Shown here piece by piece: positions 1 through 64,000 of a stretch of DNA of 64,000 nt. The stretch is taken from positions 99,106 through 163,105 of the forward strand of contig JALMLS010000211.1 in the NCBI GenBank assembly GCA_038496445.1, given 5' to 3'. Source of the DNA: Trichosphaerium sp. ATCC 40318 (lineage: Eukaryota; Protista; Tubulinea). Numbering within the stretch: position 1 is the first letter of the stretch; each line of letters opens with the position of its first letter. Both the position numbers and the translations under genes were made by a program. The notes under the pieces are model-generated. The model was not told where the DNA came from, did no database searches, and worked only from the letters and a program-made list of their open reading frames with translations.

Positions 1-23
1 TCGTCGCGATTAACACGCTTTAG

Positions 24-1087
24 ACTATTGAAAACATGTACCGAAAGCAAATAAGTGTATCAGACCAACCTTTGGTATTAGAGATCCTAGATACCGCTGG
101 TACGCCTTTTATTTTAGAATTGCCTTGTTTATTTGCGCTGTACACCAAAACGGAATTGTTCGTGCGTGATATTGACGCCTTTACACAACGCGAACTAAAG
201 CACGATTGTTTTCGCTTTCTAAATTCGTTGATGTAGGGCAGGAAGAATATAGTGCAATGCGTGATCACTACGTCCGCGTTGGACAAGGTTTCTTAGTAGT
301 TTATGCAATTAATAGTCAAAAGAGCTTTGAGAAGCTCCATAATTTTAGAGAAGCTATTCTCCAGGTTAAAGACGTTGCATCGTTTCCAATGGTTATAGTT
401 GTACGTAATTTCCGAGACAATTGCACAAGAAAGACCAACGACAAAATTTTTTATATCTTCTCTCGTGCCATACACATTTTATAGTTCTGTTTTCTATCGT
501 TCTGGCGTTTATGAGTTGTTAACAAGCTATTAAAGGGAAACAAAAGAGATTTAGAGGACCAAAGGGAAGTAACTCAAGCTGAAATTGAAGACCTTGCAAA
601 ATCATGGGGTGTCTCATATTTAGAGGTAAGAGAGCGAGCCGTGCCATTTTCGTTTATTTTAAGTTTATTCTACAAATCCTGTCATTTGAAATTACGCGAA
701 ATTACGACAGTGTCGCATTTTCCACGTTTATGCGCGTAGTAGTTTGTATTTAAAGCAGTTTTTACAACTGTTTATGGAGGTTTTGGTGGCTAATTGTTTT
801 TTTTGTAGACTAGTGCTAAGACACGTTATAATGTAGACGAATGCTTTGATAAGCTCGTCAAAACGACTCTTGCTTATGAGCAAGGTGGTGGTACGCATAT
901 TTCTTTTTGAATCGTTACAAGTTTTTCAACTAGAAGACCTTCCGATAAACACTTTATTTTCATGGCCTGTTACAAGAATTTGAACTGTTGATCGACGTCA
1001 ACGTAACGCTGATTTTTTTTTAATTAATTTGTAGATTCTCTCTCCTCACATCGTAAACGAAGGCGTAGAGGTTGTATTTTAGTTTAG
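24..1087 (+). CDS. Ras-family small GTPase, 5'-partial, multi-exon
   Basis: Spliced exons give TIENMYRKQ...[19 protein letters not shown]...GNKRDL...ETSAK...[11 protein letters not shown]: G3, G4 and G5 motifs, polybasic tail and CAAX box. The P-loop exon lies upstream of the window. Confidence 0.93.
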
Positions 1088-1209
1088 ATTTCGTGCTATT
1101 TGTAATTGTAGAATAATAAAATTGCACGAAAAGTATCCCCAAGGCGCTTTTCTACTTGGTTTTAAATATAAGTATTACTCATTATCAGCTTTTCTTTGCC
1201 AGTGAATCA

Positions 1210-1672
1210 TCAATTAAGGTTCCGTAGTATCTTCAACATCTTCTCCATTTTTCGTTGGAGGGTTGCGTTGCAGATCACAGTCAGAAATTGCTCCTCATTA
1301 TGTACCCAACGCCACAGAGCGCATTTGTCGGTAGAAAGACCGGTTCGCAAGTAGATTGGTGAACACCTTCCAAAAACAAACTTCTTGGTAACTTTTACAT
1401 TGAATAAAAGCAGGTTTTTATTCTCGTTTGAAGCGGCTTTGATAAAAACATCTGAAACAGGCACGGTTGGCTATTTCATAAAGAAAACAAATATCTGCTA
1501 CAACATCACAGCTACCACACAAAAAAAAATCTAGTTTGTGTACTGCAAGTGTACGCTGATGCAGTTTTTGATTTTGTAACGCAAGGACAATGTCGCTTCT
1601 GCTGTTTTTTTCGCTACTCACAAATCTTGACGGTTCACGTGCTCCTAAAACACCACAGAAACTTATTGGCAT
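1210..1672 (-). CDS. Hypothetical protein, about 130 aa, two exons
   Basis: ORF-track fragments 1418-1675 and 1210-1464 join in frame across a GTACAC...ATAG intron. No recognised domain. Confidence 0.4.
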
Positions 1673-1805
1673 CACTTTCCGTGCGTAGAACTACGTATTA
1701 CCAGATCGTTTGCCTTAGATAACTACTAATGCTGGTTTATTAACAACCCACGAAAGTTGTATGTGTGGGAGTTGTGGGCGTTATAAACTTTTCGACCGTT
1801 TACTA

Positions 1806-2327
1806 TCAAAGCAGAATTGAAACTTCATCACTGGACAATACAGTGGTCACTATCTGAGATATGCACACCTTATTTAGGTTGACAATCGCATCAGACAGTC
1901 TTCTTTCAATGTCCTAAGCTTTAATTAATAGTAACTAGCCTTGAACACAAGTACCATAAAGTCATCTTTAGCAGACTGAAAAGAGAACACCTCTCCAAAT
2001 GTTTTTTTGTGATCATATTTTTCGACATACTTTTGAGCGTCCTCACAAACTTTAAGGAGTCCTTTCAAACAAGCTAATGTATTTCCTCCCACCAACGCTT
2101 TTCTGTGATTGGGTTCTAGCCATAGTTAACACAGGAGGGCCAATAGCAAAAGTGAAGCTCATTCTTCAAAACGTACGCTTTAAAACGTCACACAAAGCTT
2201 GTAATCTTTCAACAAGGCGACCACATAGCTTCTTGTTCCTATTTATGCCTAGGTAAATATCTTCTACTAGTTGAACAATACCAGCTATCTTTTCAACAAT
2301 GTCAATAGAGCCTAGAGCTGCCTCCAT
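1806..2327 (-). CDS. Stand-alone MLKL N-terminal (four-helix bundle/MCAfunc-like) domain protein, about 139 aa, 3 exons
   Basis: MEAALGSIDIVEKIAGIVQLVEDIYLGINRNKKLCGRLVERLQALCDVLK/QPNHRKAL...LKGLLKVCEDAQKYVEKY...DDFM/DIERRLSDAIVNLN...ILL*. The NKxxCxRLxERL motif and helix pattern fit MLKL_NTD. Two GT-AG introns keep the frame. Confidence 0.7.
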
Positions 2328-3128
2328 CAGTGTTGTGTGTTGTGAAGATTGAAGTGAACACAGCAACAAACCAATCATTGAACAACAAATCCGGTCCGGG
2401 TCCTAGATATCTGTTTTCGCTCTGTAAAAATCGAAGGCTATAGCCCAGTTAGTTAACTTCCAGAAAACTGCGAAACAAGACATTTGGTTTTGACAAACCG
2501 TGTTAATTCAATGAAATGAAAGAAAAGACAAGTCAGCTACGTGATGCCAACAGCTCCCAATAGTTCTACCATCAGAACGCCTTTAAGTTCAACACGTGAA
2601 AATAGCGCGACAAGTGCCTTCCAAAATGCAAGTTTAAAGAAGAAACTCTTGATCTTATTTACAGTAACTGGCGCGGCGATTGATAGGACTAGTCAGCGGT
2701 CATTGTGTCTGTGTGACATACTATTTTGAAAATTATTTCTTGACTCACATTGACTCAAAACTAAACTCACTACATTAATATTAAAAGGACATCATTGTTA
2801 TAGATCAGAACAGAAGCTACAACAACAAGGCATTATGCTGCGCAATTACTTGGCGACAAAGAGCAGAGGTAAAATACAGCATCAACAGAGATATCGTTCA
2901 TGCCCACGTGCGTACACTGCTACATTCAAACCCGACCAAGGTTAAAAACCACAAACACCATCAAAAAATGTTAAACAGCTGTTTGTTTCACTTGATACCT
3001 TGGTTCTAAGGTGATTTGCTTCTATGTCGTAACAATATTTTGTAGGTCTTACTGGTACGAACACTAAACAGCGGCCAATTCAAACCCGAAATGTGTTCAC
3101 AACAAGCCTTCTTTTTTCCTCAAACAAC

Positions 3129-3785
3129 ATGTCATCTACAACAAAAGACCACAAAAACAATCAACAGCCATCAAATGCTGATAGAAACATTAAAGAGAGT
3201 ATTGTGAATGGCAAGAAAAAAGACTGGTTTGAAAATGGCAAACAAAAATCACTTGTTACATCTTTAAAAGATGGACAGGTTTCAAAGCCAACGAGTTTAG
3301 CCGAGATAGACCTAGACACATTCTACAGTAAACATCCATACGCTGAGGAGTACTTATCAGAGCCAGTAACTGATAAATTGGTCAAGGAAATAGAAAAAGA
3401 ATTAGAATACAAATTACCTCAGTCTTACATTGATTTTATGAAAAGACGAAATGGTGGCATGCCTGTAAAAAGTCACAAGGCTTTTTATATAGACGGAGAA
3501 GATTTTATATCTATTACAGGCATCTATGGCATTGGAAAAAAGAAGAACTATAGCTTATGTGGAGGACTGGGACAATCAAATTGGATCGACAACTGGGGAT
3601 ATCCAAAAATTGGAATTTGTATTTGTGATTGTCCTTCAGGTGGTCATGATACGATTATGTTAGATTATCGTAAAGGTGGTGAGCCAGAGGTAGTACATGT
3701 TGACCAAGAAAATGATTATGAGGTTACTTTTGTTGCAAAAGATTTCGAAACATTCATACTTGGTTTGCAAGAACCCTGTTACTAA
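3129..3785 (+). CDS. SMI1/KNR4 (SUKH superfamily) protein, intronless, with one N-terminal MORN2-like unit
   Basis: EIEKELEYKLPQSYIDFMKRRNGG...WGYPKIGICICDCPSGGHDTIMLDYRKGGEPEVVHVDQENDYEVTFVAKDFETFILGL is a typical bacterial SMI1/KNR4 sequence. First ATG at 3129. Confidence 0.9.
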   Translation: MSSTTKDHKNNQQPSNADRNIKESIVNGKKKDWFENGKQKSLVTSLKDGQVSKPTSLAEIDLDTFYSKHPYAEEYLSEPVTDKLVKEIEKELEYKLPQSYIDFMKRRNGGMPVKSHKAFYIDGEDFISITGIYGIGKKKNYSLCGGLGQSNWIDNWGYPKIGICICDCPSGGHDTIMLDYRKGGEPEVVHVDQENDYEVTFVAKDFETFILGLQEPCY

Positions 3786-3865
3786 CTAAATACAATATCT
3801 TATTCTGAACAAAGAACATCAATAAAACTACAAGTAGCTAGTTAATTGTACGTATTCTAATTCTG

Positions 3866-4001
3866 ATATTGTGCGTACCCTTCAAGTCAAACATTAAAAT
3901 AAATGCTGTTGTAGTTGCTTGTTTTATAGGCCATACATATTTTAAAGTGAAAACCTTGGCAATATTTATTTAGTGTTTGACTTGAAGGGTACGCACAATA
4001 T
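3866..4001. repeat. 136-bp element with perfect 28-bp terminal inverted repeats (MITE-like or hairpin)
   Basis: ATATTGTGCGTACCCTTCAAGTCAAACA (3866-3893) is the exact reverse complement of 3974-4001. Imperfect pairing extends about 10 bp inward. Confidence 0.85.
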
Positions 4002-4352
4002 TTCGTACCTTCCCCATAACTGTCGTATAACTTAGCTACGGTTATAAGACGAGTTGTTGCAGGTACGAGGTAAGGAGAATTCTAATTTTATTAATCTTAT
4101 TACAAAATAAGGAACTTCGTTATATTCAGATAACGAATGACGGATATGAACGTGTTCATATACGACATGACAATATTTTATAGACACAGAGCGAATAAGG
4201 AATGGTACTACTGGACGTTATAAATACACTCAAAAAATGTATGGCAAAAATTACACACTAGTGCAAAGTACTCTAATGTTTTCCGTTTTGAAAAATCACG
4301 TTGCAAGAAACTTGTAAGTTTATGGGCTTGCGTGGCCAACTTATTTTTTTAT

Positions 4353-4904
4353 TTAATCCTTACAATAGCGTGATACAGGGCCTAATGTAGGAATTTGAAG
4401 CTTGAACTCTTCTCTCCTCTGCTTTAAGAACTTGTACTGATCAGCACATTCAGATCCTTTTAAAGGTAATGTATAGCATCCAGAAGTAAAGGGATTATCT
4501 ATTCCAGAAGGATCAACCAAATCATGAAAAGTAGTGACGAAAGAATCTGTTCCAGGTATGTTAATACTCTCGAATTGAGCAGGGAAACCGAACGTGGCGT
4601 TGTAGATAATCCTGTGAAGCCGTATATCAAAAAAAGATACCACAGAGCTTATACCGATCGGCGCAAGCTTGCTTTTCACTACTTCCAACGGGACTACCCA
4701 TTGGATAGAGTCACGAGTGCTGTTGAACAAATAAAACCCTGGATCATTTAAGTCCACTAACCAAGGTCCAGAATCCGCCTGTACATCAGTTGGCGCGTAT
4801 TTAGAGACGTATGTGCAGGTTAACTCGTATATACCAGTCCCTAACTCAGCTGTGATGCATAACGCGATCATACAAGCGGCTACGGTAATAAAAGCAAATT
4901 TCAT
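4353..4904 (-). CDS. Secreted protein of unknown function, 183 aa, intronless
   Basis: Uninterrupted ORF with a signal-peptide-like N terminus MKFAFITVAACMIALCITA. Confidence 0.7.
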   Translation of the reverse strand: MKFAFITVAACMIALCITAELGTGIYELTCTYVSKYAPTDVQADSGPWLVDLNDPGFYLFNSTRDSIQWVVPLEVVKSKLAPIGISSVVSFFDIRLHRIIYNATFGFPAQFESINIPGTDSFVTTFHDLVDPSGIDNPFTSGCYTLPLKGSECADQYKFLKQRREEFKLQIPTLGPVSRYCKD

Positions 4905-5319
4905 GAGTTGCTTCTGTTTTTGTTAGACTTTCCAAAAAAATAACGAAGTATTTTGACAATAATTAAAAAAACTATCAGTCTGTCAAAATCTTGTACATTG
5001 CAGCTGGTATCCTCATGGTGGACAGTGACGTGGTACTTGTAGCACGTTATTTCGTTTTGTGTTGTAATGTCAACTTCAGCATCAAAACCGATGTTTGAAC
5101 CTGCCACTTGAGCTACATCTTTGTATTATTGATTTTGATAACACAACTTATTATAAAATGGCCACTATTGTCAGTTAAAATACGCACCACCAAGCTCGAG
5201 GTATGACGCAAAGCTGACAAAATGGAATGTGGAGAAAATACATAACGGAAAAAAATAATAGCTTAAGCAGTCACGTGTATTGTAGCCACATGAAATCATC
5301 TCTTTTATAGAATATGGCT

Positions 5320-5467
5320 CTTGGAAGCATGGCAGGTCATGGTGAGCTGAAAACATTTTTCAAGGGTCATGCAAAGAAAGAGTGATGTCAACGGAAAGTT
5401 AGTTGGTGAGCACAAAGAGTGGTATAATAGTGGAGTGGTAAAGAAAAGGTGATTTTATGCAGATAAG
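5320..5467 (+). pseudogene. Decayed MORN2-repeat fragment
   Basis: Translates as HGELKTFFKGHAKKE* then DVNGKLVGEHKEWYNSGVVKKR*FY: the repeat consensus with stops and frameshifts. Confidence 0.55.
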
Positions 5468-5547
5468 GGTGGTGTACATTCTTTACGAATTATTTTATTG
5501 CTTTATTATACAAACTGACAAAGTTCAACACGTGTTGAACAATACTG

Positions 5548-7658
5548 TTAGTAGCTTCTCCCAAACAACGCCCAGCATGTAGCTTTACCACCAGTTACAA
5601 AACACACTGTATCTTCTGTGATTTCTGGAATATCAAGGCCAGCTTGACCAGCAAAAGGAATACAGAGAGACTTTGCAGCACCAGTCAATTGGAATTTGGC
5701 ATCAGTTGCTGTTACTTTTGATTCTGTACTTCGCTTCTTAACCTCATTCTCAGACTCTATAGTACCACACCATGGTACTAATACCATATTTCCGGTGTTG
5801 AGATGTACCATAAAATCATCCCATGTAGTAGCTTTTTTGATATGTGCGTTCCTGACTTTTAAGGCTTTTTCTAAAGTAAAGTCACTTCAAAAGGAGTACA
5901 AAGGTTTTCTGATACAGAAAAAAATATCAGCTCTGATGGTCTGTTTGCTGTCAATGTTGACTAGATTAGTCAACAAAGACTGCACTTGTCGCACCACAGT
6001 AGGCCATTTATCACAAACAAAATCTTAAAACCAACTAGATGAACGTACCGAGCAAGCTGTCGTGGATTGTATCAAGCAATGTTTGGATGGATTCAGCAAA
6101 TCCTTCCCAAGCTATAGATCTCTTATGGCCCTCTTCGCCTTTTGATTTATCACGACGAGCAGCCATTACTGAGGATTTCTGCATGTCAAGTGAACCAATT
6201 TCAACACGGAGTGGTACTCCTAAAGTTTGTTAGGTTGGAGTTCTTTCACAAAACTTTGTGTGCCTTTGGTCTCCCAGTGGCTGTATTTCCAGCCTGGAGT
6301 GTATGTTTCCCGGTCGTCAACATAAGCGCGAATACCAACAGCGTTTAACAATGCCGAAAGTTCGTGCATCTTAGTATTGAGCGCTTCTTTGGAAACTATC
6401 TTCTTGTAGATTGGCACAAAAACAACTTGAATATCAGCGGCTCTAGGTGGTAGTACTAGCCCGTTGTCATCACCATGGATCATTATTGCTGCGCCGATCT
6501 ATAGAATAAGTAAGAAGAGGTTAAAATAACGTTTATTAAACGGCGTACAGAACGTGTTGAAAGACCCCATGAGTTTTGCCATGGAAGTTCTTTTTTTCTC
6601 TCTTCGGATTCATAAGTAATTTTGAACATTTTCGCGAAGTTTTGTCCAAGGCAATGAGATGTAGCAGCTTGGATAGATCTACCGGTTTGCGATACAAAAG
6701 CTTCGACAGTTGTAGTATAAAGAGCTCCAGCAAATTTTTCTTTCTCAGATTTCTTACCTATTGAGAAACGTGTTAATTTGCGAAAGAGAATCAAAACTGA
6801 GAAAAAAAGCAGAAATTAAAACAAGGCTCCCGCATACCCTTGATAACTGGTACGGCCAATACTTCATGGTACATCTGGGTGTATAAATTAAGAATAGTCA
6901 TAACCTACAAAAAGGTTGTTAGCTGTTTTAAGGGCTGTTTTTTTCTGAATGATCCAAAAAATACGTACTTCCTCTTCTGCTTCAGCTTTGTTGGCAAAAA
7001 CGGAGTGCCCTTCCTGCCATAAGAACTCTCTAGACCTTAAAAATGGGATTGGATGTTTGAACTCCCATCGTACAACGTTACACCATTGGTTTAGTTTCAA
7101 TGGAAGGTCACGGTGAGAGCGGATCCTGTAGTTGAGGTTTTAGAATATAAAAGACATGTTTCTGTTAATGGTGCGTACCATTTAGCATAGATTGGGTACA
7201 TAACGGTCTCCGATGTTGGGCGAACTGCAATTGGTTCGTTCAACTCAGATTGCCCAGATTTCGTTACCCATGCGACCTATGAGCGGTTTGTGTGTGTTTT
7301 GGTAAATTTATGAATAAGTAAACGGCAATTGTCTGGTGTTGCATACCTCGGCTGCAAACCCTTCTATGTGAGCTTTTTCTTTAGTAAGGGCACGCTCAGA
7401 CACGAAAATAGGGAAATAAGCGTTTTTAACGCCCATCTTCTTAATCCTGCTGTCCAAGAACTCTTGTATCTTCTCCCATAGTGCAAAGGCCCATGGACGG
7501 AGAATATAACATCCAGAGATATCAGAGTATTCGATTAACTCTGCTCGAAGCACTATCTGAGTGTACCATTCTGAAAAGTCACCATCCTTGGTGGCAGTGA
7601 TACCAAGCACTTTTTTACCGCCTTTCTTTTTCAATTGCTGTTTATTTGTTTCAGCCAT
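5548..7658 (-). CDS. proS: Prolyl-tRNA synthetase (eukaryotic/archaeal type), multi-exon
   Basis: [83 protein letters not shown]-terminal LFGRSY*. Confidence 0.98.
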
Positions 7659-7848
7659 GTTCGTTGAAGTGGAGCTTGTTTAATGAATTGAGACTTAGAT
7701 TGCATACGGACTTAGCGTTTTCTGCGAATTTTCCCGTTTTGTTATTGTCACACATTTTGCTTCGTTTTTCTGGAACTATTTTTATTTATAGGTGACAAGG
7801 ACCTGGTTTTGTTTGAAACCTACGCTATCACTTGTGTTGTGTACCTTC

Positions 7849-8924
7849 CTACTCTATTACGTAGCGTGGGTATGTAGATTTAGCGTCTTTAGCTTCCTTT
7901 AAGTTTAAGTCTACTGTTTTTATATACGAAGTAATATTGGTTTGTGCTATCATTTTGCCATTTGGACTGCTAGCCCTTTAAAACAAAGTGTCAAAAACAA
8001 CGTTCAAATCCATAATTTGTACCATCCAAGACCTCCTAAATCTGGGCAGCCGGAGTCGCAGAATCTATTTGAAGACAAACAAAATGCTCCAGAAGTAATG
8101 GCAGCACATTTACCTGAACTCTGTAAGTATAAAAATTTTTCCTATTTTTTTCTTACCTCCTGCAATCCACCTCTCAAGAGACCCATGTGGTGTAGCACGT
8201 GGCACAAAGAGTATATCCATACCTTCTTTACCCATTTTTCTTGCATTTTCAAAATACCACATATCCGTACATATCTAACGGATAAGCTTATAGATACGTT
8301 AAGCTCTGTACGTACCTGCATACCAATTTTAATAATGTTTCCGCCTACCTCGACATCTACAGTCTCAAACTTCTTAACTGGACTCATGTCATACCATGTA
8401 GCCTCCCAATAACCTTCTTCGTTTGGTAGATAGTGCTTAGTGTGAAAGACAGTTAGTTTACCGTCTTTCCATACGAATCCTTGAAGCAGTCAATTTCCAT
8501 CCAAAAAATGGGATCAAGTAGGTTTCACCTTCGTTAAAGCATTTACCATCCCTCTCTGTAGCGACAGTACCTACTATAACAGGATATCCAAGTGTTTTAA
8601 GTATTCCAGATTCACTGACAGAAGCTTGATGAGCTTTCTTTTGAAAAGTCGTTAGTTCGCATTAAAACGGTGTTTCAAGGTACTCACGACTGATTCTGTC
8701 CATTTTGCTTTGTCTACTTCCTTTTCGGAGCACAGCCACTCATGAAACGGCATTTCTGTGCGTAAATAAGCGAAAAGAAGCGTTTAGAATCATTCTAAGT
8801 AAGAACCTGGCAGCAGCAGCAAATCTGACTTGTTTAGCTTCGCATGAGCTCTTAAAGCGTTCCAAGACGCTTCTCTTTCATCTTTTGACTCTAGTGGTAG
8901 CTGACATACTGTAGCACGTATCAT
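7849..8924 (-). CDS. Carbon-nitrogen hydrolase (nitrilase superfamily), multi-exon
   Basis: Spliced: MIRATVCQLP...DLLLP/EMPF...TKHYLPNEEGYWEATWY...IGMQ/ICTDMWYFENAR...DILFVPRA...SSNR...STYPRYVIE*. The Glu-Lys-Cys triad is present. Confidence 0.9.
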
Positions 8925-9286
8925 TTTTGTATTTGTTTGCCAATAAGCCGAAGATGTTAAGCAAGCCTAACCGAGCACGTGCTGGCACGTTTATTTCCTA
9001 TAATTACTTCAATCAATAGCGTCAAAGCAGTCATCAAAACAAACAAAGTGGCAGTTAGTTGTTGTGATTGTCTTTGTACAGTTACAGTGTTCTTTCAAAG
9101 CAAAACAATAAATACCGACCAACTTCTTTAGTTTTACAGATTGATGGCCATCCATTTTAACGCAATGGTATTGTTCGTGGATAACTATCATTTTTGTGTA
9201 AAACAAAAATCACGTGACAACAAAAATTTTGCTTGAATTTCGTTTATTGTTCTCCTGAGTTGTTATTTCTGGCCATTTTCTAAACC

Positions 9287-11027
9287 TCATTTTTTGTGGA
9301 GTTTGTTTAACCAGTCTAGAATGATCTTGTTTGTTTGCTCAGGTTGCTCTGCTAAAATCTAACCAAATTATTAACAACTTTGAATTATCGGTCTTTTTTC
9401 TTTGTAATTCGAACAAGGAAACGTACCCAGTGACCTGCGTTTTCAACATTACCACGAGTCAGATTTGGTACAACTTTTTCCATACCAGCGCTCATTTCAG
9501 GAGTTAACGTTGAATCCTTGGCTAAAAAAGCGAGTTAATAAAATGTGTCAACTTTTTTGGTGTAAAAACAAAAAAAAAAGTTGTACAAGCTGTCACCATC
9601 AATGCTGGCATAGTAATATTAATATCAAACCCAGCTGTATCATCCCAATTTTGCTTTTTAGTACGATACCTTTTTAGAAATTAGTCACGTGCTGCGTTAT
9701 TAAAAAAAATACCAATTCAAGCCTCCTCTGAAACCTCGCCTTAAAAGTTGTCATTAGCCTCAGTCTCTTGATATAATGAACTTACTTCTTGTATTGATCT
9801 ACATAATATGACATTTCCGTTGACGATAACATATCGGCTGGTTTAACGTCCTTAAAGGCGCCAATAAGGCCGTCTTGCATGTACAACCTTGAAAAAAAAT
9901 AAGACTTCAAATAAAAAACAAGAACAAAACACCATACGAAGTATCTATGCTCTTGTCGTCTGATTTTCGGAACATGACGTAGAATAGCTTCTCTACATCC
10001 CCGTCCAATTCTTTGACAGCGGTATCTGTGGCAAAGTATGCTTGGTAAGCAAACTGAGGTATCACCTTGATCAGCTCTTCAACCGACATATACTTCTCCG
10101 TTCTTGGCCAGTACGGAGTACAAACGCTTCCAACTGCTTTCAGGAGGTCTGGATGAAATACAGCATAGTTCCATGCCAAAGCACCTTGATACATAAGCTT
10201 GGAAGAAACCGTAAGCATAGAACAACGTACCACCCCAATCATGTCCAATAACAGTAAACTTGGCAACACCTAACCATCATAAGTTTGTGTAAAATCAAAA
10301 GAAAAAAAAGTTGAAAGCTCGCTTAATTGTTTGCTTTTTTGATCTACAATGGACGACCCAAGCAATAAGCCAAAAAATGAGACAATACAGTGTCATTTTT
10401 ATGAAGCTTTTCTTTAATTTATTTACTTACCAAGGGACTTGACTAGTTCATTGATTGAAGCACATACAGTTTTAAATGCTGTCAATGATAAGTCCTTATC
10501 ATCCGATTCAGTTTGCCCGTATCCGGGTAAATCTGGAACAATAACGCGATACCCTGCTGAAGCGAGTACCTTTATTTGCTAAAGAAGTTTATCAGCAATG
10601 AAAACAAAAAACCGGAAAAACTTTTTTGTTGTTTTTTTGGTCTATTTTGGAAAGTAGCGTGCGCGTGTCTTTTTGGGATAAATATGCCGGGAGCGCGTGT
10701 ACGTCATAATAGCTATCTTGTAGACGCGAAACAGCAACGTTTGGAAGGAAAAGCGTGGATTTACGATTTTTTAGCATCTTGGGAAACGAAAACGTACCTT
10801 ACGGTATGAGTACCTATTTGGTGTTAGTTATGAGTCTGTTGATACTTGTAGAGAATCGTTAAAAAAAAAATAACGTACCATAGATCAGGGAAGCCATGTA
10901 ACAGCACTACCACGTTATCAGTACCTTCACCGTGATCGACATAGTGTAGTTTTATGTTAGCGCATGACGCTTTAAAAAACTTGTGATTATACGATGCTGG
11001 GTCGAAGTCTTCCGTTTTTGCTGCCAT
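9287..11027 (-). CDS. Soluble epoxide hydrolase-like alpha/beta hydrolase, multi-exon
   Basis: LHYVDHG...VVLLHGFPDLW, VIVPDLPGYGQT, VIGHDWGG nucleophile elbow, YQAYF, NAGHW...EQPEQTNKIILDWL. Confidence 0.92.
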
Positions 11028-11592
11028 ATTTGTGTTACTGAAAGAGTGGTATTTGACGTGGCGGTGTTTGAGATTTCGAAAGACAATTAATCGCTGACTG
11101 GTTGCCAAAGTCAACATTTTTAGTTTATACCATAGTGTGATAAACGTGGGTTTGTAATCCTGGAACTCAATGTAGTACAAACTACCAGCGTGTTTTACTG
11201 AGAAGATGACGTGGACCGGACAAGCGGGTATATTTTTCGAAAGAGGGTTTGTGAGATCTCGCTTTATCTCATTCTCTATCTCCAGTGTAGAACTACAGTA
11301 TTGACAAAACTTATTGCGGATAAAACAGAAAGCGCACAGCTGGGAGGAACTTCGTCATTGTAAACTGCATGTTAAATTTATTACAAGTTTCTTTTGAATT
11401 GCTGTTTAGCACCTACTACGTTGACACTCCCCGCTTATACCCGGCTGTATAAAACTGTAAACCGCGTAACAGTACAAATAAGGACAATCCTGTGAGTAGT
11501 TTTATCGTAAAAGATAAAAGACACATTTGACTTTTGGTTTACTGAAGTTTATCAAAAAAGTTTTTTACAACTATTCCACCGAGTGTGTACAC

Positions 11593-13687
11593 ATGAAATG
11601 CGTATACAGCGTAACATCGGCTATAGTATTATTCTTATGTATAATGTACAACCATGTTAGTGCTGGTTTGATATCTCAAGGGCCTCCAGCATTAGACATA
11701 CCTCTTATACCTCTAAATTTTGGGTCAAATGACATTTCTTGGCGTTTTGATAACGTGACGCTCGTGCCTGAACAAAGCGCTAATATTACAGGTATATACG
11801 CTATAAATCTTCAATAGATATTCTATAGTACAATAGTTTTACTTTTTCTCGATCTTTTATCTCGTCACGTGTATTTTCCATTTTTTTTTATCTAACAAGC
11901 CTAACCTATCTTTTGTTTCACATTAGGCAATGTCGTACTATTCAAAGAGTTTGAAGAGCCTCAGGAAGACAGAATTCTTAAATACCAAAAACTAGGCGCA
12001 ATCGCGGTAGTTTCTAGGTCCATGAGACCTGGAAGAGGAGAGTATATACTACATTCTCGTAGGAGTAAGATAAAAGCAAGTGGTTTTTATTGTTTTAACA
12101 ATAAACTTTTTTTTTTGCTGATATTTTTAGATACCAGTAGCCGAAATTGAAGCATCAGAGTTTGATTACGAAGTGTTCAAACGTGTAGCGTATATCACAG
12201 TATCTACTACGCCTGATGTAAATGAATGGGCTGTTTTATTTGAGTCATGGTGGATGATTGCTTGGCAAGTATCTATGACACTGTTTAATCTTATAGCACT
12301 AGTGTACTGTATATACAAGTGCGTGTGGAACAGTTTTAAGTTGAATTCGTTGTTAATTTTTAATCCTTTTGTTTGTAGCTTGGTTGCTCACGTGCGCAAG
12401 ACATACTTCGCAGCTGATGTACCTAAAATTTCACTTTGTGTTATTGTGGCAGCAATTTTATCTCGCCTTGTATTCCATTGTGCGCACGTTTTTTAAATTG
12501 AAAAAAAAGTTTGGTATTTTTGGAATCTTATTTCAGCTGGTTTAACCTTTTATTTTCAGGTATTGATCCAGTTGGTTACCTAAAAATATATCCATTTTAT
12601 ATAGTAGATTTATCTTTCTCCACAAGCGTTTGTTTCTCGTAAGTCGTCATGTTTTTTTTTTGTTTGTTTTTTTTTTATTAACTAATTTGTAGCGTTTGTT
12701 CTTCGCTTCTCATAACCCTTTATTGGTATAACTATCACGTGATATTAAGTAAATTATTTAATACTCTGTAGGCACCAAATTCTTACTAGTAAGACTGTAT
12801 CAGCTCTTAAGCACTTGTCGAGATTACGATACACTTTCTATGCAATGATTGGTTTACTGGTCGTTTTACTCGTCATTCACGCAACTGCGTCATTTTTTTA
12901 CGATGGGGAGGTTTTTAATACACCAGCTTTATTACTTGTACGCGCTTTATAAGATTAGGAAAAATCGTAAACTTACTGTTCTGTAGTTTATTTATCTTTG
13001 TGGGACACTCGTTTATTGCTTGGTTATTTCTTTGCTTATAATAAAAAGACTACGTACTATGCACTCACCTGATGACCGAACAGCGTCAATGATAAGGAAG
13101 GTATGTTATTTACATGTTTTACGTAGCAAAGGAAGTTGTAAAAACAACACATTTGCAGTGAATAACTTTCTTTGAACATAACTTTTTTTTTTGTTTTAGG
13201 TTCTTTACAGAGTTATTATAATCATTTGCTTCATGTTAGTTATATTTGCTTATGTGCCAATGGGCCTTTTTAATTTCACAAATACGCCCATTAGATACGC
13301 AATATTGTGGTACACGTGGTTTGCTATTACAACACTCATGGACATGGTATGCACTTGGTTTTTTTTCCAAAAGACAGATACAAAAAATTCTCAACACGTG
13401 CCAATCTTTGACAGCTTCCCATTTGAGTCCTTGATTTTATTTTTATCCTCATTTGGAAACCGCCTTTTTGTCAATTTTATAAATATTAGCACTGTGCTAA
13501 AGGAGCCGCTGTGTATCTATACTTTTTTTGTCACCAATCTCTTTTCTTATTTTTTTATTAGGCACAGATTTTTATGGCCGCAGCGCCTGCAGTTACTATT
13601 GCTCATACACCAAGTGAGAGTTCAAAAATGGCTGGTTTACGTGCTTTAAGTACCCCTGAAGCAGCTATTCAGACATCTTCATTGTAA
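11593..13687 (+). CDS. Signal peptide + PA-like domain + multi-pass (about 7 TM) receptor-like protein
   Basis: Signal peptide, PLNFG...YQKLGAIAVV...IPVAEI (PA pattern), then serial hydrophobic helices across about 10 exons, ending QTSSL*. Confidence 0.72.
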
Positions 13688-14116
13688 GACACTTTTAGCA
13701 ATTTTCGTAAGCTCAAATGTACATAAATACCATGTAAATAAACCAGTTCATCTGGTGTTTATATTTCAATGTCCATTTCATGTTATTGATCCGTTTAGAA
13801 AAAGATAGCAGTACTTGCAAGTCTTGTTAAAATAAAAAGGTAAAATTTTGTCTCCCATAGAGATGCAAAGGTCCCTGGACATTCTGAAAACCTACGCATT
13901 TCTCAACATTGTTTTTTTTCATGTTTTGGGAGAACAGTTAACACTTCATAACCGGCTGTTATCTGAATAAGCCAAGAATTCCAGCGGTATTGTTGGTAAC
14001 GTTTCTAGATACTGACGTAACAATTTACACTTGTGTAAAAATAATTCTAGTGTTTTGTTATCTGTTCCCTTTTCCAAAAAGGTCTGTTGACCGTCAACAT
14101 TAATAATACTTACCAA

Positions 14117-14995
14117 ATGGCATACTATCGCAGCAATGCGGTACCTATTTCAATTCCAATAAGGGTTACAGCAGCAACTGAACCACGTGAAGAACCTTCA
14201 ACACCACAAGAAGAAACAGAAGCTACAACGCTTACAGAAGATATACACGCGGTAATTAACGTTTTACAAGTGCTTACAATCAGTATTAATCAAAACATGT
14301 AGATCTGTCACCTATTACGCCTTCCCGTTGAGATATACCTTGATATCATTGATATAGACCTTGAAACATACATTAAACTCCCTATTTTATGTAAAAACAC
14401 GACACCAACAAGATTCGATACTGAACTTAACAAACATGGAAAATGGCTTAGAATCAAAAATTTTACTCATGTGAAGGGAGAACAACATTATGTCAATGGT
14501 ATACTTGAAGGAGAATGTAAGAAGTGGTATGATAACGGACAAATTGAAGAAACGTGTTGTTATGTAAATGATAAACAACATGGTCAGTATAAACAGTGGT
14601 ATGAGACTGGCCAATTGAAGGAACATTATCACTATGTCAATGGTACATTTGAAGGCGAGTTTAAGACTTGGTATGAGAATGGTCAATGTCAAGAACACTG
14701 CTACTATATTTATGATAAACTTGAAGGAGAATACAAGAAGTACCATGATAATGGAACGCTATGGGAACAATGCTATTATGAGAATGGTACAAGAGAAGGA
14801 CTTCAATGTATTTGGTATAAAAATGGCCAATTGAAAATGCTTTGTAACCTTGTTAATGGTATACGAGAAGGAGAGCAAAGTACTTGGTATAAAAATGGTA
14901 ATCGTCATGAACAGTTTAATTGTGTAAATGGTAAGCGTAATGGTGAAGTTAAGTATTGGAAAAGGGATGGAACCTTACTAATTATGGAAGGGTAA
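14117..14995 (+). CDS. F-box + MORN2 (YwqK-like) repeat protein, copy A (7 repeats)
   Basis: Exon 1 MAYYRSN...DIHA, intron 14252-14302, then ICHLLRLPVEIYLDIIDIDLETYIKLPILCK (F-box-like) and seven 24-aa YxNGxxxGExKxWYxNGQL units. Confidence 0.85.
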
Positions 14996-15387
14996 TGAAA
15001 GCAAAAGTTGAGCAATGCCAACGCAGTTTCATTGAAACCTCTGTATTTAAAATATTAAAGTTACTATATTTTGTATTAATTAGATTCCTACAAATGTCCA
15101 GGTTACTCGATTCTGTTGGTACTGCCCAAAGAACAATTTAATGGTGGCTCGGATTGGCTTTTTTAGCAACAACTCGGCTTTCAAACAAGAGTAAAGTTGT
15201 ACTTACACCAATTGGGTTTGTAATTAGTCCTTTTCCAAGTTTTTCAAAGTCTTTAAAAAGGCGAAGATATTAATCATAACGACCAGAATATTTGCGTTAC
15301 CTCAAAAACAGTTTTTGTTTCACGGAGGGCATGTCCAAATTCTAAATAGGTCAATCCATGTCTTAGTTTGGAAATGTCGAAGTATAC

Positions 15388-15565
15388 CAATTGCTGATAC
15401 ACTGTAATTACCCACATATACGAAGTGGAGAATATAAGAAGTGGCCAATAGAGGGTACAAAGTAATTACACCAATGGTATATGCAACGGAGAATACAAGG
15501 ATTAGCATTCAAATGGTCAATTGAGAGCATAGTGATTACACAGTGGTAAACGAGAACAAGTATGG
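15388..15565 (+). pseudogene. Decayed MORN2-repeat fragment
   Basis: QLLIHCNYPHIRSGEYKKW...QSNYTNGICNGEYKD*HSNGQLRA*, with stops and frameshifts. Confidence 0.65.
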
Positions 15566-16316
15566 AATTGCTGAAAACGGCGTTAAACCCTTGAATGATA
15601 TGTACAAATGTCTGTTTGGTGTACAACCCTCAAAACTAACAACATCTTTCGAGTGTAGAATGACTGCAACATGGATAGCTCTCACCTATATGCCTCTAAG
15701 TCATGGCTGTACACGTGTTTTATCGTTACAGACGTTTGGGTAAAACTTGGTATGACTCACATAAATCAACTACAAACGCCTACAACGTGTATACAGAACA
15801 TGGCGAGCAGCAATCACCCACATCCCACCCAAAAAATTTCCTTTTCAGCTTTGTTTTTAAAAAACCTGTAAAACTTTCTTTTATTTTCCAAGTGTTTCTT
15901 GTACAATAGATAACAAATGCTTGGCGCTGCGCTAGAGCCACAAGATATTTTGTCTTCCTCCCAACATCGTCTAAGTTGAGTCCCCTTTGGTTAGTTGATA
16001 GAAGAGAATAGTAGTATTAGTGTTATACTCTAACGCACCAATACAACCAAGATTACTTGTAGCAACAGCTGCTTTTTATAACAAGGCAGTCAGTTAGTGT
16101 TCTGTTTTGTTTCTTCTTTAGACTTGTTAAACAATAAACGATCATAATCCCAAAAACCTTACTCGCGCTTGTTTTTGGTAGAAAATGAATTGCTTGAACA
16201 ACCCGTTCAAGTTAAGAAAAAAAACTCAAGGAGAGATCATGAAGGGTGATGAATCCAAAACGAAACATAATTGTAATGTGAAGGGTTTATTACAATAAAC
16301 ATTGTTAGTTGTACGT

Positions 16317-16658
16317 TTACACGCAATCAATATATGAAGTGTCTTGAATCCTTATTTTAAGGCCAATACATCCACGATCGAGGCATGAACGGCATTTCTT
16401 TGATCCTGATACTTTGTTTACACCAGGATAGTTCTTGTCTGGGCAATCGAATATATGCTCTTTACAGAGCAAGTCTCCATTATCTCTCCCTACACTCTTC
16501 GTTAAAAGACACAAGTTCAACAAGCAATTGTTCAAAGAGCTTGGTTGTATTGTTGTATGTGACGTACTGTACTTTCTGGAGCATACAGGGCAGGCTGACT
16601 GAGCTTCGGCAATGTAAAGCAAGCAAAGGGCAACAGCGAAGAGTATTATGAGTTTCAT
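16317..16658 (-). CDS. Small secreted cysteine-rich protein, copy 1 (113 aa)
   Basis: Signal peptide MKLIILFAVALCLLYIAEA, 10 Cys in the mature part, intronless, AATAAA downstream. Confidence 0.85.
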   Translation of the reverse strand: MKLIILFAVALCLLYIAEAQSACPVCSRKYSTSHTTIQPSSLNNCLLNLCLLTKSVGRDNGDLLCKEHIFDCPDKNYPGVNKVSGSKKCRSCLDRGCIGLKIRIQDTSYIDCV

Positions 16659-17691
16659 GTTTTAGGGGAGTAGTTGTTTGTATTGTTGTTGTTAAGAACT
16701 ATGTGTGTCTATTTGAAGGTGCACAGCCCACATTTTTGTGAGTTACTTCAGCTACTTCACGACACTCCCCGCGCCACGGAACTATTCATATTCTAAATTC
16801 AAAGACCATAATCTCGTATTGTAGGTGTTTTGCCTCTCTTTGAACCTATCGGGAAAACATCGGAAAAACAAAACAGCCATTAACTGAAAACTGTGTGAGA
16901 GAATCTCCCGACCTCTATTTTTTTGATTGTATACTGTATGTTACTTAGTTGCTTTGATGGGTATACAGTAAAGGGTTATAATTTAATATCTATATATATA
17001 TGAAGGTCGCAGCATGTACACGCAGTTTCCTCACTTTATTTCACGTGTACACGTTTTTTCCCTGTGATATTGGCGACTACTTTAGGAATCCTTGTAGGTT
17101 TGTATGACTGATTGTTTGAACGTCTTGTTCTAATTTAGCTATTTTTTTTCACATCAATATTCACGCCATACCCACCAATAGCTTACTATTTTTGAGCGAA
17201 CGTCGGAGTCGTGTACCTAGCGAAGTGATGGCCTGATTGGAGGGAAGAGAGCTCTTTTCTCGATGTCCCACATTCGAACTTACTAGAACAATTACCGCTG
17301 TCCTGGACCGCTGTGTTACCTCGGAAATTCTCGTGTAGTTTTCACGAATAGCGTAGAGTAAAGGAGTGGCGTTTGCCCTTTGTCACATTCTTGTTTAATC
17401 TTACAGCTAGACAGCTAAGTTTCAACTTTGTCGCCTTATTGTTTCTGTTTCAGTTAAACAGTTTGGCTTTTTTTAAAGTTTATCCGATGAATCTCCGATT
17501 CTTAGGAGACCCTTCATAACGCTTTATGTAGCGTTGTGATAATTGCCACATAATTTTGGTTATTCTCCACTGGCGAGGAGGTGTCGTGTTTTTTTCACTG
17601 AAACATGTGTTTAGTTTTGAGGACTGTGCACCTTCAAATAGACACACATAGTTCTTAACAACAACAATACAAACAACTACTCCCCTAAAAC

Positions 17692-18021
17692 ATGAAACTC
17701 ATAATACTCTTCGCTGTTGCCCTTTGCTTGCTTTACATTGCCGAAGCTCAGTCAGCCTGCCCTGTATGCTCCAGAAAGTACAGTACGTCACAACCAAGCT
17801 CTTTGAACAATTGCTTGTTGAACTTGTGTCTTTTAACGAAGAGTGTAGGGAGAGATAATGGAGACTTGCTCTGTAAAGAGCATATATTCGATTGCCCAGA
17901 CAAGAACTATCCTGGTGTAAACAAAGTATCAGGATCAAAGAAATGCCGTTCATGCCTCGATCGTGGATGTATTGGCCTTAAAATAAGGATTCAAGACACT
18001 TCATATATTGATTGCGTGTAA
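17692..18021 (+). CDS. Small secreted cysteine-rich protein, copy 2 (109 aa)
   Basis: Identical to copy 1 except that it lacks HTTI. Confidence 0.85.
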   Translation: MKLIILFAVALCLLYIAEAQSACPVCSRKYSTSQPSSLNNCLLNLCLLTKSVGRDNGDLLCKEHIFDCPDKNYPGVNKVSGSKKCRSCLDRGCIGLKIRIQDTSYIDCV

Positions 18022-18802
18022 ACGTACAACTAACAATGTTTATTGTAATAAACCCTTCACATTACAATTATGTTTCGTTTTGGCTTCATCACCCTTCATG
18101 ATCTCTCCTTGAGTTTTTTTTCTTAACTTGAACGGGTTGTTCAAGCAATTCATTTTCTACCAAACACTACAATGCATTGATATATGCCAGTTGCACAGAT
18201 TCGTGACTCAATAATACGCCCATAGGTATTGAAAAAAGTTTAACTTCATTGCCGTAGCGCAAGTTTCACTTCGGATCTATCGCAAATTAAATAGCGCAGA
18301 CATCATACTAATTCTCTCTTGTTCAGAAGCAATTAAAACAATGTAGTGAACCCGCACCTTAGTCGCGTTACTAACAACAGATGGTAGTTGAGAAAGAAAT
18401 AAATGTGAATAGTAGCGTTTATTAAGGAGAACTTCATTCAGCATTCATACCTGAGCTTGAACTCTGAAAAAATGAAAAACCAGAATAAAGTGAGAAGGAA
18501 CAAATATGCGTTATATTTTGGAATATGTGCTTTGTCTATTTACTTTACAATTGCAACCCATATAAAAAAAAAAACTAATGTGTAATACATCCACACACAA
18601 TAATTATAAATGTCATGATAATTGATTCAAGTATCTACACGAGTAGACATCAAAAAATATTTTCGCTTAGCGAAGACTGTTTACTGACTTTTTTTTTTTT
18701 TCTTGCGAGGAATAAATAAAAAATAAGCCAAATAAACTGATCCGCAAAGAAACGAAGAAAGAAAATTTGTATGTGATAGAATACGTTCTGTTTTCTTTTT
18801 TT

Positions 18803-21250
18803 TTAGGCCACATTGTCTTCCAAGACAGTGAATCGCTTATCTTTATCCATGACAGCCTTTAATGGAGTGTATGCGAAACCAGGGAGTGGTTGACATTCCA
18901 AAGATCCAGCGTAACGAGTAGAACCCCATCCTTGAACACCGATGTTTCCTTTTTGTCCCATCTCTACGATATCGCCGTTTTCTTCCATCAGAGCGACCTA
19001 AGGAGATAGTATAAATATCATAGACATCGTATTTAGAACTGTAAAGCAAGAGGAAAGGGAAAGAAGTAAAGAAAGTTGAAAAGACTTACTCTGTTGAAAG
19101 GTAGACTTGATTTTGGTCCAAATTTACCGCCATGAGCCAAGTAGTTCTCATGAGTTTCTGCAAATATAACAGATACGTTTTGACTACCCATAGTAATAAC
19201 AACACGATCCAAATCAAGTTTTTCAATTACACTACAAAAAGTAAGAAAAAAAAAAAAAGAAAAAATATGGTACGTACTCTTTTACGAGTTGAGTGTCTGG
19301 GATGTCTCCAGGGTAACCAACAATAACAGCAGCGCGGAGAGATGATGTATCTGTAGTCTCTAGCATTTCACATTCCAACAATTGTCTAAAATTAGATGCC
19401 ATATCACAGAGCACTGTACCTCTAAAAAAAGAGATCAGCGAAAAAAACCTCCTAAACAAAAAGCTCTTTGCTTTTGATTGATGGCCGTACTTGTCCATAT
19501 GGATAGTTCTCAATGTATGCTCAGGTGAGAAAACTTCCCAAGGAATAACAAAACGTGAACGGAAAGCCATAGTGATACCCCATCCTGAGATAAAAAATTA
19601 AATCCAAACGCTCAAAAGAAAATACCAAAAAAAAAATAAGGCGTACCGCAAACTAAACCAGCCGTTTGGTACGGTTGTAGATTAGATATAACACTATCAG
19701 CCTCAGTAATACCAATCTTGTTACCAATAAAAATAGCACTATTCATAATAGCGTATTCATTCCAGTGTACAGGCTGTTGAAAAAATAAGTTATGTCAACA
19801 AGCGCTTTGCTATAATTGTACTTCTTGAACTTTCTCCATTGGGTGAGGGCACACAAACATATAAGGCACTCGAGGATCTGCTTCTCTGTCCATTTTTTTC
19901 CAAGGAGCGATAGTAGGAAGAGCATGATGGACAAACAAACTTCTTAAATTAATCATTCCTAAAAAAAAGAAATCAAAAAAAAAAATGTACATATTCTTTC
20001 TTAACAAAATTAAAAGATAATTACTCACCATCAATAGCACGTTTTCCTGTGTGTATTACATATTTTAACTCTTTAAGAACATCATGTGTATTTGTCTGAA
20101 AGTAAGGCGCTATAGATTTCAGAGTAAGGGATCTAATACGTTGTACATTTTTTGAAAAAAAATCAACAAAAAAACAAGAAGAAAACGTACTGCTGTTCAA
20201 TAAAGGGAATGTTTCGTAAATGTTTTCCAGCTGGACGCTGTTACCGACCTTTGGTGCAAACATAAACAAACCAGGTCTGAACTTCTCCAAGGCATCACTA
20301 CGAACACAATAAGTTCCAAGCAACGCTTTAACGGTAAAGTACAAAAAAATCAAGAAAACAAACATTTGTCACAATAAAAACTGACAAACGCACATTAGAG
20401 GTTGTCCATAAATTTGTGGTGGCACCATAGCTACAGGGTGTCTTTGTGATCTACAACCACCAACAATAGCAGCCCACTAGAGCAAAGTTTAGAGACTTTT
20501 TGTTTAATACTTCCAATGTAATTAAATAGGTTACGTACAGCTTCGAGCTTGTTTGGCATGGCCATTGCGAAAGAAGTACCTTCAGCTCCACATGCTTCGC
20601 GCAAACCAGCAGCAATTGAATTAAAATCACCCTAATATGAGATGTTATTGAGCGAGTATTGTGCTTTTGGGTTGATTTAAAGCGATTCGGCGCAATAATA
20701 GGTGACAATAATTCAAACAGCGCGCAATTCATCCGCATTAGCGTTAATTTACCTTAAATTCTTTCCATGTACGTAATACATCCTCATTTACTTGACGCAC
20801 GACACTTTTATGCTCGTACTCGCTAATTTGGTCGTCGACGGCCTGGCTGAACGTCTGCATTGTAGGACCATACTCCCACTCATCAACAACGTGAGTTGAA
20901 AGCCTTGATGATCTGAAGTCTTGAAAGAACGCTTGTTGTTCCTTGTAATCTACCGAGATGTTTAATTAACGACTTTCGTGAAGAAATAACTCACGCTCTA
21001 AAAGTTTAGGGCTATCTTGATACTTCTGTATCTTTTCAGCGTATACTTCAGCAGTGTCAACTGGTGTTGGTTCTGTCCACCGTGTTGGGTAACTGTTAAT
21101 TTTTCCTCTCGTCTTGTTGTCTATGTTTCTGATTACGTTGTCTCTGGCACTTTGCTTTTTTGTTTGTACATAAGCATAAGAGCGCACCGCTTTGCGCGAT
21201 TTAGAGCGGTGGCCTCTGCTACATACTCGCTGTGCAGTTCGTCCAAGCAT
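18803..21250 (-). CDS. Mitochondria-targeted, degenerate AMP-binding (acyl-CoA synthetase-like) protein, multi-exon
   Basis: Arg/Ser-rich presequence, then RTWKEFK...IAAGL...AMPNKLE...IMNSAIFIGNKIGITEADSV...FSPEHTLRTI...TDTSSLRAAVI...GDIVEMGQKGNIGVQG. The element order follows ANL-superfamily synthetases, but the canonical motifs are eroded. Confidence 0.6.
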
Positions 21251-21368
21251 TGTGTTAGGTAGCGTAGCGTAGATGGTCTAGAGTTCTTTCGTTTTCTACA
21301 GGCAAAATTTTGGCACAAAACGCTGTTTTATTGTCTTTATTACCAGCTAACCCTACACTTGGCTTACT

Positions 21369-22070
21369 ATGCTATTGGTAATTGTAGGTAAGGGAGACAA
21401 GACACTGTACGAGTATGAAGCTGAAAGCTCTCAGGTAGCCATTTTTTACACTAATAATACCGCTTGGTTACTGACACATCTGTAGCGACCACGAGAAGAC
21501 AATTATTTAGGGCAGTTTATTTTACACTCAGCTTTAGACACTGTAGAGGAACGGATGTGGCAAAATGCGAGCTGGTAGCTACTATTTAACAACGTAGCCA
21601 GTTATTAACGTATTTAGGTTCTTAAAGCGTGTTGACACTAAAGCGTATAACAATTGCGACGTATGGTGCTTTGTTTCCGCTGGGCGTACGTTGTTTAAAC
21701 GACAATTCTACAGCAAATAAAATTCTAATGGTACTTCAAATACTCACCAAACAACGTAGATACCAAATTCTTGCTTCTAATGCCAGTTAAAAACAAAAGC
21801 GAGGATACAATTAAAACATTTTTTTGGGAAGTTTATGAGCTCTACTTGAAGGCACGTGTCACTATCACAACATTTTATGCAATGTCAAAAAAATTTAATA
21901 ATAATACGATCACTAGGTACTCATGAACCCATTCTACGAACCAAATAGCACTATAACATCCTCTACGTTTCACCAACGCGTAAAAGGTACCAACACTTGA
22001 ATCATTAGGCTCTTTACCTTCATTGCAACTGAGTGTTTTTGTAGGTATCATAAATAGAAAATTGTATTAA
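21369..22070 (+). CDS. TRAPPC2: TRAPP complex subunit 2 (sedlin/Trs20), 6 exons
   Basis: MLLVIVGKGDKTLYE...QFILHSALDTVEERMW...FLKRVD...FVSAGHTKFLLL...FFWEVYELYLK/VLMNPFY. Confidence 0.93.
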
Positions 22071-22407
22071 AAACCACGCAATTCGAACGTGAGAGAATCT
22101 ATTAGAGAAAGATTTGTAATTACTATGTCTCTATGAAAGCATTTTTGAAAAAACCCTGTGTTTCACCGATTTAAACGCCACAGCAATACGCTGTAGTGTG
22201 TTTATACAACATCGGCTAAATAGTTACCGGCCTTACCTGAAACGGAAAGGATTTAACCGTACAGTTTATGTATGGTTTGCACATGCGTGGTTGACCTGTT
22301 ACCATTGGTTGTCGTGAGAGTTTAACATCTTGAGAAGCAAATAAGGCTTAGTACAAGTTAGGGGTAACTTAGCTTTTTCCGGATTTTTGTTTTAGTTTTT
22401 TCGTAAC

Positions 22408-23635
22408 ATGAGTACGGTATCAAATAACAAGGCTGCTTCTGGCCATTCTCATGCTCACCATCAATACAAAAAACTATCTAAGGAAGAAGCACGGTATCTA
22501 CTTCACGTAGATGCTGTATCTATCCCTACAGTAGCAGTCACAGTTATTGCTACATCTGTATTTCTACTATGCATCAAATTAGGTCCATTGCACGATAATT
22601 GGGTGCGTACATGTTTGTATTCGCGTGAACTGATGAATTATAGCTTAATTGGCCCACTTGCGTATTAATTCAAGCGTTTTGTGCTTATGCAAACTTTACA
22701 GCAATGCACGATTCAGCACACAAGTCTCTTGGTAAAAACCGGTTAGCCAACGGGTTTTTTGGAAGGTACTAAAAAACGGCGTCACATTTTTACTTTGCCT
22801 CGAGATTTACTAAAATCAGAGTTGTAGGTTTGCCTGCTTAACTATGGGACCACATATTGTTTATGTTGCATTTCGTTATGTTCATTTAAAACATCATAGA
22901 TACACTAATGATCCACAACGTGATCCAGTAAGTGTTTCTTTTTTTCTTTTTTTTGAAATCAACAATCACGTGTTATGATTAAGCTAGCTTTAGGATTATT
23001 GGGTTCACACTGGCGCTTTACTACCTTTAAGGTTTGCTACACTTGACTTATTTTACTACTATGATGTATTCAAAAACTGGAGAGATCATGCTATGAAAGA
23101 TATTCTAGAAGCTCTTGTTTGGCTCGTAACAGGAATTGCAGTGTCAATATACCTCGCCAACTCTTGTTATTCTACCTATTTCTGGTAACAGCAATAAGTC
23201 ATCGGGTTGTGTGTTTACTGACACGTGATATAGGCTTCACTGGATGTTACCAGCACGCTTGGCAATTATGTTTTTGGCTTTTTCTTTTGATTGGTTACCT
23301 CATCGCGAAAATCAGGTACGTTTAATATTTATTGGCGTTCTGGTTGTCTTGTTACTTACACCGCTAGGTGACATTTTCAGAGGATAGGTATAATACTACG
23401 TCCTTGCTAGTGTTTCCAATACAGGCATTATTCACTTGTTTGTTATTCTTTCAAGTACGCACTTTTTTTTCAATTACGGTCTAACTTCCATTTTTAGGAC
23501 TATCATATAATGCACCATATGTACCCTAGGATACCTTTCTATAGATATACAACTGCGTGGGCAATGAAAAGAGACGAATGGTTACATCGTAAAGTACCAG
23601 TGAGCTACCCATTAGGTGGAGGTAAAATACCATAA
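22408..23635 (+). CDS. Membrane fatty-acid desaturase/CrtR-like hydroxylase family protein
   Basis: Three His boxes (HDSAH, HLKHH followed by TNDPQRDPD, YHIMHHMYPRIPFY) plus FDWLPH. Confidence 0.88.
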
Positions 23636-23832
23636 AGCCCATAAAATACACTGTTTCCTCAAAAAAAGATCCAAGAAAACAATAAAAGCTATTTATCAAC
23701 ATCACGTGCTTTTTACTTCAAGAAAAAAAACAATAGGCCACCTATTAAATTACTTTATCTTTCTCTTTTACAAGCGTGCGTACACGTGAAATATTTGTTG
23801 ACGACATCGCATAAGCGACAGTTTTTTTTTTT

Positions 23833-25498
23833 TTACACTATACTTGCCCTCAACGTCGATTGTATTTCTTGTCGTAATGATTCTTCTTTGTCTTCGCCTA
23901 TCCCATAAAAAAATTTACCATTACTGGCTACAAACGTTTATTTTTTTTGTTTTTTCGAGAATTTTTAAAAAACTATGTCTGTACCGGGATCCCAGTCAAT
24001 AGCGCCTACAGGCTTATGTTTGCGTTTACCCTTAGGTGTATTAAGTCTTTTATGCTTCATCTTTGCTGAAACGTCGCTACTATTAGAACGCTGTAAAGGT
24101 GCCATTCCAGGTTTTCCTCCATTTTTGACTAGTTTCTTGATACTATCTGGCGCGCTTAATAATTCTGGGTCTGAATCTACTGCGTCTGCGCTCTTTGTTA
24201 GGCGATCTGCTTTACGGTCTTTGCTTTTATCCTTCTTTTTCTTATCCTTGTTCTTGTGTGACTTATCCTCCTTGTCTTTTTTTTTATCATCTTTTGATTC
24301 TTTTTTCTTATCTTCTTTTAACTCCTTTTTTTTATCATGATGATCCTTATCGTCTTTCTTACTCTTACTCTTTTTACTATCCTTTGGCGAATCAACCTTC
24401 TTTATTTGAGGAGTGTTCTTTGTCGTTGGTGTTGTTGATGGCTTTGCTCTTGTCTCTTCAATAATAGGAGTAGGTGCACTACTTCTTAAGGAGTGTTCGG
24501 ATAGATTTCTTTCGATTTGATGTATTTTCATAGATATTGGCGTTGAACTTTTTGGTAACACGTGTTTCTTTGGAGGTGTTTGAGGCGACTTTACAGGAGT
24601 CTTTGGTGGAGGTAATATAGGTTTTTTTGGCGGTGTTTTAGGTGTTTTCTTTGGAGGTTTCTTATACTTTCCTTTAAGAGTACCGGAGACAGCAGTAGCT
24701 TGGCTTTCACTACGTACACTCATTCTTCTCCTTGCAGCAACAAGCATATCAGATTGTATTGCTTGAGAACTACCACGTTTTCTTGTTAATTTCATTCCAG
24801 CTATCCTTGGTAGAGGTGGAGGAGGTCTTGGTGGTGGCGCAGATGTAGATGATCCATCAGCGGGCATAGATTTAGGTGGAGGGATCCTTTAGAAAACATG
24901 TGAACAGGAGTAATCGATTTTTTTTTTGGATATTTTTTTTTTTTTTTTTTTTCAATTTCGTTGTTTTAGAACCACCAGACTTTATGTTTTTCTTTTGAAA
25001 GCCATGACGTGGTTACAAAAAAATCTAAAAACGTTTTTTTGTTTTTTCGATTGAATGGATTTTTTTTTTGTCAGACAGCGATATAATCGCTGGACGCGCA
25101 TTATTTTGAGCGTCAAAAAGTAATTATAAAATAAACACGTGAAAAAGTATACCGGGCTTACTTTAGCATAGGTTGTAGAGCAGCTGCTGAATTTTTTCGA
25201 TCTATTTGAAGTGTAGCCATAAGCTGGGCAAGCTTTTTTGCATGCTCCACCAAGAACTAATAATTTTGTTAGCACCGCTTTAGGTAGTTTCGAAAAGCAA
25301 AACTTTTTTTTTCTTTTTTCATTTAGGTCTTTGTAGTTTGGTAAAACGCTGTTTTGGGTTTAATACCTCGTGGTTGTCAGCATAACGGACTTCCTCTTTA
25401 AGCTCTTCAAATCGCGTTCGTAGCTCGCTTATCCATCTACCAAGTAGCTGCTTTATACCACTAAGCTTTTGGAGATCTTGCTGGGTTGGACTGCTCAT
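23833..25498 (-). CDS. Low-complexity Pro/Lys-rich protein of unknown function, multi-exon
   Basis: 300-aa open exon with polyproline and KKD/KKE tracts, plus an upstream coiled-coil-like exon starting MSSPTQQDLQK. Ends approximate. Confidence 0.65.
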
Positions 25499-26333
25499 GT
25501 TGCTCACCACATCAATTTCAACTGAATTACAAAAAAAGTGCAGTTTTCGCAAATAAGTGTCACTAGCGCTACCCAAAAAACTCCTTGTACGTCTTTGCTA
25601 AGTTGAAAGAGTAGACACAAGATCAATTAATAATGGGTACTTCAGATCTTAATCTCCTTACTTTACAGCACCGGCAGCAAGTACGCAAACGCGACTATAC
25701 AACTTTCTAAACGCGCACGTGATATTTGAAGCCAAAACAAAAAATTACATAGCAATTTGTTTTACTGGTTACTAAACAACGCTGTAAATCACAAAGTAGT
25801 TTAAAAATGGCTCGGTTAGTTTTAACCGCCAGTGTATTTGTTCAAAAATAGCATCAGATACAATTAAAGCGCCCCGCAAGTGTTATACCGCGCTTGAGGC
25901 TCTATCTATTTATGAAAAATTATCACGTGAAAAAAAAAGTGAAGGCTTCTGTATTTAATACCTAATAAAACAGCTATCAGATGAGCTTTTCCATGATGTA
26001 GTCTAGTCACAATATGTAATCAAACGCCACACCACGTGTAAAAAATCCTTTGATACTCCACTAGCAAATAGTTTTGCAATGTTATGTTGATAAGTGCGTA
26101 GTCATTTCACGTCAGTACTGTTTGGTTAGACATTGTCTTGCTTTCGAAGTCAATCAATTCTGGAATACTTGTCTTTTATGGCAAATATTTTCTGTATATA
26201 ATTCAAGCTTGGTTAGAGTCTCTAGCTAAAGGTTCATTTGGTGGACTAAAGGAAAGCAGAAAATTCAACAAAAGACTTTGGTATGAAAAGTCTCTGAAAC
26301 CTCTTCTCCTTGCGTTGACACAACTAATACATC

Positions 26334-26564
26334 ATGGCGGGTAACGCAGTAGTAATAAAAATGGTAATAAACGAAAAGTTCGAGAGAAGTGTCTATGTCA
26401 ACTTCAAACTTCTCAGTGGAAGCAGATCTGATGTTCATTACGTTCTCTCTGATTGGACTTCAAAAGGTTATGAAATTAAAACACACCAAGTTGTATTAGG
26501 CGGACAGGCCGATTCTTCTGCAGCAGAAACACATTACTGGACGCTTCAAAAGACGAGGAGGTAA
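26334..26564 (+). CDS. Small intronless protein (76 aa)
   Basis: ATG-initiated ORF with protein-like composition. The C-terminal VLSDWTSKGYEI...YWTLQK pattern recalls GFRP/DUF4177-type small folds. Confidence 0.5.
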   Translation: MAGNAVVIKMVINEKFERSVYVNFKLLSGSRSDVHYVLSDWTSKGYEIKTHQVVLGGQADSSAAETHYWTLQKTRR

Positions 26565-26792
26565 AGAATAATAGCACAAATGTAGCGTATAATCTCAATG
26601 AGAAAAATAAACATCACGTGACCGCACGCCTTGAAACAGTATTTGCTTATTTCATTTAAAGTCTTTACACTAAAGTCATGTGCAAATTAGCCAAGTCTCT
26701 GCCAGTCATGTGCCGATCGGCAACTTTTCAAATAATATCAAGTTAAAATAAAACCGTTGTACTCTACTCTGTAGAAAACAGTCTGTTAGATA

Positions 26793-29700
26793 ATGGGTAA
26801 TGCCAATAACGCTGAAAACAAGATTTATTTTGTAGCAACAGCTCATTTAGACACACAATGGTTATGGACCATTCAAGTACGCTTTTGACATTAGATAGAG
26901 TGTTTTAAACGCGCATAGGATACCATAGCGTGTTTTCTACCTGATACAGTTGAAAAGAATGTCGCGTTAATGGACAGAGACAACAGTGATTATGTTTTTA
27001 GCTTTGAAGGCAAACGACATGAATCTTGTACATCATATTAACGTTTTTGTGCGTAAAAACAGGCGCATTCCGTTACATGCTTATCAAAGAGTATTATCCT
27101 GAACTGTACGAGAAAATGAAGCAAAAAATTAAAACAGGCGAATGGCGCGTTTCGGGCGGTATGGTTTTTTAAAAGGCGTGGTGTAATGTATTATATAGGA
27201 TCTATTGTAGCCAGTGACGTTAATGTGCCTTCGCCAGAAGCACTTGCAAGACAGTTTTTATACGGAAACGGATTCTTCGAAACAGAGTTCGGAAAAACAA
27301 GGTAAGATGACATAGTTTCGAAATAACCATAGTGCTTACCTCTCCTATAGTAAAGATGTATTCTTACCTGATTGTTTTGGATTCCCGTAAGTTCTCATTT
27401 TGCATTGTGAAGCCTTCTTGTAGTTGTGTTATTTATCACGTGACACAGTACTAAAACTTTTTACTGTTTAGACATAGCCTACCAACTGTTGCAGCGCATT
27501 GTGGTAGACTTGGATTTAGTAGTCAAAAACTTACTTGGAACAATCGAATGAGTAACTTTATACCATTTGATATTGGAACATGGGAAGGACCAGATGGATC
27601 GCGATTAATTGCATGTTTACAGGTTTGATAATACACTTTATTTTTCGATGATGTTTGTACATTAACTTCGTTGCAGCCTGGCCAGTATTGTAACTTGCAA
27701 GCAATACCAGAAGCAGATTTCGATGGACCTATTCAGAACTTCAGACAAATATTTCCGTATAGAATACGTGGACCGTTTTCGCAGACACTTCAACAAAAAG
27801 TGAAAAACCTTGTAAGAACTTCTTTTTTTCGAAACAGAACCCTCTCTATTACTGCCGTTTTGGTAAAATATATGCTTACAGACCTTCTATTAGGGTGTTT
27901 CTATGGTTTATTTTGGTACTGGAGACGCAGGAGGAGCCCCAAAACGGAGATCAATAGAAAACGTAGAAAAGAGTCTCACTGTTACAAAGCCGTTTAGTGC
28001 TGTCTTATCAGGTTCAGACGAGATGTTCATTGACGTTTCTAAAAAGCCCGATATACTGGCAAAAATGAAGAATCATAAGGGAGAACTGCTTATGTCCACA
28101 CACGGTACAGGTATATTGATAACCACAGCCAAAGAGAAACAAGAAAATTGTTCTCTGATTTTTATGTTAGGTTGCTATACTTCCAAGACTTTGTTGAAGA
28201 AATGGAACCGTCAAATCGAACTGCTTGCATCCGCAACTGAGGTTATTGCTGTGGCATCAATGCTTAAAACAAATCAATATCCACAAGCGCTCATCACTGA
28301 AGCTTGGATCAGATTATTGGTTCACCAGTTCCATGATGATTTAACTGGCAAAATACTTTTTAGTTAAATCTTGTTTTAACGGTTTTATTTTGTAGGTACA
28401 TCCATGATTCCAGCATACAGATTCACTCTTAATGATATGGCATTATCATTCAATCTTTTGCATGCAAGTATTAAACATTCATTTGGACAACTTACAACAC
28501 ATGTTACCACGAATGAAGAGAAGAATTTTTTCGTGACAGTATTTAATCCCACTTCATTTAGTCGCTCTGATTATGGTAAGAGTGTTCGCGCCTATCCCGT
28601 AAATGATAATGCTAAAAACTCTCCAAAGCGTCTGTTAAAATCGATATCAAAGGTGATTATACAGTCAAAGGACCAAACGGTATCATAGAAAGCGTAGCTA
28701 GCTCAGAAAATGGTACATTGTAAATTATCAACTTTAATCATTAATCCAAAAAAAGGTGCTTGTATTGTCACCTTTCTGGCAACTATACCTTCCATGTCTA
28801 TCATGCATTATACCATCACTCCTTCAAGTAGTGTTAATGATGCCAAATGTAAGGAAATATTATTGAATTCATTGCAACTAAAGAAAATGTAGCGCTGATA
28901 GAACAAAGCAACGAAATTGAAAACAAAAGATACAAAGTGGTAGTTAATGATAATGGTAACATTATCAGTGTTTTCGATAAAGCTCTTGATAAAGAACTCT
29001 TGAGAAGTCCTATAGTATTCCAGTGTCTATACAATAGCGATTTAGACGATGAGCACCGTAGGAACTACCCAATGTGGCCTGAATGGGAAATACTACCTGA
29101 AGGTACAAACGAACCAAAACTCAAAGATCTTCTTCATAACTTCGACGGTAGATGTCGAGACGGATCCATATCTCATTATAGATCAATGTGAAAATATCAC
29201 GTGCGTGGCCACATGTCAAATTAAGCTAATTTATTTTTAAACTGAAGTAAGCATGAGAGTAATTTATCAGTGTCTTTGGTTGTTGAAAGGAAACTTTCTA
29301 TTAAAGATAAGATTACTACAATGAAGCATACCATTTCTTTGTTTAAAATGGGTGATTCTGTATCTTATGTGCATGTTGATAACGTTATTGATTGGCAGTG
29401 CCCTGATACACTCTTGAAAGTCGCTTTTCCATGCACTGCATCAAATAATCTTGCAACTTATGATCTGGGTACAGTTAATTGTTGTTTGATTGTTCAAACA
29501 CTGGGTTTTTCTTATTGTTGTTAAGGTTGTGGTACAATTCAGAGGGGAAATAATGATTTCTCAATAGAAGAAATACCACATTATGAAGTACCTGCTCAGT
29601 TGTGGGTGGACTTAACAGATAAAAAAGCAAACTTTGGTGCGTTCTTTTCCCAACTTGCACATACTGTCTGTTTTCTTTGTTCGTTCTAACTTTTTATGCC

Positions 29701-31257
29701 AAACTTTAGGGTCTTTTATTTCTTCAGACTCTAAATACGGTTTTGATAAGCCTAATGACAATACGCTTCGCATGACTCTTATACATTCTCCAAATGCAAA
29801 AATCCGAAGAAATGGATTTAAGCAGAACTCAGTGTTCCAAGATGTCGGGCATAATGCTTTCAAATTTATCATTGGTGGTCACAAAGGAGACTGGAAAGAG
29901 GTAGTATATACATTGTGTAATTGTATTGATTTTTATTCCACGCTCAGGGCAACGTACCAAGGATTTGTCAGTGCTTCAATCAACCTTTAATAACACATGT
30001 CTCAAAAGATTGTGTTCTTAATGAAACGATTAATATTGCTTCTCTGTCTACTGATCGTGTTGTTATACGTGCATTAAAGAAAGCAGAACGCTCTGATAAA
30101 ATTGTAATACGGCTACAGGTATCTAAAAACTAGTTCTTTAGCTGGAGTTTGATTGAACTTTATTTAGGAGTTATATGGTGAAACACATTCAAATGTCAAG
30201 GTATTTGTATTAGATGGTGTTGTTGAGGCAGTTGAGATGGATGGAGAAGAGCATGAGATTAAAGATATTACAGTGAGCGATGAAACCTTAGAAATACAGT
30301 CCATACGACCTTATCAAATGCTTACATTTGGGTTAACAATAAAATCACCTGACAGTGAACAAGAACAAGATTCTGCCACAGACTTAGTAATTGATCTCAA
30401 AAAGAACATTAATGTCGTAGCTCCAGAAGGTACGTACTATACCAAAAAGAGCCAAAGATGCCTTGTATTGATGCTATTTCACTTAGGTTCCTTTAATGAT
30501 GAGTTATGGGCTTTTCCTAAACATAAGTTCCCAGAAGAAATCAAATACTTGTCTTTTACTTTTCCTATTACTGAAAGTGATGGTTGTCAAGGCTTAAGTT
30601 TGGACGAAAAACTTGCTATTACAGTACCTAAAGGGTACAAGTATTTGCTCTTCCTTGCAGGTAGGGTTTAAAATTGTAAGAGTTAGTACTAACAGCAAGT
30701 CAGGTAGTAAAGATGTTGATACAACGATTTCTGTTGATGTTAATGGAAATTGTCATGACGTTAATGTATTGGCCATTAAAGGTGATCTAAGCTATGCAAC
30801 ATACATAGAAGATATTGAGCCGCATCCGTACGTGTCAGTACTTTTATTTTAGATGATATGAAAAGACTTCAAAACTCGTTCAAACATGAGGCGTCCAATG
30901 GACGAAACAACTTTTTTTTTCAAAATAAAGCTGATGATCTTTTTATCAACAGGAGAGTAAGTGAGGGGTATAAAAGGGCAAACATTGCGTGGCACTCAGA
31001 ATGTCTTATCCATAGAGGAGGAAAAGTACCTTTGGTTACACGTGTACGTATCACAAGAAAAAAATAAGAAAAACAAACCACCTAATATGAGATTTTATTA
31101 GAAAAAGAATTACTTATCTGATGGTGTTATGCCTTATGAGTTTGGATACATGTTCTGTCATAAAATATGTCTCAAATACAATCAAGAAAATATTGTTACT
31201 CTTCCTAAATCACAAGTTATTATGTTCAGTGCTATAGCAACAAATAAAGAACTGTAA
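26793..31257 (+). CDS. GH38 alpha-mannosidase, many exons
   Basis: ATAHLDTQWLW, FSFEGAFRY, DVNVPSPEALARQFLYGN, DVFLPDCFGFP, FSSQKLTW, GTGDAGG, HGTGCYTS, HQFHDDLTGTS, YEVPAQLWVDL, SKYGFDKP, ALKKAERSDKIVIRLQE. Confidence 0.95.
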
Positions 31258-32440
31258 TATTTCTTTCATTTTTTTTGATCTGAGCAAATCAAGCGCAGAC
31301 ATTAATAATAATTAATGACTTTTTATGGCTACTAGAATACCTGGAACAACGAACACCTAGCTATGATCAAGACGGTAAATCAGCCCCTGAACTACAGGTG
31401 ATGTTACCTAGAGACAACAACTAGCAGTAGTTACAACTTCACACAAGTTTCAGTGACGTCGCAGAGTAGAGAATGTTTTCGTGTAAATTACAATTTTGGC
31501 TAGGTCCTAGATTAATAATAACTTGGTTGGCTCAAAGATAAACGTGAGATTCCAAAAAAACAATTTGAGAACAAAACAATCAACAAGCAACATCACATGA
31601 ACAAGGCTGTTGTTATTTCTTGTTTTCTTCTCATATTTCTTGTAGTTCGTCATTTATACAACTTAATAGCCTCTATACCATTTCTTCTGTTCTCTGTTTT
31701 AATCATCTATTTCATCATAGTGCTCTTTCGTTTGGCCATTTTCATTCCATTCCTTGTATTCTCCTTCTTTTTTGCCAGTTATTATATTATACTGCTCCTT
31801 CAAGTGGCCATTTTCATACCATTTCTTGTATTCTTCTTCTAGGATACCATTTATAAAAGTATATTGCCCCTCTAATTGGCCATTTTTATACCATTCCTTG
31901 TATTCTCCGTCACATTTACCATTATTATAATTACAGTGTACCATCATGTGGCCATTGTCATACCATTCCTTGTATTCTCCGTCACATTCACCATTACTGT
32001 AATTATAATGTTTCTCCAATTGGCCATCATAATTCCATTCCTTGTATTCTCCATTATTTTTACCATTGGTGACATTACACTGCTTCTCCAATTGGCCATT
32101 GTCATGCCATTCCTTGTATTCTCCGTTACATTCACCATTGGTGTAATTACAATGTAACTCCAATTGGCTATTGTCAAACCATCGCTTGTATTCTCCGTTG
32201 ACTTTACCATTTATATAATTACACCGAATCTCTAATTGGCCATTGTCATACCATCGCTTGTATTCTCCGTTGACTTTACCATTTATATAATTACACTGCA
32301 CCTCTAATTGGCCATTGTCATGCCAATCCTTGTATTCTCCGTTGTATTTATCATTAGAGTAATTACAATGTACCCACAATATGCCATTTTTGTTCCATTG
32401 CTTGTATTCTCCTTCTTGTTTACCGTCAATGTAACTATAT

Positions 32441-35153
32441 CGTGATTGGTAATTTGCCAACTTTTTTTGTCAATTTGTCAATTCTGTCAACTATCTCTTA
32501 CTATGTAGTGCAGGTAAGATGTGTGCTTGTAATAGGTAGTGATACCTCCAATAATATTCTGGTGTCATGGCATGGAAGTACAAATCACGTGGTTTTTTTT
32601 TTCACTGTAGGTTTGATCTACACAAGCTGTGTTACTTGTATGTCATTTCTATGCGTAGAAAAGCGCTGTAGCAGTATCTATACTACCATTGAGTATTTTT
32701 AGGCTGAGTTTTTTACACAAAGGGTAAACTTGCTCTAACAGCGTTTGTTAGATGCATTTCCGTGTTTTCTGAAAGTTTGCATGAGACTTAATAAGATTGA
32801 ACACACAATTAAACACTAGCAATGCTAACAGCACTAGAAAGATGCCCCACACGGCCAGCAACACCAACAATGGGCAATATTGATTGCTGACATGGATGGA
32901 GTGCAATACTCCTATTTTTTATTGTTCTCCTCAAAAAGATGGGCTCGGCAGTACAGTCCCATCAGACATGCTGAAAAAGGCAATTTGACCACATGGTATT
33001 ACCGTTGTAAAACCGCGATAAGTGCAAAGCTAAATTACAAATACTCTCAAAACATGGAAGAGGCACGTCAATACTAAACATAAAGGAAACTGAAGGTATT
33101 TTTATTTGTTTTAAACAAAATGGTAAATATATTTGTTTAGGACATGTAAAAGAGTGCTGTCCTGTGCACATATCGAAGCTGAAGCTCAATAATAGCGTTA
33201 AAAGGAGTATAGAACAAGATATTGAAAGAGGGATACCTCCGCTTAGTGTGGTACGTCAAATTATTCTAGACACTACCCTTATCATTTTCTGTACAGTATA
33301 AATCATTTTTGGAGAATGATGCTCATGATCCGCTGAATTCGTCAGAAATACCTAGCACGGACAACATGGCATACCTTGCGCGTAAGGTACACCGTAGGCA
33401 CGAAATGCACCACGAGGTATTATTTTTGGTTAATTAGAAATGTTTTTACACTAACACAAACTAGGTGTACTCAAACATTCGGTTAATGCATCCTTTGTCC
33501 TCACGAATTGTTCAGGCAACGAATGATGTCATATCATTTGTTCACCCTGAGTTAAACACTTATTTACGTGATTTTGATAACAGTGTACTCTTTGTTGATG
33601 GCACCTACAGAATAGCAGATATTAATGCGCAGGTGAGAGCTACACAGGCACAACTCTTCTTTATTTTTTTTTGTAGGCTTTGTTTTTTTGGGTGAAAGCA
33701 AAAGGAGCTAAGCGTACTAAAGGAACCTGCATTAGCTTTGCAATCATGCATGCCAAGAACCTTCCTGAGTATGAGTATGCATTCATGCATCTAAAAAGTG
33801 TATGTGGAGTGCCTTTTCAGCGGTTGATGACTGATGGAGAAACAAATATGAAACGAGGTAAACTTTTTTGTATTTTTTGTTTAGAAGACTCATATTTTAT
33901 TCAGCATGTAAATGTACTGGGCCCTTTAAAAATATCCCAATGTATCTACCATATTGCTGAAGCGCACAGAAGAAAGCGGTCAGAGCTGGGTATGAAGAAA
34001 GAAGGGCGTGAAGAGGAGAATAGATGGTGTAAGTTGGTGTCAACAACTTTACTATATGAAAAAAATGAGAAAAAGTTTTATCGTTATTGGAATTCCTTTC
34101 AGAAGGAAGCACTTGAAAAAACAAATGACTGTAGAGCATACATTAAGTACCTAGCCAACACATACATGAATGTTACTGATGAAGTCACCAAGTACGTTAT
34201 TCAATACTTGTTTATTAATTATTGCTTTTTTTTACCTTACATTTTTTATACTAGATGTCCTCCATCTACATGGGCGCTATGGACAGTTACTGATACCCCT
34301 TGGGAGCATACGCGTACCAATAACATCAGTGAAGGTAACAACAGTGCTGTTAAAAAGGTGCTCTCATATGAGGGTACAAGGAAACGTCCTTGTGATGTTG
34401 TTTTTTCTTCACTGGTAAAGTTTGCTACTTGCAGCTTAAAAGATGGTCAACGCACAGTTATTGGAATAGCTGTGGGCACACCTAAGAGTGTCACTTTAAA
34501 GAGGCGAAAAGATCAAGCTGAGAAAATTGAGAAGAGGTGTAAGTGACCAATACTGTTATGGTATATGAAATTAACGTTGTCAAAGTGAAGAAACTAAATA
34601 CCCTGCTTTTGAAAATTAAAGCACAAAGACAAGCAAAAAGAGCTGCTAAAAAAAAAAAGATGGAGAAAAAGCAATGCCTCCAACATAATCAACGTCTTAA
34701 AGCTCCATTAAAGGTAAGTAAGAAGTTTTTTAATAACATGTGACTGTGCAGCTACGAAGGAAAAAACCATAACAATTAAAAAAGTGTACTCAAAAAGTAT
34801 CTCGCCAACCAACTTAAAAAATTTTATTGACTTTTAATTTGTTCTATTACGTACATACACTTTATTTTGATTTATAACGGCATATAATTCCACTGAGGGG
34901 TGATTTTCAGTATCTGAAACAATTGAAAATGGTATTGTCGCTGAAAAAAGTTTTGTCAACAAAATATTACACGTGTTCACACCTTTACCCAAAGCCAAAA
35001 TCAGAATTCAAATACTATTCCATTGTCTTACATGTATCCAATGTAACTGTAGTCAAGTCAATCAACAATATAGCATGGTCAGAGTCATTGATAGCGGATT
35101 GACAAATAGTTGACAAAAAAAAGTTGACAAAAGTTGGCATTTTCCTAGTCACC
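32441..35153 (+). mobile_element. Mutator-like (MULE) DNA transposon, 2713 bp
   Basis: 8-bp TSD AACTATAT (32433-32440 and 35154-35161). Imperfect TIRs (CGTGATTGGTAATTTGCCAACTTT vs reverse complement GGTGACTAGGAAAATGCCAACTTT) carry repeated TGTCAA. Contains a transposase. Confidence 0.92.
32838..34772 (+). CDS. MULE DDE transposase with introns, probably frameshifted
   Basis: LFVDGTY (D1), LMTDGE (D2), QCIYH (CxxH), TRTNNISEGNN (E). The N-terminal WYYRCK...CKAKL...H zinc finger needs one extra A at about 33010. Start approximate. Confidence 0.85.
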
Positions 35154-36308
35154 AACTATATTGTCTCATCAATTGACCACTATCATACCATTCCTTGTAT
35201 TCCCCGTTGTGTCTTCCATTGATGTAATTATATTGCTTCTTCAATTGTCCATTGCCATACCATTCCTTGCATTCTCCGTTGCGTATACCATTGATGTAAT
35301 TAGATTGCATCCACAATTGACCATTGTCAACCCATTGCTTGTTTTCTCCTTCTCGTTTACCGTCAATGTAAGTAAACTGTTTCATCAATTGGCCACTATC
35401 ATACCATTTCCTGTATTTTCCATCTCGTATACCATGGTTCCACTGTTCTTGCTCTTTTGGCTTGTTATCTCTTCGTCGGTACTGCCTGTTGTATATTGGT
35501 TTCTGCCATTTCCCATGCTTGTTCATCTCATCATCGAACCTTGTGGTCATTGCTGCTTGTTTTGAAAGCAGTGGCCAAATTAAATACACAAATGAGTCCA
35601 AATCGATAATATCAAGTTGAATCTCGACTGGAAGGTGTAGTAGATAGCAATCATCTGATTGCGTATTAAATCTCTATTTATTTATTGTTAGGTACTCTTG
35701 CGCTTTAAAAGATTCTGGTACCTTGTACGCGATAGTATTGGGACTATTGAGCATTCTAAATAAAATAAACAAACCTTCGCGGTTACACGTGTAAGGTTAG
35801 TAAATAAGTCAACTTACGTCATTCCCGTAATTTTCAATACAGATCCTTGAGTAAATAAATAATGTGAAGCCGCACATTCTTATACTATCATTTTGATTGG
35901 CGAGCTTTTTTTTTCCCTTCCTTTTAAAAAAGCACGTGCGCGTAATCTAGTGTGTATTTATCACAATATTTAATTTACATCCCCTACCGCAGCTATTGAG
36001 TTTACAATAATTGATACTAACAACATGAAGAGTTGAAGGCGTTGCATGCGAACTGAAGTTTCAAAGTATAATATGAATACTTAGTTTGGTGTGACAATGG
36101 ACTAATCATGTAAGGAGGTGGTCTTGACTGCTTTAGCGCAGTTGCAAAGCTGCAAATCCTTACAATGTTGGAGTGTATATTCCATTTTGATGGTAAGGAA
36201 TTAATCACAAGAAGTACTTTTTATGTATTCCGTCATTGTTTAGTAGGCTTCGGCAAGAATTAGGTGGGTACAAGGTGACAAAATTAGTCCACTTTATTAA
36301 TGTAGAAA

Positions 36309-37507
36309 TTATGTTGCTGGTAATATGTACTTTAGGTTACACAATCTGTAGTAGGTCCGCCTCAAGTCCATTTGTTTTAATCTGAAGATAAGAGGGAAGA
36401 AATTTTTCTCTTGGTAGTAGTGGAGTTGTTGTGGGCGCACCCTGTTAGAATAAAGTAATTAGTAATGAGAATTAAACAAGAAACATTTTAGAAAGTACTA
36501 ATAACTCACCATCAAGTACATTGCACCATTGACAAACGAGTAACTCACGCCCAAAGCCCTTTTCGCTAGAACGTCATCATCACTTTTAACAAAGTTTAGT
36601 ACTTTTTGTAGCTCGTTGTCAGTAGGTTCTCGAAGCAAGGGCTCTATCATTGTGTCATACTTGGGATCATAAACTAAATCTTTAGGTTTTGTATGAGGAT
36701 ACATGACAGTGTAGAAAGTATCACTGATATCAAAGTGCAATTTACTTCCATCTTTCATGTCAAATACATCATGGAAAGTCGGTCTTCCTTCAGGTGTTTT
36801 ATCTTCTACAAGAGACTGTTTCGTCCAACTGCGTTCTCCAAATAATAAGTGCAATAATTGCTGTTCCCCACCAGCTAAAAGCAATCAATAAACAATGCTG
36901 AATAAGAAAATCTTGAGAACAGCCGTGCGCCTTTTTTTCTATCACGTGTTTTGATAAACAAAAACGAATGTAGGTACCTGAAGTTGAAATAAATGGCTTC
37001 TCCTTGGAACCATTGCCGGAGAGCCTGAGGGCTATAGCACTGTTATTAGAGAAGTTTCTGAAGAACCCGAAATGGTCGCTTGATTTAGGTTCAATTGCTT
37101 GAGCGTTGAGAACATGCTTCCTTGCGCACAAAAGCGAACTTGGTTGACCTGTGGCGATACTGTAGGCTATTTGATTATGTCTACAGTCCAAATACAACTT
37201 CCGAGCTGTTTCGAACACGTTTTCTTCTAATTTGGCGTCGCCATTTTGAAAGTAAGTATGGTGGTAACTACACAGCTTATAAAATGAGTTGAGTAATATT
37301 TCGGCCTTATCAGGGTCTTTTGGAGAAGGCAACAGTAAATCGTCTGGTAGTAGTGTCGATTTACGCCTGGATCAAGAGGGGTTTTTGTAAGCTTGTTTAC
37401 CCGGAACAGCGCTCATACCGTTTTGCATCACGTAAAACAGCTATTTTACCTCGGTTTTGGATATAGTTGGTTGTGCGGCATTGCTGCGCTGTTGCTAAAC
37501 GTAACAT
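36309..37507 (-). CDS. DUF4919-like protein with a putative mitochondrial presequence, multi-exon
   Basis: MLRLATAQQCRTT... presequence. SGNGSKEKPF...KQSLV...HDVF...LHFDIS resembles the DUF4919 C-terminal pattern (recognised by eye). 3' end uncertain. Confidence 0.5.
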
Positions 37508-38001
37508 GATTTGCTGTAAACTTACAAATAAAGGTCAACTTAGTTGTTAACCAATGAGGAAGTTGCGCGGACTAAAAATGGGGATCAGCTGAGTATGACC
37601 AACTGCAGTCACTGTAGGAATATTCTCTATGTCATAATATCCACACGTGGTGTAGTATAGTTAATGCACTTACAGTTGAAAACGTCTGTAATACGTATAA
37701 GTACATAGAGGCTAATAACTTATCAGGCTGTTGGAAAATCAAACTTTTTTTCTAACAAAACTGCAAAAAGTCGATCACATTTACTATACGTAAAGTCACG
37801 ATTTTAACAGCAACTTGAAGCAATGTTTCACGTGTCAGTTGGTTCATTTGTTTATAACCAGCATTCACGTGTTTTTTTTTGTTTCGTAGAACAAATCGTT
37901 TTTTGTGCTGCACAATGAAAGTGCACTAGTTTTTTGTGTCAAATCATTCATTATCAGAAATGACAAACTTCGAGAAGCACACCTCCTTTTTTTCAGATAC
38001 G

Positions 38002-38860
38002 ATGTACAAGAAAATACTAACACAAGTTGATTTGCTAGTACCCACGAGGTCACGTGTTCAAATATTAATGAAAGCTAATTCTTATTAGTGCACCACTACT
38101 GCGTTTACCTGCGGAACTCATTTTAGATATCACCGACCTGTACCCGAAGTTCAAAGAAGTCCAACATCTTCTATGTAAAAAAACTGCTTTAGAATCTGGC
38201 AAATACAATCTACGTTTTGAGAAGTGTGGTACATTCGAAGAGTGGCATGAGAATGGCAAGAGAAAGAGTAAATTTACGTATGAGAATGGGAAGCTCCATG
38301 GAGAGGGTATGATGTGGTCCAGTGATGGATGCTTGCGCGTTAACAGCACGTTCATATACGGAGTGGCACAATTTATCAGGTATAAAAACGGCCGTGTACT
38401 GGGAAAATGGGATTCTAAAACTAGTACTTACAACTCCAATGATGACCAAGATTCTTGGAACAGTTCAGTTGGTTGGTTGGCTAGTAAGCTATGGTTTACG
38501 AAAAATATCAACAAAAAAGTTATTTATATCGTTGATAAGCGTAGATATACAGAATTCCTTGGTAACATACCACATGGTAGGGACGAACAATATATTCGCG
38601 GATGTAAAACCAGTAGTGGATCATACAAGAACGGATTGATGCACGGATCATTCAAGTATTGGCATTCAAACCATAAATTGGGACTGATAGAAGGGACTTC
38701 TGATGGTCAACTGGTAGGTTTAACTCCGTATTTACATGGCAAACGTCATGGTACAGAAATACAGTATAGATCGCGTATCAAATCTACGTTAGTATACGAA
38801 GATGGCGTTCTTATAAAACAGGAGAGAAGACCATATTCTTGGGCACTAAAGTTCGACTAA
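38002..38860 (+). CDS. F-box + divergent MORN2 repeat protein, copy C
   Basis: MYKKILTQVDLLVPTS, intron 38049-38088, APLLRLPAELILDITDLYPKFKEVQHLLCKK, then GTFEEWHENGKRK...YENGKLHGEGMMWSSDG...YKNGLMHGSFKYWHSN...YLHGKRHG. Confidence 0.8.
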
Positions 38861-39197
38861 GAGAGTGTTAGTTAGTAAAGTGGTAGGTTTCAAACCATTA
38901 CCCATTTTCTTCATTAGCAGATAAACAAACAGGATTTGGAGTAATCACATCCAACCTTATTAACAGAACTTTGTGGGTAAGGTCAATAACTAGCTATGTA
39001 GTCACACCGAAAAAAGGTAACTATTTTCGTCTTTCACGGATGAACACGCAAGCCAGTTTCTAAATCCGTCTAGAGATATCGGAAAAAGATAGACACGGCG
39101 TTTTACAATTCAATGAAAAAACCTGACCGTCGCAAGGTGGAGCAAAAAGTCAAAAGCAGTAGTAATAAAAGATCGATCTGTTTAACACAATACTACA

Positions 39198-39544
39198 ATG
39201 GCAAAGACGTTAACAGCAGCTCAGTTAGAAACAATAAAAGCAGGTTTTAGAGAAGGAGATGCCAACAAGGACGGCAAAATAACACCAGAAGAACTCGAAG
39301 CTGTATGAGTGATTGTATTTCTATGCCTTCAACGTTGTATCGCTAATACCATCAACTAGATGCTCAAAAAATGTGGTGTTGATGAAGCAGACATTAAACC
39401 AATGGCAAAGGTAGCTTTCGAAGCTGTAGATACCAATAAGGACGTGCGTACCTTTAACAACTACAACGATTTGTTAGTAGCTAAAAAAAGACCTTTTAGG
39501 GCGCTATTACTCTCGACGAGTACATCGCATACGCGAGCAAATAA
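39198..39544 (+). CDS. Small two-EF-hand calcium-binding protein, 3 exons
   Basis: Canonical EF loops FREGDANKDGKITPEEL and FEAVDTNKD/GAITLDEY. Confidence 0.9.
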
Positions 39545-40158
39545 AACTAGCTTATGCCGATTCGAACACGTGATTGTTTTAAAAATAAACGGTTTATCTG
39601 TCAGTTAGCTCTTTGTTAATCTATTTCAAAAACACCTAGAACATTGTAATGCCTCAGGTAGTGTATTTGCGCTGTTAACGAACACAAAGTTCTTTTTTTT
39701 AATGATGTTCTTACAGACTCTTTTTGCCAAAATCGGTCTCATCTTAGCTACCAAGTAAACCTGGTAGCGTATTTAACAATTTATTAAACCATTGGCCAAC
39801 CAAATGTCTAATGAAATAGTTCCTGCACTTAGCTGTTGTTCCCTAGAGTTCCCTAGAGTATAAGTCGTTTGTGGCTTTTGATAAAATTGTATCAAGACGA
39901 TGATACACTTGGAGCTCTGTCGAATGGCTAAACTAAATTACTATGTAACCAGCAACTACTTCTTCAGTCTATGTATTTAAACACATTCTTTTGTTTTTGA
40001 ACTTTATTTTCTGAACTACAAGGCCTCCATTTGAAAAAGGCGAAATATTTTGTTGTCTTAAAGGTTTTTTTTTATAAAAGAGGTATTGGCAAGACAGAGC
40101 TTGTATGTACACGACGAGCAAAGATTAAGCAAGTAAAACAAATTTAGGATTTCATTTT

Positions 40159-41238
40159 TTAAGTGAAAGCCATTTCTTGCTCCAAAGCACGTAATTCGGC
40201 CTCAGCGTCCTTGTCAAGAGAAGGTTGTGTATCAGGTACATCAGGAACTAAATAAAAGCCATTAACAATCAACATGTAAAAAACTAGAAACGAGAAAAAA
40301 AAATTGATTCAAAAAACGAAACGTACGTTGCATATCATCCACTGGTGCCGCCACATGATTTTGAGGAACAGTACCGGCGCCCAATAACTCTTCATCAAGG
40401 CGTTGCTGTTCTAACTCATCTAATTCTTTCTCAAGATCATCATCGTCAATGCCTAAGCCGTCCAGTGGTTGTGCTATCGCGTCACCTAGAAGAAGGAAAA
40501 AATAAGCAAAAAATACTAAAACAGCGCTTGTGTTGTACCAATCTCGTTAGCGACTTCCATCTGCTCTCGAATATCTTCTAATGTATCTTCTACGTCAGTG
40601 ACGTCCCTATTTAACGATTATTACCAAAAACTTGTGGTGGAATTTACAAAAAAATTGTTTTGAAGAGCGAAATAGAGGCCACAAGGATATTGTGAGCGAT
40701 TTGGTGGAAAAAAAAGTCGTTTTGATGTATTTACACGTTTAAACGTCTTGATGGAATTTTAAAGGCTTTGTGCGTACATTCCACGGGATAACTGCCGTAA
40801 TGCGGAGCTTCCTGTACGCATTGCATCCAAGGCGGCAAAATTAGCTGTAGCTGACTCAATAGCCATAACTTGTGTTTCTATAGTCATTCGAGCTGCGCCT
40901 AACTTTTCTATTTGACTGTCGTACATTCGCTTCCTTCTCAAGGCCATTAATGCCACTACAGGGTTATTAGACGAAATATTATGATATAACTGATGAGTAA
41001 TTCAATAAGTGTAACAAAATGGTTTGTAATCGACAAATTGCTGCCATAGAGCATTGTAACAGTTAGGGTACGTACCACGACGATTTTTTGAAGCATTTTC
41101 TTTTGCTTTGGCTCTTTCAGCCTCGGCTTTCTTCTCAAGGAAAGCTTCGCGCTTCTCCAACATACGTTGGGTATCGCGAAGCTTATTTATTGAGTCTGAT
41201 GGTGGTGGCGCTTTCTTTGCTTTACCGAAGAGCCTCAT
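40159..41238 (-). CDS. VPS32: ESCRT-III subunit Vps32/Snf7/CHMP4
   Basis: MRLFGKAKK...SINKLRDTQRMLEKREAFLEKK...ALMALRRKRMY...IDDDDLEKELDELEQ...EAELRALEQEMAFT*. Confidence 0.95.
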
Positions 41239-41546
41239 GCTTCACCAGTTTTGTCGTTCTCAAATATTTGTGTGAAGTGGTCAAAAAAACCGAAATGTCG
41301 TTACGTGAATTCTGCGCCAAATAACATTGTTGACTTTTTTGATTGAGCCCAGATTTTCAAATGCCTTGTGAATATCTGTTTCACAGTCCTACGAAACACC
41401 TAAGTGCAGGATTAAGTGTTCAATCTATGTAGTGCAAGCCAATAAAACATAAAGAGACAACGGAGGAAGCAAGAGTGCTACGATAATGAAGGTTCATGTC
41501 AAATGATCCGTCGAAGAAATTTTATTTTACTGTACAAAAAAAAAAA

Positions 41547-43289
41547 CTATCGTGTCTCGATTGATAGTATATCACCATCTTCAACGCGATGTTCCCCATT
41601 AACACTACGTAATCTACGCTGCTGAGCAACATCCCGGAATCCATCAAACTTTAGATAAGTCTTGTAATTGACAACATTTGCACGACGAAAATCTTTTTTG
41701 AAATCTGTGTGAATTTCTCCAGCACAGTTCCTCGCATTTGTTCCTTTAACAACTTGCCAACCTAGATATAGATATTACGATACGATTAGATGACATTCCT
41801 TACCTCCAATTTTATCGCCTTTGATTGTATAAAACGTGATTAAATCCAGTACTTTATAAAGCTTTTGTGTTATATTATCTAAAGCTACTTGCTCTAATCC
41901 GAATTCTTTCGCAAGCTCTTTAGCCTCAGTGGCATCTATTGAAACAAACCAAATTAATAAAACTAGTCATTACAATAGTATACTCTATACCTTGTATTGA
42001 AGCAATATCAGCGTCTATTTTAGCACTAACAATGACTGACATTCTGCCAGTCTTACTTATGTACTCATGTGCTGTTTTAGTTAAATCATTACCTTGCACA
42101 TCTTCCTCCTAATGAACAAGTTTATAAGAAACAGATAAGATAAAGGCCCTTTGTTATACGTACTCCAACATTAAGACAATACAACATTGGTTTTGCAGAC
42201 AACAAATTCAAAGATCGTAGAATGCTTTGTTCTACCTCTCCACGTGATAATAAATTATTTGAAAGGGTATCTTCCTCGAGCTCTAAAGCACTTTAGTTTA
42301 TCTACGTATTTATGCAAATACATACCAACAAGAGTGCGCTCCAGTAGCTTGCGGAAGGTCTTTGGATCCAGATTAGATGCCTAGGGTGGTATTTAATTAA
42401 TTTAGTGTTGCAACACGTGACATGAACGGTCATACTGTTGCAGCTTGCTGAGGTTTCTTTAATAAGTTTTCAACAATAGCTATATCCTTCTGCGCCAGTT
42501 CATGAGTAATTGTATTGATGTCACTTATGCATACATTACTCCAAATCATTCTTAAAAAAAACCGCACCGAACAGGGTCTACCTAAACGTATAAGAGTCAC
42601 ATAATCCTAACACGATCACTGCGTACTTCTTCATCTACATGTGGTACATTATGTCCTTTGAAACAACGCACCTAGTTCGTAAATCAACAAATCACAACAA
42701 ACTACATTGGAGCCCAACGTACAAGATGCAAGATGGCATCTACCCGTGCTATTTCAGATAGGAACTGATTACCCAAGCCAAGGCCTTCTGCAGCACCGCG
42801 AATGAGCCCTGCGATGTCTGGGGAATTTTTTAGCGTTAGAAAAAGACGTACTGACTTTTGAAAACGGGAAATGAAACAAGTTACCTACCAATCACCTCCT
42901 GTTACGATTTAGACTATTTTCAACGTATATTGCGTACGATTCTGGCTACATCAACTGAAGAAGCTCCCTCGCACTTTGCTATGTGGTTTAAACGCACGTC
43001 CGGTACCGCAATCCGCGCAATGTTTGGTTTAATAGTACAAAACGGAAAATTTTCGTTTCGCGCCATCTAACATGCGTTTTAGTAACTCAAATTATGGTTA
43101 TATACGATGTAAGGCATAATATTACCTGGCTTCCCACCAAAGAATTGAACAACGTTGATTTACCGATATTCGGCATACCTAAAGTGGTTTTAGATGGTTG
43201 ATCGCTGAAACAAAACCCATACCAACTATGCCCACCTTTCTTATCCTCACAGTGCACGAGCAATGGTACCACCTACGCCCAAATCGCAT
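41547..43289 (-). CDS. ychF: YchF/OLA1-family Obg-like ATPase, probably the mitochondrial paralog, multi-exon
   Basis: MRFGRRW...[14 protein letters not shown]...[10 protein letters not shown]...[23 protein letters not shown]...VEDGDIL. Confidence 0.88.
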
Positions 43290-43485
43290 ACTGCGCTATT
43301 CTTCTTGTGCAAACGCGTTTCTCCCTGCTTGACTTAACCGCCCATTATTTCCAACAGCCACACTGAGCCAAAAGTACGCCAATAACTCTAGTTTCGGTGA
43401 GTTTTATTTAACTTGACGAAGAAAAGCGGAGATTTCAACCGAAGATACCAAAAGGGTTAAAGGAGGTTATTATTCGCTCAACAAG

Positions 43486-45792
<2,307 letters not shown>

Positions 45793-46045
45793 ACGAACAA
45801 AAAAAACAAAAAAAAAATCCACCAACACCCATGTAAAGTTACCACACGTGTTTGTGTTGCAACCCTTTTTTTTGTTAGATAATTGTAAAGCGAAGAAGAA
45901 ATTTATGTAATTTTAGTAAAGATTCCTTTTTTTTCGGCTTTCCCTAAACTACAAGTAGTATAAACGCTTTCCAATATAGTTTCTCCATAATTGTATAGAG
46001 GAATTCAAGAGAATAAGATGGTTCATACAGCGAATCTATGTTCAA

Positions 46046-47457
46046 ATGGAGAAATCTTTAAATACAACCTACGTTAGCTCTAAATTAACCTCTGTTGTCG
46101 CTAGATACAATGCTCAGTAAGTAGTATGTACGATAGTACTCGTCTATTCTCTTCTTTTTGTCGGTAGTACTACTACTTTACAAAAATGGAATTAACTAAA
46201 CTTTTTTTGGACAAGTCAGTTTTTTTCTTGCTCCAACATTCACTTTGACTGTCTTGTTTTTAGATATCATTACTTACTATGAGTTGCGTTGGTTAACATT
46301 TTAAAACATAAAGGATACTTTCGGCAGTTTATTCCTTAAAAGGATTCGTAATAGCACCTACTTAACAGCAAGAGGAAGTACAATAACCAGCTAAGGAATT
46401 TAAGGCAATCCTAATAGAAAAAATAATTCAGTGTTCCGGTTACTCGCGTAGTATACAATATTTTCTTAAGAAGCGAATAAAGAATCTAGTCATGTTAAAC
46501 AACGTATTTTACGACTTCGGGATGTAAGTTGGGTACTTCCCATATGGATAGTTTTTCGGCTTTTTTTGGAAGTCGCTAATAAGGAAATACCTTCAAATCA
46601 AGCCTCTTTCATATCCCTTTTGCAACAACTCTCACCTGTTTTACGTAAGATGGATATAAGAAGCATATTAAACGTAGATACTACTGTAGAAGGTATTAAA
46701 CCGAAACAAACACGACTTTTCGTACCGTACAAAGTATGCTCAACGAACGACAACAAAAACACCAAGCCTGAAGTACAACAAGTACCTAAAGTGCTTACAA
46801 TCAAATTACCTCTAAACCATTCAGTCAACCAGCCACGTCTTCCACAGTACGTATAAGTCTTATTCTATATACCATACGCTCATTGCAAGATAAAAAAACC
46901 CTTCGTAACAATCCTACAATCTTTTTTTTTCGGAACATTCGGCTCCTTTTTTTTTTGGATTTCGACTTTTCTTGGTTTTTCTCCATTTGAATCGTAACTA
47001 ATCACTTTCAAATAGTAACGTCTTAGCACAAACATTGGTGAGAAGTGACAGTGGATACGCTACACGTTCAGCTTGTTCTAAAAACCCACAACTTTTGAAG
47101 AATTCTGAGTTTAAACCAAAACGAAAGCGAATAGTATGTTCCTTTACAAATATAAAGTCCGGACAGATTATAAAGAAAAAGAGAACTGGACGGCCACAAG
47201 CTGTCTTTCATATCATTAAACCTAAAGACATTAAAGAGAAGATAGCTAAGCAGATAAAGACAGCAGCAAATAGATCAAGGAACAGCAGTGAAGTGAATAC
47301 TGTTGCTGTTTCATCTTCGAATGACACAAAAGATAATTTCTACAATGTACATTGCAGTTGGCAGTTTGGAAGCCCTTACCAGGCAGATTCACAGCCAATG
47401 CCTCCTCTACAACCGCTTCAGCGCAAATTTGAGTTCACTCAATACACACACTGCTAG
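46046..47457 (+). CDS. Hypothetical basic protein, exon structure uncertain
   Basis: Two sizeable co-oriented ORF segments (46566-46856 and 47035-47457) with a KPKRKR-type basic stretch, separated by T-rich intron-like sequence. Confidence 0.4.
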
Positions 47458-48295
47458 TTTTCTATTTGTTCCGTAGCTCCAATGTACATAGTTGTATTAT
47501 ATTAACGGCCATACATTCGCTGTCCTTCTTGTAAATAAAAGTATCTTGTAGTAGCAAACAACGCTTTTTTTTCCTTTTTTAGAGTTGTAGGAAAATCTGT
47601 TACACAAACGCTATCCAAATAAAACTGTTTCATGCGATACTTTGATTGTTATTTACTTGTATCCACTCGTATGTACATGATAAAGAATCGTCATCAAACG
47701 TTTACTAAACCTGTTTTTAGCATCATTTTTCTTAGAGTACAACAACCGTGCAGTCCCGTGATATGTCTGTTTGTAATAGAACCGAATACTAGGGCAATAA
47801 TATTTCCGTAAACAACCAGGAACTTCCTCATCACCTTAGATAGAATCATGTGACTTATTTGAAAGTAGTGCTTGCAACGTTTGACTTTATAGTTTATTCT
47901 CATTATGTAGAACCCCTACCTAATAAATACGCCAGTGCACAACACAAAGGTCTATTTCACAACGATACCGTAGCTGATTATTCTTTCTTTTTAGCACCAT
48001 GGCTCGTAACATTGTTTTAAACAACATTCTACAGAATTTGCCAACTTTGATTTGGTATTTTGTGCACGTGTTCGTTGTTAGCCACAGAATGTAAGAAAAT
48101 AGCTTGAAGCAATCCAGGTAAACTTATGTACCATATCACCCTTCTGAGCGTTTTTTTCCTGAAGCTCCCTAAAACAGGCTTAATACTTCAGCAAACTGCG
48201 AACACCGAAACAAAACAATATAATTCGTGCCAATCACAATACAGGAAAGCTCATATACACTTCACGTACTACTCTAGTACAGGAAACAAATACAA

Positions 48296-50418
48296 ATGAA
48301 TCTACGCATATTTATGCGTATTGCACTCGTAATATACGTAACCAGCGTCCAAACAGCGAATGGTGCACTTGTAGACACCTGTGAAGAACATGGGAAGAGA
48401 TATCAACTGTACGATGATGCAGCGTCGTATAACGGTAGATGGGAAGTCGAATGTAATGGTGGTAAGTAAAGAGTATAGAACCACGCAATTGTACTAAAAC
48501 TGGGGTTTAGATTTTCACCCTGTAGCGATAGCAACCGTAAACGAAGCAATTGCACTCGCAAATTTCCCAGTACGTAGTATTACAAGAAAGTTCACTTTCG
48601 CCTTTTTTGATAAACGGATAGTTGCCATTATACGTCTTATTTCATTATTCACGTTTCAGAGGCCTTTAGCAACCGTTTTGTAAAACCGTAGGTCTATTTT
48701 GAGACTCTGCTCCTTGTTGAGCAAAAAGCTGATCTTTTTTTATAGTAGTTTTTGTTGCACAGTTAACGTTGCTTAGAATTTTCTGCTTTCAGTCTCATCA
48801 TCTACTACTTTTACATACAATAACAAATTTATCATGCCAGGGTTGTATAACTCTTCAACACCACCCAACCCTGGTTGTACTCAATATGAGTCAGGAGTAC
48901 GTTGTTTCCAAATTTTTGATTTTGTAGTTTATTCAAAGAACTTTTTAGGTGATCACTAACAAGTGTGATGCAACTCACTTTGTTTGCGAATCCAATATTA
49001 CCAAAGGATTCTCAAACTGTATTCAAGTTGAGTACAATTTTTCAAAAGTAGTGCTTACAGAGTCCCTACAATATCGCTTGTATATCGGTAAGCTGTTTTT
49101 CGTGTTTTTCTCGAAATGAAAGTTGTTATTTCCGTTTTTCTTGCGCACGTGCAGGTGTACTTATAAACAAAATATCTAGATCGTTTTTATGTAGTGTATA
49201 ACATGACGAATCCAAATTTCATAAATGCTGGCCTTTTTTGCAGGAAGAGAGGCGGATATCTTGCCAGCTCCAATTCATTTGATGAACATAGGTGGGGTGT
49301 TAAGGTTGCTGGAATAAATTACACAGGACCGTTTCTTATTGGTCTGTCTTCTTTGGGTAGATCTAATTCATCTGATTATGCTTGGGTACGTAATTAGAAA
49401 AAAAAATTGTTTAAGTAGAGTTCAAATGCCAACTTAATAATTTGGACAAGGATCCTAATAGCTTATTGTAGCAAACAAAAGAAGGAGGTTCAGAACCTTG
49501 GGTTGATGATTGGGTATTAACCTTAACAAACAATACCGTTGATATAAATCCGTGGGATGTTACTACCAGCATTCAACCAGATGGTGGAGAAGAAAAATGT
49601 GTTTACTTGTATAACTCTTTTTTTGTGATGTGTAGTTATCATAATACTATTTTCACGATTATTTTGTATTCCTTTATTAACACAAGTTTTTAGTACGCTT
49701 GAAAGGTTGAGTGATTATAAATGTATTGAAACAACAGTAAATGGGAAACCTCTTCTTCCAATATGTGAAGTTGAATACTACAAATGGCCTACATGGACGC
49801 CTTCAAAGCCAGAAAAGTTCAATACAGCACCAATATCATATGAATGGGAGGCCAAGATAGCAAAAAGTAAAGACAATAAGATTGAAGTGTTACAAGATGT
49901 GGAGATTGTTGGTACGACTGAACTAGCTAGCTACAACAAAACGAAATAAGAAAAAACTAAGAAAAAAAATATCTTTTGACTAGTCTTGTAATTACCAACG
50001 TGTTATTTCATCTAGGAAACCTCGAACTACCCGAAGGCACAACTATTAGTTTTGGATCGGGTGACATATCTTTAAATATTGGAAATTGTTTGGACGCTGA
50101 GAATCTTGCTGTTGAAGCAACAAAGGGTGTACGATTTAATTCCGCTTTTTTTTTTATGACTTTAATGGGACCTGACCTCATTTGTTTAATTAGACAACTA
50201 CCGTTACAATATCTTACAGTGACAGTTGTATTCAAGTCAATCCTACCATATTACTACCACCATGTGTAAAGACACAAAAGGAGAAGGAACATTCTTTTGG
50301 AAGAACAATTCTCCTATTACGGTTTAGTATTTCTGATGAAAAAGGTAGTGAATGTTCTTCATCAAGCGTACTTTTGGTATCTCTTTGGTTTTTAGTACTT
50401 AGTGTATTTGTTATTTAA
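48296..50418 (+). CDS. C-type-lectin-domain cell-surface protein (signal peptide, C-terminal hydrophobic/GPI-like tail)
   Basis: FINAGLFCRKRGGYLASSNSFDE...FLIGL...YAW...QPDGGEEKCV...CIE...ICE, ending SSSSVLLVSLWFLVLSVFVI*. Confidence 0.75.
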
Positions 50419-51662
50419 CAACATATACAACTGAAATCTACTCCTAATCAGTATCAGCAAGTACTACGTGCAACACTAAAATAATAAAAAAAGAAAATTA
50501 CTAACTGCTTCGTTTGTTTCCTAACGAATAGCGTGTACCCATGACAGTATATCTTAGCGTCTTACTGATGAATCAACTGAAAAGGCAGATATCTAACTAC
50601 ACGGATATCTCACGCTGAATTTGATAGCTATCAAGGCATGATTACTGAAACAAGGCTTAAGGCCTTCGAACATTCGCATTGTATCTATTGTGAGCGAACC
50701 AAAGTCTATTGAAGGTCATATAATCCTATGCAGTATGCGAACGATCACGGAAAGCGCTCGCACATTCTATGTGTCACAACAAGCTGATGAGCCATGCTTG
50801 CGAGTTTTCAACTGTGATCGCGCAGAACCAGCTCGAAAGAGCCTTAAAGTATCGTGAATCAAAGAAGCACACGTTGTGACTCTTGCTAATATGTTAGAGT
50901 CTACAAAAGAAAGGAAAATGCTATTTTGAACTGAAAGCGCGCCAAAAAGGTTATGGTTTATATGGCTATGTCTCATATTACATACAAGTGCGTATAAGAG
51001 CAAAATCAACTGAACATTGGTAACGGTACGATCACGTTTTTTTGAACCGAAAAGGCACGATACATGTTCAAACCGTCACCAACGCTATGATTCTTCTACG
51101 TTATAAAATCGAGGCGTATTTTGAGCAACAAGAGCTTGAGAGAAGCTACAACAGAAAGATCGACCTTTTTTTGGATCAAAACTACACCGAAACACCTTGC
51201 TTTACATTAATAACATACCATTAGTAAATAAAAGTTGATTACGCAAGTTCTCGGTTCTTCGGATTCTTATTATTTAGTTTTGACTTAATATCCCTTGTAA
51301 ATATACATGAGTGTTAAAATACGCGTAAAAGATACTACACAGCAACGCAGAAACCAGTGTAAGCTGCTTTAAGTCTTTTTCGAATTTCACTTTTTTTCAC
51401 ATTTGTTTCTCAACAAGCCACTCTCGATTTACTTCATAACTCCACATCTTAAAACCCAACATCGAAATCCGTATTTTTACTAACAATTGGACTTGATATG
51501 CTTCAATTACCATGTACAACGTATTAGCTCGGTTTTCTCAAAAACTGTAGCAAACCACAATTTTTTTGCAATAAGAAATTACTTGGTTAAAAGGAAAATC
51601 GATTTTTTGTATAGTGGAAGCATACGAATACTACAACTATAATATCTATACTTCTGCTTGAC

Positions 51663-51932
51663 ATGTCAAGACTACTCCGAGCAGTGCGAAAGTACGCTCG
51701 TAAAAAATACGATTCTCTCCTGGGCAGACCATTAGTGATTAATGTCACGGTCACAGTCCCTAAAAGCATCCTGGTTAATACCAACCCAGACTACACATAC
51801 GCTCTGACTTGGGACCCACAGGTAGAAGACCTCTACTACCCACCTACAGGCGTATCAAATATCATAATGATATCCAGCTATGACATAGATCTAGCAAAAA
51901 TGGCATTCGAAGGCGGAAGCCCAAGAATGTAA
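51663..51932 (+). CDS. Small intronless hypothetical protein (89 aa) followed by an A-rich tract
   Basis: ATG-initiated ORF of coding-like composition. The TAA runs straight into about 65 nt of A with interspersed C. Confidence 0.45.
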   Translation: MSRLLRAVRKYARKKYDSLLGRPLVINVTVTVPKSILVNTNPDYTYALTWDPQVEDLYYPPTGVSNIIMISSYDIDLAKMAFEGGSPRM

Positions 51933-52716
51933 AAAAAAAAAAAAAAACAAAAAAAACAAAAAAAAAACAAAAAAAACAAAAAAAAAACAAAAAAAATTTT
52001 GTTAGAAAATCCTGCAAAGAGGTTGTTGCAGCCTTTTTGTGTACTTGGTAAACCCAAAACCTGCTGAGTGCTTATGTGGTACTTGCGTATTGTGTCCATT
52101 ATCGAATCCAACAGTTTTCTACACGGCAACTAGAAACCGGACAACTTACTTTGGTGGCAAAAAGCGAGATTGTCACGTGCTCCTAAAATACCACAGAAAC
52201 TTATCAGCGGTTTTTTATTAGCAACCCCAAAGGCTGTCAAAGTTGTAAGTTGGATTTGTTGGTGTAACAATCAACATGTCTACTCGCATAACGTTAGATC
52301 GGTGTACGTAAACAGACAGAATAATGACTGAATTTTATAAGTCATGAATACTAGTGAAATATGGCCACACTCAAATATTCATTCATAGCGAAAGTACGAG
52401 TTCAGCATTTTTTTCACCTTTTTAAGTTAATTTAGCTATCGAAAGTATATGAGACCAGTGTTATCTGTTCAGCAAAATTTTAAAGCCCTGGCGTTACCGC
52501 CTTTAAAGCGGCTCATCAGAATCCCAAACATCTCGCAACATTTTTGTTGTGAGTTCATTCAATTGTATTGACTTGATGCTTATTGAGCTGCGGCAAAGTA
52601 GAGGTAGTTTCGAAGAGTGGTTATTTAACCAAATGAACGATTATTGTACATTGTGTACCACTATGATCCACTATGGCTAACAATCCTTTTTTCATTCACA
52701 TCCATTGTTATACATA

Positions 52717-54165
52717 ATGAGTACAGACAACAAATTACTACCCTTTCGTTTCTTTTTGTATTGCTTTCATTTCAGGGTACCTACAATACCTTCCTGCGTA
52801 ACCTTCTGCCATTAAGTTCCTTAAAAAATACAACTAGCGTTTGCTTTGGAGCTGAACGAATGGGGTGATTTGCGCACCTTGGGTCTGGAACAAGTACTGG
52901 ATAATACGAAAGAACAGATTCGTGATCCGGTCATTGCTAGTGGTACCATACCCAGTAAAGGAGATGTTGTCTGTTTAGCTGTTCGTATCGCTGGTATTGT
53001 AGATACATTGAAAATAAGCGGGTTTGCTGTCATGATGGGTACACTCGAAGGCAAGTCACATGTTTTTGTAAAATAATCACGTGCTGACAATTAACGTATT
53101 TTCTTAGAAATTTCTGGTGGAACTGCAAGTGTCCATAGAGTGGCAGTACCAGTGGAGTATTTACAGATTGTCTATGGAAATGATGAGTTCGCTGTGTTAA
53201 CTCGAGATACAGTCGGTCCTTCAAAATTTACCATGTACCTACGATTTATTGGGTACAACGGAGGCGTACGTACTATATATATCAATGCTATGGGTATCTA
53301 ACATTTATATGTATAGTTAACAATTTCAGAGCCTCTTAAAATACATACCAGCAGCGCCAGTTTCGATGCAGGTTTGGGTTTCACCTTCGCTAGACGTATG
53401 TTTCGAAAAACAAAGTAACATTTATGGACAGTACCCTGATAATAACCTGATACTGTAGCTACAAATACGTACATGATTGTGAGACCAGGATTATACCCTA
53501 CCTTTGTGAATGAAGACAAACAAGTTCGAAAGATGGATACTAACTGTACGTTCAAACAACAGTACTTTTGCCTCACATTCGTTTAGTAATTCAAACACCA
53601 AGCTTTCCTGTAAGAGATACTACAGCAATTGCCATGGATGAATGCTTCCTTTTTATTTTTAAAAGAAGTGCAAATGGTGACATCGAAACACAGTCTATCA
53701 CCTCTCCCTACACTGAGGTAAACAGAAAGCAAAACAAAACATTTCAAATGAGTAACATCCTACTAGTTGATGAAGTATACTGCTTATAGAGGCTCCACCA
53801 CTCGGTTCTTTGATAGTGTAGCATACGACCCAGTTTCCAATCACGCAGGAGTATTTTTATTCACAGGCTTTGCTGGAGATAAAACTCTGAGAATTCAACA
53901 ACTATCATTAGATTGTACAAACTCAGGATCGGTACCAGTAGTTGTTCACAACGATATTTTATCAACAAAAATTGAAATTGATACATATACAAGAACCGTT
54001 GCAATAGCTCCCTCTTCGCATGAAAGCAAAGCATTTATTGCAGCTGTGATAAGAACGGCGAACCGTGATAGAAAGACAGTTCTCTATTCCATAAGTCGCA
54101 ATGTAATCGAACAACTAATAAACTGTTTTTTTCGTGTTGTATTAATTAGTATGAAAACCAGATAG
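52717..54165 (+). pseudogene. Truncated, frameshifted tandem paralog of the 54785-56609 surface protein
   Basis: Same exons and introns as the downstream copy. The homologous ATG is out of frame with the signal peptide, and similarity stops at about 54100, before the stalk and anchor. Confidence 0.7.
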
Positions 54166-54784
54166 AGGTACTATCTATTCGCTAAGTGCTACGATCACAA
54201 ACTAAGTTGAGTCAAGATGCACTGACTAGGTAATAAAAACATCACGTGTTTCACTACATGAAGTGTTTTTGAGATCACATTTATTGAATTAATGGCAAAA
54301 ACTGTCACTATGACAAATCTCGGCATTTTTGAGAGAAATCTACCGCTAATGCTAAAAGTGCTTAAAAAGGTAAACTTTCTTTGTTAGAGTTCATAAGTGA
54401 GATCATAAAAGCACTAAATCGCTAAGCACTGTAATGCGTCCATAGCCTCCAGATATAGGCTTTATCAACCACAGAAAGTAATTTTACACCAAAATAGCCG
54501 CAATAAATTTTCTCAGTAAACTACTTTAACCCAGTGTGGACTAATTCTGGTTCTTTGTGACATAAACACAATGATATTCCCTGGCAGATACGTGCTGAAA
54601 ACATTACGATTACTATGGTAAACCACAACTTACTAGTCTGCAGGTTAGTTGAAAAGAGGATACAAGTGAACAAACTGAAGAGGTTCTTTGAGTTGTTGCC
54701 TTGTAAAGGACATAAATACTAGGCGCACTATGATCCACTATGGTTAACAATCCTTTTTTCCTATTCACACACCTTCATTGTACG

Positions 54785-56609
54785 ATGAATACAACATATC
54801 ACACCACTACGCTATTGTTTCTTTTTGCATTGCTTTCATTTCAATGTACCTTCAATACCTTCTTGCGTAACCTATTAATTACAACTAGCGCTTGCTTTGG
54901 AGCTTAACGAATGGAGCGATTTGCGTACATTGGGTCTGGAACAAGTACTGGAGAGCATGGATGAAGAGCTACACGATCCGGTCATCACTAGTGGTACCAT
55001 ACCCGGCAAAGGAGATGTTGTCTGTTTAGCTGTTCGCATCGGTATTAATACTGTGGATGGATATTTAAAGCTAACTGGTTTTGCTGTTATGATGGGTACA
55101 CTCGAAGGCAAGTCAAGTGTTTTTCTTAATATTCACGTGCTGATAATTAACGTATTTCTTAGAAATTTCTGGTAGAACTGCAAGTGTCCATAGAGTATCA
55201 GTACCCGTGGCTTACTTGCAGATTGTATACGGAAATGATGAGTTTGCTGTGTTAACTCGAGACGCGCTTGGTCGCGATAACTATACCATGTACCTACGAT
55301 TTATTGGATACAACGGAGGCGTACGTACTGTATATCAATATCGTTATCTAATGTTCACTAGCTAACGGTTTCAGAGCCTCTTGAACTACTTAGGGATAGC
55401 ACATGGTTTGATGCAGATTATGGTTTCTCCTTCGCTAGGAGTGCGTTTCGTTATACACAGTTACATGTATTGATAATTACCTGATACTTTAGCTACAAAT
55501 ACGTATATGATTGTGACACCAGGATTGTACCCTATCTTTGTGAATGAAGACAAACAAGTTCGAAAGATGGATACTAACTGTGCGTTTAAAGAGCACTAAA
55601 TACTGAAATACTAACCTCTTTTTAGTTAGTAACGCAGGATACAAAAGATATACTACAGCAGTTGCCATGGATGAATGCTTCCTTTTCTTTTATCGTACAT
55701 TCAGCGATACTGACATCTATACGCAGTATATCACTTCTCCCTATACCGAGGTAAACAGAAACAAAAGAGTTCAAATGAGAAAGTTGGGTTTTCTTACTTT
55801 TCAACTAGATATTGAGTACTGTGTCTGCCGGAAGAACTGCCTCGTTCTTAAAAAGTACAGCATACTCTCCGGTAACCAAACATGCAGCAGTGTTTCTATA
55901 CACAAAACACAGTAAATCTCTGTTACTTCAACGTCTATCATTGGATTGTACAAACCCGGGACGACTAAAAGTTCACTACAATTCTCTCTCACAACACTTT
56001 GCAATTGATCTAAATTCAAATAATGTGGTTATGGCTCCTTCTTCGCATGAGAAACTAGACTTTGTTGCATCTGTGATAAGAACATATCGTACTAGAAGGA
56101 CAGTTCTTAATTCCATAACAAGTAACAACAACGTGATTACAAATATTTTACCAAATGAACCGTATCAACCTGTAACTCAGGATGTAGCATGGATATCCCG
56201 TGATGGAACAAGATGTGGTATTGGCGTTGTACGTGCCATGGAATAGCAAGTATTTATTTAACCACCATTTAAGGTCGTGACACAAGGACAAAAGACAGTT
56301 TCCATTTTTTTCGCTGATGAACAATATCTATGTCCTCCTCCACCTCCTTCAACGTCGTCGCCTATCTCTGCTTCAACAGGTGCACCTTTTGTATCTCCAT
56401 CAAACGTGCTATCGCCGGATGCAGTTCAAACACGTTCGCCATCAGTACAACCAAATGTGAGTAACTCGCCAATTGATTCAAGTGTTCCAAGTGAAGAACC
56501 TACAACAAACGACACTCCAACATCAACTGCAGTTATATTGGAAACCAAAATAAGTTTGATTCTCCTCTCAGTATGTTTGATAATATGTCTTTTACTACAA
56601 GCAATGTAA
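54785..56609 (+). CDS. Cell-surface protein: signal peptide, beta-rich ectodomain, Pro/Ser/Thr stalk, C-terminal hydrophobic anchor
   Basis: MNTTYHTTTLLFLFALLSFQ/SLALELNEW...CPPPPPSTSSP...ISLILLSVCLIICLLLQAM*. Confidence 0.75.
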
Positions 56610-57090
56610 TCAAACAACCAATAAAAAACTGTTTGTTTTCCAGTTGATATATTTTGCAAACCATCTCGTTTTAAAAAGGTAACAATTGCAGGATGCACGC
56701 TATAGGTAAACTCTCCGATTGCGGCTACTATTTCTAGTTTTTATACGAGGAGTGTGAACACCGTACATTACAATAAATACAGAAAACAACAGCAATAAAA
56801 TCATTAATTGGTTTAATTCTCTTTTTTTTCTTAAATTAATTACATTATACAACTAAGCGTAAAAAGCATGATCAGGCGCACTATCTACATTAAACAAAAA
56901 AGAGCAAGAAGAAGAGGGAAGGAATTAATAAGCCAAAAACCCCAACTCTCAACCCCTCTCACCCTTTACAAAGTGCACCACACACATGTAATTTTAGACC
57001 TTACACGGAGCTCCACGCTAAGAGATTCTTCTTTTGTTGGTTCTCAAAATCAAAAGAAAAATCAACTGTTTTCATCTTCATCCCATAGAT

Positions 57091-60000
57091 CTATCTAAGG
57101 ATCGAGTTCTTGACTATTTTTGTTCACCACTAAACAAAAAAAAAATTAGCAACATGTTTTTTAGTTCAAACAGTCTTACACTTATTCCTACGACCTCTAG
57201 GAGACATATGCCTTCTTGGTGATACTGCAGGTACTTCTTCTTTAGCTTTAACAACCTTAATAGGCTCAGGTTTCACCACAGGTGGAGCACTACCATTGGC
57301 TGAAAAAGTAACAGATTTTGTTCTTTCAGATAAAGGCTGAGCATGTCCCAAAGGTGCCGCAACGCTTACTTGAGAATCTGATCCGGCTTGAGGTGGGAGA
57401 CTAGCTGTAGAAGATGTATTCGAAGCCTCTGAAGGAGTAGAATGTGAAGAATGTGTTGACAAACTATGAAGTCCTCCAGCAGCTGCTGTTGTTCTTTGAA
57501 TCTGTTTCGGTTTATCCTTTCCGCTTGATAGGTTCTTCATACGCATCATTTGCTGCGCTTTTGACTTTGGTTTGTTTCCAAGAATCTCGTTAAGTTCTTC
57601 AATCTTTGAATTAGATCCTATAGGCTCTACATTACCCTTTTTGGCTTCTTCAATGTATTGTTCAATATCTTCTTCGCTCAAAAGTTCTTCGATTGCACGA
57701 AGTTTTTCTTGCAAAGTAAACTGCTCCTGCAAGCGACGACGCTCTTCCGCTTCATATTCAGCAAGTTTTTCAAGCGTTTTAACACGTTCATGGAGTTTAT
57801 CATTTTTTTCCTTCAGTAGCTCGTTTTGGCGATATAGCACTTTATTTACTTCTAGAGCTTCTTTAATAGCCTCTTCTGTACGCTCAGATCGCCTATAAAC
57901 AAAATAAGACCTCTAGGAAGAAGAAAAAAAATAATCCAATAAAAGGTATTGGACAGTATCGGAAGATAAAATTAATCTCGTTGCATACTGTTTGTAAAAT
58001 TCCATTCTTTGATTTTGTTGATCATCAGTAAGGTCAGATATACGTAGCACTGTCTCATCAAAGTCAACTTTAACACCATCAAGCACACTCAGCTCCTTAG
58101 CCATCGTCAGAAGCGTTTAAATAGAAAAAAAAAAAGCAAACAACAAAATGGTTTTTGTAGACTAGAAATTCGCTTGTGCTTCGAAGTGCATGCTTCATAC
58201 AAAGCTAACGCCGTCGTTGCTACAAAAAAAGAACCCGCAAACGTACATTTTTCACCAAATGTCGTAGACGTGATACTTCGTTTTGAATGGTACCAATAGG
58301 ATTCTTCTTCATAGACAGTACTTCAATCTTAATCTTAAAAATGTAGAGATACAATAGAAGAGCTTCAGGTGTTTCGCCTACGCGTAGATGAGTAAAAAAA
58401 ATTATAGATTATCAGCATTTTGTTGCTTTTATGTCGTCTTACCTTCTACAATAGCATCTGGACTCAATAATGGAGGAATATCTAAGTACTTTTCGGCTAA
58501 CTGAAACACTGTTGCAAGTAATCTCTTTTTATCAGTCTACAAATTAAAAACAATTAGTTAAAGAGCCTCTCCACAAATAAAACAATAAAAGGAAAGGAAG
58601 AAAAAACCGTTACCATTTCAAATTGATCCAAATCTACAAGTTTGTGATCAACAGCATGTAGCAACGCCAAGAAGGGTACGCCATTTGAAAAACTAAGCCA
58701 CCAGGGTCAGAGCCAATAATAAAAGAAACACAAAACAAAAAAAGAACAGAAACAACGACGCACCTGTTCAATCCAGTAATCTTAACGTGAGAGTATGAAC
58801 GAAGTTGGTGACGAACCCAAGCCAATACGTCATCTCGTATCTCAGTAAAGTTCTCTAAGGTAAAAATGAGTAAGCAGACAAAAAAGAAAAAAAAAATGTC
58901 GATAGAGGGATACCAAGTGTGAATTAATAAATAATTAAATATAAAATACGATACGCATACTAGAAAGTTTGTCACGGTACAGCAAGAAGGATAACGAGCG
59001 CTAACGCGATTTAAAAAATATGAAAATTGTTTAACCGTATTCTTTCTTGCTGTAACGTTTACAAAACGGCGTTCGTTGGTAAGCGCTACTACTGCAGTGG
59101 CGCTTGCCTTACTAAACACCAAAATTACCTATTTCATATACATAGTTCATATCCTTTCGTATACCAGTGTAGCGCGGACTCAGAGCGCCTGAATACCGCG
59201 GAGATGTAGATAAACCAGCTACTGTTAACGAGCGTTCCCGATTACCGTATCGATTCTTCCTCGAGCCTTTGCGTATGTTACTCACCGCGAATATAAAGTA
59301 AACTGCTTTTGAAGCAGCGAAAAAAGTCAAAAATAGTTTGACCGCCACTTAAGCTTAGAAGCTACAAAAAAATACACGAAGGCAATTGGTAGGCAATACA
59401 TACACAAATAACATACGAAAACCAAAAAAAAAAAAATTCAAAAATTGAAAACCGCTACGAACATAGCCGAAAGCACAGCTCTATAGTTCTGCTTGGCTAA
59501 AATGCAACTAGAAAATATTATGTACCAGTCATCGAGCCTGGAGGCGGAGGAGATATTTCAGCATGTTTGAAGCCAAATCGTGGCGACTCGCTACCAGACG
59601 TCTACACAAGTAAGCATCATAGTCATAACGGTGTATATAGCAACGTACGATGGATTTATCAGAACCAGACCTTACCATATCAACATCTCCATCAGACGAA
59701 TTGGTAGAATCCTGTGTGCCTCTACGCAACTACTCAAAGAATAAACAAAACCATTAAATATTGTGGTACAAAAAATAAATTGTTTTTCAAAAAAAGAAGA
59801 AAAGTATGTTCCAAATTTTGACGTACTCTGCCTCTTGGTTTTGATGATTTATCCTTTCTCAACCGTTTTGCCCTGCGTACTACTCTAATCTCATTGCTCT
59901 TTTTAATCTCATTAGCACCTCTATGTCCTCTTGGAGTTTTTTGTCTCTTATTCTGTTTGTTTTCATTCTCAATGTACGCACGCTAAAAAACACGATGTCA

Positions 60001-60911
60001 AAACACAAATGAAAATAAAACCAATATTTAAAGGTTCTAAAGCAAACTAAACATACCAAAAAATGAGCACGCCAAGCCGAAGAAGCGCCATGGTTACTTG
60101 CGAGAGCAAGCTCCTATTATAAGTGTCAAAGACTGCACAAAAACAAAAACATTACAAATAAGGCAAAAAAAAAACAACAAAACATCTAAATAAGCGTTGA
60201 TTTCCATTCAAGTTGTTGCAAAGGCGTTATGGTAAGTAAATAAAAAAAAATAGTGTTTATTGCTTTTGTCAATAAACCTTCTATGCTCTAAAGGCGTACC
60301 TTGGTGATTGGGAAGTGCTCAAGATATAGTGGATACCAAAAAGAGTCTGAATACAATAATGCGTGCCAATATTTGCAGACACGACTGCAAAGGCATAGGT
60401 GTCGTATATCGAAATATTTGAATACTTTGTACATGACCTACACCCATTTGTAATTAGAAAGACGTTTGCATAATTAGGAATAAACGCATAAAAAGAGCTG
60501 CTAGGCATGTTTAAAGACACATAGCCGTTGCATAAATAAAATTGCTTGACATTGAACGTTTTGGTGTGGTTTTGACGAAAAACATACGTCTTCGGGGAGT
60601 CCATTGCCTGATTTCTTTAGAGAGGCCATTGCCTTTTGAAAGGCGTTGAGCGCGTCCTTTTCGGCAAAGTTGTATAAGGCGCTTTGGTTTTCTATTGCTT
60701 TGAGTTGTTTAACTCGCTTTTTTTCATTTTTTCGTTTTTGGCTCCGATCGGTCAGAGGCACGCCATTCTCGCTAGAATATTGCTTAGAATATTGTTGTCA
60801 CTTGTACACATAAAACAACAATATCTAGAGCCAAACAACGAGGTTTCTAAAATCAGGTCGCAATCGTCTCGAAACGTACTCTAGATCGCTAGATTTTCGC
60901 ACAACGCTCAT
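57091..60911 (-). CDS. F-box + calponin-homology domain + coiled-coil protein, multi-exon
   Basis: F-box: GLPED/VMYKVFKYFDIRHLCLCSRVCKYWHALLYSDSFW. CH: DVLAWVRHQLRSYSHVKITGLN/SFSNGVPFLALLH...FQLAEKYLDIPPLLSP. Then a coiled coil. Linkage into one gene and the 3' end are inferred. Confidence 0.62.
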
Positions 60912-61599
60912 CCTCGCCACTTGTAATAACCTCTTAGTACTTTAAATTTAGGGTGCACTTTTGCAGCTGTATAACTAAGGGTCTACGTATACACTTGGCT
61001 ACTATGCTCCGTGCTGGCGCCAGAGTTGCAAGCACTTTGTAATTCCAACTTAATAAGGTGTATCGAACTAAAGTCCCAAAGTACCATCTAGCTGAACTCG
61101 CAAGTAGGCACGTTAGCACAATTGAGGTCTTGATTTCAAAGCTGTCCATTTTCAAAATCGGACTTACCGCAATATCTAAATGAAATGGCTTTTTATTAGT
61201 GCCATACGCCTAGATATTGGACAAGCTCGGACTCTCTTTCTTTTCGAGAATTCAAACGGAGTGTCATTATTTTTCTTTTGTGCTACGCGTTGTAAGGTTA
61301 CGTATCAACTAGTTTCTGTCATAACGCAATACATTTGTCACAAAATGAGTAAGTTTACCCTTTTGCCTTTTTTTAGTTTTAGCGCTTAGATTATACGAAC
61401 AAACGTCACCTTCATGGTTATGGTATTAGTTAATTACTTAAAACCCTCAGTACTCAAAAGCGCCAGATGATGTTTTACCCTTGCAGTAGTATCACACTGC
61501 GGCAGCTGCGTTCCTGGCATTGTCCTCAGCAAGTCTTATAAGCGTAAAAGAAAAGAGGAAGCAATAAAAAACTGGTTTATTGATTTTTTCAAAAAAATA

Positions 61600-64000
61600 T
61601 CAAAAGCCGGCAGACATGATATTATTCCAAACCTCTATTGATAGTTTTGGGTTTGATACCGAAGCAAATTTTACTGTTAAAGATATAGAATCTGATGAGA
61701 AGAGAGTGAACATGTTATCTTGCCACGTGACTGGTAATACGGGTTTACCATTTTCTCCATCAAGAATCTGAGCATGGATAAAAAAAGCAACGTGAGATGT
61801 TGGGTTTGTAATTGTAACACGTGCTGTAGTTTCACCTTTTGAAGTATTCTCTATAATCATACTAGATGTCAAGGTTATCTTTGGTAGCCCTTCTAGTTCG
61901 TTGAAATCAGAGAATTGAGCACAAGCTGTTTGGTAAAATGTTGATTTTTTCCAATCCAACACATCTCCTTTTGATGATTTCCAATACGTGTTTCTAAACA
62001 TTTGATCTTCCACGTGATATGTCACGTGTATAAAATAGAATTTTATATTTGGGTGTACTTTAGGTAATTCAAATATCTTAAGGGTACCATCGCTGGGTAT
62101 AGAAAGGGAATCTTGCGATTTGGAATCGATAATATTTCCCTCAATATCATAAATTGTAGCAGAAATCTTTGTTGCTGTTTGTACAGTATACAAAGAGTTT
62201 ACTGCCCATATTGAATCATCGTAATAGTTATATTGAATATTAACAGGTGTCAACGCTTTCTTAGTACCAAAGTAGGAGCCACTTGGATTCAAGTAGTAAT
62301 CGTACAAATGCCTTAACAAGAGCCGGTTAAGAGGCTTACTGAAAAAAAAAGTGTTTGGTACCATATCATTTCTGGCCAAGCATTGTTAAGCATCCATTGT
62401 ATAACACCAGTTGAATGGTATTTATATTGTGAATATGATTCAAACATTGCACGATGGCCTTCATAAGCAGCGACCTAGAAAAGATTTATTTTTTTCCTTT
62501 TCAAAAAATCCTGAATAACTATCTTGTTTTTGCGTTTGTACCTGTGATCTATACAAGAAAGTCTTCGCTGAGTTGGATTTACCATATCTAGCATCTTGTG
62601 CAGGTGTGAAATACTTCAAAGAACCAAATAACCCTTCTGTATTACCACAGTGGTAATTCCAATATTCGTTCACAGGCCACATTTATCTTGAGGAATAGTA
62701 TCAACTAACGATTCGTATGGCATTGGCGCTCCACCAGGACCACCTATATTTACCAAAAGTTAGTCAACCAATAGAATAAGATGAATTATATGGTAACGCC
62801 TGTACCTTCTGTTAAAAACCCAAAAGCTCCGCCGAGTTTCTTCTCCTCTGCTCCAATGTACCAGTAATCTAACAAAATAATAAATAATGAATCTTTCAGT
62901 ATAATCTGTTGATGCATACCAGGAGGCACCCAAGCGTAAGGTCCAGACATTTTAACACCTGTGGGTCCAGTTATAGGTGATGTTAATGCAGATGCAGAAG
63001 CAAGAGTAGGAAGCACCCAGTTCTGTTCTTTGAAAATTGCAAGATACCTACAGGAAAATCAGTATCGATTGTTCTTTCGCATTGGCTTTATCGCACTCAT
63101 TCTCAACCTTCGATGGTGGGAGTTCATCACTACTATATAGAAATACGAGTATAGATGCGTGGATACGTAATCGTTTGATTTGAGATCGCAAAGAATCACC
63201 AGAAACAGTATACCTTGAATTGTATTAGAAAGGCTCTTGAACACATGTAAAAACGTCAAAATTCCGACTAAACTTCACTTACTGTTCTGGTCCCCAATGG
63301 CTCCAATGTTGCCATGCATCACAGCAACACCATCCAGGCATCAATAATATTCCAAGTGAGTCAGCAAGTTCAAAAAAATAGTCATTTCCAAATTTCCCTT
63401 CAAGACGAATTGCATTGAGATTAAGATCAACAATATACTCAAACTCCTTTCTCATTTTAGCTGGATCCATCCTATAAAATAGATCAGGTGACCAACCAGC
63501 ACCTCGTATGAGTATAGGCTATAACAAAAGAATAGTTTAGATCCGTGATTTTTGTAAAAAACAAGAAGAAATCCGTACCTTGTTGTTTACCTTGTATAAC
63601 CTGTAACCTTCGGATGTCAATTCTGAAGTTGCTTTGCGTATACCGAACTTTACTGTCAAATTATCGCTTTGTGTTGACTCACCAGTAACAGTGAATGATA
63701 TTGATAGATTATGAAGTGTAGGAGAGCCCATTTGTCGAGGCCACCTGTCAAAAAGAAAAGTTTCAGTTGGAGAATATGTTAAAGATTGTTTTACCAAAGT
63801 TCAGGATTTGCCACGTTAAGAGAGCTGAAAGAATCGTTCTTGAAGAAAACAGGTTTTGTTGATAACCCATCAATTGTTACGTCCATTTTTAGCCTACCAA
63901 TACCTTCTACAATAGCATCAACACTACCAGAGATGGCTTGTTTATTGTGATTTGTCAGTTCAACCATGATATTTAGGTGTGCCATTTTCTCTCCATTTGA
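61600..64000 (-). CDS. GH2 exo-beta-D-glucosaminidase (CsxA-like), 5'-partial, multi-exon
   Basis: LIRGAGWSPDLF, LNAIRLEGK, LGILLMPGWCCCDAW, VFLVGSD, GVKMSGPYAWVPP, GGAFGFLTE, WMLNNAW, HLYDYYL, PVTWQDN. Confidence 0.9.

Follow-up and report, generated by a model that had tools for sequence, protein, structure and literature searches.

A protist gene family that combines an F-box-like domain with YwqK-type MORN_2 repeats and may supply ubiquitin ligase adaptors

The window analyzed here, 64,000 nt of DNA from Trichosphaerium sp. ATCC 40318 (contig JALMLS010000211.1, positions 99,106 to 163,105 of the forward strand), contains loci at which a short N-terminal domain with an LPxE motif is followed by MORN_2 repeats, and these loci raise the question of what the two modules are and what proteins combining them might do. 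The explanation that we regard with moderate confidence as the best is that the loci are members of a lineage-restricted, expanding and decaying protist gene family and encode small two-module proteins, whose F-box-like head and MORN_2 sheet would make them adaptors of an SCF ubiquitin ligase.

Genes 1 and 2 follow a common plan, in which a short 5′ exon and an intron of 48–51 nt (GTA..YAG) precede an N-terminal domain of ~45–50 aa and an intronless array of MORN_2 units, seven in gene 1 and 14 in gene 2 (Table 1). The first exon of gene 1 encodes 45 residues that are acidic, rich in Thr and Pro, and unrelated to the other copies. Ahead of the motif, exon 2 offers no ATG in frame, so that a 5′ exon of this kind is needed, and the modelled intron resembles, in both size and splice signals, four RNA-verified introns of a neighboring gene (12726–13561). 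In four RNA-type runs, zero reads covered exon 1 and the intron, and gene 1 was barely represented, by one exact 195-nt RNA-derived contig (14599–14793) that constitutes the only expression support for the family genes of the window. The open frames, the modelled introns, and strong Pfam MORN_2 matches (E 1e-14 to 1e-32; 2.9e-25 for exon 2 of gene 1, 7.9e-14 and 2.2e-32 for the 5′ and 3′ parts of that of gene 2) bear out the shared plan and the MORN_2 identity that had been proposed, the profile being passed by genes 1 and 2 and matched only below threshold by gene 3. A scan of all six frames for LxLPxE[IL]xxx[IL] found four family copies and two unrelated sites only, so the sharing of the motif across the copies is not due to chance. 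GC content is host-like (35–38%) throughout the window, in which spliced host genes lie between the copies, and a stand-alone bacterial-type SUKH immunity gene is also present.

Table 1. Coordinates of the family copies and their parts within the window.
Feature	Position	Strand	Remarks
Gene 1, modelled exon 1	14117..14251	+	open frame from ATG 14117 to donor; model only
Gene 1, modelled intron	14252..14302	+	51 nt, GTAATT..TGTAG, phase 0
Gene 1, exon 2	14303..14995	+	single open frame ICHLLRLPVEIYLDII..., seven 24-aa units, stop
Gene 1, F-box-like three-helix domain	about 14309-14410	+	within exon 2
Gene 1, MORN_2 units (n=7)	about 14438-14959	+	preceded by conserved RFD..KHGKW linker strand
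Gene 2, modelled exon 1	35722..35754	-	11 aa, ATG 35754, phase 0, donor GTACCA
Gene 2, modelled intron	35674..35721	-	48 nt, GTACCA..AATAG; outside the read experiment
Gene 2, exon 2, 5′ part	35154..35673	-	F-box-like domain and first 4 MORN_2 units
Transposon-like insert in gene 2	32441..35153	.	2,713 bp, imperfect terminal inverted repeats
Gene 2, exon 2, 3′ part	31699..32440	-	last 10 MORN_2 units, then stop
Gene 3, divergent member	38002..38860	+	tblastn homology to gene 2
Gene 3, exon 1 (uncertain)	38002-38048	+	model
Gene 3, intron (uncertain)	38049-38088	+	40 nt; atypical GTCACG is the sole phase-compatible donor
Gene 3, exon 2	38089-38860	+	F-box-like motif LLRLPAELILDIT and few degenerate MORN-like units
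Decayed fourth copy	5095..5467	+	N-terminal motif, then MORN_2 remnants
Decayed MORN_2 fragment	15388..15565	+	~2-3 units with stops, 0.4 kb downstream of gene 1

The second exon of gene 2, which starts at 35673 with LLHLPVEIQLDII, is split by an insert that has imperfect terminal inverted repeats of 24 nt and an 8-bp target duplication, ATATAGTT. One copy of the duplication terminates the 5′ part (35161–35154) and the other (32440–32433) opens the 3′ part, after which the array resumes at 32432–31699. The insert, which matches no Pfam transposase, gives the gene a stop two codons past the junction, and its removal in silico leaves a single frame of 1251 nt with exactly 14 units; the inverted repeats, the duplication, and the frame restored by excision confirm the transposon-disrupted copy of the original prediction. 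Gene 3 is a divergent member: its N-terminal 120 aa are homologous to gene 2 (tblastn E 6.7e-9 and 2.1e-8), and its matches to the Pfam models MORN (E 2.5e-4) and MORN_2 (E 8.5e-4) are both under the gathering score; the predicted one-intron plan holds, as a model, for genes 1 and 2 and is uncertain for the first exon and intron of gene 3. The fragment formerly placed at 5320–5467 is indeed decayed MORN_2 sequence, but it is not isolated: it belongs to a fuller copy that starts at 5095, with the F-box-like motif CLNLPLELHLCIIDFDNTTYYK..RYDAKLTK at 5095–5240 and MORN_2 remnants at 5351–5464, which match gene 1 collinearly on one strand (tblastn E 0.022 for the motif and 0.004 for MORN) and are broken by stops and a frameshift. 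Downstream of gene 1, 15388–15529 matches MORN_2 units of gene 2 (tblastn E 5e-5) and also contains stops. In the 3′ array of gene 2, a tandem period of 72 nt recurs 9.5 times at 77% identity, with a higher-order period of 216 nt. The family changes as 72-nt units and genes are duplicated, as copies decay by point changes, and as transposons insert, and birth-and-death turnover, as originally claimed, is evident from the two decayed copies, the transposon-split copy, and the unit duplication.

Structure prediction shows the array as a flat sheet of 24-aa β-hairpins of the YwqK-type MORN_2 kind, joined to the N-terminal domain via a conserved RFDxxLxKHGKW strand. The AlphaFold model of full-length gene 1 (pLDDT 92.4, pTM 0.83, 15 strands) matched solved MORN1 structures (E 1.5e-8), bacterial YwqK-type models (E 1e-17, TM 0.75), and giant-virus MORN proteins (E 1.6e-17), the similarity to bacterial proteins being equal to that to giant-virus ones. 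YwqK-type proteins (COG2849), which are annotated as the antitoxin or immunity partners of YwqJ, share the 24-aa repeat (PF07661) and the predicted hairpin sheet with the window family. The match is, however, confined to residues 43–226 of gene 1, and the window genes differ in being eukaryotic, in their modelled spliced 5′ exon and F-box-like head, and in having no adjacent toxin gene.

The identity of the N-terminal domain is the more delicate matter. Sequence profiles did not recognize it as an F-box: Pfam F-box models matched none of three window copies and one of 55 family members (E 0.12), HMMER profiles of the domain matched no F-box chain in the PDB, and Foldseek with the 56-aa model returned nothing significant. 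In the AlphaFold model, whose shape the program may have taken from the LPxE motif, the domain forms three helices (residues 9–18, 20–29, and 31–37; pLDDT 79 modelled alone and 81–92 within the full-length model). When this model was aligned exhaustively against 48,161 PDB chains by VIA-align (cut-off Z≥2), F-box domains from Skp1 complexes made up 15 of 35 matches and 11 of the top 14, with individual Z-scores of just 2–3, such that the case rests on enrichment. The matches, which superpose at the F-box residues of the chains, include cyclin F, AnkB-Skp1, FBXL10/17/5/2, FBXO31/3/42, Cdc4, FBH1, β-TrCP, COI1, and Skp2 (2.4 Å over 40 of 41 residues). The ESM Atlas neighbors of the N-terminal part are giant-virus (Nucleocytoviricota) clusters carrying MORN_2 and F-box domains, and with MORN clusters excluded, F-box or F-box-like clusters account for 68 of 100 named hits. 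The F-box identity originally asserted thus failed its profile check, but an F-box fold is supported by structure prediction, fold search, and language-model neighbors. The architecture, an N-terminal three-helix domain of ~45 aa containing LPxE(I/L)xxxI with a repeat domain behind it, is that of SCF receptors (Skp2, Cdc4, FBXL, FBXO; PF00646/PF12937), on whose Skp1-bound F-boxes the predicted fold superposes. Unlike them, the family escapes the F-box profiles, has the canonical helix-3 Trp replaced (CK-x-TA), is almost linkerless, and has MORN_2 rather than LRR, WD40, or Kelch as its partner.

As an SCF adaptor, each protein would dock on Skp1 through the F-box and act as a substrate receptor of the ligase, with the MORN_2 sheet holding a target that would then be ubiquitinated. 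The targets are the weakest step of this explanation. Non-self proteins, such as toxins of bacterial prey or giant-virus proteins, are a reasonable guess by analogy, because in bacteria MORN_2 arrays carry annotations as immunity proteins that bind toxins, and another bacterial immunity fold, SUKH, is already known as a substrate module of F-box proteins; the present evidence makes endogenous targets just as possible. The precedent is FBXO3, together with SKIP16-type proteins, in which a bacterial toxin-system immunity domain is reused behind the F-box as the presumed recognition module (PMC3113570), although the recognition fold is a different one and FBXO3 is old and single-copy, whereas the window family is lineage-restricted and multicopy. 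The predicted repertoire for intracellular defence is not supported, considering the dN/dS of ~0.5, the failure to find the N-terminal domain in viral contigs, and the single 195-nt RNA contig, and a defence function would be an analogy, not a result. A crude analysis of codons across the 14 units in gene 2 put dN/dS at ~0.53 (0.62 at variable positions) and below 1 at every position class, with no sign of positive or diversifying selection. Expanded F-box families of nematodes and plants, in which positive selection has led to the proposal of a role in immunity (PMC8120010), likewise comprise numerous paralogues along with pseudogenes, and their substrate-binding parts also vary, but the window family differs from them in its repeat type and in having no positive selection detected.

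These dN/dS values would also suit SCF adaptors of an ordinary kind, an expanded family that handles endogenous substrates of the cell cycle or the complex life cycle, takes no part in conflict, and owes its turnover to drift, an alternative that is possible but rather doubtful. F-box families that are large and turn over, yet have no immune role, are on record (PMC7829749), genomic drift has been proposed for the copy turnover of plant F-box genes, and the Trichosphaerium authors see a link between the cell cycle and the MORN and F-box domains (PMC10521059). The YwqK-type repeat module, a type that is otherwise characteristic of bacterial and giant-virus proteins, and the SUKH gene in the same window speak against it, neither being decisive. 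We consider it unlikely that the N-terminal domain is instead a family-specific helical cap or localization module and no working F-box, in which case the proteins would be MORN scaffolds or binders that do not promote degradation, for example, stoichiometric toxin neutralizers like bacterial YwqK or tethers to membrane or cytoskeleton like other MORN proteins. Such a cap would account for the failure of every sequence-profile test and for the junction strand, which is the best conserved stretch and leaves almost no linker before the first β-strand, and the MORN_2 part alone does match bacterial proteins annotated as YwqK antitoxins. Against it, the fold search retrieved Skp1-bound F-boxes much more frequently than any other match, the language-model neighbors are F-box clusters, and LPxE(I/L)xxxI..L..(C/S)K is spaced as in F-boxes.

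The distribution of the family bears on its origin. Among 1.84 billion proteins, a profile of the N-terminal domain found only 55 clusters, in essentially all of which MORN_2 arrays follow; the two modules form a fixed two-domain family. Ten traced members are MMETSP transcripts or JGI contigs of ~1 kb (two from one JGI sample), nearly all of them transcripts from a single culture of a marine protist; the transcripts are complete ORFs with a variable leader ahead of the N-terminal domain, 37–38% GC, and DNA 75–77% identical to gene 2. Neither the viral contigs of IMG/VR nor the JGI metagenomes gave a match to the profile, so the suggested exchange with giant viruses would rest only on generic MORN_2 array similarity. 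The MORN and F-box/MORN families of Orpheovirus, Hyperionvirus, Pithovirus, and Marseillevirus are, like the window family, multigenic and fast-changing (PMC5753266), with arrays structurally as similar and with ESM Atlas clusters that combine MORN_2 with Pfam F-box, but the window family has a host context and an intron. That the copies are recent giant-virus- or bacterial-derived genes, viral effectors hijacking the host SCF that were scattered by integration and duplication and decay as largely neutral or selfish passengers without serving the host, is improbable: it would fit the intronless gene bodies (against at least four introns in 1.2 kb of the neighboring gene), several dead or broken copies within 34 kb, the scarce expression of gene 1, the Nucleocytoviricota neighbors, the closest MORN array (43% identity) on a densely packed, viral-looking 116-kb metagenomic contig, and the two weakest N-terminal-domain relatives on intronless-looking Logan contigs of 23% GC, but is opposed by the host-like GC, the surrounding spliced genes, the spliced 5′ exon required for the start codon of each copy, the lack of viral or metagenomic profile matches, the many paralogues transcribed as complete ORFs, and the constraint indicated by dN/dS. 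The Trichosphaerium genome (Tekle et al. 2023, PMC10521059), whose GC content of 37.69% matches, contains genes of these kinds as well, with many "YwqK antitoxin," MORN, and F-box genes being classed there as viral or bacterial transfers, as the passenger origin would have it. Its searched text and tables present YwqK-like genes as bacterial transfers and report no F-box-like head, and they list at least 51 YwqK-named models, along with intronless SMI1/KNR4 models, as bacterial or viral transfers.

Genes 1 and 2 were found to share the plan that the original prediction had proposed for the family: a modelled 5' exon, a short intron, the N-terminal domain (the conserved part of about 45-50 residues at the start of exon 2) and then an array of MORN_2 units. 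A 5' exon is needed for gene 1 because its open frame begins right after a stop codon, without an in-frame ATG, and the introns modelled for genes 1 and 2 resemble the four introns that RNA contigs verify in a neighbouring gene (46-215 nt long, GTA at the donor and YAG at the acceptor site). The upstream exon of gene 3 is less clear, the sole phase-compatible model being one in which a 40-nt intron starts at a GTCACG donor. The window is eukaryotic and has a GC content of 34-40% throughout. The introns of the neighbouring gene are matched exactly by contigs in three runs, each filed under a different organism label, and because exact, spliced contigs of that gene are present in all four runs searched, the four can be taken as RNA from this organism. 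Among these four runs, gene 1 is supported by one exact 195-nt contig from a single run (14599-14793), the region 13840-14375 lacks contig cover, and short mismatched contig pieces with loose ends at 14487-14544 represent transcripts of paralogues. Contigs from all four runs also match 15797-16010, with many small indels and substitutions, and the stretch has the appearance of a dispersed repeat that is transcribed and present in the genome as several diverged copies.

Positions of the family loci and adjacent genes in the window
Feature	Position	Strand	Remarks
SUKH gene	3093-3785	+	intronless ORF, bacterial-type SMI1/KNR4 (SUKH-1), Pfam E 4.7e-23
Dead fourth gene, broken N-terminal motif	5095-5240		collinear, upstream of the 5351-5464 remnant
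Decayed MORN_2 remnant	5351-5464		stops inside
Neighbouring gene	12560-13775	+	transcribed; introns of 46, 49, 99 and 215 nt confirmed by RNA contigs
Gene 1, 5' exon and intron	ATG 14117; intron 14252-14302	+	model; intron 51 nt, GTAATT..TGTAG, phase 0
Gene 1, exon 2	14303-14995	+	single open frame; reads ICHLLRLPVEIYLDIIDIDLETYIKLPILCKNTTPTRFDTELNKHGKW, then seven 24-aa units
Decayed MORN_2 remnant	15388-15565		stops inside
Transposon-like insert	32441-35153		splits gene 2
Gene 2, exon 2 start	35673	-	carries ...LLHLPVEIQLDIIDLD...
Gene 2, exon 1 and intron	35754-35722; intron 35721-35674	-	model; intron 48 nt; plan same as gene 1
Gene 3, motif	38099	+	LLRLPAELILDIT

The identity of the repeats as MORN_2, which had been proposed for all three genes, held for two of them: against Pfam PF07661, whose gathering cutoff is 29.6 bits, gene 1 scored 85.8-88.5 bits over several repeats and the two halves of gene 2 scored 50.6 and 107.7 bits, but gene 3 reached only 19.7-22.6 bits. 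The first 120 residues of gene 3 are homologous to gene 2. The units of gene 1 take the form Y-x-N-G-x3-G-E-x-K-x-W-x2-N-G-Q-L, and an AlphaFold model of its exon 2, built with 51 family sequences (pLDDT 92.4, pTM 0.83), consists of helices followed by 15 strands, with the array part (pLDDT 94-99) predicted to adopt a beta-hairpin array fold. This model matched solved MORN1 crystal structures with a Foldseek E value of 1.5e-8 and bacterial YwqK-type models with an E value of 1e-17 and a TM score of 0.75, the latter over residues 43-226 only. Giant-virus MORN proteins match it as well as the bacterial models do, and because the viral and bacterial similarities are equal no donor can be named for the array. 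The sole NCBIfam match, to the LIC20035 adhesin, was below threshold and due to the MORN repeats. In the YwqJK toxin-immunity pair the immunity gene adjoins the toxin gene, whereas Pfam searches of ORFs of at least 150 residues detected no toxin domain beside the window genes, whose neighbours are a spliced eukaryotic gene, family fragments and ORFs. In several of the nearest MORN_2 arrays (P0002, P0066, P0069 and P0137) an N-terminal DUF5758 (Pfam E 1.8e-18 in P0002) replaces the F-box-like head, and MORN_2 arrays therefore appear to be joined to differing N-terminal modules.

Five family loci lie within 34 kb and three of them are dead or broken, the pattern of a many-paralogue family evolving by birth and death; the dead copies, the transposon-split gene 2 and the tandem array of its units bear out the turnover suggested earlier. 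Both of the decayed fragments that had been pointed out are real, but one of them, 5351-5464, should be regarded as part of a fourth, dead gene that had been missed, because a broken N-terminal motif precedes it collinearly. The disruption of gene 2 by a transposon was likewise confirmed. The terminal inverted repeats of the insert are 24 nt long and imperfect, an 8-bp ATATAGTT duplication flanks it, and TTGACAAA repeats lie subterminally; translation of the unexcised gene halts two codons inside the insert, whereas once the insert and one copy of the duplication are excised in silico the reading frame is uninterrupted for 1251 nt and contains exactly 14 units. Pfam detected no transposase in the insert ORFs, and their VDGTY-like and WYYRC-like motifs, together with a weak RYYR-CCHC match (E 0.021), suggest a Mutator-like element. 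In gene 2 the units repeat in tandem every 72 nt, with 76-77% identity and a higher-order period of 216 nt. When Nei-Gojobori counts were pooled from every pairing of the 14 units, a crude measure because the pairs are non-independent and some sites are near saturation, dN/dS was about 0.53 overall; the ten unit positions that vary most gave 0.62 and the scaffold positions 0.38. Amino-acid identity between the window paralogues is only about 42%, and their synonymous sites would be saturated. Within gene 2 (31699-35435), the 14 units show hardly any synonymous differences in the E-Y-K codons and in two further codon positions (unit codons 9-11, 16 and 23-24) but many elsewhere; preference for certain codons, or conversion that homogenised the units locally, could account for this.

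The assignment of the N-terminal domain as an F-box, on which the proposed function depends, was borne out by its predicted fold and by language-model neighbours but not by sequence profiles. The Pfam F-box families (PF00646, PF12937 and relatives) matched none of the three N-terminal pieces of the window at E<=10 and, among the 55 family members, only one reached PF00646, with an E value of 0.12, so that the F-box HMM search called for in the original prediction failed for both the window copies and the family. HMMER profiles of the domain family (A1 and A2) retrieved no F-box chain from the PDB sequences, and the Pfam F-box was found on none of the retrieved relatives, leaving no profile-profile bridge to bona fide F-boxes. 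When a 56-residue model was compared by Foldseek with the PDB, with Swiss-Prot models and with the ESM Atlas, no useful match emerged; the single hint was to the Arabidopsis F-box protein At5g50270, at an E value of 9. On the other hand, the AlphaFold model of the domain, with a pLDDT of 79 alone and 81-92 in the full-length model, contains three helices (9-18, 20-29 and 31-37), and an exhaustive VIA-align pass over 48,161 PDB representative chains, in which matches with Z>=2 were retained, returned 35 chains; F-box proteins aligned at their F-box residues made up 15 of these and 11 of the top 14, although individual Z values were only 2-3 because the domain is small (56 residues). These matches, mostly from Skp1 complexes, comprised cyclin F, Legionella AnkB, FBXL10, FBXL17, FBXO31, FBXL5, FBH1, Cdc4 and FBXO3, as well as Skp2 (2.4 A over 40/41 residues), FBXL2, FBXO42, beta-TrCP1 and COI1, and the enrichment of F-boxes among the hits to the predicted structure lies far beyond chance. 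In the family alignments A1-A3 an LPxE(L/I)xxxI signature stands at the N-terminus, ahead of a protein-binding repeat domain, with a nearly invariant proline and conserved L-x-L-P-x-E-(L/I) and (C/S)K motifs. The ESM Atlas neighbours of the N-terminal residues, for which no alignment is given, are giant-virus clusters carrying Pfam MORN_2 and F-box, and when MORN clusters were excluded 68 of 100 named neighbours were F-box or F-box-like clusters, with low scores. We conclude from the predicted fold and the language-model features, not from sequence profiles, that the N-terminal domain is a divergent F-box-like domain.

The best-supported account of these predictions is that the genes encode a lineage-specific family of putative SCF-type adaptors, in which the divergent F-box would dock on Skp1 and the YwqK-type MORN_2 sheet would hold the target. 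One alternative is that such adaptors have endogenous targets; diversifying selection on the gene 2 units is unsupported by the Nei-Gojobori dN/dS. Another is that the MORN_2 proteins bind non-degradatively, a reading favoured by the failure of the F-box profiles and opposed by the likeness of the fold to Skp1-bound F-boxes. The defence role envisaged in the original prediction is an analogy to FBXO3, in which a SUKH domain, a bacterial immunity domain, serves as the F-box substrate module (PMC3113570), and to nematodes, where expanded F-box families evolve under positive selection (PMC8120010). We consider it unlikely that a grazing amoeba took over immunity modules from bacteria, namely YwqK-type MORN_2 arrays and possibly also the SUKH gene 10 kb distant, and joined them to an F-box of its own, giving a variable repertoire whose targets, injected bacterial toxins or proteins of giant viruses, are recognised and sent to the proteasome; if it did, prokaryotic toxin-immunity domains would here serve the innate immunity of a eukaryote. 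At present the findings improve the annotation; they do not establish a new system.

The N-terminal domain is tied to MORN_2 and to one lineage, as judged from the order of parts in its relatives and from their sources. Its profile retrieved only 55 clusters (at 50% identity) among 1.84 billion representatives, and essentially all of them have a variable leader, the N-terminal domain, a conserved RFDxxLxKHGKW strand and then MORN_2 units. The ten clusters that were traced come from MMETSP transcripts with complete ORFs or JGI contigs of about 1 kb, of which the two examined share one JGI sample; the traced members have a GC content of 37-38% and a DNA identity to gene 2 of 75-77%. The domain was found neither in IMG/VR viral contigs, whether single proteins or the family profile A3 was used, nor in JGI metagenomes, and a word-indexed search with residues 1-56 alone gave zero candidates. 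The two weakest relatives, each followed by MORN_2 units, lie on contigs of 23% GC (L001 2552-3295 and L002 62-499) with tightly packed, apparently intronless genes, and may represent this two-domain protein as it occurs in giant viruses or in AT-rich protists. The MORN_2 array closest to gene 1 (43% identity) is on a 116-kb metagenomic contig of 38.6% GC (L005, 6001-6741 and 9298-9947), which may be a giant virus; it holds two further MORN_2 genes among dense genes including a kinase, a methyltransferase, an RNase III and a 2OG oxygenase, and no F-box-like motif was found near its MORN_2 arrays. That the window genes are passengers of viral origin is the least likely alternative, with these possibly viral relatives speaking for it and the introns modelled in genes 1 and 2 against it. 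A contiguous endogenous giant-virus region was considered separately and rejected, given the uniform GC content and the spliced host gene between copies.

The mix of genes in the window, SUKH gene included, is that of the tables published for the Trichosphaerium sp. genome, and the window probably belongs to this organism. According to the parts of that report consulted here (PMC10521059), the genome has a GC content of 37.69%, no domains are more frequent among the putative transfers from giant viruses than F-box and MORN, and the name 'YwqK family antitoxin' is given to at least 51 models in the tables, which also hold 'MORN repeat protein [Pacmanvirus]', 'F-box domain protein [Indivirus]' and intronless models called 'SMI1/KNR4 family protein'; an F-box-like head on YwqK-like genes is not reported in those parts. 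Should the N-terminal domain function as an F-box, it would define an F-box subtype missed by current profile libraries, MORN_2 would be added to the repeats that serve F-box proteins as substrate modules, and dozens of genes now carrying the label 'bacterial YwqK antitoxin' or 'MORN repeat protein' would really be host ubiquitin-ligase adaptors, which would change the reading of the reported mass gene transfer into the amoeba genome and provide a candidate set for how free-living amoebae handle bacterial prey and giant viruses. SMI1/KNR4 models similar to the SUKH gene are classed as bacterial transfers in the same parts of the report (PMC10521059). No F-box-like motif lies upstream in frame of the SUKH ORF, and one MORN-like unit is found upstream of it (NGKKKDWFENGKQ).
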